Below, one piece after another: positions 1-64,000 of a stretch of 64,000 bases of DNA. The DNA lies in NCBI GenBank assembly GCA_030704615.1, contig CM060732.1, forward strand, positions 9,176,001 to 9,240,000. Direction: 5' to 3'. Within the stretch, counting starts at the first letter, position 1; the number at the start of each line of letters is the position of its first letter. The notes below the pieces were generated by a model. The model was not told where the DNA came from. It did no database searches and worked only from the letters and a program-made list of their open reading frames with translations. This DNA comes from Takakia lepidozioides. Lineage: Eukaryota; Plantae; Bryophyta. The position numbers and the translations under genes were made by a program.

Positions 1-3000
1 CGACAACAGGATCGAACCTCTCGTTTATGAAACATCCTCCCCCATGAAGCTCGAACTCAACCACTGTGGTGGGAGTCGACAGTGGATGTACCCTCACGAG
101 ACAGACGGCCTCAAATAGACGGGTCTGCGATGAAGAGGTCAATAATTAGTGAGAAATGTTTCATAGCACATCTGGGTGGGAGTGCAGATCCATTCCGGAT
201 GGAACGGGTTCAGAGTCATTGCTCATGCACCGCCAAAACTGAGTGCGCTGAAGCACTCAATTCAGGCAGTGCGAACAACATGACTTCATAACAGTCAGTA
301 CAGTGGAACTTCAACAGAGAAGGCATAAAAATAAAGTATTTGAAACGTACCTTCTGCCCTGGGCAATCCCCCTTTGTCAGATATAGGCTGTTGACACAAT
401 TCCAGGTCTTGATAATCCGCATCCCCGACGCTTTCAAGTAGCTTGCCAGCTCCCGACGACATCTCATCGTGACAGATTGTATGATAACAAGAACCCCTGC
501 ATCGGAAAGGAAAAACTTGCAAAAGGAAAACACCCAACTCCAATACCTCTCGTCAAATTTGTTCCATGTTGGGTAGGTGTCACTGGGCAGAATATCCGGG
601 ACTGGATGCCCGTCCGGAATGTCCACAATAACCATCTCCGAAGCAAACGGTTTCAGTGCACCATTCACCCAAGATTCCTTTCCCCTCCATGCCTGCAAGC
701 AATATAGCGTGTAAGAAGGGAAAGATGTTTTATAAGCGACCTTTCTGATCCGAGCAAAAAAAAAAACAAAGGAAACAAAACTCAAACACATGCATGATAA
801 TTGCTTACCGATTGGAGAAAAGCACAGAGCTTGTCCCATGTTTTGGAAGGATCACCACTGTAACTTGACTTCCTTGTCTCCATCATGGCCAGGAACCCGT
901 CGTTTACCAGCTCGCACATGCCCGCAAAAATGATTCTAGATGGGTGCTCCATTGCATCGTAGGGCTCTTTAAGACCCTTTTTCTTTCGGTCAGGCTTTAT
1001 GGCTGGGGGTGGGGTCTGCAGTGGCCCCGGTTGCACCACGGACTCCATCTCATTATCATTCGAAGTGTTTTTCTGCCCCTTTACCTTCCCTTTCCCCTTG
1101 TCCTTTCTAGGCTTGACTGGCGTATTTGGTGCAAGAGGCTCTTTCTCAGCCAATATCCTCAAGTTTCTCTCGTGCAACTCCTTGTCCGTCAGAGGGGCCA
1201 AGGCCTCTGCATTGTCGTTTTGATTTCGGGTCACAAGCTCAGACCAAGGGCATCCAGACCGTGGGATATCCATATACTAGCAACAGTCTCGAAGATGCGA
1301 GGTCCCGTAATCCTTCAAAATCCTTGCAGTGTACATTGTCTGAGCGTTGGATGGATCACACCATAGGTCAATAAAGTGCGGGTGTCGACTCAGGTTCTGG
1401 CCTGGAATGAGAACGTTTTTGATGTACCTACACAATCAAAACAGAGGGAATATTAGTGAGTGGGGAAAGTGTGAGATAATTGTTTAAGGACCCCTTGACT
1501 GAGTGCGCCAGCGCACTCAATTTTTGGTCTATCCAATCAGGCCCTACTTACAAGCCAGGGCAGGTGTGGTTCAGTACAGGATTGGATATTCGTATGTACA
1601 ATGAGAGCTTGGGAGACACAGAAGTGCCCACCCCTTTACTGAGTGCGTCAGCGCACATAGTTTTGGGACTGTTTATTCAAAAGAGCAGGGCTGCAACGAA
1701 ATCAAAACTTCGTGAGAAAAGAAAGAAGGGTGGGAAAAGAGTGTCAAGACGAACCTGTATAGAACCCTCTTCATGGCCTATTCTGATCCATGCTGCTGCT
1801 CGAAGTCGTTAGTGCGCGAGATGCCTCCCTCTTTGGCGAACTCCCTGAAGAAGCAAGTGCCGAAGCAAGCTGCTTTCCACTGGCGGACGTAGTCTTCTAG
1901 AGTATCCGTCGGTGGAGTCATAGTTATCTTGTAATCGTTCAGCTGTTTCTCCAGAACCAGCTGTGCCCGAGCCTCTATCTGCGCAAGAACAGTTCTACAA
2001 TTCAGAGAAAAGATGTTGAAGAAGAGTAAGTGACTTTTCCCGGTGCAATGCAGATTTGCAATGGAAATGGAAAAGGGAGAGGAAAAAACCTGTGCCCGGT
2101 ACGTGGCTTAGTGCAGCCACATATCAAGAACATGGTCACTGCATTGTTTTATGACTCCTGTTTCCTTGTTCTTCTCACTCTTTGGAAAGCAGTGGTTATC
2201 TTTCACTGTGGGGTCGGCGTTCCAAATCTCAAGCCATTTCACTACACAACGACAATGGACAGGCGATGAAGCTTCTCCTGCATCATTTCAGGCTTGGTGT
2301 TCACGTTCCAGTGGATCCTGACCTGATTCAAAGAACTTCGGGCCAAAAGCAGGGTCGGCTATTCTGAGTTGTTTCACGAACGCGCTCATGTAGTGCCTCT
2401 TCGCCACCTCCATCTCCTTGTTCATAGATTCTTCCACTCCTTTTGAGGATCGCTCCCCTGGGTCTTTTTTGGCATAGTACTCTGCTTTCCCTTTCTCTCC
2501 ATCCTCCGCAATCTCTTGCTGAACATTCCAGTATACAACTTATTAGTCAACTGGTTTTATGAATGAACAAGTAGACAGAGCTAGTGAAGGAATACTTACA
2601 GCGTACATGTAGTCACAGAAAAGCCTCCCTGGTGAGCTTGTACCATGTGTCGGCGGATTTGGAGGTCTCACACTTCTTGTAAGCCTCAGCACTGATAAGG
2701 TTTTTGAAGGTGACCAGTGGCATTTGGCCCACCTTCTGTATCCTGAATAGAGTGTGCACCAAATTTGTCGTCACGTGTGTACTTTCGGTTCCCCTGCAGT
2801 CCCAACAAACACTATGACTTCCTCCTTCACCAGGAAATACAAAACTGATAGAACAAATCGGAGAATTCTGTTGGCATGAAGGGTGAGCATTATACTTACT
2901 TGTTGATGTCATGCATAGCCGTAAGAAGTGCTGTGACGTTTCCTTTCGGATCCAGCACCATGGACGCCACAAGGTAGTGCCAGTCCTCGTCTGTGCTGTG

Positions 3001-3433
3001 ATATTTGTTTATGACGTTCATCCGGCCATGAAGCGGTGGTTGCCATCCCAAATATGAAACATTTTCCCGGAGAACACCTGTGTGGACATTCTCTCAAAAT
3101 CTGGGCTTCGAACTCCTCGTTTACTTCTCGCCATATTGGATCCCAGCTTTTGACAATTGACTCGTCCACCTTGGACACATCCCCGGTCAGGGCAGGTCGA
3201 ACGATTGGCATTGATATTAGGCGGCAGAGAGGGATCATGATCTTGCCTCTAGGTACCAGCATAGACTTGATCACCCGCGCGGAATTGACCTTCTGGTACA
3301 CAAGGACCTTTGCCGCTCTTTCTTCGTAGAAAGGATCGTCTTCTTCAACAGGCTTCTCAGTCACTTCTTCCTCCTGCTGCTGCTGCTTCTCAAGCTGCAA
3401 TCCTTTTCTTTTCCTCCCCTGCACCTCCCACAA
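1..3433 (-). pseudogene. Spliced ParB/Srx-like + beta-class amino-DNA-methyltransferase-like gene, copy 1 (runs off the window start)
   Basis: Manual translation across a frameshift gives ...PLCRLISMPIVRP...GKMFHIWDGNHRFMAG (DGNHR at 3033-3047). GT-AG introns lie at about 2899-2794, 1754-1428 and 350-125. The exons LEDYVRQW..FFRE..AMKRVLYR and MYTARILKDYGTSHLRDC..YMDIP match copy 3. The methylase-like exon reads MVIVDIPDG...WSWVFSFCKFFLSDAGVLVI, then TRLFEAVCLVR. In-frame stops are present. That the exons form one gene is inferred. Confidence 0.7.
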
Positions 3434-5002
3434 CTACAGCCTTTCCGTCATTCCACAGTTACATTTTCCTGATCTGGCACCTACAAGAATTGAGTGCGGT
3501 GGCGCACTCACTTTCGAGACTGACAAAGGATCGGAACAGACAAACATCAGTTCTCCAAAACTACACACATAACCCTCCTTTCCCGTCAACCTGAATTGAG
3601 TGCGGTGGCGCACTCATTTTTGGACACCTTCCATGACATCTAAGAAATCATGCTCATTGCAGGCACTCAGTCAATGGCTCCTTTGTCACTTCCTCTTCCA
3701 CATTGTGTACTTCATTCTATAGGCAGAAACTGAGGCAGAATCTTCATTCTAGACATCATCAAATCAACCATCTACAGGTGCTCAAAAAACTGAGTGTGCT
3801 GGCGCACTCATTTCTGGGAGCCCTCCACTCTGTCCTGCTTTCTCTTGTGAGCACACCTGGGTCGTTACCTCTATCCACGAAGATGGTCGACCTCACCTTA
3901 GAACTGAGTGCACCACCGCACTCAGTTTCAAGGTTATCGTTTCTGTCTATCTGAAAACTCAAAAGAGATCTCACTTTGAATGAAACACACTTTCTAACTT
4001 TCGTTTCACGTCTGTCATTTGCAAATTGACCATTCTATGGTGATCCAAAACTGAGTGCGGTGGCGCACTCAGTTTGGGAGCCATCCATTATGTCTGCCTA
4101 CTTCTGTTTTGAGTTCATTGGGCTCTTCATGTCTGTCCAAAAACATTGTCGATCACACCTCGGAACTGTGTGCGCCAACGCACTCAGTTTCCAGGTTAGA
4201 CATAATGTCATTCTCAGAACTCATAAGAGATCTCACTATGGAATAATCGCACTTTCTATCTACTGTTCACCTCAGTCAATAGCAACTCAATGATTCCATG
4301 GAGCTCAGAAATTGAGTGCGGTGGCGCACTCAGTTCAGGGTGACCACTCCAGTGTCACATGCATAACTGACGGCTTTACAAGGTTCCTTACTTTCTCGAT
4401 TGTTTGTTAGTCAAGCTGGAGAGCAGTGGGAGTGAGAGAGAAGACATAGTAAGAAGACGTAGAAGGCAGTCCCTTTACTTCACGAGTGTGAGAGAGAGGA
4501 AAAACGCGCGAGTCAGAATGAGAAAGTTGTGCAATCTGCAAAACGCTGATGAGCTGGTTGCACAGGATACGTCAACCCATGAATCACAACAGATCACAGA
4601 GCCGGTCCAGCCTGAAATGGAGGGAAGAATGGAAGGCGAGGAGACTGCCCCGGAGACCATTGTGCATGACATGGACATCGACACCACCACCGTCGGTGAG
4701 AAAGAAGCGACACCAGAGGAAGCTGTGAGGACGCAGCAAGATGAGGCATCGGGAAGTGGTGTCATAAAACCCAGGGTAATCCTTCTCCCAAACTGCATGA
4801 ATCTCGCTTGACTGTCGTACCAAGTGCATAGATAGGATACAAGAGATCCCTTGAAAACTGGGTGCGGCACCGCACTCAGTTTTGAGGGGAGCTCTATCAC
4901 TTCCATTGTAGGCCGAGGTGAATAACTAAGTCTTAGAGACAGCAGGATCTGAAACGGAAGCCTGAGAGGGACACGGAGAAACCGAGTGCGGTGGCGCACT
5001 CA
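240..5002. repeat. Dispersed 20-26 bp palindrome (AAC)TGAGTGCG-N4-CGCACTCA(GTT), about 12 copies
   Basis: Copies at about 240, 1500, 1640, 3491, 3597, 3791, 3905, 4052, 4167, 4313, 4859 and 4983. They lie in introns of gene copy 1 and in the region between the divergent ParB-MTase and RING genes. Confidence 0.9.
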
Positions 5003-5194
5003 TTTCAACTGGATGCTTGCCGATCGCTTGGGCATGAGGGAAAGAGGAAGGTGATGTTCACAGTTTAAGTCCCTATAACCCCCCAAATGGATCGATCTCA
5101 CTGGCTGCGGCTTATTGGGCGCCCCTAATGCCATCAATAAGGCCGAGTTCTTCAAATGTGGATGTTTTTTTGATTTGGATGAAATATTGCGCAC

Positions 5195-6422
5195 ATGAGG
5201 CATGCCATCGCCCTATCATACATGGAGTTTGCCTTCTTCAAAACGAAAACATACATAACGTCAGGAACGCAATGTCCGCGTTCATCCGGCGTTGGATATT
5301 TCCCGGGTTTCCCGAGGATGTCATCCGGCATTCATGAGGAATCACGGACGTGGATACCACAGAGCAATCCAGCGTCATGGGTAACAGATGGTACGGTGTG
5401 CACAATGTGCCTAAACCCTTACGAACCGGAGGGAGGCTATATGCTTGGTTCATGTGGCCATTTGTTCCACCCCACATGTCTCATATTGGCAGCCATGCAA
5501 GCCAGCCAATGCCCTGATTGCCGTGGACAAATCCATCGACGTTTCTACGAGATGTTTGGGTTGCAAGACAATATGCCCACGTGATACGAGTACAACCGGT
5601 ACAACATGCCATTGGATGTGGAGCCTTACAATTTTTTAAATTGTCAGTACTGGGGGGAGACAATGACATTGGATGCTCCAAGAGAGATGCACGCCTTGGC
5701 TGCCTTGACTAAATCTAGGGTTAAAGATCCGGTGACCTTTTGGGTGACATTCAACTGGGAAATAACCGTGCGTGCTAGAGGCATACGAGACCCAGTCCAA
5801 ATGGAGTTTTTTTTGCCGGAACTTGGGAGGGCATTGGAGCTGTACCAGACAAAGATTTTTCCGACTGCCTGAGGATCCGTGGGTGCCAACGGAAAACAAC
5901 CCATACAATCGCGAACCGATTGGGAGAGACCTATTTCTGAGGGAGTTGGAGGACGTTAGCATCCGTTGGGATGATATGAATGAGAGGTACTGGGTACCTC
6001 GTCGGGATGAAGGGCCACTTCCTCCAGAGTTGCGCAGAGTCCCCCAGCAGGAGGAGGTGTTGGACAATTTCAAGGCTGCCATCAGGAGTGTTGTTCGGTA
6101 TTGGCAGAAGACATGGCGTGACCAAGTTGCCCCTATTCCAGGGGTATTCTTGCCACTTCCAAACATACCGGATTTAATTAAAAAATTGCATGACGCCGTA
6201 GCAAGAGCAACAAACTCGGCTCTGGCAAATGTAGAAGAGAGTCAGCACTCGCCTGGAACGCTACGCATGATGGCAAGGGTGGACCAGACAACACTGGGTC
6301 CTTCCTTGACCACTCAAGCCCAGGCTCGAGCTCTCCGTACTGGTGGAGGCACGTCCTCTACACCCGGAGAATCTTCATCAACACCTGGAGATGAAGACAA
6401 CGAAGTAATTAATCTAGATTAA
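5195..6422 (+). pseudogene. RING-H2 finger protein with conserved unknown C-terminal domain, copy 1
   Basis: CTMC...CGHLFHPTC...CPDC is a C3H2C3 pattern. It is followed by FWVTFNWEITVRARGIRDP..FFCRNLGGHWSC..REPIGRDLFL. Stop at 5582 and a frameshift near 5810. Confidence 0.8.
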
Positions 6423-6524
6423 GATGACTATAAAGGCTAGAAACGTACGGAATAGGCAAAAGGTCTCAGATTGCGAAAACTTAAATGTGCAACCCACTGT
6501 ATTGTCTACGTAATTTTTGGAAAT

Positions 6525-9200
6525 ACGAGGTTCATCCTTTGAACCATTTTTTAATGACCTCATACTTGTTTGGTACCCGTTGACGGCACGTACAACATAC
6601 TCGCAAAGTTTCAAAACAATAAAAAATTGCTGAATGAAGAAACCATTGGTTCACCCATTGCAATATTTTAAATCGAACTCATACTTGTCCGGTACCTTAA
6701 AGAGGGCATGTACAATGCAATGGCAAAGTTTGAAAGCAATCAGAAATCATTTCATCAATTAACCATCGGTTCATCCTGTGAACCATTTTTTATTGATCTC
6801 ATACTTGTCCGGTCCATGTAAGAGGGCATGTAGAACATATTGGCAAAGTTTCAAATCATTCAAAATTTATTTGATCAAGGAACCTTTGGTTCATCCTTTT
6901 CACCATTTTTGATTGACCTTGTACTTGTCCCATCCCTATAAGAGGGCATATACAACGCAATGGCAAAGTTGCAAAACCATAAAAAATCATTTCATCAATT
7001 AATCATTGGTTCATCCTTTGAATCATTTTTTATTCGCGTCATACTTGTCCGGTTCTTCTAAAAGGGCATGTACAACACACTCGCAAAGATTGGAACCATT
7101 TGATGAAGGAACTGTTGGTTCACCCATTGAACCATTCTTTATTCACCTCATTCTTGTCGAGTACCTGTAACAGGGCATGTAGAACACACTTGCAAACATT
7201 GGAATGAATCAAATATCATTTGACCCCCGAATTACTCAAACGAGTAACGATTAATCACGAATAAATGAACAATAGACGAATAAATCATTTGCCTCCCCAT
7301 CGACGCGCTCACCCCTCAAGCCATTCCAAAATTTAATTGAATTTAAATTAATTTTAAGCCAATAAATAGGTTTGCACTGCCTTTCATTGGGGGTTTCTGG
7401 CACGTATCGATTTTGTTTTTGGCTCAATTTTGTTCTGCGGCTTCAAGCATCCCACCGCTACTCCCCCGCCAAAATTTGGACCAATCAAAAATGCCCCAAA
7501 AAAAAGGTGTTCTCTTTCGCTTTACTATTGCAGAACTCTCTATGAAGAGTGTATGAAGTAGAACACAAATCAAGTTTGGAGTGCAAAACAAGGAAGAAAC
7601 TGTGGTTTTGGATCCAAATGAATTTTGTTCGCTCCCAAATTTGGCACGCACATTGCATATGGAGTCATTACACGCCCCAGTAAAAAACGGAATGAAAAAA
7701 AAAACATGAGCACGCGAAACGCAGTCCAACAGGTCCCAAAGTAACAACAGATGCAACGGAATACATTCAATGGGTGAACGGATGGTTGCCCATCCAAATC
7801 ATTTTTGTTTGCTTCCAAACTTTGCCAATACGTTTGAGACACCTTCTCACATGTCCCGGACTAATATGAGATCAATCGAAATTCATTCAATGGCTCAACG
7901 GATGGTTGGCCATCGAAATGATTTTGGTTCGCTTTGAGACTTGGCCAGTATGTTCAATGTACCATGTAAGAGGCCCCAGAGTAATATGAGATCAATCGAA
8001 ATTTGTTCAATGGGCCAACGGATGGTTGCCCATCCAAATGATTTTCGTTCGCTTTGAGACTTGGCCAGTGTGTTCAATGTACCCTCTGATAGGTCCCAGT
8101 GTAATATAAGATCAATAGTTAACGATTAATCATGAATCATCCAACAGGGGAACTGTTGATTCACCCTTTGAACCATTTTACATTGACCTCATACTTGTCC
8201 GATAACTTTAAGAGGGCATGTACAAGACACTCGCAAAGTTTCAAATCAATCCAAAATCATTTGGCAGGGGAATGATTGGTTCACCCATAGCCAATTTCAA
8301 GGGCTGAAATTGCCATTTCAGAGGGTCGAATTGCCAATTTCAGGGGCTGGACTTGCAATTTGAGGGGCTGAAATTGCCATTTCAGGGGTTGGACTAGCAA
8401 TTGCCATTTCACAGGCTACAATTGCAATTTGAGGGGTTGGAATTAAATTTCAGGGGCTTGAATTGGGGTTGGAATTGACAATTTCAAGGGCTCAAATTAC
8501 AATTTGAGGGGCGGCTGGAGTTGGCCATTTTAGGGACTGGCATTACCAATTTTAAGGGCTTGAATTGCATTTTGAATTGTAACTCAAGGGTTAGAATGGG
8601 CCATTAGGGGGCTAGAATTACCAAAGCAATGACATCCAAAGCAGTGACATCCAAAGCAATATAAAACCATTTGATAGTGGAATGATTGGTTCATCTTTTC
8701 AACCATTTTTTTTATTCACGTCATACTTGTCCGGTACCTGTAAGCTTGCCTGTAAGAGGGCATGTGGCAGACACTTGCAAAGCTTCAAAGCAATGTAAAA
8801 TCATTTGATAGGGGAACAAGTGGTTCACCCTTTCAACCATATTTGACTGACCTCATACTTGTCCGGTACCTTTAAGATGGCATGTGAAAGACACTTGCAA
8901 AGCTTCAAAGCACTCAAAAATCATTTGATATATTCATGATTGATTCACCCTTTCAACCATTTTAAATCGACTTGAAACTTGTGACAAGACCTGTAAGAGG
9001 GCATGTACAAGACACTTGCAAAGTTTCAAATCAATTTAAAATCATTTGGTAGGGGGATGATTGGTTCACCCTTTAAACCATTTTATATTGATGTCATACT
9101 TCTCAAAGACGTGTAAGAGGGCATGTAGAAGACACTTGCAAAGTTTCGGAGCAATAAAATATCATTTCATCGGGGAAGTTTCCGTTCACCCTTTCATCCA
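6525..9200. repeat. 120-bp tandem repeat array (type A) interrupted by an inverted type-B segment and a short-unit repeat
   Basis: Units recur at exact 120-bp spacing (GGTTCATCCTTTGAACCATTTTT..CTCATACTTGTCCGGTACC..AGAGGGCATG..GCAAAGTTTCAAA) at 6525-7225, 8140-8290 and 8650-9200. Related type-B units lie in opposite orientation at about 7730-8115. An AATTTCAGGGGCTG-like short repeat occupies 8290-8620. Confidence 0.9.
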
Positions 9201-9589
9201 ATTTTGAATTGAACTGGATTTTTACTAAATCAAATGATTTAGAGGGCATAGGATTGTGGATTTGTGGGGCGCAATGATTCGGACAACGATCATGAACTAC
9301 CACGCTCTCAACACTCAGAAAAAGAAGCTATGCATCCAGAACTGTCGTGTGGACTTCTCAGTCGCTATAGGCCCAATGCCTCTGACCCAGGAGGTTTGAG
9401 CGCTCGGAGCTGCCATAACATCTGCGTCATGTACACTGTCACTCTTCAAGATTCGTGGGTGTGGTGCTTGATTATCCCATATGATGGACCCAGGTGCCAT
9501 GACCAAGTAACAAACCATTAAAACATTATGGTACGAGACAAACACAATTGAAAACAACATTTATTCAAACATGATGTATAGTAAGAGGT

Positions 9590-10813
9590 CTACAAGTTTA
9601 TATCCATCCTCCAGCAATTTTTGGGCTCAGACCAATTGAATAGCCCCGTCATGAAATGCTTCACAACATTTTCTAGTTTGTACCGCAACTCTACTGTGAG
9701 TTTCCAAGAGCCGAAGCAAAACAGATTCTAGTAGACATATCATTGAACAGGCTTGCATCGAACGTGTTACCCCCATTTATTGCCTGGGCTATCTTCCCAA
9801 TTGCAAAGGTCTCTGATGGCACGGTTAGAGGGGCCTACGAGGTGTGTCATCTAACTGGTTGTTGGCTACATTATAAACAATTGCAATTTCAGGTGCAATC
9901 CACCATCTATGTGCGAGAGTCTTTATCATCTTGTCTCTGTTCTCGAAAATGTACAACGTGGTTTTTGGGTCATCCGTCGTGGAGGCCATCCCCCAATCGC
10001 ATACCCCGATGTACACATCTTTAGACCCTTGTGGAAAATGCAACAATATGTTGTCGGGGGACATGTCGTTGAGGTGGTGATTATGGACATTGAGCATGAT
10101 GTGCAAAAGCGCCCATGCCAATTGGGTGCGATTCTGTCGGAATCGAACCAGTCGGTTGACCTCCTGCATTTCCTGTCCGTCCCCCGTCGTTCCATTAACT
10201 CCCTGTTATCCCGATCAATCCCCCATTTCTTGTCAATACTCAACCATGATCGTATGGTCCCCCCAATCCAGTACCAATGTGTATAACCTTCATTTTGACG
10301 TGGATGCAACGCAAAATACTTTATGATGCCGAAATGATGGAACTTTACAGCCAACGCCTCATTGTTATGTTGGACTTTGGCAAGATCAGCATTTATTTCC
10401 CTGGGCGTTTTCCCTACTAGCTCCCAGGATGGAGGAATGAATTGATCCCCAACAATTCTAACCCTCCAAATTGTACCATACCCTCCATGTTTGGGCGCGT
10501 CGAGTTGTTGTACCTGTGCGTTTGTGGATATGTATCTCACGTTCAATGTCGCATCCGCGGACGAGGACCCTGCCTTCCATGGGAGTGGTTTTGTACGTCG
10601 TTTGGCGTGGGCCTTTGCCATGTCAAACCACCAATCCAAAAGCACAAACAACTCCTCCTCCGAAGTTGGCATGCAACCTTCAGCTACAGGTGTTCTCGTA
10701 ACAAACTTTTCCATGGTTTGCCTCAGATTCCATGTGGCATCATGGGCCCGGTCCTCCATCCATTTCATGAACTGGAACTTCGCCCTGTCCTCCTTCCATT
10801 CATCCCCGGCCAA
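9590..10813 (-). pseudogene. Atypical Ser/Thr-type protein kinase with unique N-terminal domain, copy 1
   Basis: Gly-loop HGGYGTI, VGK lysine, catalytic loop NDMSPDNILL, DWG in place of DFG, and RWWIAPE. Frameshifts present. Confidence 0.8.
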
Positions 10814-10834
10814 AGCATGTCCGGAAACATTGCT

Positions 10835-11090
10835 TCGAATGCAGTGTCAGGGGGTTCCTCGGGGAGTGGGTGTAAAGGTAGGAAGCGTAAACATGCACAT
10901 GAATACGACAGTCAGGTCAACAAAAAAGACTATCCAAGCGCAGAGGCCGCGAAGGGGGTGAAGCAAGTAGTGCTGGATTATTTGAAGGACAATGACATAA
11001 TGCGTTTGAATCTTTTGTATGTCCGACATGGGAATGAGGGGTTTCTTAGATTCCAACACAATATGGAGATGAGAATGAGGGAGGAGCGAA
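10835..11090 (+). pseudogene. N-terminal segment of kinase copy 1, locally inverted
   Basis: RKRKHAHEYDSQVNKKDYP..VKQVVLDY..MRLNLLYVRHG..QHNMEMRM on the + strand matches the in-line N-terminus of kinase copy 2 (RKRKCAH*RDSHVNKQDYP..VKEVVVDY..MRLESAYVRHG..QQNMERKM, 57715-57930, - strand). Confidence 0.75.
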
Positions 11091-11254
11091 ACATGGAATT
11101 CACAAGATGCACCTTGCTCTCCGCCAGCAGCTCCAATTTATAGACGTGCTCATTCATAACAGGGTGAGTGCAGAATTAGGTGGCTCAAAAACGGCAGATG
11201 TGACCTCCAAAAAAATACTTCAAAGATGAAGCGCGTTCGATTCGGCATCAAGTC

Positions 11255-11513
11255 TTGCGTCCACCGCCTATGCTGCCGGATCATGAAAATGAACCCGAGT
11301 ACGAGGTAGAACCAGTGTTTAAGTCAAGGAGGTTCAAGAATCAAGAAATAGAGTATCTCGTGAAATGGAAGGGCTATCATCAAGTGGATGCAACTTGGGT
11401 GCGTGCCTCAGAAATGGGAAACGCACCGGAGGCGGTTCAAGCTTTCGAAGGGCAACCTCAAAAGCGGAAGAAGCGTTGATGGGGACATCAACCTTAGATT
11501 GGGGGGGAAGAAA
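11255..11513 (+). mobile_element. Chromovirus (Ty3/Gypsy) integrase C-terminal chromodomain and polypurine tract
   Basis: PPPM..EYEVE..KSRR..EYLVKWKGY..DATWV..MGNAPEAVQAF, followed by GGGGGGGAAGAAA and then TG. Confidence 0.85.
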
Positions 11514-12191
11514 TGCATGTTTAGTCCGGCTTGGTTAGCTCAGGAATCTGATTGCAAAGACTTGTGTTGTACATATCTTGTTTATAAAGAAACCGTTTCC
11601 CAAATGTGTTGTTTCATATTTTGTCTTGATGATATGATATTTTGTTACTTTGTAGTGTGGGCTATATGGAAGCTACGTGCTTCCATTCACGTACTATAAT
11701 CGTGTAACCTCGGGACGAAGTCTTAGTGCGACTTTGGCGTGTTCCCGTACCTCAGGCCAACTTCTCAAAGCGGGCTCAATTATAGTGATTGGGGCACACG
11801 GTTAGTTCAAGGTTATCTTCCTAGTCAAAGGGGTTTAAGGCAAACCCTTGCTCAAGGTGATGCCAAAAAAACCGGCATCATGAGCGGTCGCAAGCAAATA
11901 TTGTTGCAGTAAGGCGATTCGATCCTCGGGGAGGATCGTACTTTGGCATGAAGAGGGCCAAAAAGAGTGCACTGGGTGGAGCTTGGGAAGCTCCACCCCT
12001 TGGCCGTGACTTGGGAAGTCGGCCGAACTAGCTAGTGGGGAGTAAGAGTCAAGTGGGGGTTTGGTTCTTTGCCATGAGATGCCATGGCACGGAAACAAAC
12101 TCCTTGATGTGGAATGCCACAACTTGGATGTTAGTTTCCACAAGAAGGGACAAGTCGATGAGGACATCAACTCCTTGTTGGTAGAGATGTG

Positions 12192-12935
12192 TGTCGCGGC
12201 CCTTTGCCTTGAGGGCAGGGGGTCGGGACACAAGAGGGGCTGTCCCTGTGGTGGGGGTAGCGGCAGCAAGTAGGAAAGACGGCTGAAGCACCCTTGAGTG
12301 CCAAAGGCATTCAAGGAGGCGGAGGAGCTCACTAGGTGGAACCCCGCAAACCGGGTTGCGGTAGGGGGGCTCCACGTGGGGTGGTGGTAGCTTAGGGAGT
12401 CGTAGTGGGGGTGGCATAAGACTCATCATGGGGATGAGGCCTTGTGGTGGGAGTCGTGGGGAGTCGTGGGGCTCACCACGGTCCATTGGGGCCATGGTAG
12501 GTGGGCCAAGAGTCACCGCGACTCATCACAGGGAGTCAAGGGTCTTAGTAGTGGTTCACCAGAAAAGGACTTGGCTGTTTGTGAGACTCTCGCCGACACC
12601 TACAAAAGTATATATAGGGAGTATTAACCCCGAGAACGGTGCAAGCCCGTTAAGTGACCAAAAGTTGTTGAATAAGCGAGCGAGCCAGAAAGTGACCAAC
12701 GTTGGGAGCTATTCCGGACTGCCAACAACCGAAGGGGATTTCCACTGGCCCCCATTGTTCGAGGGTTTAGGGTTTAGGGTTCGAGGGTTTCATGGAGGAG
12801 CAAGGGGGACCGTTATGTCCCAGTGTGCAGCCGAAGCTCCGAATCAGCCCGACAGCCAGTTTGGGAGTTAGGCGCGCCCATCAAAGCGAGTAACTATGAC
12901 TTGAAGGGGAGTTTACCAAAGTGAGGTGCGCGACA
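12192..12935 (+). mobile_element. LTR-like repeat (TGTCGCG...CGCGACA), no TSD
   Basis: 7-bp inverted termini. Strong similarity to 16140-16775 and, inverted, to 41312-41610. Contains TTTAGGG repeats at about 12765-12780. Confidence 0.7.
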
Positions 12936-13295
12936 ACTCCCAAGAGGTGGTGGAAAACTTAAAACTGAGGCAAAAGAGGAAGGTGCAAAAGAGGAGGCAA
13001 GAGAGTTCCATACAATAACTATTGAGCTTCATGGTATAATTAAACTGTTGCATGTGAATGGTGGAGTTAAGCAATTGCGAGAGTATATAAGTTTCCATGA
13101 GTGTATGGTACTATAAGTAATCGTATAAATGTAAGAATTCAGTACAATTGAGCATATTATGCATGAGTGGATGAGTTGATGGTGCAATGCATTAATTGTA
13201 TCTTATATGATCATACAGAAGTGTATAAAATAACAGGTGTAGGTTGAACAATGTTCATATGCATAATGTGAAAATATTAGGTTTGGGAGTGTCAT

Positions 13296-14830
13296 TTTTC
13301 TTTTCTTTTTTTCTTTTCTATTTTAAGGCCTGAGAGAGGCCGAATTTTATTTTGAAAAATGACGAAAAAACTAATCTCACATGACAAGCCATGGGGGATG
13401 AGGAAGGGGACACCGCCCCGTAATCAGATTGTCCAAGAAATCCTGTCACAAGCATAATAAGAAGAACTATAAGCTAGTCAAGGGTTCCCTCTCCTATGCT
13501 TGGAGGGTTCGAAAGAAAGGTGGGCCTTGGAATTTCCCTTTTTGAAGTTGCGGCGATGTCCCCAATTAATATATGATTTGTCACCATCAGCGGGGGAAAG
13601 GCGGGTGCTAACCGAGCTGCCAACACGACGGGAGGTTGTCATTCCACCTAATGATGGTATCAGAGGTTCTGCTACACAAATGGCTGCATTTTTCCCCAAG
13701 TGTTGTCAAAGCTGGAGAGTAACTGCACTCGCCTCCTCTTGGTACATCTGGGAAAAGCTGCAAAGAGGACATTCCACGCCTTCCTGGCTTCAGACAAAAT
13801 GTCTGAGTGCACTCTAAACATGATTACTTTTGTGTTGCTTCTTTGTCCCTCATAGACCATAGCACACCTAGCTTTCCATATATTCCATAGCGTGTGTACA
13901 CGAAGTGCAGCCCATATAGGGCATGGACTTCAAGTGCCAAGTGAGGAGGCATTCAACAGCAAAATAGAGGGAATTAGGGAGCAGTCGGAGTTACCATAAG
14001 CATAAAACATAAGGACGAGGTGCCAAACATAAGATGGAACATAGCAAAGCAAAAGACAGTGTTCTATCGTCTGTGAGCAGAAGAATGACATTCAATACAG
14101 TTGTCCAAATTTTTAGAGGCGAATGAGAGCACATGAAGTATATGATTGGCAATCTTCCAGAGAAAACCTGAAACTTTTGCTGCTCTATCTTTCCTCCAAA
14201 TATCAATCCAAACCTCTTTCCAGGGAAGGTCTGAACTGATGACATGCCACCATTTGGCATTCCATTTAGCAGACATGAGAGAGCCCAGGGGTTCATAAGG
14301 GAGTAACCCATCTTCACGGTATAGGCAAAGAATGGATCGTGCTTCTTGTTCATCCAAAACCATTCACCCGGGTCAAATTGAAGTAGCTTCAGAGGGGTGA
14401 ACATGAACCATCTAAAGCTTCCATAGAAATGTCCGTGGGTGCCAGGATAGGGTTAATAACATCCGTAGATTGACAGATCAAGACTCTGATAGCATATAAT
14501 GCAGAGGCTCCGGGGCAAGTGGCCCAAACAGGGTCAGAGAGATTCCAAAAGAGTCTATCCTAAGAGCAGAGAGAGGTCCAAGACCCAGGAATGTTCTGGG
14601 CGAGCAGGCCCCAAGCCGAAGCTCTTTTAGCTGAGATGGAGGAGCATGAATCATGTTGTGGAAAGAAGCGACCCGAATCCCATAAATGGGAGAAGTGTGA
14701 AATCCCAGCCTTCTCCCAAGCTGCCCATCTATTAGAACATTTAAGTAGGAGGTCTGAATCAGCAGACATCGATGTTTCGGTTGTTCTCTCAAGCCTTTCT
14801 ACCCTGGTGTGTTAAATGGTCCATGTTTGA
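13296..14830 (-). mobile_element. Plant L1-type LINE 3' fragment (zf-RVT region) with A-rich tail
   Basis: KW..W..WKEVWIDIW..KVSGFLWKIANHIL..CIEC motif. The T-rich tract at 13296-13325 is the A-tail on the - strand. Confidence 0.75.
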
Positions 14831-15364
14831 GGTATGCTTTCTTCTTTTTGTGTGTCTGTGTGCCTCTATGTGGCTGGCGGGATTACCATGCTTATAAACA
14901 CTCTCTGATGGGGTGATTACTGTACAAACATCCATGATGGCAACATTTGTCATATCAAAGACTCAAACACGACTTGGCAGGTGTCAACTGGTGCCCAAGA
15001 AAAGGTCGAAACACTCGACAGACAAAGCAATGAATTTGTGTTGGAGAAATCCACTGAGGTGGACTATCAGTCCTTCTACTCATTACTTTATATGTCTATA
15101 ACTATTTCATACCTCTTTGTGTGTCTGACCAGACATCCTTGCCTCTCAGGAGAGGGAAGAGAGAAGAGAAAACCAACTTCGGAGATCTCTCGGGGCTGTG
15201 GCTGTCACCAAAACTGACAATGAGGTATTTGGACGGGAGATCTCCTGTCCTATCATTCCTATGTAGATCTCTATGTCATTTGTATTTCGATCGATCCCAA
15301 AATACACTTTTTTTTTTCAAAAAAAAGTTTTCATGGACTTTTTTGAACTCATAATGCAAGTTTT

Positions 15365-16139
15365 AATTGATCGGACTGCTGAAAGAGCAGAAGTGTCCCT
15401 GCATCAGAAAGGAAATTATTGCAGAACCCGAACACCCAACTCTAGTAGTTGTCATCGAATTTGTTCCAGCTTGGCGTCTTGCCCTTCGGAAGAACTTCTG
15501 GAACAGCCTGGCCATCCGGGATGTCAATAATGATCATGTCAGCAGCAAACGTTTTCTGCACACCGCACACGAAGGAGGGACCAGTGCTCACCTGTGACAG
15601 ACATGTTCACTTTGAGAACGAAGAGAAGAATGTTTGAAAGGAAACAAAGATCAATACTGCCAATGTCACTTACAAATGCACAGGAAAGAAAGTGAAATTC
15701 CCACCAGATTAAGGAAAGAGATCATGTTATCCCAAGTAGGCGAAGGCACCCCAGTGTATCCTTTCTTCCGACTCTCCATTATCGCCAGCCATCCCTCATT
15801 GACAATTTTAATCTCCGCTGCCAAATCAGCACGGGAAGGGTGTGGCCTGGCATCGAACACGCACTGAATTGTGCGGGTATACCTTCCGGCGGTGAAGTCC
15901 TTCTCACTCTCCTTCTCCTTCTCCTTCTCTTTTTCTTTCTCCTTCCCCTTTTCCTTTTCCTTTTCCTTTTCCTTTTCCTTCTCCTTCGACTTGTCTTTGT
16001 CCTTTGTCTTCGCTGGTGACTTGGCTATGTCATCAGAACCCTTGTCTTTGGTCATGCGCCCCCCCTTCTTGCCCTTCTGACTACATATTTCGGGTACAGC
16101 TCCCAACTCTTTTGTTGACCTAATCTGTCTTTGCTCCCC
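15365..16139 (-). pseudogene. DNA-methyltransferase-like gene, copy 2 (fragment)
   Basis: A (KE)n linker and FDARPHPSR..VNEGWLAIMESRK..PSPTWD, then an intron, then ADMIIIDIPDGQAVPEVLP..PSWNKFDDNY*SWVFGFCNNFLSDAG. Clearly homologous to copy 1. Confidence 0.75.
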
Positions 16140-16775
16140 TGTCGCGGCCCTTTGCCTTGAGGGCAGGGGGTCGAGACGCAGGAGGGGCTGCCCCTGTGGT
16201 GGGGGCAGTGGCAGCGATAGGTTCGGGGGGCTGAAGCACCCTTGAGTGCCCAAAGCACTCAAGGAGGCGGAGGCGTTCACTAGGTGGAGCCCCGCACACC
16301 GGGTTGCGGTGGGGGTGGCTCCACAAGGGGTGGTGGTAGCTTAGTGGGACTTAGTGGGGGTGGCATAGGACTCACCATGGGGCGGAGACCTTGTGGTGGG
16401 AGTCATGGGGAGTCTTGGGACTCATCACGGTCCAATGGGGCCGTGGTGGGTGGGCCAAGACTCACCGTGACTCATCACCGGGAATCGAGGGTCTTCGTGG
16501 TGGTTCGCCATAAAATGACATGGTTGTTTGTGAAACCCCCGCGGACAGTCACAAAAGTATATATAGGGAGTAGTAACCCCGAGAACGGTGCAAGCCCGTT
16601 GGTGACCAAAAACTAGTGAGTAAGCGAGCGAGCCGGAAAGCGACCAAGGAGTGGGGAGCTATTCTGGACTGCCATCTACCAAAGGGAATTTCCACTAGGC
16701 CCAAATTGGTGGGTCTGGTGGAAGAGTAAAGGGGGACCGTCAAACCCGACAAACTGTCTGACCCCACATTCGACA
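16140..16775 (+). mobile_element. Solo LTR-like repeat (TGTCG...CGACA), mismatched flanks
   Basis: Homologous to 12192-12935. The flanks TCCCC and TGTGG do not form a TSD. Confidence 0.7.
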
Positions 16776-16879
16776 TGTGGATGAACCGCATGACATGGTG
16801 GTTTCAGGTACTTTCCAACGCTTCATTTGGCGCTTCTACTCTTGTATCTGGTGGATTTATTGTATTTATTGAGGAATGC

Positions 16880-19800
16880 GGTCTGATGGAGAATCTCCAC
16901 AGGTGACGACAAATGCGCAAGAGCAGCTTGACACCCAAGCACATCAGTTCAAACTGGAGATTTCTGGAGAAGCAGAGAGCCTACGCGACTATGTGGCGAG
17001 GTACTTTCTGCTCTACAAAACCGACCTGTTCTTTTGAGAGATACCGCATGTCCGCCGGAGCCACGAGTTCACCGACCAGCCGAACGCGGACAAAGCGGCA
17101 ATGCGCCTTCTGTACAGGTAAATATGCGGTGCTCCTCTTTGATCTGTGGCCATTGTAGTCCCTGGAGTTCCTGGATGTAAAATGGCTTGTGTGGGGCATG
17201 ACAACTGGTTGTGAAGAAATGGCTAAGTCCCCGGAAAAATGGCGCCGAATTTCTAGATTCGGGCCCCGAAAATGGCCAAGTCCCGGGGGCGGCTGGCGCC
17301 CATTCTGGAAATTTGGCGCCATTTTTCCAGGTTGGGGCCCAGCCATTTCTGGGACATGGCCACTTTCGAACCCAGCCTGGAAAAATGGCGCCGAATTTGC
17401 AGTTTCGGGCCCCGAAAATGGCTAAGTCTCGGGGGTGGCTGGCACCCATTCTGGAAATTCGGCGCCATTTTTCCAGGCTGGGTCCGAAAGTGGCCATGTC
17501 CCAGAAATGGCTGGGCCCCAAAAATGGCGCCGAATTTCCAGAATGGGTGCCAGCCACCCCCGGGACTTAGCCATTTTCGGGGCCCGGAACTGCAAATTCG
17601 GCGCCATTTTTCCAGGCTGGGTCCGAAAGTGGCCATGTCCCAGAAATGGCTGGGCCCCAACCTGGAAAAATGGCGCCGAATTTCTAGAATGGGTGCCAGC
17701 CACCCCCGGGACTTAGCCATTTTCGGGGCCCAGAACTGGAAATTCGGCGCCATTTTTCTAGGCTGGGTCCAAAAGTGGCAAAGTCCCAGAAATGGCTGGG
17801 CCCCAACCTGGAAAAATGGCGCCAAATTTCCAGAATGGGTGCCAGCCACCCCCGGGACTTAGCCATTTTCGGGGCCCGGAACTGCAAATTTGGCGCCATT
17901 TTTCTAGGCTGGGTCTGAAAGTGGCCAAGTCCCAGAAATGGCTGGGCCCCAACCTAGAAAAATGGCGCAAAATTTCCAGAATGGGTGCTAGCCGCCCCCA
18001 GGACTTAGCCATTTTCGGGGCCCGAATCTGGAAATTCGGCGCCATTTTTCCAGCTTGGGCCCCAAAGTGGCTAAGTCCCAGAAGGGGCTGCCTCGCCCAC
18101 GGGAAAAATGGCGCCGAATTACCAGTTTCGTTGCCCGCCACCCTGGGGAGCCGGGAGCAGCGCCCCCCCCCCCCCGCATGGAAATTCGGCACCATTTTTA
18201 CAATTTCTTACTAAAACATTAACCTCATTCCCGGGACCTGATTCTCTGTGGGTTACTTGAATGCAGGTACTACAAGTTCTCCCTATTGGAGAAAGGTCAT
18301 ATGTCCTTCGAGCCGCCATTCTTCCTTGCATGGAGGAACCCTGGAGTTGATTCCATGTACACTGATGCTATCGTGAAGGAGTGGCATCTGGAGCATTTGC
18401 GCGACTGCCCTTGGTATGTGGACCTTCCGCCCGGCTCGCTCGACGCCTCCGAGTTTCAATTGAAGTTGGATGCTGAGGCCCGTCGAAACCGGGCTCTGCT
18501 GCCTCCGCTGGGTCCAAAGGAGGCGAAAGGGCTTGCCAAGTCTAGGAAAGCGGCAGAGCTTGCTCAGGCAGGTATTCAGGAGAAGTTGAATGAGAAGAAT
18601 AAAGGACAGAAGAAAAAGACACGGAAACAGGGGACTGTAGTAATCCCTAAAAATCAGAAAACCACCGGGGCACGAGAGGAGGCGCAGGAGGGGCCCAAAG
18701 GGAGTGACTTCAACGACGACTTTGTGCAAGGTCCTGCGACTGCTGCTGCTACTGCTACCAAGTCACCGGTTGTCCGGGTTCCCAAGTCAGCTCGGACTGG
18801 AAGAAGATGGCATATGAGGGCGAGCCTACACGGAGGTATTCGGCGGTGATGTTTCCCCAGAGGCCAAAGCTAGAACCCCCAACAATCATCCAATGCGTCA
18901 ATGAGAGCTTCCTTGATGCTTTGGCTGCCAGGGTGAAGAAGGTGGCATACAACAAGTCTCTGGAGGAGCTGAAGGGGAAAGCCAAGAAGAGGGCTGCCGG
19001 TACAGAGCCTAAAACACACCCTTGGTTTGGAAGCCATGATGGAATTCTTCACGGCTGTGAGCACGGATTGTAAGAGCACTCGGGGGGGGGGGGGTTGAGG
19101 TGGAGAGAGCCTGCGATATGATTCTCCTCGATATTCCAGATGGGGAGCTGCTGGAGGGCCTGGATGGTGCCCACCTGGAACAAGTTTACGGAGGACTACT
19201 GGAGAGCCAGGTTTGGGCTGGCGGGATGCTCCTAGATGACGGTGGATGTATGGTGGTCCTTGCCACAAGAGGGAAGACCACAGAGAATGCTGTGGCAAGG
19301 TGGACATTGGAAAGTGCCACCCCGGTCCTCCTCAAAAAATGGTTCTACATCAATAAGCAGGGGTTGCGAACAGAGGGCTAGAGTGTAAGTTATCAATCTA
19401 TTGCCTTCACTTCATATCGTGGTGTATCTAAACTAGACCTTGGAGTTGATCCCTTTTTTGTTGGATGTGCAGACATTGGTGTTTGAGGCATATTGTTTTG
19501 TGATGAGAGGGTCTACATTCAAATTCCGCAACGACGGTCGTCTTGTTGATGCCGTTGTGGACCCTGTTACCTACAATGTCCTCTACAACTATGTGCCCCA
19601 CTCCAGTATGCCAAAGGACACAAAGACAAGCAAACCGTGGCGGTACAGCCGGACCCGGAGCCCTGCTTTCATCCAAACCCTCATGGAGACGTGCTCCGAT
19701 GTCTAAGGGTGGATTCTTGACCTCACATGTGGCACAGGTAAGCCTTCACGTGCACAGTATGTCCCCTGGCCCGATTGCAATTGCATGCCGCCTACTACTA

Positions 19801-20609
19801 ACCGCCCGCTTTGTCCCTCAGGTGCTTCAATGTGGGCTGGGACGTTGTCCGATAGGCATGTCTTCTCCTTCGAGCTAGATACTGCCCTCCACAACTCCGA
19901 ACTTGTAGCGGTTGAACGTCTGCCGAAAGAGGAAGAGGCATCCTCGAAGGATGAGGAAGAATCCGAGAAGGAGCAGGGGGAGGTACAAGTTGGGATCGCG
20001 GCCGAGGAGCCCCCGGTTTATGAGGGAGTGGTCGCATTGTAAGTTGCCTCCTGATTTCGTGAGGCACCTCCCATCGCTCTCTTATTTCATTGAAAGACCC
20101 TTTCTGCTTCTGATGGTATTGACATTCTTGAAAAGTGGATTTGTTCTTATTGTAGGATGCCAAGTACTGCAAGAGGGACGTCTACACCGCAGTTCATGGG
20201 CAGGAGGAACGTGCATTTTTTTGCCAGGGGGGATTTCATGCCGAGTCCAGAAAGGGACTATATCCTTCATACTTATGCTGCCCGGCTTGCTTCGGTGTCC
20301 ATTAGGAGGTCTTCCGAACCTAGTCGTGTACAGCAGATTTTAGATGAGGCAAGCATCAAGAAAATGAAGATGAGGGAGGAGGCAGCAGCTATTAGAGCCC
20401 GTCAGGCTCGTAGATTTGTCTTGGATTCTGCCGAGGAAAGTGGGGGAGAAGAGGCAGAAGATTCCCAGGAGGTGAGGTGGACAGTCCCCCAAGGAGAGGA
20501 CGGTATTTTTGAGAGGCATAGTGGAATTGATGCATCTCAGAGCTCGGAGGATGGGGGGGATGAGGGGGATGAGGAGGAAGGTGGGGCAAGTTCCTCAGAG
20601 GGTGTATGA
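16880..20609 (+). pseudogene. Spliced beta-class amino-DNA-methyltransferase-like gene, copy 3 (5' part lost)
   Basis: Exons in order: LRDYVARY..AAMRLLYR; intron 17118-18266; MYTDAIVKEWHLEHLRDCPWYVDLP; CDMILLDIPDG..LLDDGGCMVV; intron 19385-19472; TLVFEAYCFV..RSPAFIQTLMETCSDV*GWILDLTCGTG; intron 19738-19821; ASMWAGTLSDRHVFSFELD; acidic tail. Motif IV before motif I is the beta-class order. Confidence 0.8.
17215..18200. repeat. GC-rich intronic array of about 146-bp units with inverted symmetry
   Basis: Repeating AAAATGGCGCCGAATTT / AAATTCGGCGCCATTTT, GGGCCCC and CCCCCGGGACTTAGCC blocks. Near-identical ORF translations on both strands reflect the dyad symmetry. Confidence 0.9.
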
Positions 20610-20704
20610 GAGTAGTGCCCATTCCGGCTATGTCATTTAGGACACACTTGTATAGATGTGGCTTGCCACAAAATTTGCAATAAAATGTTGCATTTCATTG
20701 CTAT

Positions 20705-22994
20705 GACGAGTCCACTAACACCCTTGGAATAGGGGCAACTTGGTCACGCCATGTGTTCTGCCAATACTTTAGAACACTCGTGATGGCAGCCTTGAAATTG
20801 TCCAACACCTCCTCCTGCTGGGGGTCTCTGCAACTCTGGAAGAAATGGCCCATCATCCCGACGAGGCACCCGATACGTCTCATTTATATCCTCCCAACGG
20901 ATACTAGCGGCCTCCAACTCCCTCAGAAATAGGTCTCTCCCAATCGGTTCACGATTGTATATGTCGTTTTCCACTGGCACCCACGGATCCTCAAGCAGTC
21001 GGAAGAATCTTTGTCTGGTACAGCTCCAATGCCCTCCCAAGTTCCGGCAAAAAAACTCCCTTTGGACTGGGTCCCGTATGCCTCTAGCACGCACGGTTAT
21101 TTCCCAGTTGGATGTCACCCAAAAGGTCACCGGATCTTTAACCCTAGTTAACGTCTTCGCATCCAAGGCGTGCATCTCTCTTGGAGCATCCCATGTCATT
21201 GTCTCCCCCAGTGCTGCCAATTTAAAAATCGTAAGGCGATACATCCAATGACATGTTGTACCGGTTGTACTCGTATCCCGTGGGCATATTGTCTTGCAAC
21301 CCAAATAACTCGTAGAAACGTCGATGGATTGGTCCACGGCAGTCAGGGCATTGGCTGGCTTGCATGGCTGCCGATATGAGATATGTGGGATGGAACAAAT
21401 GGCCACATGAACCAAGCATATAGTCTCCCTCCGGTCCATAAGGGTTTAGGCACATTGTGCACACCGTACCATCTGTTACCCATGACGCTGGATTGCTCTG
21501 TGGTATCCACGTCCGTTTATCCTCATTAATGTAGGATGACATCCTCGGCCTGGTGTCCCACTCCTCCTCTACTTCCAAATCCCAGTTTATGCTGTTATTA
21601 GTATCGGAAATTGTATGCACACAGTGCTCAAACATGGCATGCACATCATCCCATGTGGTGAATCCAGTGTACTTTGACATGAATACATCACGCACAGTGT
21701 CGTGCCTTTGCAAATTAGCATAGATGCTATCTACGCTTCGATTCGACAAACGTGCTGCACGTTGGAGGGAGGACAACGCTTCTTCTATCCGTGTTTCCCG
21801 CGATGCTAGATGGCCTGCCCATGTCACCAAATTCCGCCAATTCCTCTTCAACCATGGCCACGATTGGATTTGCATGGCATTTGAGTACCGATATGACAGC
21901 CCTAGCTTGCTCGCGTTCCCCCACAAGCTGCTCTAATTCCTGTTCTTGGGCCGATGTAATTTGCACGGCTGAACATTCCTCAGTTTCTACTATGGGGTCC
22001 TTCCCTTTTCTTGCCCTCTTCGCAGCAAGTATTTCTTCCTCAACCCTCGCCGGGTCCAGTTCAGACGTTTGCACTTCATTCCCATGCCCGATTGAGTCAA
22101 CCCCGTCGATGACGCGGTCAATGTCCATTGGTGGCATATTCAAACGCGCCAATATGTCTTGTTCGTTGGTGATTGGCCTCGGGTCCTGAAGCACACCGCG
22201 TACGCTGTCGAAAGTCCCCAACCCCATTCTTTCCAGCAACTTCGCTAGTTGCCACCGTTGCAAATGAACAATGTTCTGCAGGTCTTTGATGTGTTGTTCA
22301 TGTGCGGCCAACTGTTCCTCCAACGGAGAGCGTACCTCGCCCCCCTCCACCTCAGACGTTGAAGGCCCGGCTGCGGAGACCTGTTGCGGCGTATAATCTG
22401 GAGGTTGGTCTGCATTTCCTCCTTCTTCCACATCGTCGTTTCCATCCGTCTTTCCTTCTTCTTCCACCTCGTCGTTTCCATCGAACCGTATGATGTCCTG
22501 CCCCTGACGTATATACAAGTCTGGGATATCAGAGAACATGTATAGTCTAGTACGTTGTCTCGCAGTGGCAGTTTGCCAATCCACCGGTCGCAATAAAATC
22601 AACTATGTATACAACATGGCCGCAAATAAATACGGGACCTTGTTGTTGACGAGCGGTTGACCCCACAATGTTGTATGTACCTCCTCTACCCTGTGGCGGA
22701 AATGCGGGTTAGTGCAGGAATGCAAGCTAGCTTGATTTTGTTTGGTTGTGGATTATGCCTATCTCTGGGCCACAAACGATTTATGTGACACCAGTCCACA
22801 AATTTCCTGCAGTCACCAAGCGACCACCGCTGCCCCAACTTCCAAACTTCCCAACTTGGTTCCGCAAGAATGTTGGGGTCATTGTATATATCCCAACGAA
22901 GTTCACGCCTGACCCCTTTTGGTTTTTTTTTTGGAGGTCCAGGTTCATTATCGTCATCCCTGGGATGACCTCCTCTGTCTTCTTCCTCCGCCAT
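20705..22994 (-). pseudogene. RING-H2 protein, copy 2, with long N-terminus (NLS-like, acidic, coiled-coil)
   Basis: MAEEED..PPKKKPK.., acidic and coiled-coil segments, then TWIPQSNPASWVTDGTVCTMC..CGHLFH..CPDC and the FWVTSNWEITVRARG domain, which is nearly identical to copy 1. Frameshifts; 3' end truncated. Confidence 0.8.
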
Positions 22995-23417
22995 TTATGG
23001 CTTTGGCTTACCCCTACTCGACAGGTGTTTGTTAAGAAAAATGCTCTCCCAACCCTCCTAAATCGTATCTAATCCTACTCCCTAATGAATCCTCCCCAAG
23101 TACTAGAGGCACGTGTCACTCCCTCGGCAGTTCTAAGTGATATGACGCAATATGAAAAAAACGTGGGTGCTAGAGAAGGCTTCCCGGGAGGTACTCAGCA
23201 TCGATTTCGTAGAATCCAACGGCCCAAAATACCCCCCACCCAACCAATAGCACCCCTCTCCACTTGGACTCAATGACAAGGAATGCAACATCCCATCGCC
23301 CACCAAGTCCTAGTGTGGAAAAAAGTGAGGGAGAGAATGGCCTCCAAGGCCTTATAAGCCCCCCCCTCCACACTCGGGGCGCGCGCTGTCATCATGACTG
23401 CGCACGCTAGTAATAGC

Positions 23418-23700
23418 TGCGACTGCAAGCAGGGGTGGTCGCATATTTTTTTCTTTTCTTTATGTGCGACCTCCAACAGGGGGTGGTCGCAGAATTTTTA
23501 TTTTTTTTAATAGGTGCGACCACCAGCAGGGGGGTGGTCGCAGATTTGTTTATGTTTTTTAATGGGTGCGACCACCAGCAGAGGGGTGGTCGCAGATTTG
23601 TTTATTTTTTTTAATGGGTGCGACCACCAGCAGGGGGGTGGTCGCAGAATTTTTATTTTATTTAATATGTGCGACCACCAGCAGGGGGGTGGTCGCAGAT
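23418..23700. repeat. Palindromic array TGCGACCACC-AGCAGGG-GGTGGTCGCA with T-rich linkers (about 5-6 units, about 52-bp period)
   Basis: Directly visible. Lies upstream of RING copy 2 and abuts a Gypsy pol fragment. Confidence 0.9.
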
Positions 23701-23729
23701 TTGCTTACATGGGTCATTGGCTTGTGTAT

Positions 23730-24680
23730 AGCTGAGCAACGGAGATTGCAAGCATTGGTGGCTACTTCCGCACTTCCATTAGATATTGCACCCTCTCTGC
23801 CAACCGGGACGGTGGAGGCAGTGAGTGGGAGCGAGCACAGGATCATGGGGTGCAAACACCCATGGCAGATGTGGGATGAGATGTGCAAAGAGAGAGTCAT
23901 TGGATCTCTCAAGCAACAGTATGAGGAGTGGGGAGAGCCATACACTGAGGATCAATTGGAGGCCAAGGTGGCTAAGGTTTTTGAAGAGGTTGAAGATGTT
24001 TCTTCCCTAGAGGATGTTCTCAAGGTGGCTATGGCGGAGCAAGTGGAGACTACGCCACAGTCAGGGTGGGTTGACAAGGCCCAAGAGGTTGCTATCTAGC
24101 AACCAAAGGATGCGTCTCCTACCTCCAAGCCTGGTGTACCCAAGGTTGTAGTCACTGAGGACAACTGGGAACCAGATGTTGGACCTATAGTCACCGGAGG
24201 AGAGAGGCGGAGGATCCAGCGATTTCTAAGGGCTCATAGAAATTGCTTTGCCTTTGGTTTGAAGGATTTGGGGAGTTTGAAGGGCCAGGAGATTCGTATT
24301 GATTTGGCAAGTGACACGCCAATTTTTCGAAGGCCCTACAGGTATAGTGATATGGAGAGGTCTTTGATTCAGTCACGGCCTATGGAGTTGTTCGAAGCTG
24401 GATTGGTGGAGTTGTCAGGCGAGGAGTATGCCTCGGCAACGGTGATGCCAGCTAAGAAGGATATCCATGGCAATTGGACAGAAAAGAGGATGTGTGGGGA
24501 CTACCGTCCTGTGAACCGTCAGACTAAGTCCGATAAATATGCCATGCCAACTCGAGAGGAGATCTTTGATGCCATTGGGCATGCAAAGGTGTTTAGCACA
24601 TTGGACTTGCGATCCGGTTACCACCAGTTGCCAATCAAAGAGGCTGACAAGCAAAAGACGGCATTCTGGGGGATTGACCA
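23730..24680 (+). mobile_element. Ty3/Gypsy pol fragment (reverse transcriptase N-half)
   Basis: RPYRYS..YASATVMPAKKD..RMCGDYRPVN..DKYAMP..FSTLDLRSGYHQ..KTAFWG; truncated before YxDD. Confidence 0.9.
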
Positions 24681-25394
24681 ACATCTCCTGCCATGCTTGG
24701 TGCACACACTCGCTTGCTACTTGATGCAAATTCCCAACTGTACCCCACAGTGGAATATGAACAGGCACATGAGGAAGCAAATCAGCCTTGTATGCCAATT
24801 GTCTGTCCTCATCAGGTGGTGGCCTATCATCTGCATGACTATTGCCCTCCAAGAGGTCACCACCCCAAGCCAGCATCCTTGAGAATGCAGCCAATGTGGG
24901 CATCATGTTCCTATGATCCACTGCTACATTCCCAATAAATGGGTCAGCCCATGAGTAGATGAAGTCTGGGTCATCGCTAAGGTACTTTCCCGGTATGAGG
25001 AAATGATACATGTACCTGAATGACACACACACCCAAAATCCAGACAGTCAATCGATCTGATCAGGACATAGATCACACATCACGAAAAGGGTATTGGCAT
25101 GCAGGTCAGTAACACTGATAAACTAACGTTTGAAAGCCCGAATCAACCTTGCGTTGACGCAATGTTGATTTGAGCTGAAATGGAAAACACCAAATTTGGA
25201 GAACTGCACTTTCAACAAGCACCTACGAGAGGGAAGCCACATTCCAGCTTCGAATGACCTATTTCCGTGCCTCCTGACCCTATTTCCGTGGACACACAAT
25301 TGTCCGCTCATGTTTTTTTTTTTCCCGCTCATGTTCATGGCGCTCATGAAATAGCAGCCCCCCAACAGAGGTTCACTCAATCAGCTAACTTGCA

Positions 25395-26990
25395 AAATTC
25401 AACATGAAAATTTAGGGCCGATTCTGATAAGAGGGAAAAACAGGGTGAAATTTGTTGAGAAGGTGCCTTCATTAGCAGTGCCTGATTTTATCAATTGTGC
25501 TGCTGCTGCTGCGGCTTCCTGTTGACCATCTACCCATGCAAGTTTCTTGTAGCTATCCTTCCACAGGGAATCATAGGTAATCTGGAGCTTGAATCCCGCC
25601 TCTTGGATGAATCTGGACCCACACTCTATCCTTACTCCTTCAGCTATCCATGCCTCTGCACAAATCATGCATACATCATTGCCTTGCTGTTAGCAGCTGA
25701 TTAATGACAGCCTAGAATTGTTCCAGCAAACACCCCAACCCTACTTATCACAGTAGTTCCTATGCTGACTTGCATCTGCTTCCAACAGGCATTCACCTTT
25801 TTACCTGGATTGTTCCACCATGACTGGGGTCGGAAACGTATTCATTCCAGAGCTTCTCCTCGTCTCCGCTATCTGTTTTTCAATACTTTCCTGTTGCCAC
25901 GCTGGCAGTAACATGTCAAAATCACATTAAAACCACCATAGATCCACCAACAAACTAACTTGCAGAATTCAATTTAGGGCCGATTCTAATAAGAGGGAAA
26001 AACAGGGTGAAATGTGTTGAAGAAGGTGCCTTCATTAGCTCAGTGCCTTGTTCTATCAATTGCACTGTTGCCGTTGCTGTTTCCAGTTGACCATCTACCC
26101 ATTCTTGTATAAGCTATTGATCCACAGGGAATCAGAAGTAATCATGTGTTTGAAATCCAGCCATCTTGGATGAATCTAGACCTTTATCTCTGGTCCTTCA
26201 GCTATCCTTGTCTGTGTATAAATCATGAATACAGCCTCAGCCTTGCTGCTAGCAGCTGACACTGACGGCATGAAGTCTTCCAGCAAACACCCCAACCCTA
26301 CTTATGATAGTAGTTCGAATTCTGAATTGCATCTGCTAATTCTCTATGTAGTCCAACAGACATTCACCTTTTTGTCTCCATTGTCCCACCATTGACTGGG
26401 GTCGGAAAAGTGTTCATTCCAAAGCTTCTCCTCATCTCTGTTATCTATTTTTGGATACTTTCCTGCCACCACATCGGCAATAACTTGTCAAAGTCACTCC
26501 AAACCACCACAACACTTACAGAATTCAATATGCATCTCAAGGCTGATTTTGATGAGAGGGCAAAACAGGCTGAAATAGGTCAAAGAAGAAGATGTCCTCA
26601 CCAAATTGTCTTTGACCTTGTATCATGACCCATGGAGGATTTGACCGACCATCAACCCAAAATGACCTCTTGTGTGTGTCAAACTGACTCTCCCAAGAAC
26701 CTTGTAAACATCAGGAAGAATACCAAATCATGGTACTAACAGGAGCCAAGAGCCCACATTTGCAGGATGGACAAACTTCTTCACATCGTACATTAAGAGA
26801 AAACCACACCTTGCGATTGCGGTTGTCCCACCATCGTGCAAATTCCAGCTGTGAGAGCTCCTGCAGTGTACTCATAATCTGCAAATGTCTCCATCTGCGA
26901 TCGGTGTGTGAAACCCTTCCGCACTCAAGGATGCGGGGACATCGTCATCCCTTCCCCCACGCTGCAAAACACCGCTCCCAGTTATTTTTC
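25395..26990 (-). pseudogene. OSB-like (organellar ssDNA-binding) PDF-motif repeat gene relic, three motifs
   Basis: RWWDNRNRK|gt; FWVDGRSNPPWV; EEKLWNEHFSDPSQWWDNGDKK|gt..HPRWLDFKHMITSDSLWINS..WVDGQL; a third copy begins EEKLWNEYVSDP. These match the PDF consensus LW..F..P..WWDNR..K.NP..PDFKH..LW. Many stops and frameshifts. Confidence 0.65.
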
Positions 26991-27334
26991 GGGCATTTCG
27001 GGCAGGTTCCAAAAATTTGACGACGATGACGTGGCTACGAAACGTGACGACGATGACATGGCGATGATGACATGGTGACGATGACATGACACTATGACAC
27101 CCTATTCCTGCTCTACGCTAAAATAGTTTACGACCTTCAGTCGTCGCTAGAATTAATAGTGAAACCGAGGTAAGAGGGGGTGGGGAGGATTTGACAAGGG
27201 CTCCGCCGAATGAGCCCAGGCTGCCGAAATCCAGCGAAACTACCGCCAGCTCGCACATGTCCATTAATTTCTTACATTATTCCTATTGTCTTCCGTCTTT
27301 TGCTCTGAGAATCGTGAACTTTTTTGGGGGGCAC

Positions 27335-29376
27335 ACCATAGTGGGATAGCCGGTTAGGCAGAAATTAATTCGGAAAAAAAGTGCCTAATCCAAATAGATT
27401 ATTTTTGGCAAGAGTGCCTAATTTTAAAAAAATTCTCTAAAAGTGCCTAATGGTATAAATATGAAATAGAAAAAAAATCTAAAAATCATATCCAGTTTTG
27501 ATGCTTATACTAACTCTAGATAACCTCCATAGATCCTTGCGTTGACTCAACTATCTCATCGTAGGTTGCCTCGTATCCAAGCTCTCCTTCGGACTCTGAA
27601 CTATCATTGAGATTAGGAAGGTCTTCATCTACAATATGAAGATTTGCCAAACATCTACTCATGCTATCAACTACACTGAGATCAAGATAAATGTCCGGGA
27701 CATCTTCCATAACAAGATCCATTTTCCAAGATATTATCGGAGGAGACAAACAAGTCGCTTGCAAAATTAGCTCTCATAGCCTCTCCCTGAAACATGTGTT
27801 TGAATGCACGTAGAATGCCACATTGTTCCCAGCCGCACAATCATCTCTGTATGACGTCCAACATGACACAAGCCTCCCACAACCAAAGAGTTGCCCACTC
27901 ACGCATCTTGGATACCTGTGTGATCACCTTCACCTCCGCGGCTGGAACACCCGTCTGTAATTGTCCTTGAATTTCCAGAGCAGACCACTTCTTGAATTGC
28001 TCTGCAAATGAACATTTCAAAGGTTGTTGTAATATCTCATCAACAGGTTGTAGCTTGGATGTGCAATTGGCAGGAATGAATTACACACATATATTTGGGT
28101 GGTTTTCTCGCATGTATATAGTAAACTCTGTCGACCTATGCACGCTCCAACAATCGATCAACCATATCATTTTCTGAGAAGAAAGCAATTCCAGGAGTGT
28201 CATTTCATTGACCAAGTAAGGTATAAGAATTGTCTTCAAAAAATCTCAATGCGCCGAGCATCGCTGCCATGAGGCAAAGACATTTTTGTCTTGCCCGTAA
28301 AGACCACCTGAAAAGGCAATAAATTGCCCGCAGCTCATGAAGATACACAAACCGTAACAGCTCTCTTATCCTTTACCCCAATGTTGCCACATCCTTACTA
28401 TTCCGTCTTTCCCATGTTCGTTCTCTAGCCATCGGGACTAAATAGCAGTTTGATCCATGTTGACAACAAGGCTCGCTGGAATAAAATTTTACAACAAGAT
28501 ACGCTATACGGTATGCCATTGTGGTACCCTGAGGTAGAGTTGAAATGTACCTTACGAGGCCGTCCTACCTTCCGCTTCTGCTTATGATATTCACTGCTCT
28601 AAGACGTCTGTACCTCTTCTACCTTTTCAAGAGCCTCCAAGTGCTCCTCTTGGGTTACTCTAAAAAACCTGGATAAAAGCATTGATTGCTTCATTCATGT
28701 ATCAATGGCACCAGGTGTTACCTACCAGATGTAAAAATACCTACACTCCATGTTGACCTTGTTTTCTTCTTGTAATATATGGCCCAAAAACTGGCGGGGA
28801 TCCTAAACCCTGTATCATCCTGTACCCTGTATCATTAAAAAAATAAACAAATCAATTTTACCCTAAAGAGGCCTAAACTTTACCTGATGAGTGCAGACTT
28901 GCAGAGGCAGCCTGCAGGTACAAGGCAACATGGCAGAGTACAACAGGGCAGAGGGCGAAGGAGCCCTGTCGACTTAGGGAAGAAGAAGGCCTGAGCCCAT
29001 TGTCACATTGTCACCTTTTTTAATTTCATCCTCCTCCATAGTCACCCTTTCGTCCCCCTTGCAGCCACCTTATTCATTTTTATTCAGTTTATCATCCAAA
29101 CCACTTCACTATTGAGAAATAACCAAAAAAAAAAGGAACGTAATGAACAATTGTTTTTGACCTCCCTCAAAAACTATTGTTGAGGTAATTATCTTTATAA
29201 AAAGAAACGACGTGTTGGACGTGTTATTTTTAGGTTTTCTTTTTAGTTGCCTAATTTGAAAAATTACACATCCAAGATGCCTAATTTAAATAATTTTCTC
29301 AAAAGTGCCTAACTGCCAAGCTCCCCAAAAATAATTATTAGGCAGGCGAGTGCCTAACCGGCTATCCCACTATGGT
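27335..29376 (-). mobile_element. Tc1/mariner-pogo-like DNA transposon with degenerate DDE_1 transposase
   Basis: Perfect 26-bp TIR ACCATAGTGGGATAGCCGGTTAGGCA (27335-27360 and 29351-29376). Internal - strand relics read LPFQVVFTGKT, LIDCWSVHRS and IPANCTSKLQPVD. Confidence 0.85.
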
Positions 29377-29417
29377 ATACAAGCCTTTTTTCGTGGACGT
29401 CCTTCGGCAGAATGGAC

Positions 29418-30120
29418 CAGTGTTGCACTGGTATGTGCCAGTAGGCCTGGGTATGTGCACTGGTATGAGTAAGGGTATTGTAGAACATACCAGTTGGGTA
29501 TGTCTTGGGGCATATACCCCGGCTATACCATGGACCCGGGTTTTGAACACTAGACCTAACCCCCACCTATCGTACCAGTCTAAGTATGAACTACTTTCAT
29601 ACTCCGCTTGAGACCCGTATTGAGGATTGATGAACCTGGTATGTATAATGATACAATAGGGGGTAGAAGGTATGGCGTACAATGATCAGCATACAAGGTA
29701 CAATATGCAGGATTTCTTCAGTTTGTCATGGTATCGAGCTTTTCTCCTATTTTTGTTGCAATCCAGCCTTACAATACAAGGACCTTCACTAATTTATGAG
29801 CAATACAAATTAGTTTGCATGGGCATGTGTGACTGCAAGTTTTTTTTACCTTTTGTATGTCGCCCTCAATCTGGTTTTAATTTCAGCTTTGAATACAGCA
29901 TGATGACTGTTAGGGTATACCATACCATTGCACATGCTCCCCATATGTCATTTGAGTTTTTGCCATACCCATGCCTCTGACCATGGTATACCCTCACATA
30001 CCATGGTCCCAGGCAAATACCCATACCCATCCTATAACCTACCCCCGGCCCTACCAGTTGGACCCAAGAGCCAAGTTGGACCTACCGGTATGTCAAAATG
30101 GACATACCAGTACAACACTG
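29418..30120. mobile_element. Non-autonomous hAT element (MITE)
   Basis: TIR CAGTGTTG(C/T)ACTGGTATGT; 8-bp TSD GAATGGAC on both sides. Confidence 0.9.
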
Positions 30121-33100
30121 GAATGGACTACCTACTGACATATTACTCAGTGTAATCGGCGGGGCAGATGACATTCTGCCCGGTTCTCCTGCCGGTCTCG
30201 AAAAAGTATCTCGCCTTGCCGTGGTCGCGGCAGGCAGCGTAATGGACTGCGCTAAGAAGGTCCACTTGTCCTCCTTGTAACTTTTGTATAGGGCCTAGGC
30301 ACGAGGAGTGGGGGCGTTCTCGGAATGAGCGCCCTGCACGAGGTGGGGGACTCATTACTTGAGGTTGGGCATCCCACTGTACCGGGCCATCTTGCATTGA
30401 TGAGCATTTCTGAAAGATACAAGAGCCAGATGGCGATGGCTGGGCTCTTTGGCGGTGTCGAGTGCTCGTGTGGGATGGAGTCATTGTGTCTCTCGAGATA
30501 ATTTTGACAGGCCGACTGACACAAGCTGTGAGTGACGAGAAACCGGTGAGAACTCGCATGTCCTTTTACTGAACTCGCGTTTCCACGACCTTTAGGCTTA
30601 GGATTTAGGCAATCTTTAGCGGTTACTGTAGCAGACGACTCCAGCATCAGCAATCAATGATTTGCCCGAGAAAAGCATGCTCGTTGGAAGAATGCGCGTC
30701 CATTGTCTATTTCTTGTAGATATTTCTCTCTCAAAGTTTCTCGAGTTCACCAGGCCAACGTCCGGGGAGAACCGGCAGCCAGTTACATGCTAGCCGACTG
30801 AATTCCAGAATTTCCGAATGAAATATGAAACCTCAGGAAATGGATCTGAGGGAAAAATGGCCGAAGTGGAAATCAACCGGTGCCCTACTTTTAGGAAGGA
30901 TATTTGCCTTTCCATTTCATTACAGACAGGAAATCTGCCTTAGTTGGCAAGGCCTGGACGGATTCCGGCCCTTCTTATATTATAAAAAATGGAAATGGCC
31001 GTCGAAGTCCACCACATGGCAGAAATCCAACGTGCCAGGCCGGGTTACATCCAAGGAAGGGCGTTTAGGTGAAAAAATATTGAACTCAAAGAGGGCGGGC
31101 CCGCGGGCAAACCCTACTAAGTTTGGACGTTGCTCTCGCAGCCCCAGCCCCACGCCTGCTTGCACTCGCTGCCTGCTATCACAGCTCACCTGTCCACGCG
31201 GGTTCAATACTTGGCCTCCATGTGGTTTGAAGGCATTGACAGGTCCAACTTCTATAAGGATACAATGTTCTTCACTTGTTTGAATTGCTTAAAACTGGTT
31301 GTGATTATTTATTATTATTATTATTTACTTATTGTTGTGCATTTGACACTTGTGTTGTCAACCGATTGATATTTATAAGGGCCGGATTTATAGCTGAACA
31401 CAAATAAAATCATTAGGAATATTACCGGTTGTAAAGAAATTATCTCATAAATTGACAGGGTATAGTTACCACTAAGGGGCAGCAACCGACTGCCCAACCC
31501 ACTTAGCCGATTGCTGCTGGGAATCAGGGGCTACTGGCTGGTTCAACTGAAATTATTTCCCGGACGCTGCACCAGGCATTATCGCGGATCCGTGTATCGA
31601 GGATGTTGTGGAACTTTCACGTGGTCGAGTACTCTTGAATTCCACACCTGTCTACCTAATAGAATACTTGCACGAATGTCGAGGACACCATGTGCATAGA
31701 TGTTTTCAGTTGCCGTGGCAATTGTTGTAATAATTCAGTACTTCAGAGCAGTATACCTACAAATTAGTGGGATCCATACCATCACGATGTTGTTATTGTC
31801 AGATAACGCAACCTGAACTTGGGCCCATGGACCTGCTAGGAGCCCTAGACGGTATGTGGCGAAGCCTAAATACGTGCGTCTTATCAACTGTGCGATTGGG
31901 AAGACCTGCACTGACGTCCTCCGTTCTCTTTGATATCCCAGTTGACAAAATAGACGTCAATGTTGAACTCCAGGATCGCTACTTAGGTGAGTGAAGACCC
32001 ACCCAGGCTTGCATTCTGCTTGGTGCAAAAGTTGCACAATAAATTCCATAGATTCGAAGACTGTCATGGTTTTGAACATGTGGAAGAAGAACACACTTAG
32101 TAATTAGTTGCCATTTGCAAAGATATTGGAATGTTCCAGAACGGTGAGCATGAAGCGCTAATATGCAGAAATCAGAACTGAAGTGGAATCGTAGACTAAT
32201 TTCTCCACTGCAACTTGTTCCAAGAGAAAATGTAGAGTCACGTTCAGATAGATGCGCACTTTGAAAGTGAGTTCGCCTTTGCATGCCTCATGAAATTAGG
32301 TGAATGCAGAAGATGCACATGGAGGAGCTTAGTACTTACATTTGGACGAAACATGGAAGAGTGGAAGAAAGACGAAGATCTGAAGGTTATGGATATTGAG
32401 GGAGATCCCTGAGTGCACAGACACATGTACATAGCTGTCTCAGCACTAACTAGTTCAAAGGTATGTTGTACAGGCACGTCAATTGAAGGCCACCTCCGAG
32501 GGTACTAAGTATCATGCTAATCCTCTTCTCCGACACTTAAGCCGATTGAAAATCGCCTCCCCCCGGGATAATGTGGCTCATGTCGGATACTAGTAAGCTT
32601 GTGTCCTCTTGATGCCATGTATCATGAATATGTAGATATGATTATTCTCGATGGAACCGCATGGGTATTCTTTTCGAGCCGGGTGATCTCAAGAGAAGTA
32701 GTCTGCTGTTTGTTTTGTTTGAAGAAACCTGAGGCCAACAATAGTCAGGCGTGCTCGTAACTGAGGTCGTCCAGGGGTTTGTTGTGAATATAAGCGCTAA
32801 GAGAGATGACATGTAGGAGATGAACAAACTAAGAATCATCCATCGTTCTGGTAATAGATGAATAAGAGGATGTGTTTTATGGATGACAAAATGTTGTCGA
32901 TGTGAGGAAGGCCAATCTTTGAGAGAAGCGTTGAGGGGTAAGAAGGTGGAGACACTTTTGTAGAATGACCGAAACCCTAAGCAAAATTGAGCGAAGTGCA
33001 CATCCTGGAAGGAGACCTCGTGCCAGCGTGCTGGCCATGTGGAACTGCGAATGTCGGTTGCATTCGATCAGTCCTGCCAGCTTTGTCGCCATGTGGAAGG

Positions 33101-36100
33101 TTGAGGACGGTGGGAACGTCAGTTCGACCACGTATTTGCATATCGATCTATTGTATAAGGCTCCGTTTGTGCCTCAATTCAGGTGGCTTTGCCAAAGCGT
33201 TCGTCGAGTATGCAGGGAGAAGTTTGTCCTTGCGAGTGCACCAGGTACGGCGAACTAGAAAGATTCACTTTTGCTGAACCTAATGTTCCAGCAGATTTGC
33301 AAGAAAAGCGAGCTGTGACCGTACTAGTCGTCATCTTCCGAACTTTGTCCGCACTACGGTCACGATGCACGGTTGACGTCATTAATGTAATTCGGCACCA
33401 TCGTGAATGACATGTTGCAGATGGTATTACTATTCTGACACGACGTTGATGTACTCTGGAACTGGGGGAGATGTCCAGATAACAGTTCTAACTGGAGTTT
33501 CTTATTCTTCTGTCAATCGAGGAAATTTTGATAGACTGATGGTTGCAAATGTGCAGTTGATAAGTTACTCGTTTTGCGCAGTTTCAGTGTGCAGGAAGTT
33601 GACACGAGACTTCAGAAGGACAGTCACCCAGTCAGTCGCGAGATTCTACTGCTGACAGGTACGTTATGAAGCAGGAGTTTGCTAGAGAGCTCGTACAAGT
33701 CTGTGCGATGAGTAAATCCTGGTTTGTCTGGCTATGTTCCACCTCAAACATGTGCTTCGTTTTGCAAGATGTCCTCACTGACTTAACGGTTAGAAATTAG
33801 GTTAGGAAGAGTGTAAGGGCCTATTTTTCCGTATCTCGTATGACAGCTGAGTTCATGGAGAGAACTAAGCAGTGAGTGGACGCTGTAGTGATGCGCATGA
33901 CCACTGACCTACTTACTGGCTTGTCACTCAGTTGACTTACCTGGAGGTGCCTGGAGGAGTTAAACCACATGTTGAAGTCTTACTAATTTCGTAATAATGC
34001 TGTCTCAAGAAAAATGAACTTAGTGGTGTCTTCACATCTGCTGATGAGGGATAGCACAAAAGAAGGTACGAGTGAGTTTCCGTACACAGGGTTGGTCTTG
34101 TTGCTACCATTGTTGATTTAGGTGCGCTGAGAATAATTGATGATAGGTCAATATTCTCCAAGTTTCACACTGTATGCAGGTTGATGTGTGGTTTATTTTA
34201 CTAATGTTACATGCCTCAATCCAGAGCTGTTTTTCTTGTCATGTATACAGTCCTTACTATTGGTGCATTTAAAGTGGTCTTGCCATCTTAGAAGGACTTG
34301 TACACGCAGTGAATGTCTTTCTTCATGAAAGCACAGTGTGCAATGTACTGAAAAATATCTGTTTTTGTTGTCTGCATTGCAGCTATCTTCAGTACTGTCT
34401 GTAGACTTCTGGTGTCCCACTGTATTGTATGTCTTTTAATACCTGATACAGTGCTAGGATATGTCAGTGAATCTCTTGTCCATCCAATTGTTGTTACTGA
34501 GGATGTTTGCTTGCTCGAGAACTGTGAAGGTTATACTGTGAAGCTTGCCAACCTCCAGAAAACATCAGCTTTAATTCTGCCTGTTTCCAGAGTCTCTTCC
34601 AGCTTCTGTCTGAAAGAACTGCGGTTATCTAGCTAGTCCTCTGACCAGCTAGTCCTCTTCTCTCTTCAGTATACAGCCTAATCCATTTCTTGATCTATAT
34701 GATAGTAATATGTTTTGTGGCATTGTGCTTGCCGTTTGTTGAACTCTGCAGAGAATCAAACTCTCTTTTATCCGTTAACAAGACACTGCACTGCCATTGT
34801 TTCTGGCTGGAAAGTTCTTTTTTCTCTCAGATGACCTCTCCCTGCGGATCTGCACACTAAAGCCTGACAGTCCTCTCTCAGAAAAGGATCTTCTTTCTGG
34901 AAGTAGGTTTGCAGAATAGAATCTCTCTCTTTAACTTCTGTAGGCTAACAATGGCTCCAGACACTGCAATGCCATTGTCTCTGGTTGGAAAATTCCTTTC
35001 TCTCTCTCATGCACTGAGTGGACCTCTGCCTGCTGTTCTGCATACTAGACCCTGAGAGTCATTTCTCTCTCAGAAAATTACCTGCTTCAGGAAGTAAGCC
35101 TACACACACAGGTTGGTCTAGTTGCTATCGTTGTAAATACATGGTCTGCAATGTGGTGTTAGATATGTCATTTTGTCCACGACCTGGCAGCTATCTTCCA
35201 CAGCAGGCATACAAAGGTACATCTGGTGTCCCAAGTTGGTCTTCATACTCGATATAGTGCTATGCTATTTTCTTGAAGCTCAAGTCCTTCCAGTTGTTGT
35301 AACTGGTTCTGATTGAGGACTTCCCTTGATATTGGCGCAGTTGTCACTTACCTTAAGAGTTTTTTGCAATATCTTTCCAGGAGGGCTTTCGATCAACTTA
35401 GCTTTTCTGCATGGAGGCTATGCAACTGCGTTTTCCACTTGCAGGACCTTTTACTAGTAGTAAATTTCTAGATACTACTGGACTTTGCAGTAAGCTCTAA
35501 CTTGCGCATTGCATGTGTGTTGGAGTAAAGGTTCTTTCATTATTGACCTTAGTATGCTACTGTTGTCATGTACAACTGCAATGATTAACTCCAGATTAGT
35601 TTTTTCAATGCCACTGGCTCTTCCCACCCTCATCCATCTCTCTCTCATTATTTTTTTTGCTGCCAGTTAGCTACTGTGGAGTGTACAAGTCCTTCTAATT
35701 TACCAGTTCAATATAGCTACCATTTCTTTGATACGTGTTTCCCCTGCGCTAATGTGTCTGATCGGGTCAAGTCTTCAAATGACTACTTCACTTTAACCCT
35801 ACAATTTTTTCTGGCCTGCAGGCGATTACAGCATCTTTGCCCTAGAAGCCTTTGTTATATGATGCATATTCCTCAGTGGCTTAAACTTTCACTCTGCTTC
35901 TACCACACTGGAGCAGTTCGCCTTTAATGGAGTTACCCGCACAATCATGACCGTTGCTTCTCTCACCACTACTGCAACATGGGAAAATCAAACAAGAGCT
36001 TTACTGATTTTCTCCAAAAGTACCAAGGTTATTGCTTTAAAGCACAGGGTAATGCAGGGACCATCACATCAAATTTCTTCTCTAATGGTAAGATGTTACT

Positions 36101-37234
36101 GCCCCTTCAGCTGCCTGATCTGTTTCCAGTGAGTGTATGTGTGTCACTCGGTGTGGGTCATAATTAGCTGCTGCATATATTGTGGTCGTCAGTTAGTGGA
36201 CTATCATCCTTAATCACTGTTTGTTTCATGCTTGTCCTTTCAAACTTTGCCATGCGATTTCTCTGTCAATGAACTTGGATTCTATTTATGTATGGCCGAC
36301 CCTTGAGCTGGGTCATTCTTATATTAAGAGTGAGGTTGAATCACGCGTTTGTACTGCATTTGAAACGTCTATTACATCACAGAAATACGATAAGGGTAAA
36401 TTTCCAGAGGAGTTGTGCCCAATGGTTCACCAATCATGGATGGTGGTTCTAAAACTGTCAGACCTACAGTATATGCTATGGTGTAATGACTACTGGAAGG
36501 TGGCTGGCATGAAAATGCTGTTCTGTTTTAAGTATAGGTAGTAAGTTTTAACAGTATTATTCCCTAATAGTGCGCAGGGAAGGTCAAGATGCTCACAGTT
36601 CTGTATGATTGAAGCGGCCCTAGAAAGATACTTCATTGTGCCAGTCATCATATCAGGTTAGACGCTGCCAAACCCGCTCGGTAGTAAAATCAAGCTAGAA
36701 TCACTACTGGCTATTTTCACTGATCAAGCAGGATGTTGGCTGACCTACTAAGGAGTATTCGCTTTTGAGTACAGAATCCTCCGGCTATGAGCTTCCTTTT
36801 TATAAACTCGTAACGACCAAGGACAGGGGAGCTCTGGAACCTCCTCTGATTTAGGGTTTCTTGCCATATGATTTAGATCGGATATTATGTCTCTGTCCTG
36901 CTTTGCGGCTTCTTTCCCACAGGAAGATTTGGTCATGTCTGTTAGTGGGCCTGTGGTTCCCTGATAGTTTCAGGATATGATGTGTCTGTAAGCATGAAGA
37001 TTAACGGATAGTTACCTTACCCTCCTGATGAGTTGTTGTTTCCTCAGCTACAGTTCTTCCTGTTCTGTATAGTTCTAAGGCTACTCTCTTGCAGAATGTC
37101 GTGCAGACATTCCCCTTCCAGTCTGAGCTGTCCCAAAGTCAGCGTGGATAGGTCGGTTGACAGTCCATCCTGAGCCTCTCCATTGGACAAGGCCAGCTAC
37201 TACCACGTGGCAATGGACTTAATTATTAACATTA

Positions 37235-37555
37235 ATATATGAAGCAAGGCGGTTTGTTTGTTTTGTTTTGTTTCTTTGGTGACGTTGAGATCTCCCAAAC
37301 CGCTGAGCCTGGGTGCTTGGTACGGTTGGAAAGCCCTCGACTAGGAGGGGTGCAACGGCTTGGTCTCATGATTCTTGGACCTGCTGTGTGTGAGATGTGG
37401 AATTTCAAGTACTTTTGGTCTCTGGAAATTTGTGAAAAATAGCAAAATGTGCTGTCCCGATGACGTGGGGATCGCCCAAACTGCCGGATCTCTGGACATA
37501 GGGGATTGACTTAGATGACAATGGACACTTGGCCCAAAGGCACAGGTTACCCTAG
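37235..37555 (+). mobile_element. Non-autonomous Helitron-like repeat
   Basis: Starts ATATATGAAGCAAGGCGGTTTGTTTG; ends GGCCCAAAGGCACAGGTTACCCTAG|T. Homologous to the repeats at 41.8-43.1 kb. Confidence 0.6.
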
Positions 37556-38112
37556 TATCAATGAAGCTATTATTTACTCCCCGGACACTTACCTCGGACC
37601 GCACCCAATGATGGTTAGGTTGGTGAGTCCATACTACTCCCGCCAAGTCCTATTTACTTTAATGTGATAATATATTGACCCTTAACAAGTTTTTGTTTGT
37701 GAATTCTTGCCAGAGAACTTTCCTGGATCGAGTATTAGGGAAAAATCCAGGAAAGTCCTCTCCGAAGAGTTTTGAGCTGTCGGGAAGCTTGCTTGAAAAT
37801 CTTCCCTTACCTGCCCTGGTCGCAGTCTAGAGGTCGCAGTCCAGAGATGCCCGGGGCAGAGCGACGTAATTTGCTTTGCCTCGAAATTCTGGCCTTTTCG
37901 GGTGTCAGATTATATGCCATAATCTGCCGGGTCTGCTATCATGACAAGGTGCCCTCATCGATCTGACGCAAGCAGCTTCTACCAGCGCAAGTTGTCCTCG
38001 CGCTCATTCTCCCGCCATGTCTAAGTATAGAGATTAAATGAAAATTCCTATAGGCTGTTCACGTGCTACGAGATGTTGAACCCTGGATCATTATGCATTC
38101 CTTGCCAACACA

Positions 38113-38277
38113 AATTATGTACGGCAACGTCCATTGGGAGCCACGTCACCTGGGATAATCTGCCGAAGAGCCAGCGAGCGGCGAGTGCTCTACAGCAGAT
38201 TATCCCAGTCCCGCCGCTCGTTGGCTCTTCGGCAGATTATCCCAGGTGACGTGGCTCCCAATGGACGTTACATAATT
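38113..38277. repeat. Near-perfect hairpin / small MITE (about 58-bp arms)
   Basis: AACGTCCATTGGGAGCCACGTCACCTGGGATAATCTGCCGAAGAGCC...CGGCG and its reverse complement, separated by a loop of about 27 nt. Confidence 0.85.
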
Positions 38278-41200
38278 CCCATCCAAGGAAGATTCCCCCC
38301 ATGTAAGTTATTACATTTATAAAGGGAATTTTCACGCAGTGGTTTACATGAGAGGTAAATCTCTTAACACCAGGCCCTTTCTGAAATTGCGGAGCCCTTT
38401 AGACTCGAAAATTCAGTAGTCCTCGGGTTAAAACTCTTACCTCATAAACTTGCCCCGTCCTGGATTATGAAAATGCCCCCTCTCAGGTTGTAATCCAGCA
38501 TAGTTTGGAGACAGGATATTCTGCTTGAGACTTTACCTTTTTGCAAAGCACTGGAAGAGAATTCCACGAAGCGCCCAGGACAAAATGCGGAATTTCACCA
38601 AATGCCCCTGGTAAAATGTGGAGTCTTGTAGGCGATTACGCATGGGGAGGCATCAATTTATATAAAGGAAATTTTCAGCAAGTACTAACGTATTAGGTAA
38701 GGTCTTGCAACGAGCGGGCTTTATGTGAATCAAGATTCCATATCCCCCAGGGCGTTGGAATCTTGATTTGTATAAAAACCGATTATGGGATTTAACTCAG
38801 GTAAAAAATGCATTTAAGACCGTGAAAATTCCTTGCCAATCTCTCAGATTACGGCCTAGGAAAAGCTGGAAAAATTATGCCATTTAAAGCCCATGAGCTA
38901 GGTTTTTAAGAACAAAGGGAATTTTCCAGTAGTGCCATCAGTTTTAATCATGTGACTCAACCCATGGGGAAGGAATATGGTTTGCAGTCATATTTACTGA
39001 CCGTTATGCACGGGGGTTAGAAGAAGCGCAGCAGTATAGAACGGGATCGGGACGGGGTTTCGATATGCTCTACAGTTGTGATTTTGCATGGATCCCTAGA
39101 TGGGGAGTATGTCACTTGTGGTGTGAGTTGCAATGCAACACTGATCTTTCAGGACGCATGCCGAGTAGGCCGCAGTGAAGCTAGGGACCAAAGCTAACCT
39201 GAGATTGTGCTCTGCAATAAAATCGACCCGTGGCAGAGATGAGACGAAGGCGGCTGAACAGATCTAGAGGAATGTTCAGCTACCTTGAGTCAAGCGTGAT
39301 AAGCAACGTTGGCGGTAGCTGTTGGGGAGACCTCATCATTCTACACATATATCTGATGTTCACTTGTCCTGGAGAATGTCAGGGAGGAACACTTGGCACC
39401 AAAAGCTCTTGTGCAAGTCGACCGGCTTTTCTTAAAAGTGTATTTCAGGTACATTGGACATACCTCAAGCACGATTAGCATTGACGGTTGCTGTCGGGAG
39501 AACTATTCGTTCTGGCATCGCATCTAACCGCTTGTCGAGATTATACGTGTCAGAGAAGGAACACTTGGCAACTGAAGATCTCTAGAGTGAAATTTGGATC
39601 TAGGCTTGTCGGATATGGAAATGATAATCAAACGCCGCCGTTGTGAAACAATAGTCAGCGCCGCCACTAATTGGTAATTCACTACGTGACAGATCACTTG
39701 TTATCACGAGTCGTTGTGGGTTCTTCCTTTTACTGGTCGATCCAGACGCCATTGGGCCGCCATCTTGACATCCTGGAAAGATGTTATCCAAACAATGCAG
39801 CCGCTGGAGGTCAGTTGCAAATTGTTGACAGTTTTCACCTTCCTTACTTAGATGAGCGCAGAGTTTCCATCTAGGCTACGTCAGACGATTCACTTGAGTT
39901 TCTCTTCGAATAGAAATCGTCCTACGGTAAATTGTACAGCTACATATGAAAAAAATGACATCCGAGAAGTGGGAAGGTGAAAGAACGTCCAAAGTTATCA
40001 GAATAGTGTTGTTGCCCAGGTTCGTCACATGTCGGAAGAAAAGTACATAAATTTCTGATTTGTAGTAATGCTTTGCACAAAGTTATTTACGGTGTGATCC
40101 GGCGGGACACAGGACGTCAACATGTGTTAGCAAGTAGGTCAGTCCAGGATTCGCCAGCTCATGTACGAAGACTGTCGGCAGGTCTCACATTGCAGCAATG
40201 AGACACGTAGTACACATAGGTTGGCTGGAAAAGTTGCGATACTACATACCTCAAGAGTTATTAGAGTTAGAAGTCTTCAATTTGCCTGACAAAGACTTCA
40301 ACTATCTACAAACTTTGGTATCTTTCTATCTACCAATTCAAGCTATAGCAAAGATTTGGATTGCAAGATTTCCAAGGTTTATTCACGGCAGATACATGTT
40401 CCTTTCTCGGTTTCGTATTTCACAGGATCGATAGGGTTAGCTCTCATAGGCTAGCTTCATAGACGAATCACGATCCGATAGGAGGCAGGAAGAAGGTTTT
40501 CCCATGCAGAGCTATGGTTGGGGAACCTGGAAACTGGGCGCCATCTTAGCGTTCGTAGGATGATCACGAAATCTGAAGATGTGGTGATCGTTAATAGTGA
40601 CCATGATTTGTTGGTTTCTGGTGAATCTGTGAACCATCCATATGTGATTTTCAAAATCGGTTGAAGTTCATGTGGAAGAGATATCCAGCTTAACTTTCGC
40701 TTGGAACAGTCTTAGATTCATGGTTTGTTGCCATTGGTGATTTTGAGGGGACATATTGACAGATTTGCAGACTGCAGTGATTACAGTGGGCAGATTTGTT
40801 ATACTGTACGGACCCATCCTGTAGCACCACATGCAAATGCAGAAGGTTTTAGTCTGCCTATAAAACTATGAAGGAAAGTAAGAGAACGAGACTGTTGTAC
40901 TTTGAGCAGAGTTTCTGTGCCTGTACAAGATTCCATTTTGAGCTGCTAGTCACGCCAGATTCAAAAGTTGGCTATTATTATAACTTAATAGAGAATAATC
41001 TTCATTTAGCTGATTTTTTTCCTTATCAGCGCACATATTTTTCCCTTGTATTATATTTGATTATAACTTTTCATTCCATTTACTCTTCAAGTATTATATG
41101 TAAACCATGCCATATTTTATGTCGTAAATGTGTTAAATTTTGCAATTGATGTGTATGATATATTATTGTCCAATTTTTATTAGGAGTGAGAACAGTCAAA

Positions 41201-41311
41201 CATAAAACTCAGTTTTGAGTAGCAATATTATACGGATAAATCATAGAATGAGGGAAGCTATGTAAATCTTCGTGGTTAATCAATATGACAATTATTTATC
41301 ACAACACGTCG

Positions 41312-41610
41312 TGTCGCGCACCTCATTTCGATAAACTACCCTTTCATGTCATATTTGGTCGTTTACCTGGCTTGCTTCACGAGCTTCTGGTTGAGGTTCT
41401 GGTTGCTTAACGGACTTGCACCATTCTCACGAGCTTCTGGTTGAGGTTCTGGTTGCTTAACGGACTTGCACCATTCTCAGGGTTACTACTCCTTATATAT
41501 ACTTTTGGAGGTGTCGGGGGTCTCACAAACAGCCCTAGAAGTCCTTTTTTGTGAACTACCACCGTGAACCTCAACTCCTTGTGATGAGTCGTGCCCACCG
41601 ACAACGGCTC
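41312..41610 (-). mobile_element. Partial LTR-like repeat (3' end GAGGTGCGCGACA), with an internal tandem duplication of about 51 bp
   Basis: Reverse complement matches 12520-12660 and the 12895-12935 terminus. Confidence 0.65.
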
Positions 41611-41820
41611 CTCAAGTAAAGTACTTCAGCCTCTCTAGATTGAGCCCTTTAGGATAAATACTTGAGCCCCTCAAGAATGGTCCTTGAATATCCCAGGAAA
41701 AATATTTAATGAACCCCTCAAGAATGGTTCTTGAGCCCCTCAAGAGGAAAAAAAAGTGAGCACCTAGACCATCAATACTAAAAGAGGATTAGTACTTAAT
41801 GAGATCAAATAAAATAATGG

Positions 41821-43128
41821 TATATATATATATATATATATATGAATTAAGACGATTTGTTTGTTTTGTTTGTTTTGTCACGTTGAGATGTCCCAAACCG
41901 CAAGGCCCCAGCCCTGGTGCTTGGTACCGTTGGAAAGCCCTCGACGAGGAGGGGTGCACGGGCTTGGTCTCATGATTTTTGAACATGCGGTGTGGGAGAT
42001 GTCGAATTTCAAGTAATTTTGGTCGCTGAAAATTCACAAAAAATAGTAAAAATGGCAAAGTGGGCATTCCTGGAACAATGGTTGGAGCCTCGAGGGGAGA
42101 CATATCAAGGGAAAGGTCTCCGGTTCAAATCTGGTCGTAGGCCCTCTGAAGGAAAAAAAAAAAAAAAAAAAAAAAAAAACTGATTAGATATGGGATTGCA
42201 CTTGGACTTAGATGACACTAGACACTTGGGCCTCTACATGGGAGATGCACTTGGATACATGAATAGAAGATTGCACTTGGGCTTAGATTTCAATTCTTCA
42301 CACATGGGCCAACGGGGCACTAGCGGACTCCACCCACGCCTCCCACTTGTACAAGAAATTGCACTTGGGCTTAGGTTTCAATTCTTCACACACGGACCTT
42401 GACATATGAGACGCTACTTGAATACATAGGGGATTGCACTTGGACTTAGATTTCAATTCTTAACACATGGGCCAATGGCGTAGGCTACCCTAGGCCTAGA
42501 TCTCCCTAACATGAGGGTCTCTAGATACATAGGGGAGTGCACACTGGGCTCTATGGAAAAAAACTTACTTAGATGACATTGGACACTTGGGCCAACGGCA
42601 AAGGCTACCCTAGAGGTTGCATTTGGGCCTCGACATAGGAGACACACTTTGATACATAGGGGATTGCACAATGGGCTTAGATGGGCCTCGACATAGGAGA
42701 CGCACATGGGAGACGCCAAAGTTGGATGCATAGGAGATTGCACTTGGGCTTAGATGACATTGGACACTTGGGCCAACGGCACAGGCTACCCTTTTTTTTT
42801 TCAGAGAGCCTACGACCAGATTTGAACCGGAGACCTTTCCCTTGATATCTCTCCGGTCGAGGCTCCAACCATTGTCCCAAGAATGCCCACTTTGCCATTT
42901 TTGCTATTTTTTGTGAATTTCCAGCGACCAAAAGTACTTGGAATTCCGTATCTCCCACACCGGAGGTCCAAAAATCATGAGACCAAGCCGGTGCACCCCT
43001 CCTCGTCGAGGGTTTTCCAACGGTACCAAGCACTAGCGCTGGGGCCTCGCGGTTTGGGACATCTCAACGTGACAAAACAAACAAACAAACAAACAAACAA
43101 GTAAACAAACAAATCGTCTTAATTCATA
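41821..43128. mobile_element. Two tail-to-tail copies of the Helitron-like repeat (arms about 330 bp) around reiterated 3'-end modules
   Basis: 41840-42150 (+) and 42795-43128 (-) are highly similar. The middle repeats GATTGCACTTGGGCTTAGAT and GGGCCAACGGCACAGGCTACCCTAG-like ends. Confidence 0.75.
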
Positions 43129-45656
43129 AATAAATTTTATTAAGTTTATTTTGGGAAAAAAATTAAAATTAAAACCCTGTGGGTACACCATGAGGCACAC
43201 ACACCGTAGTCAGTAAAAAATAAACAAGCCTCCTGAAAAGAGCAGAGACAAATTAGGGCTAGAGAGCCCCTATTCAAAACAAACCCCATATGGGGTTGAG
43301 GAAAAGTAGGCAGTAACGCCTTGAACGGTAGATCGAGAAGTTTGATAACAAAGGAGTAGTTGCATGCTTGAAACTTGTAGAGATTGATGAAACAAATTCT
43401 ACTAAATGCGAGTGCTCAGCGAAACTGAAGTCTAGCAGCCGATCTGATATGACGCCAATTGATATCTCTGTCAAATTCTGGTGACACCATGGAGGTCCGC
43501 GTCGAGATTTCTACAGCCGACGGGTGGGAGGGCTGTCCAGATGCAGTTTGCTAGCGTTGAACTGGTGCAGAAGTGGCCATTTATGGCCAGCAAAGTATAG
43601 ATGGACCAAGTATTACCTGAGAGGATCTAGGCACATCTAGTCTTCCAAGTTCCAAATATGCCAAAGTGTTGAGCTTCTAAGGCACTCGAAAACTGGGTAG
43701 ATAAAAGCTTTGTTCTGTGTGTTGATGTCGTAGTTAAGAAGCAAGCTTATTTCGGACAAGGTTTGGCCATTCTAGTTGTAGATGCATATAATGGCACATT
43801 TTTATTTTCTGATCGTTTTTTTTCCTTTAGCCAAGCAGTTTTGGCATTGTATTGCCAAAACATGACAAATTGTTAGTTATTTGAGAATCGCCGATAAAGC
43901 ACCTAGGCATTTACTTAGTCTGAGACGACCATGGAGAGGAACTTTGGCGTCAAAATGACCGTAGGAAGCTGCATCGACAACGTGTTAGACTGCCAATTCA
44001 ATACCAATAGCGGCAAGTTGGATCTCCAAACATATGAGGCAACTGTTCAATGACGGGTTGCGATCTGTTTGATCTCTTTTTTCTCTTGTCCAGTAGGTCC
44101 ACACAGTGACAAGACTTGGCAATTTTAGAATTAGTTTGTATAGCGATGAAATATCGCACAAAAGTAGGATGTTGCATCGGAACAATGACGAGTCGAGACG
44201 ACTTCGGAGCGAAGTATGGGCAAACCGACGATGCAAAGGTAGTTGGAGATGACTCCCGAGCTTTAAAATCCAATGGCAAGGTCAGAGGCTCCCAGGAGCA
44301 CCACCATTAGATTATTTTCCCAGGAAGTTGCAAAGTTTATCATACGACGAATCCGAAGAACAACGTTTGGAATATATTTTCAAATCTGATTGACCTGAGA
44401 ATTTACAAGCTACTACGGAGCACCTAATGATAATTTATCACCAAGTTTTGTGATTTAGGGTTAAGGTTAGCAACAGCACCGAATTACAAGGCCAACGGCA
44501 CTTGTGGCGAACGCTTCATTGGTTTTCTGTTTTATTCATTGGAGAAAAAATCACAAATTCGCCTTAGAGGTTTTTGGATGAGAAACGCCAGCTAAGCCAT
44601 CCAAGTGGAGGATGGAAAAACATCTGTTAGTCCCAGTTGATGATTTCCATCCATGTTGTTAGTTTATTTCATTCTATTATTTTAATTAAACTATAACTCC
44701 CTCTAGTTTATACTAGTGTAATATTATTTTTCAGTAGTTTATTAGGCCCAAAAGTAGTATAAAAGAAGAGCAAGGCTCTCTTGTTCTTCATCTAGTTTCA
44801 TTTGTTTGCTTGCCTCTTGCTTGTTGTTGTAGTCTAGTTTGTTAGTATGGCTAGAGGAAGCCTAGATCCTAGAGAGTAAAGCTTGAGCTTAGGAAAGCAT
44901 TTTAGAAGTTAAGGAGAGAGGTCCTAGGTTTTTGTAGGCCTTTGAGCCATTTTTCATTTAGAAAAAGAGGACTTGTGGACACCCAAAGTGGAGTGTGGAA
45001 GACTTAGAGACGAGTAGGAATACAGGAGGTGGACCAAGCTTGACGAGCACCAAGAAGGGCCGCAAAGAGTACCATGCTACCGAGCTATTAGAGCATCACA
45101 AGCACCGTTGCACACTCGAGGGTGATTCACAACTCACTCATTTGATTTGATTTCATTTCATTTCCATTCTTGTCTTTTTTTATGCCAAGCCATAGGTTTG
45201 GAATGTATGTTTGTTTGAAGAAAAACTAACCCTCTAGGTGTGAAGATGAGGTCTTGTTAGAGAATGATCCGTTAAATAAGGGAAGAGTCCCTAAGTCAAG
45301 AGTCAAGAAGGCCAAAGGCCATTTGTTTTGAGTTCATTAAGTGTTGAAAAGCTCTTTTGAGGATTTTGGTATAAGCTAGACTGATAGACAGCCAACTAAT
45401 AACTAACCAGCAGGCAGTAGCCTTATTCATAATAGGCCATAGGCCATAGTAATTTATTGAAATCCCAAGCAAGGGCAAAAAGGACTTGTGGTGGGGTGTT
45501 ATTTGTTTATTCTTGTTTTTATTGAAGGTTTATGGTCGCTGCCCAGCTGCATCGCCACAACAACAGATCGCGGCTTTTATGACTATGTTTTATGACATCC
45601 CGCGCCCTTACTGTGCATATTCTGCAATCATCGCACTCCACGACACCACATCTCGT

Positions 45657-46470
45657 TCAACCATACTGTCGAATACTCCCTTCATACATGTCCACAAGGG
45701 TACTGTTTAGAATGACATTTGGTAGTACAATTGCAGCTCTGACAATGTCGCCATGGACCTCTTTGCCCTTTTCTAGAGCTGCCAGGCTTGCACACGCATT
45801 GCAAATGCACACAAACTGGATACCCCGGCATGTGACTATCGGACTGTTCGAAGCCCTAGACACCTCTGGTGCTGCACTTGCAGAGATCGTCAAACCTTTG
45901 TTAGAGCAGTATCAATTGACTGAGAAGATTATTGCGTGTAAGGATGAGGGGGTACAAGAAACCTGCATGAGTAGATGGTCAACTAAAGGCAGCAGCTGCA
46001 GCGGCACAGTTGATAAAATCAAGCACCTCAACCATGACCACAGCTTCTGAAAGAGGATCAAGAGAGGAGGCCACAATGCCTCTTCTAGCATTTCTGGGCA
46101 TGTGAAGATGCTTTGTGCAGCAGACTGACTGACAGAGGCTCTACAGATTTTAAACCAATGAGGAATTTCAGTAGATTCAGATGTGTATGTTTGTCTCTTG
46201 CTTAAGTGCATCAAGATGGAAGGTCTGGATGGCAGGCACCCTCTCTCTATCACCCTAGCTGTCTGTCAAGCAATTCGCAGCTAGAAAGCAGGTGCACACT
46301 CACATTATCCAAAGTGGATTCACGCCAAATGTTTTTCAACTCAACACCCTTGTCAACATGTATGTTAAGCGCGGGAGCATCGTGGATGCTCACCAAGTGT
46401 TCAACAGAATGCCTCAACGATCTTTGATCACGTGGCATATAATGTTGGCAGGATTTACTAAGAACAGTAG
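45657..46470. pseudogene. Mosaic of PLS-class PPR fragments (both strands) and a hAT transposase fragment
   Basis: - strand: FVCICNACASLAALEKGKEVHGDI..NSTLVDMY. + strand hAT relic: WIPRHVTIGLFEALDTSG..KIIACKDEG. + strand PPR: HTHIIQSGFTPNVFQLNTLVNMYVKRGSIVDAHQVFNRMPQRSLITW. Confidence 0.8.
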
Positions 46471-46479
46471 GGCAAGGCA

Positions 46480-47964
46480 AAAAGAGAGTTGGAACAGAGC
46501 TTGCAGACCCATATCCAGATGAGTGCGGATATCCAGCGGAGGCTGGAGGAGATACAGGGGAAGCTGACCGAAGTAAGCGAGTAGGCCAAGGAGAAATTGG
46601 CCAATACAAGGACACGCTCAAAGGCACGGAGATAGTGCTGAAAGAGACGCAAGAATAGTTGCGAGTAAAGGAGGAGACACCGTTGACAGTCCAGAACCAG
46701 GCAGAGACCTACGAGCAGTATTATTGAGCCGAAAAGGCTCAACGAGAGAGTCTGGAAATCAAGGCGGAGCAGGCGTATTGGGCTCTGTGAAAGTCCAACA
46801 ATACAATGGCCATACTACAGAGGGACATGGTGCATTGGAAGACCCACGGGATGTGGGCAAACGAGTTGATCTGGAAGGAGCTGGCAGCCCGGAAGGCCAA
46901 GGATATCGTAATAGAGGTTGGCCAGAAGGAATGAGTGCAGACGAGCAGACCTGAGTGGGAGAACAACTTCGAAGATTGGGCTAGAGATTATCTGGACAAG
47001 ACGACCTCAGAGGCCCAAGAGTATATGTATGTGTTGGACAAGATCTACGACGAGTTGGGAGCAAGCGTTGAGGATGTGTTCTCCCAGACCGACGAGGAGA
47101 AGAATAGGTTACGACTGGGAATAACTTGTTACCAGGAGGAAAGAGCCAAGGAGTTGACCGAGGATGTGGAGGAGTTCACCAAAAAATGGGCGCCAGTCTC
47201 ATATGCAGGGGAGACCTCGGAGGGAACCCGCACAGTTCTCGTCCCCAATCGACTCACAGGAGGGACGGAAGACGAAGAGGACTTCGTTCTAGTCCAAAGA
47301 GAAAGAACGGCTATGGACGCGGAAATGGGGAAGCTCGTGGCGCCAACCCTGGAAGACAACCAACGAGCTGACATACGGATTAGAGGGGACAAACCTAGCG
47401 AGGAGAAATCCCTCGTGTCTGATGAAGCGACCCAGTTAGCCATCGTAGAGCAAACAAACCCGGAAGGACCTACGGGTACGAACCAAGAGGAGGCCATTGA
47501 GCTCTCAAGTGAGGACGAGGTCACAGAGGAAGATAAGCTACCACGGCTAAAGAGAACTGAAGCAGTCAGGGAGCAGCAGGAGAAGGCTGCAAATGACCAG
47601 AGGATGGAAGAATGGCTAGTGGGCAGGAAGAACAACCAGGGCTAGAAGCAGCAATAGTAACAGAGCCTAGTGCTTTTCAGGAGGTCCCAAGGAGCCCGGC
47701 CAGGCAGCAAGTGATGGCCACATTTGCAAGGGGAACCCCCGTCATGGGCTATGAACAGCAAATGGCATTGCTTCCATTGGCGAGTGGTTTTATGGGAGCG
47801 ATCAGTGTGCCAGACCTGATTGCCATAGTCCCGAGGGGGACGGAGGAGAGCACCACGCAGTTGTCACCTGGGGGCCCGGTTATCAGCGTCACGTCTGTCA
47901 GTCAGCGTCAGGTTATGTCAGACTTGACGCTGACAGGACCTCCGTCACGTCAGGTTCGAGAAAT
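46480..47964 (+). mobile_element. Degenerate coiled-coil/acidic ORF, probably retrotransposon gag-region or accessory ORF
   Basis: E/K/R-rich heptad-like reading frame with scattered stops; no diagnostic motif. Confidence 0.35.
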
Positions 47965-48810
47965 TCTGGCGGTCGTTTTATTTTTCAAAAAATAAATAAA
48001 AATAGTGACCACTATATTGGCGGTCGCTTCAATTTATTTAAAAAAAAAAGCAAGATTGGCGGTCGCATTGGCGGTCCCCTAATTTAAAAGAGAAAACAAG
48101 CGACCGCCGTATTGGCGGTCGCACAATTTTGCAAATATATACAAAACAAGCGACTGCCATATGGCGGTCAGTTAATTTCAAAAATATATAAAAAACAAGC
48201 GACCGCCATTTGGTGGTCGCTTAATTTCAAAAAATATATATAAAAAACAAGCGGCCGCCATATGGCTGTCGGTTAATTTCAAAATTATATTAAAAAACAA
48301 ACGACATATGAAAATAAAAGCTACCGCCACACCGGTGGTCGCTTATTTTAAAATAAAACAATATTTGCGACCGCCAAACTGGCGGTCGCATAAATTTAAA
48401 AATATATAAAATAAAAGCGACCGCCAAACTGGCAGTCGCTTAAACTTGAAAATATAAAGATTAAAAGCGAATGCCGTACTGGCGGTCGTGTTTTAAAAAA
48501 AAAATTAAGAATAAAAGCGACCACCGTACTGACGGTCGCGTTTTTTTTAAAATATTAAGAATAAAAGTGACCACCATATTGGCGGTCGCTTAATTTTAAA
48601 TATATAAACAAATGAAGCGACCGCTATACTGGCGGTCGTATTATATTTTGAAATAAAAAACAATAGCGACCGCCATACGGGCGGTCGCTTAAATTTAAAA
48701 ATATACAAATTGAATCGACCGCAATATTGCACAAAATGAAAAGAAATAAAAGCGACCACAATAGTGGCGGTTGCTTGTGTTTCATAAAAAATAAAAATAA
48801 CGACCGTTTA
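47965..48810. repeat. Palindromic array GCGACCGCC-N4-5-GGCGGTCGC with AT-rich linkers (left)
   Basis: Roughly 15-20 degenerate units at about 45-55 bp period, directly upstream of the hAT gene. Confidence 0.9.
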
Positions 48811-49209
48811 ATTTTAAAATTATAACAAATATGGTTGTACCGCCTTTTCCGGGTGGACGCTATTGGTTCGTCATTTATTCATTTCACTTTCATTTCACTT
48901 TCATCCTTCCTGGAGCATACATAAGGGAGCAGGGTCACCAAGCTCCTCACTTCTTTTGACGTAAACACTTGAGGTTGCTTTGGATGTTCTCTTCCATTGA
49001 ACGAGAGTGTAGCCCAAGAGGAGGGCGCGCACCTTTTGCTGTTGTGCAAAGTTACTTCAGCAGATTGTGTATAAGTTCAACACTACAATGCGCATCAACC
49101 CACTTGGGTTGGTGACAGGTGTAGAAGTGTTGGGCTATCGCATTGCACTCTACATTCACAACACATTCATTTATAGGTGACTATTTTTTGTTGCTTACAT
49201 CACTAGGGT

Positions 49210-51250
49210 CCAGAGGAGTGGATATTGGGTGAAGATGAGGGAGGAATAGAGCCCTTGGTATACGGCAATCTCGAACACTGTTAGTGCCACTGGCAATGTT
49301 GAGTGCAACCTATGTGGACTGAAGCTTTCTTATCGTAAGGATCGGCTGCTCGCTAACCTCAGCTATAGAGATGTGAAGAGCGCCAGAGTGGGTTTATGCC
49401 TTAAAGCATCTATGCGGATAAAAAGCCATTTTGCCCAGTGTGGAGGCATTATTCCAATGTCTCTGGATCTGGACATGAACTCTGAGCAAAACACTTCATC
49501 TTCCCGTCAAGATACCCCGATTAGTACCCAAGGCGACTCTTGTGAGGCTTCATGTGTCCTTGGACAAGTGGATTGTGCCGAAGCAAAACTTGCTTCAACA
49601 CCTCTTTGTACCCCTACACTTCAACGGAGTAGAGAATTACGGCAGCAATCCATGCAGGAAGGTCTTAATTTGTCTGCGAAAAAACAGTTGGATAAAAAAT
49701 GGGCGCAGTTTTTTTTCGAGGCCAACATATCATTTAATGTGGCTAGGCTTCCGGCATTTGTTTATGCCGTTAGAGCAACCTCGGAGTCCAGATCCACGTA
49801 CGTGCCTCCGACTTATCACAATCTCCGCACATAATTGCTAGAAGACGTCATGACCAAACTTACCCAAAAGGTCAACGATAGGACGGGCGAGTGCATCAGA
49901 AAATATGGAAGCACTATATGTGCCGATGGTTGGAGTTCTGTTACAAACAGACCATTGTTCAATGTCATGCTCGTATGTCCAGCTGGGGAACAATTCTTGG
50001 GATCGGTGGACACTAGCGGCGAGAAGAAAGATGGACGTTATCAATGCCAGCTATTGACGGATTTCATCGAACAGGTCGGAAGTGATAGAATCGTGCAAAT
50101 ATGCATAGACAATGCCGCTAACATGATAAACACTGCAGACATGTTATTGGCACGTTATCCCCATATGTACTATCAAGGTTATGCTGCTCATATCCTTGAC
50201 CTCCTTTTGGAAGATTGGGGAAAAGAACAGTGGGTGAAACAACTTGTCAAGCAAGCGAAGACCGTTGTGTCGTTCATTCGTACACACCACACCCCTTTGG
50301 CAATATATAGGAGGCATGAACCCCAAATACAGCCTCCGGAATCCAGACGAAACTCGTTTTGCCACTAACTTCTTGATGGTGGATCGGTTGATGATGGTGA
50401 AGAGCAGTCTGGAGCACACCATCATCGATCCTCAATGGGATGCATACACACGGACATTGCGGGATTCCAGAAAAGCCAAGTCATTGGGCAAAAGTCAAAA
50501 AGTTCGGAACAGCATTCGTTGCGATGATTTCTGGAAGAAATGTGAAAACTTTGTTTATATGGTAGAGCCGGTGTTAATCGTCTTGCGGGAGTTTGAGCAA
50601 CCAGTAATGGGCAAGACATGGTTATTAATGCAAAATCTTGAAAAACATGTCCAATCCCTGAGGCATCCTCACTTCATCTTGGAACCCGAACTTGCGGACA
50701 GTGATGAGGATGCATTTTATGACCGTCGGTCGATGGTTCGAACAGACTTGCATTATGCGGGGGCTTTGCTCAATCCATTCTTGCTCGACAATACCATGCT
50801 CCGAGACGACGCTGATGCCAAGGCCGGCCTCATGCGAGTGCTCATGCGACTGGCTCCGTCGAACATGGCAGAGAGAGCTATATCCGAGTAGAATGCTTCT
50901 CAAACTGCCGCGATCCTTTTGAAGACATTCCGGATCCAAAAAAACTCAATATGTTGCCACATGAATGGTGGGATTTGATTGGAGCTAGAGCAAGAACATT
51001 GGCTCCCATTGCGAAGCGTATTCTTGCCCAAGTGTGCTCTGCCTCATCTTGCGAATGCAATTGGAGCAGTTACTCATTTGTTCTCAACAAGATTTGCAAC
51101 ATGTTGAATCCCGCGAGGGCTGACAAATTGGTATATGTGTATATCAATTGTCGACTACTACGTGAGAGGGCAGCGGATGATGTTGCAGCATGGTATGAGA
51201 GGAATTTGCATTCCGAAGACTCTGCTTCTGAGGTAGATTCGATGAGTGAT
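49210..51250 (+). pseudogene. hAT transposase (BED finger + DUF659 + C-terminal dimerisation domain)
   Basis: CNLC BED-like motif; WAQFFFEANISFNV; ICADGWS; QICIDNAANM; AAHILDLLLEDW; ETRFATNF; LHYAGALLNP; EWW..IAKRILAQVCSASSCECNWS..KLVYVYIN. Stops at 49832 and 50889; frameshift near 50330. Confidence 0.92.
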
Positions 51251-51789
51251 ATACTGAGTCTCAGAGGGAATCATCTCAAAAGGAGTCATCTGCCTCCGAT
51301 AGTGGAGATGGGTCCGATGATGCTCCCGACAATGCGTATGACCCGTTTACGTTCACAGAGGAGGATGCCTATATCCAGCCGATCTTTGATGACCTTCTTG
51401 AGGAAGTACGTATCGCAGATGAAAGGTGAAGCTGCAATTGTGTCATCCCCAGAACATGGTCCTCAGAATGAAGTTGGGGTCGACCCTCGCCCCCCACTAC
51501 ACGTTGAAGCCACCGGCAGTGCCCCAATGGAGCTCAGGGGTGATGAACTACCAGGACCGAGCGACGTACACAACCCTGTTCATACAAACGATGGTGCCAA
51601 ACCATTGTACAGTCGACGGAACGGGAACATGCCTCACCGATATGACCAGCTCCACCACAACGCCAAAACTGATCTAGCTCCCCATCAACACAGCGGGCAT
51701 TAAGGAGCAATATGGTTGATCTGTTTTCCACACACACGTGGGAATTGGAGATAAAGGAGGAGTGGGACACCACAAGAAGGATGAGCAGC

Positions 51790-52848
51790 CATATCAACGC
51801 GGCCAAGAGGGAGGAGATACCACGAGGTGTTTTGCAGTCATGAATATCAGATGGCATAGTTTGTTCGATGTGCAGGAATCCATACGGCCCAGAGGGATGT
51901 CATGTGCTTGGATCGTGTGGACATGTGTTCCATCTTGCATGTCTTATCCCGCAATCTTTGCGGATGAGCGCTTGCCTAGAATGTCGTACATCAATCCATC
52001 GCCGTTTCTATAAGCTGGTGGACTTGGAGGACATGATGCCGATAGATTTTAAATACAATTGACACAATCTCCCATTGGATGGTCAACCACATACATTTCT
52101 GAATTGTGTGCATTGGGGCAAAAGCTTGTTGTGGGATGCAGACAGAAAAATGCATGCCATACATGCCACAAACCCGCAATACGTTAGATCACCCCAATAT
52201 TTCTGGGTCACATCTAACTGGGAGATAACAATACATGCGGGAGGCATTGCCGATTGGTGGGAGAGAAAGTAGTTTTGCCGCAATTTGGGAGGGCATTGGA
52301 GTCAGAGAAAGACGAGGTTTTTCTGGTTGCCACAGATTCCATGGGTGTAAGAAGAAAACGAATTGTATAACCAAGAACCGATTGGGAGACATTTGTTGTT
52401 GTCCGAAGTGGAAGATGCTATAATATATCAACGCCAAATGAATGAGGCGTACGAGGCGGCTTATCGTCGAGACGACACAATGATTAGGGACCGGGCCCGC
52501 GAGAGGGTATTGGAAAGTTTCAAGGGTAGCATCAAGGCAGTTGTAAAGGAATGGAAGTGACTATGGACAGACTGTTTTCTTCTTGTTTCGGGGGCTCTGT
52601 TGTCGAATGTGAACGGCCTCATTGCCGATTTGCATGCAGCCCGAGCACGCGCCGAAGATCAACCTCCGCCACGTCGTGAGAGTCTGGAAGAGAGTCAACT
52701 TTCGTCGAAAAGTAGGCGGATGCTCGTCACTATTGATCAAATCCCATTGGGCCCCTCATTGACCACGAGATCACAGTCCCAGGCTCTCCGTATTGGCAGT
52801 GCAAATCAGGCCACACCATCACGTCCCTTGCCCCCTTCATCACCATGA
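51790..52848 (+). pseudogene. RING-H2 protein, copy 3 (diverged)
   Basis: CSMCRNPYGPEG..GSCGHVFHLACL..CLECRTSIHRRFY, FWVTSNWEITIHAGGI, QEPIGRHLLL, DQIPLGPSLTTRSQ; stops present. Confidence 0.8.
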
Positions 52849-53319
52849 AGTGAAGACAGTGACGAACGAGATTTCAATCACTAGCAACGTAGTACATAGA
52901 CTGTAGACAATGTGGATTTTTGTTGTACCTTGAATTTCTGCAATACACTGATAGGACTCTGCCAATTTTGTATATGCATCAATTTTGTTAATGCACAATG
53001 CACATGTGCGACACCTGCCAATTTCAATTGCATGAACAACGTTTTCTTCACATTTTCACTCGTGTGATGGGAAAGAAGTGGTTCACCCTATAAACACATT
53101 TACTATGGTGTCATATTGGGTCATGATGTGTATGTGGGTATCTGCAATGGACTCCGAAAGCTGGAGAACAAGGAAAAATGATATTAACCAATAAGTTATA
53201 ACGAGTTACGAACGGTCGTCTTCCAAACAAATTTTGCCTAGTCTCGTATTTCATAATCATTTCGAAAATTCTATCTACGTGTGACGAACATACCCACAAA
53301 GTTCTTGAAGCACAAAATA

Positions 53320-54775
53320 ATTTTGATTGATCTCATATTACTCAGGGACCTGTGAGATGGTACGTTGAACATACTGGCCAAGTCTCAAAGCGAAAGAAAA
53401 TCACTTGGATATGCACTCTTTATAGAGAGTTCTGCAATAGTGAGCAAAGAGAACACCTTTTTTTTTGGATCATTTTTGTTTGGTCCAAATTTTGGCAAGG
53501 ATGTAGCGGTGGGAGGCTTGAAGCCGCAGAACAAAATTGAGCCAAAAATAAAATTGATACGTGGCAGAAACCCCCAATCAAAGGCGGTGTAAACCTAATT
53601 GCTTCAAATTCATTTAAATTCAATTAAATTCTCGAATGGGTTGAGGGTTGAGCACGTCGATGGGGTGACAAATGATTTTTTCTTTTGTTGTGTCTCTGCA
53701 TATATGTCGCACACATGTTCAAGCACATGCGGACAAAAGATGGGCTTCAACCACATCCGTTCAATGGGTGCAATAGTCGTGCACGCATTGCATGATTTCT
53801 TTTTCGCAATGAACAAACACTGGATGACAAGTGAACGCCTCATTGGCCCATCGAACAGATTTTGATTGATCTCATATTACTTTGGGACCTGTCAGATAGT
53901 ACGTTGAACATGCTGGCCAAGTCTCGAAGCGAACGAAAATCATTTGGATGGGCAACCATCCGTTGGCCGAGGATTGATCTCATATTATTCTGGGACCTCT
54001 TAGATGGCACATTGAACATACTGGCCAAGTCTCAAAGCGATCCGAAATCATTTCAATGGGCAACCATCCGTTGAGCCATCGAATGAATTTCGATTCATCT
54101 CATATTAGTTCGGGACCTGATACATGGTATGTTGAACATACTGGCAAAGATTGAAAGCAAACGAAAATCATTTGGATGGGCACCCATTCGATCGCCCATT
54201 GAATAAATTTTGTTTCGTCTCATATTAGACCAGGACCTGTTACATGGTATGCCATTTGAAGCTCTTTTTGTAGTGTCTCTTGCTTCGTAATGCGGTGGCA
54301 TTTTATCCAATATGTCGATTTCTTGGAACAGATCCACACGTGTGTACAGAAATCCTTAAATAACCAAATTACCATTGCAACTTTTATAAGCCTCATCCCC
54401 AGCTTCCAGTTTTCATGGTCATTTGATTTTTTAAGTATTTATATACGCATGTGTGGATATGTTCCGGATGGAGAATATCAACATTGGAAAAATAAGAGTT
54501 GGAGAAGCACCTCATTACGAAGCAAGAGACATTACATAACACCTCAGCATGTTGAACATTTGGATGAAGAATCTTGCCCATCGTCACTTCAAGCGCTTCT
54601 GAAATGATCACATGTTTGTTGGTGGAAGCTAACGCGTCCTCGTTTCCCAACCACATTGATGTACCGGGACCTGTTGCATGGTATATTGAACGTAGTGGCA
54701 AAGTTGAAGCAAACAAAAACCATTTGGATCGTCAACCATTTGAGAGGGGGGTGAATGATTCGATCGCCCATTGAT
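53320..54775. repeat. 120-bp repeat array (type B) with spacer segment and fold-back inserts
   Basis: GATCTCATATTA..GGGACCT..TTGAACATACTGGCCAAGTCTCAAAGCGAA..AAATCATTTGGATGGGCAACCATCCG units. 53410-53670 matches the reverse complement of about 7300-7550. Confidence 0.85.
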
Positions 54776-55432
54776 CAAGCACCTTCATGGGTGCCCTGCC
54801 TTTTGAAGCTCTTTTTGTAGTGTCTCATGTTTCGTAATGCGGTGCTTCTCCATGTTCTCTTTCTGGTGCCATTCTCGATCTGGAAGAAATCCACAAGTGT
54901 GTAGAAATCCTAAAAAAACCAAATAACCATCAAAATTTGAAGCCTCATTCCCGGACCGCAGCTTCTCAGACGTTTTTTTTTTTTTTTTTTAAAGGATTTC
55001 TATACACGTCTGGATGTCTTCCAGATCAAGAATGTCATCAAATTGGAAAAAGAAGAGCTAGAGAAGCACCGCATTACGAAGCACAACACATTACATAAGA
55101 CCTCAACATGTTCAACATTTAAATGATGTCAGGTGAACCATTTCGTTCGTCACTTGAAGTGCTTCTAAAATGATCTCATGTTTGTTGGTAGGAGGCTAAA
55201 GGTAACGCGTCATCGTCTGCCAATCATGCCTCCCCGTAGGCACATTGATCTCGTACTAGTCGAAGACTCCCGTAGGCCATATTGAACGTTTCATGTGATA
55301 CATTTTCACAAATGCGATGTGATACATTTTTGAAATGGTATCACATCAACCGTTTAATGTGGCCAATGCATCTCTTCCGCACTATGGCGGAAATGTTCGC
55401 CACTTGAAGGCACAAACACAAATAATCCGTGC

Positions 55433-56435
55433 AAACAATATCAAGAATCATATGTACTGCAAGGTGTTTCATACTGCCGATTTTCATATAGCTGATTTCT
55501 TTAGGAATCGTTTTGCTACTCCCATGCCAACAACATCAGGTCCACTGGGACTGCCATATTCTGAATTCCGTATCAGCCACCACGGACATGAAACCAAGAA
55601 CTGAGCACCAAATCTCCAATTCATTCAATTTATGGTGGGCCGTGGCTGCAAGCTGGCCGGGGTGGCTGATACGTTCGTTTGAACATGACAGTCTCAGAGG
55701 ACCTGATGTTGTTGGCACAGGAATAGCAAAAAGTGTACTACAGAATTCAGCTAGGGGAACAACAATAGCATCAAACACCTTACCGTAAATATGATTGTTA
55801 ATATTTGTTGTGACAGATGCCATCAATAGAGAATTCACACCATCTGTTGCAATTTGCACTCCAGCAGCAGTACCGGTCCCCCGATAAATAAAGTTCCATT
55901 GTAAATAATAAATTGCATACGCTCCAACCTCACAGATGTCATTTCAACAAAACCGGTCATATACTGTGTCACTGTTTGTATGTTCCAATGTTCCAACGTT
56001 TCTGATAAGGTTCTGAGAAAAACGATGTATTGGTTCCGTAGGAGTTAGACAACTTACGTTCCATATCTCATTCTCATGTGCGACACTACCATAAGAGACA
56101 TGAGTATGTAAGTAACAGGTGTACATGCGACCTCAGGACGTTCCAGTAAACCATTCGCTGGACCTAGTATTGAACGTTCGGACTTCAGAGGTCGCATGTG
56201 CACATGTTACTTTCAGACTCATGCTCTCATGGTAGGGTCGCACATCCGAATGAGATGTGGGACGCTAATTGTTTAACTCATACGGAACTAATACATCGTT
56301 TTTTCAGAACCCTAGCGGAAACGTTGGAACATTACAAATATAAACAATGAGACAATACACAAACCATTTATGTTGCAATGATAAGTGCCAGGGTCGAACA
56401 TATGCAATGTAGTATTTACAATGGGATTTTATTTA
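55433..56435. repeat. Two adjacent diverged fold-backs (arms about 150 bp and about 260 bp)
   Basis: 55433-55582 versus 55662-55812, and about 55885-56146 versus 56170-56435, are imperfect inverted repeats. Confidence 0.8.
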
Positions 56436-56499
56436 TTACATGCACGATCAAAATTGAGTTCTGTCTTCACTGCAAATCTCATATCTACGAGACTATGGT

Positions 56500-57935
56500 C
56501 TACTCCGTCCTATATACGCCTTTGGGCTCACGCCAATTGAATGGCTTGCCCATGAACCGAAGTACTATATGGGCTAATGTGACTCTTTCTTTCTTGTTGT
56601 TGTCGTACAATTTTTGTAGCATTGAATGCCAACAACCTCTCGTAAATTGGTCCTCGAACATACTTTGATTATAATGAGCGATGTCATTTATTCGTACCGC
56701 TATCTTCCCAACGGCAAAGGTCTCCGACGTCATGTCCTGGGGGGGGGGCATTCACATTAAAAACCGATGCAATATTTTTTTCCACCAACCATCTTTTCGC
56801 GAGTTCCCAGTCCAGCTTCTCCTGGTTTTCAAACTGGTACGGCGAGACTTTGCGTATGCCCAATGGGGTGGCTAAGCCCCAATCACACACCCCAATCTTG
56901 ATCTCCTCGGTGCCATCTAGAAAATACAACAAGATTTTGTCGAGGGACAAGTCGTTATGCATGACACCGTTCTTATGGACAACATCCATGATGCACACCA
57001 GTACCCATGCAAGTTTACTGCGCACTTTCCAGAAACGAAGCAAGCGATCGCACTCCTGGAACTCTGTTTCCATTCCCTTTTGTTCCAAAATCACCATGTC
57101 GTCCGAATCGTTGCCCCATTTTCTATCAAGGTTCATCATGTTGCGTATTGTCCCCGCATTCCATCAGCGAGTGTAACCCTCTACCTCACGTGCATTCATA
57201 GCAAAATATGAGATAACACCCGGATGCTGGAACTTCACTCTCAAACACTCGTCGTTATGTTGTCTCAACGAATTTTCTGAATTTTTGGACTTGGGTATTT
57301 TTCCCGCTAGCTCCCAACGCTCCGGTATTCTAGAATCGCCAACAATCCTACACTGACGGACCTTAGCATACCCTCATTCTTTGTAAGGGCCAACCTCTAC
57401 CACCTTCACACTTGAGTTCAGATAATAAAGACCAGTTGTGCCTCCCCCGTCCGATGTGCCTTCCAAGGGACAGCCCTAGTCCGGCGTTGTGAATTCTGAC
57501 TTGCCGAGCAAACCCAATACTCGACATGCCGCATTAACTCAGCTTCGGCGGAGGGTTCCCGACCCTCGGTTGTTCTACCATTCCATGTCTTCTTTAGCTG
57601 CTTAAAATTCCACGTGGCCTCTTTCGCCCTACTTTGGATCCACCGATTGAACTTCGGATTGTCCCTGTCCGCCGTCCATCTAACCCCCGCCAAAGCGTCC
57701 GTCATTTTCCTCTCCATATTCTGCTGGAAAATCTGAAACCATTCTCATCCATGCCTGACATAAGCACTCTCCAGCCTCATCATGTCCTTACGCTTGAAAT
57801 AATCCACTACCACTTCTTTCACCCTATCCAAGGCATCCGGTCCCGGGTAGTCTTGCTTGTTGACATGGCTATCCCGCTAGTGGGCACATTTTCTCTTCCT
57901 CCAACCCCCAGACGACCCCGCACCAGAACTTGAAT
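56500..57935 (-). pseudogene. Atypical Ser/Thr-type protein kinase, copy 2
   Basis: Same N-terminal domain (ATWNFKQ..RRTRAVPWKA), GYAKVRQCRIVGD..WELAGK, HNDLSLDKILL, IGVCDWGLA, and C-terminal FNWREPK; stops and frameshifts. Confidence 0.8.
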
Positions 57936-58404
57936 TCACAACCCCCGACATTGTATAAACTTTAGCCCACTACAGGGGATAAAACCTCAGAAAATGGCAA
58001 TGGACGCGTGTGAATGGTATCTTCGTAGTTTCTGCAAAAAAACAGGTCGCCGGAGATCCGAAAATGGCAAAATGGTGATACGATGATTGAACCGTGAACA
58101 AGGGTGTAGGACTGACCAATAAAAAACCGACAAAACCTCTCCCCCTCCCCAAAAAAATCACCTTTGCACCTCCCGTTGGCAGTGCTAAGCAACGAAGTCC
58201 GAAAGGACTACAGGATGCCAAGGAACCGCACCACGAGAGGGGCAAAAGTGATCAAAAAAAGAGGGGGAATGGTTTATATAGGCGCCCACCAGCCCCCCCT
58301 CCAAAAAAATGGCATTATGCTTGAAAAGGCGCGACAGGCCAATGGCGCCTCGCCATGTGTCAATGCGGCGCGACTGACCAGTCGCACCTCGCCATGCGCA
58401 CATA

Positions 58405-59580
58405 CATGGGAGAGATCAAGGGTTCAAAACCACCTCTCCCCCCCCCCCCTCCCATTTGGTTCGTTTTTCTTGATCAGTGCCGCCTCGCCTCGTGGCTGCC
58501 GCTTAATGATTAAAAAAAAAAACGACCGCCACACGCGGGTCCCTGGATTTCAAAAAAAAAAAAACACGCGACCGCCACATGGTGGTCGCTATATTTATAA
58601 AAACAAAAAGAGCGGCAGCCATTGCATTTTTTTTAAATATATTAAATAAGCGCCCGTCGTTTGGCGGTCGCTTAATAAAAAAAACGACCGCCGCCAAATG
58701 GGGGTTGCTATAGTTTTAATTTAAAAAAATGACCACCACATGGCGGTCACTGCATTTTTTAAAAATATATTAAATAAGCGACCGCTGTTTGGCGGTCGCT
58801 TAATTCAAGATTCAAAATTAAAAAAATGACCGCCGCCAAATGGCGGTTGCTATAGTCTTTATAAAAACAAAGCGACCGCCACATGGCGGTCGTTGTATTT
58901 TTTGAAATATATTAAATAAGCGACCGCCAAACGGCGGTCGCTTAATTCAAGATTCAAAATAAAAAAAAGTGACTGCGCAACCAGATGGGAGATGTCAACG
59001 GTTCAAAACCACCTCCCCCCCCCCTCCCATTTGTTTCATTTTTCCTGACCCGTGGCGCCTCGCCATGTGGCTGGCGAGGCGCCGCTTCATGATTTAAAAA
59101 ACAAAACGACCGCCACACGGCGGGTCCCTGGATTTCAAACAAAAAACAAAAACATGGCGGTCGATATATTTATAAAAAACAAAAAGAGCGATCGCCACTG
59201 CATTTTTAAAAAATATATTAAATAAGCGACCGCCGTTTGGTGGTCGCTTAATTCAAGATTCAAAATTAAAAAACGACCGCCGCCAAATGGCAGTCGCTAT
59301 AGTTTCTATTTTTTTAAAAACGACCGCCACATGGCGGTCGTTGCATGTTTTAGAAATATATTAAATAAGCGACCGCCGTTTGGCGGTCGTTTAATTCAAG
59401 ATTCAAAATATAAAAAAAGGGACCACCGCCAAATGGCGGTCGCTATAGTTTTTATAAAAAACAAAGTGACTACCACATGACGGTCTCTGCATTTTTTTTT
59501 TAATTATACATTAAGTGACAACCAAACGGTGGTCGTTTAATTCAAGATTCAAAATAAATAAAAAACGACCGCCGCCAAAT
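58405..59580. repeat. Palindromic array GCGACCGCC-N4-5-GGCGGTCGC (right), with higher-order duplication
   Basis: About 20 units. The block 58405-58560 is repeated at about 58985-59150. Lies upstream of kinase copy 2. Confidence 0.9.
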
Positions 59581-60420
59581 GACGGATGTAATGGCGAAAT
59601 TTCTGCACCATGTATATCATTGCCAAAGCTTCTCTTTCCGTGGTCGTATAATTTCACTCGGCCGGGTTCATCAGCCGGTAGGCGTAATAGATGGTCTGGT
59701 CAGTTCCCCCGTTCTGGTTCTGAGACAGCACTGCGTCTAATGCCGTGTTAGAAGTGTCCGTATGAACATGGAACTCAAGTTTCCAGTCTGGGATGATCAG
59801 TATGGGTGCCTCCGCTAGTGCCTCCTTAAGCACTTCAAATGCTGCCTGACATTTGTCATCCTACTCATAGTGTTCTCCCTTCTTAAGCAGGCGTGTGATC
59901 GGTCCTGCCTTGATGGTCAACAAACTTCCTGTAGAACGGCCCTGACTGTCCCAAGAATCCCTTCAGTTTCTTTGGGTTTTCCGGTGGGGGTAATTTCCGA
60001 ATCACTTCGACCTTTCGTGGGTCGACTAGCAGTCCTTGTTGCAGACCACATGTCCCAACAATATTCCAGAGGATACGCAAAACGCACACTTTTCCGGGTT
60101 CAGGCTGATTCCGACCTTCCTGCAACATTGGAGGCATCTCTCCAGACATCGTAGGTGGTGTTCCAGATACTGAACTCGTCCAAGAACACTTGCATGAAGG
60201 CGTTGAGGAATTCTTGAAATGACTCCGAGACTATCCGCTGGAAGGTTGCTGGAGCGTTGCATAATGCAAACGGCATCACTCGGTATGCTTAAGCTCCCCA
60301 CTCGGTGATAAAGCTCGTCTTCCCTTGGTCTTCCTCTGCTATCTTGACCTAGTTATATCCGCTGAATCCATCCATGAAGCTGTACATCTCGTGGCCCGCG
60401 ACTGTTTCCAGCACCTGTCC
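59581..60420 (-). mobile_element. Ty3/Gypsy RT-RNase H fragment
   Basis: YSFMDGFSGYN..KTSFITEWG..MPFALCNAPATFQR..VFLDEF; SLNPEKCAF..LLGHVV; NYTTTEREALAM..KFRHYI, cut at the repeat array. Confidence 0.9.
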
Positions 60421-60458
60421 TCACTTGGAAATCAACAATGTGGTAGTTGGGTCAATAC

Positions 60459-61737
60459 TAGTGTTGGACCGGTATATAGGTCCAACCTAGGTATCAATAC
60501 TGATATCAACCCGGGTAGGTAAGACCATACCCGGCTGGTAGGTAGGGTGGCCCCCCGGACAATACCATATTAGGGGCAATATATATCTCGCTGTGGTGTA
60601 TACCATACCTGCCTGGTATTGCAATGGACGGGATTGTTGTTGATACCAGTATTGCTACGATGTGAGCCTCGAAACGGCACAGTAGGTGTATGTGTGGAGT
60701 TAGGGCAAGGGAATGCATATGCGGCTACTTCATTAATGATGGGCTTAGTGGTGAGGCATTCTATTTCCAGCTTGCATCAATCCAATGTTTGAGTTGTAGT
60801 AGAAGCCTAGGAAGGCATTTTGAGTCATGCGGCAGTCCATTATATGAGCATAGCATTTTATGGCATCTTTTTGATACTCAATGTGTGTGAGCTCAATTCT
60901 GGTTTTGTATGTGCATTATGTTGTAATTGTGATCCAATGTGAACGTCAATTTTTTTTTTTCAAGTTATTGAATATCTTCTTGAATATATTGAATATTCCA
61001 TATACCCACCCGGGCAATAATCATATTCCCCCAATATGAGATTGAAAAAAACAAATAATTGATACCCTACTACTGTACATCCACAAATTCATGTTGTTGA
61101 TACCCCTCCTATACCCTACCCGGCCCCCTTACCCCAATACCAGGACCATACCAGTGTTGGGCGGTTCTTAGTTTTTTTTTCATATCCGCCGTGTCCGGAT
61201 ACTTGACAAATTAGATAATGATATATCCTGCGGATCCGGATAGTAGAATAATCTGCATTTCTAATATCCGCCGGTTATGCATAGTAGAAGTTTTTTTTAA
61301 ATCTGCCGGATATAAATAAGTCCGGATATTCAGATTATAATATCCGGCGGTCATAGAGTAATCCGGATATATGAATTATAAAAATGTTAAAAAAAATTAC
61401 TCAATTTAAGAAATTACAATTCTAATAAAATATTTTTATTTTATTTTTTCCTTAACCCTTCTTCGGTTGAGATCCAGTATTTTGGCTATATATCCGGAAA
61501 CAATCCGATTATTAATCCTTTTTATATCTGGCGGGTAGGATCCTATCCGTATCCTCTGTTTTATGTATCTGCCGGATATAAATAATAGTCGGATATCAAA
61601 TAGCTGCCGGATCCGGATCCACAGGTATCCGGATCACTCTATATCCGTCCAACACTAGACCATACCAGTCTTGGGAAATATGGCTCTTGTGATACCTGGT
61701 CCTGGTATCATATTTTTGTGATACCACTCCAACACTG
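60459..61737. mobile_element. Non-autonomous hAT element
   Basis: Termini TAGTGTTGGA...TCCAACACTG; 8-bp TSD GTCAATAC. Confidence 0.9.
61152..61657. mobile_element. Nested non-autonomous hAT element rich in ATCCGG subterminal motifs
   Basis: Termini CAGTGTTGGGCGG...CCGTCCAACACTA; 8-bp TSD GACCATAC. Confidence 0.9.
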
Positions 61738-61785
61738 GTCAATACATGCAAGCGGAAACAATTCGATGGCCAGATGAAGGACCTA

Positions 61786-61883
61786 CCTAGGGGGGTTATT
61801 CATCATTACCTCTATTTCTATTAATTTATTATGTCCTGGTTTGTATTTCTTTTTGGGGCCCTGCGTATGTAGAGCCCCCTAGG
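61786..61883. mobile_element. Tiny TIR element with TA target duplication
   Basis: TA|CCTAGGGGG ... CCCCCTAGG|TA. Confidence 0.5.
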
Positions 61884-64000
61884 TACTAGTACGTAGCAAG
61901 TAGTAAGTAGTAAGAATAGATAGTAAGATGCAACTTTATATACCTTATATACCCTAGTGGGGCGGTGGGACCTTCTAAAAGGCTGCCCTTACACACGTCA
62001 CTCCTAGAATGGCGGACCTTCTAGCGGACTAGGCAGACCCTCCAACACTCCTAGAATGGCGGACCTTCTAACGGACTAGGCAGACCCTCCAACAGACCGA
62101 CTCCAACCTTCTAGCAGACCCTCCAGACCGACGAGCGGACTGGCACCTCTCCAGCAGACTGGGCAGACCCCCTCCAGCAGACCAGCTTGGACCCTCCAGC
62201 AGACCGGCAGACCCTTCGACAAAACATATAATTAATAACACACGTTACTGCCACAATACAACGTAACAAGATTTGAACACCACACCTCCTGTTTACCATT
62301 CATTACTCTTAGCTACCACACTACCCACCACATTCTACAAACTCCTTGCAATAACTAATGCTTTATGTGCATATTGTGAGCCCCAACACACTAGCTCATG
62401 TGTTTTATGGGCCCAACAAACCCGCTGGGCAGACCCATCAGGCATTGGCGGGTCCGGGTAGGGCCGTTCCCACCCGCCAGGACCCTCTACCACACGCGGG
62501 CCCGCCGCAATCACATGTGCGGGCATTCATGACCCTATTATTGTTAAATGAGAAGCCCTTCCCCCCACATGACAGTTATTAATTGAACTCCTGCTGTAGC
62601 TTAATATAACTCCCGCTTCACAATTCCTAGACCACTCTCTAACCCCCACACCCCCTTTCAAACCTGGACCCTTATGAAGGACTAGCTAGAATTTTCTTTA
62701 AATAAAAACTCCAAAAAGTGACTAAAATGTTTACAGACTGTGCAACACGATCTCAGCTCTGCAGAGTGGATGGAGGCAATCTGGCAGAGAGGCCAGTAAA
62801 AAGCCCACTTCGCGGCCGCTAGGGTCTGCTGACTCCGTGGACCCCGCGCGACCCGGCCCGGACCGAACCGACTCGACTCGACTCGGCGCATAGACCAGCC
62901 CGTGTAGACTAGTGTAGCCTAAACTGAATGCTAATCCGAGTCTAAGGTTTCTTGGAGGCGGCCCCGCTCCCGCCATCGCGCTTGCGCTTCAAGAATTGCA
63001 GGCTCGCGCATCACGCTTGTCTCAGTAGAAGACAGGGGAGGAGGAGTGATGTGGCAAGAGAGAGCGAGACGGTGTATGAAGTGATGCGAGCACACGGAAT
63101 TTAGCCAGGGAAGAACGAGAAAGAAAGGACTGACTGTATACTGTCCGCTAGAGAAAGAGACTTCAGTAGAAGTAAATGAGTCCGTCAGTGTGCTAGATTG
63201 AGGAGATTGCGAATATTTTTCCCTGCTGAACTCCGCTACGCACGCACGCTGGGCACTGACGTCAAGAACTTCGGGAGTAAGTAAGGAGGTGTAACTGATA
63301 GGTGGCTAGGCCCGTAGACTGAGGGAGAGAGGGAGAAAACAGTAATTCTAGAGGTGGAATCTCCATCCGGCAGCAGATAGTCGAAGCCTCTCGCGCAATA
63401 GCTTTCTCTGTTCAGGCATATATACGATTCATGTGCACATATACACACACAGAAGGATAAGTTGACCCGGCAAGTAAATTGGTAGAGATCGAATACAGTA
63501 GCAGCAGTGAAAGAAAGGAAAGCGGGCCTGTCAATTTGCCAAGAAACACACCTGGACTGCTGCCGGACTCCGAATTACAGGAACGGTACTGTAGTGAAGG
63601 AGAGAATCTTGACACTTTCAGAAACTAACACTTGAAAGATCTTATGAGAAGAGAGATTTGCAGGGGTATCTGCAGCAGAGAAGGCTAGGGAGAGAATCAC
63701 TTATCTACCACTTGGTGGAAGAGTTGAGCATGGTGATGAGAGATTCTTTTAGTTTGCAAACTTCAAGACAGGCTGCAGAGGAAAGGGGAAGCTGAGATTT
63801 GAGAGGGAACCAAAGGACAGAGACACTGTCAAATAGAAAAGAACTTGGAAGAACCTTACGTCCGACCTTCTCAATGTGGTCGGTGCATGCCTGTGCATAT
63901 TATGGTGCGGTTTGTCTCCTACTGCTCCTTTCATGCATCACAAGATTGGAGGCACAAATACGTGCACAGTATCGTGTGATGCTCTCTGAACCTCATGTTC

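Follow-up and report, generated by a model that had tools for sequence, protein, structure and literature searches.

Members of the hAT superfamily are the textbook single-gene transposons, and in Ac, reiterated short motifs near the ends form the subterminal repeats. Plant Mutator and CACTA elements have an Ulp1-like protease as an accessory gene. TET/JBP accessory genes have been described for KDZ/Plavaka elements (Iyer et al. 2014, as cited in PMC12477816), and algal transposons with ParB-like and DNA-methyltransferase passenger genes have been published, namely Sola1-1_Ec32 of Ectocarpus (PMC12477816) and Plavaka PAG2/PAG3 of Bostrychia (bioRxiv 10.1101/2025.02.11.637652). Here, we compare these systems with a 64-kb stretch of DNA from Takakia lepidozioides, analyzed as a whole and referred to below as the window.

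The window is most likely a transposon graveyard, in which two DNA-transposon families, both high copy and unrelated to each other, lie side by side as broken copies. Family 1 would be a large hAT element with two genes besides the transposase, encoding a divergent protein-kinase-like protein and a large RING-H2 protein, and these genes would be placed behind arrays of a conserved, often palindromic motif, GGCGGTCGC. It is probably represented by a nearly whole, dead copy C (~47.9-59.6 kb), by copy A (5312-11084), which appears to be a piece cut at both ends, and by copy B (20720-23707), which seems to retain one array and three quarters of its RING gene. Family 2 would consist of a spliced gene, ParB/Srx-like and DNA-methylase-like, with distinct palindromes of its own, and three putative broken copies of it lie in the window (1-5309, 15379-16100, and 16880-20609). 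The two families would be in contact solely at rearrangement junctions that truncate them. The original prediction had described three segments that share the genes of a four-gene module. The similarities between the segments were confirmed: all three have RING, A and C share the kinase-like gene as well as 120-bp arrays, A and B share methylase-like pieces, and C has hAT. The module itself was not, as hAT, RING, and kinase genes occur elsewhere without the methylase. An old mobile unit of RING, kinase-like, and hAT genes is thus supported, while the ParB-methylase gene is not supported as a part of it. All copies of both families within the window are dead; in agreement with the prediction that all copies are decayed and show no termini, neither a terminal inverted repeat (TIR) nor a target-site duplication was found in the window for copies A, B, or C.

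Copy C opens with a left array of ~50-bp units (47968-48800), each containing the palindrome GCGACCGCC..GGCGGTCGC, ahead of a hAT transposase remnant on the forward strand (49250-51220) that is interrupted by a single in-frame stop and two or more frameshifts. It is followed by a RING-H2 remnant with several frameshifts (51718-52848, forward strand), recognized by its matches to the RING gene of copy A and to that of L012, a complete metagenomic element; the counterpart of the N-terminal half present in copy B is missing. A block of 108- to 120-bp tandem units (53300-54250) separates this remnant from a kinase-like remnant on the reverse strand (56509-57900), which reads HNDLSLDK at the catalytic loop and then DWG. 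Ahead of the kinase gene stand the right arrays (58512-59585), with the same palindrome as the left array. No TIR was found beyond the right arrays, a search of copy C with the ends of L012 returned a weak look-alike at 47857 alone and nothing on the right, and subterminal motif counts were at chance level.

Copy A begins at a break between 5311 and 5312, with loose ends at 5309 and 5312, and its RING gene (5312-6422, forward strand) is without the 5' half; at the equivalent point, the reading frame of the copy B RING gene runs on through. The gene is followed by 120-bp units in three blocks (6529-9215) with the orientations +, -, and +, the middle block (7269-8116) being inverted, and by a kinase-like gene with one frameshift (9772-11084, reverse strand), where copy A terminates at 11084. 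The N-terminal 269 bp of this gene (10816-11084) are inverted in place, and a contig 96% identical to it is without the inversion. The RING gene of copy B (20720-22994, reverse strand) has the true N-terminus. It is frameshifted, and its 3' end is cut near 20720, where the RING genes of A and C extend ~270 nt beyond the equivalent point. Ahead of it lies an array (23411-23707) whose 52-bp units contain the palindrome TGCGACCACC..GGTGGTCGCA.

The predicted RING and hAT domains were both recovered in the named segments, with Pfam matches to zf-RING in copy A (1.4e-8) and to DUF659 (1.5e-33) and Dimer_Tnp_hAT in copy C; the Pfam RING match in copy B was weaker than that in A. Strong divergence of the proteins, as proposed, was seen between A and C, which share 44 to 54% of amino acids in the RING gene (5315-6365 versus 51778-52818, both forward) and 42 to 47% in the kinase-like gene (9867-10816 versus 56753-57696, both reverse). 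It was not seen between the RING genes of A and B (5312-6148 versus 21548-20717), which are 91.6% identical in nucleotides and inverted relative to one another, with a dN/dS of ~0.9 to 1.0. The ratio was near 1 between A and its close relatives as well, which says that these copies decayed neutrally and is silent on the family as a whole. Given the value for A and B, one member of this pair could have arisen by local copying of the other when that was already dead. The conserved gene order reported between A and C held for the RING(+)/kinase(-) arrangement. It did not extend to the best-matching array block (7269-8116 in A versus 53411-54241 in C), which is inverted and, at 82 to 87% nucleotide identity, far closer than the flanking genes. 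Between A and B, the arrangement of methylase and RING genes is not conserved.

Intact relatives of family 1 exist in public data. L012 and L015 are complete 15.8-kb metagenomic elements with CAGGG-type ends (CAGGGTTACC... and ...GACAACCCTG); CAGGGTTACC... stands on one side and the reverse complement of CAGGGTTGTC on the other, with different flanks across contigs. L012, L015, L006, and L017 together have three distinct flanking sequences on the left and as many on the right. The 8 bp flanking L012 and L015 mismatch between left and right, and no 8-bp target-site duplication was found in these two elements; the flanks may derive from different copies brought together by metagenome assembly, and the mismatch may reflect a chimeric assembly of a multicopy element. 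Both elements encode an intact kinase (494 aa), RING protein (1,039 aa; RING profile match in L012, 35.3 bits), and hAT transposase (966 aa; DUF659 and Dimer_Tnp_hAT), and neither carries the methylase. In tblastn comparisons with the window, the L012 proteins were 41 to 55% (hAT, residues 7 to 681 against the copy C remnant), 37 to 41% (RING), and 34 to 53% (kinase) identical in amino acids. The kinase adjoins the RING gene also in L011 and L013, two further independent lineages. Copy C and L012 do not agree in how RING is oriented relative to the hAT and kinase genes. The proposal of an old mobile unit rather than a recent duplication therefore stands for RING, kinase, and hAT, for which a complete metagenomic element with proteins 34 to 55% identical exists, and is not supported for the ParB-methylase.

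Family 1 shares with the hAT superfamily (Ac/Ds type) a transposase with DUF659 and the hAT dimerization domain, short CAGGG-initial ends in its intact relatives, and reiterated short motifs near the ends that recall the Ac subterminal repeats. It differs in its size of 12 to 16 kb, compared with a few kilobases, in two to three additional conserved genes (kinase-like, RING protein, and a paralogue of the RING N-terminal domain), and in that one and the same motif forms a separate array ahead of each gene. We found no description of a hAT element with kinase-like and RING genes behind motif arrays in the literature searched. The gene combination had been put forward as undescribed, which holds, within that literature, for hAT with RING and kinase only; transposon passenger genes of the ParB-methylase kind are already known from algae (PMC12477816).

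Both predicted array types are genuine, the 120-bp arrays at 6529-9215 and 53300-54250 and the GCGACC-type arrays at 23411-23707, 47968-48800, and 58512-59585. GGCGGTCGC occurs 66 times in the window, against 5.2 expected, nearly always within the three arrays of copies B and C. L012 contains 37 occurrences (2.2 expected), which form clusters ahead of the kinase gene, a further gene termed X, the RING gene, and the hAT gene; one more cluster lies between the 3' ends of the RING and hAT genes. In a live element, the transposase or another element-encoded protein may have bound these arrays, which could have served as shared promoters or binding sites. Single 120-bp units evaluated as structured RNA gave z-scores of +0.5 to -1.9, which are not significant, and no Rfam families were present in the window.

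The first copy of family 2 (1-5309, reverse strand) contains a candidate gene joining ParB/Srx-like and beta-class methylase-like parts (~1-3433) that runs off the window start and is read from motifs; the repeat itself has a high copy number, and other copies of it continue beyond 5309. The palindrome CTGAGTGCG..CGCACTCAG occurs 12 times and is confined to 239-4995. A fragment at 15379-16100 (reverse strand), recognized by similarity to this gene (477-961 versus 15379-15857, both reverse, 50 to 53% amino acid identity), covers the DIPDG region, carries an in-frame stop, and is cut upstream by a long terminal repeat (LTR). The third copy (16880-20609, forward strand) is more distant and includes a 146-bp array of palindromes of its own (17235-18249). 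Direct reading of translations for the beta-class order (motif IV before motif I, behind a ParB DGxHR motif) placed WDGNHR near 3010 in the first copy, behind a frameshift, and DIPDG in all three copies (~19125 in the third), with ILDLTCGTG (~19713) downstream in the third; these are motif readings rather than statistical tests. Like the algal elements, the copies at 1-5309 and 16880-20609 appear to contain a gene in which a ParB-like motif is combined with an amino-methyltransferase-like domain, accompanied by tandem arrays of element-specific inverted repeats. Family 2 differs from them in its land-plant host, in a loop at the catalytic position that reads DIPDG rather than (D/S)PP(Y/F), and in that its copies are broken, with neither domain at profile threshold and no transposase class visible in the window. 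With DIPDG at the catalytic loop, the putative methylase may be an inactive protein.

The ParB-DNA methylase assignment of the original prediction was not borne out by profile searches: ParB (PF02195) and N6_N4_Mtase (PF01555) had no Pfam match on any window piece, and PDB sequence searches with the methylase pieces gave no methyltransferase match. Protein searches on window genes used stop-free pieces, with exons unjoined and broken genes not read through stops, so that the power of the methylase test is limited, and the lack of Pfam matches on what are short exons of broken genes is weak evidence. The methylase exon had no relatives in a word-indexed protein collection, scans of metagenomes with the methylase-like and ParB-like pieces matched the patterns and confirmed no relative, and a fold model of the exon (pLDDT 55.7) was too poor for a structure search. 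Language-model features pointed to PF01555 clusters at 0.89, which we treat as a lead only. The ParB/methylase identity of the family 2 gene is thus putative and one of motifs only. Within the window, we found no family 2 transposase, the first copy running off the window start, and no MULE domain among 89 stop-free frame stretches of at least 110 aa; neither 1-5100 nor 15300-20700 showed similarity to any outside element.

All four gene types lie inside 60 kb, and methylase-like copies contact RING copies twice, as a single giant-transposon family with a cargo of ParB-methylase, RING, kinase, and arrays, with or without hAT, would have it. We consider such a family extremely improbable, and the four-gene reading is largely refuted. 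The methylase is missing from every outside element, and the arrangement of methylase and RING is opposite in the two contacts, being head-to-head (divergent) in A and tail-to-tail (convergent) in B. The RING gene is truncated at both junctions (5312 in A and ~20720 in B), and the palindromes of the two parts are different and mutually exclusive by position. Other genomic copies of both repeats, moreover, continue past the A junction and enter unlike sequence. Among public runs from this organism, over 1,000 contigs matched 3300-6500 at 80 to 99%; at 5312 they are preceded by the sequence found there in copy B, and past 5309 they carry on into sequence that is different and consistent. The two families might instead be separate without being independent, with preferential insertion of either into the other, or a functional interaction, raising adjacency beyond chance. 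Three methylase-type and three RING copies with two direct contacts in 64 kb would fit this reading. Against the preferred two-family reading stand the missing TIRs and target-site duplications, the differing RING orientation in copy C and L012, the absence of a family 2 transposase from the window, and the contact of two RING copies with a methylase-type copy each inside 25 kb, a coincidence whose weight depends on the whole genome. As to non-independence, neither partner ends at an element terminus at the A junction, each being cut internally, which resembles a deletion or rearrangement rather than an insertion. Both families are high copy and LTR retroelements also occur in the region, so that crowding alone can explain the contacts; we regard non-independence as unlikely.

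The RING genes of A and B, 92% identical, 15 kb apart, inverted, and with a dN/dS near 1, are what a local segmental or inverted duplication, with no dispersed mobile family, could have left behind. Yet A and C share only ~45% of residues, which makes a recent duplication impossible, and the 96% identical kinase contig is free of the inversion in A. Unrelated metagenomes contain the unit too, inserted at several sites and bounded by transposon ends, and even for the A/B pair, flanks and truncation points were already seen to differ. Dispersed copies, whose absence the original prediction had named as counting against it, do exist: the RING region occurs in dozens of sequence variants in runs of the source organism, and hence does not stem from one local duplication. 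A purely local origin is accordingly very improbable.

Under the preferred reading of two unrelated families, the value of the analysis is mostly corrective, in that the four-gene "giant transposon" becomes a juxtaposition; counting both as one family would mislead genome annotation and co-occurrence statistics. Like KDZ/Plavaka elements with TET/JBP genes and Mutator/CACTA elements carrying Ulp1-like proteases, family 1 is a case in which a cut-and-paste element has long retained an enzyme other than its transposase, one with a probable action on chromatin or host proteins; it differs in that kinase-like and RING-type ligase-like proteins are carried by a hAT element. The two proteins might act on host or element proteins so that transposition is favored or silencing blunted. 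Tentatively, and with the odds against it, selection in a hAT lineage could have kept the two across distant plants as a host-manipulation pair encoded by the transposon, one phosphorylating and the other ubiquitinating its targets, which would be silencing or repair factors of the host or else the transposase; all genes of the element would be coregulated via GGCGGTCGC arrays to which an element-encoded protein binds. If a hAT lineage has indeed long kept kinase-like and RING-type proteins behind a common array, it would offer a tractable case of a cut-and-paste transposon equipped with protein-modifying tools.

By profile, the RING protein is of the RING-H2 (C3H2C3) type (zf-RING_5, 35 bits, and zf-RING_2, 32.7 bits, in copy A), and its ligase function is putative. 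Gene X is a paralogue of its N-terminal domain. For this shared domain, with a predicted helical core (pLDDT 80 to 90), Foldseek returned no match in the PDB, and the RING C-terminal part had no relatives in the word-indexed protein collection. The kinase-like pieces of A and C scored 21.7 and 20.5 bits with Pkinase, weak matches below the Pfam cutoff. An exhaustive search identified 111 relatives, including some above the cutoff (P0010, 57 bits; P0011, 40.6; P0021, 35.4; P0007, 33.2), and a profile built from the A and C pieces matched 511 kinase chains in the PDB, with CK1 the best at 2.5e-5. The family is real and protein-kinase-like, its enzyme activity being putative. In 16 full-length relatives, AGK (beta-3 Lys), EAL (alpha-C Glu), HND..N, DWG, and APE are conserved, and the loop Lys of HRDxKxxN is replaced by Ser or Thr.

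The window consists of eukaryotic, repeat-rich DNA with a G+C content of 41 to 56%. A Pfam census of 89 stop-free reading-frame stretches from it, each of at least 110 aa, yielded RING fingers, weak Pkinase matches, DUF659, a hAT dimerization domain, a reverse-transcriptase fragment and no other domains, and no Rfam family was found within the window. As originally predicted, segments A (~1 to 11.1 kb), B (~15.4 to 23.7 kb) and C (~48.0 to 59.6 kb) have genes in common, and self-comparison showed that this is real. The RING gene, supported by a Pfam match, is present in all three: 5312-6148 in A matches 21548-20717 in B in inverted orientation (91.6% nucleotide identity), and 5315-6365 in A matches 51778-52818 in C, both on the plus strand (44 to 54% amino acid identity). 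A and C share a minus-strand kinase-like gene (9867-10816 and 56753-57696; 42 to 47% amino acid identity), and A and a fragment in B share a minus-strand methylase-like gene (477-961 and 15379-15857; 50 to 53%). Units of 120 bp are tandemly repeated at 6529-9215 and 53300-54250, and GCGACC-type palindromes form arrays at 23411-23707, 47968-48800 and 58512-59585. The hAT gene in C is supported by Pfam matches to DUF659 (1.5e-33) and Dimer_Tnp_hAT.

Outside the window, one kinase relative sits on metagenomic contigs of two studies that are ~99% identical to each other. Two whole contigs among these, L012 and L015, each encode a kinase (494 aa), a further gene X, a RING protein (1039 aa) and a hAT transposase (966 aa), in which DUF659 and the dimerization domain are both present. 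The element they carry is 15.8 kb long, starts with CAGGGTTACC and ends with GACAACCCTG; three different sequences lie to the left of its start and three to the right of its end, and thus it has inserted at several sites. No 8-bp target-site duplication was found, as the 8 bp on both sides differ in L012 and in L015, which we put down to assembly of a multicopy element. The hAT protein of this type matches window positions 49250-51220 at 41 to 55% amino acid identity, the RING protein matches B, C and A at 37 to 41%, including its N terminus at 22913-22513 in B, and the kinase matches A and C at 34 to 53%. In each of two more distant contigs, L011 and L013, the kinase adjoins a homologue of the RING protein. 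The hAT, RING and kinase genes are therefore one real mobile unit and, as far as we found, a hAT transposon variant without a description in the literature. We also observed a conserved N-terminal domain of ~130 aa common to the RING protein and gene X (L012, 4701-6256 on the minus strand and 8281-8880; L011, 4138-4737; L013, 3223-3771 and 5050-5649; window, 22689-22994). Its core is predicted to be helical (pLDDT 80 to 90), and this predicted core had no PDB match.

We counted the 9-mer GGCGGTCGC, tolerating one mismatch, and found 37 sites in L012 against 2.2 expected. They form clusters upstream of the kinase, gene X, RING and hAT genes, and RING and hAT have a further cluster between their 3′ ends. 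The window contains 66 sites against 5.2 expected, nearly all within the B and C arrays. Enrichment in both indicates a cis motif conserved across elements whose proteins are only a third to a half identical in residues. The 120-bp arrays lie between RING and kinase in A and in C and are absent from L012. Block 7269-8116 of A matches 53411-54241 of C in inverted orientation at 82 to 87% nucleotide identity, while the genes beside it are ~65% identical or less, showing that the arrays turn over separately from the genes. Other A blocks are ~70% identical to this one, and the plus, minus, plus layout of the blocks in A forms long inverted repeats; single units folded no better than shuffled sequences.

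The methylase-like gene is not a component of this unit. The original prediction had joined it with RING, kinase and the 120-bp arrays in one giant-transposon family; that four-gene module proved to be an artefact of two broken repeat families abutting each other. Translated comparison of 1-5100 and 15300-20700 with the outside elements found no similarity to any of them. The palindrome CTGAGTGCG..CGCACTCAG occurs 12 times, always inside 239-4995, and the GCGACC-type palindrome is confined to the B and C arrays. Yet another array, at the third methylase-like copy (17235-18249; 4.8 copies of 146-bp units, 89% matches), has inverted repeats around a GGCGCC core and, lying inside or just ahead of that copy, would be its own palindrome set. 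Gene arrangement also differs: methylase-like (minus) and RING (plus) are head to head in A, and methylase-like (plus) and RING (minus) are tail to tail in B, with RING cut at both contacts. Identity between A and B begins sharply at 5312, and the B frame at 21222-21926 reads past the equivalent point for 480 more N-terminal codons; the A/B identity ends near 20720, although A and C continue for ~270 nt further. We aligned contigs from four public runs to 3300-6500 at a likeness of at least 80%. Matches came from more than 1000 contigs of this organism; single positions were covered by up to 18 contig variants in the left part and by as many as 27 in the RING part. In one run, summed depth rose about 4-fold at 5312, which is a hint and not a copy number. 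Contigs matching from 5312 onward are preceded by what B has upstream of 21548, and those matching up to 5309 continue into a different, consistent sequence. Both repeats are thus cut internally at a junction that belongs to this locus alone.

Searches with the stop-free pieces of the methylase-like gene, each taken separately, returned no Pfam match, no PDB match and no relatives, and the fold model of its exon was too poor for use. Language-model features led to PF01555 clusters (0.89), which we treat as a lead only. Direct reading of the translation located WDGNHR near 3010 in A, behind a frameshift, DIPDG in each of the three copies, with a hydrophobic strand after it, and ILDLTCGTG further downstream in B. 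Judged by these motifs, the order would be that of a beta-class amino-methyltransferase after a ParB/Srx motif. ParB/methyltransferase passenger genes beside inverted-repeat arrays are known from transposons of brown and red algae (PMC12477816; bioRxiv 10.1101/2025.02.11.637652).

The copies in the window are all dead, in line with the decay originally noted. In C, the hAT, RING and kinase genes are broken by frameshifts and a stop, and no recognizable end of this copy was found. A is without hAT, the arrays of both ends and the 5′ half of RING, and its kinase is frameshifted; the N-terminal 269 bp of that kinase (10816-11084) are inverted in place relative to C and to L001, a 96% identical public contig. 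This copy ends at 11084, beside a chromodomain and an LTR. B consists of an array and a RING gene that is frameshifted and cut at its 3′ side. The A and B RING genes differ by 8% with a dN/dS of 0.9 to 1.0. The decay of both since their common source has been neutral, and one of the two could have arisen as a local copy.

The kinase pieces of A and C scored under the Pfam cutoff, yet both were placed at the catalytic loop, and a profile built from them matched 511 PDB kinase chains, the best being CK1 (2.5e-5). An exhaustive search seeded with P0001, a 368-aa protein on a public contig whose DNA matches that of the A kinase at 96% identity, returned 111 relatives. Full-length members have 500 to 650 aa, and several score above the Pfam Pkinase threshold. 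The beta-3 Lys, alpha-C Glu, HND, catalytic-loop Asn, DWG and APE are kept across the family, and the catalytic-loop Lys usual in kinases is replaced by Ser or Thr. Many intact full-length kinase ORFs stand alone on contigs that barely exceed the gene (L002, L003, L007 and others of 1.7 to 2.7 kb), which would fit transcripts.

Other repeats were also present in the window. LTR-like direct repeats at 12185-12757 and 16133-16708 are 85.6% identical and 3.9 kb apart, with a methylase-like gene fragment between them; a chromodomain (11255-11476; Pfam, 4.8e-12), in a frame shorter than 110 aa, directly precedes the first. These repeats are probably two retroelement remnants and not one element. 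A weak RVT_1 match (1.5e-5) at 24100-24879, to the right of the B array, shows more retroelement debris between B and C. Finally, an inverted repeat pair of 294 nt (41865-42158 and 42792-43085; 92% identity) has 633 nt between its arms, and a third copy related to it lies 4.6 kb upstream (37306-37447). The pair resembles a foldback or MITE-like element that has no connection with the elements of A, B and C.
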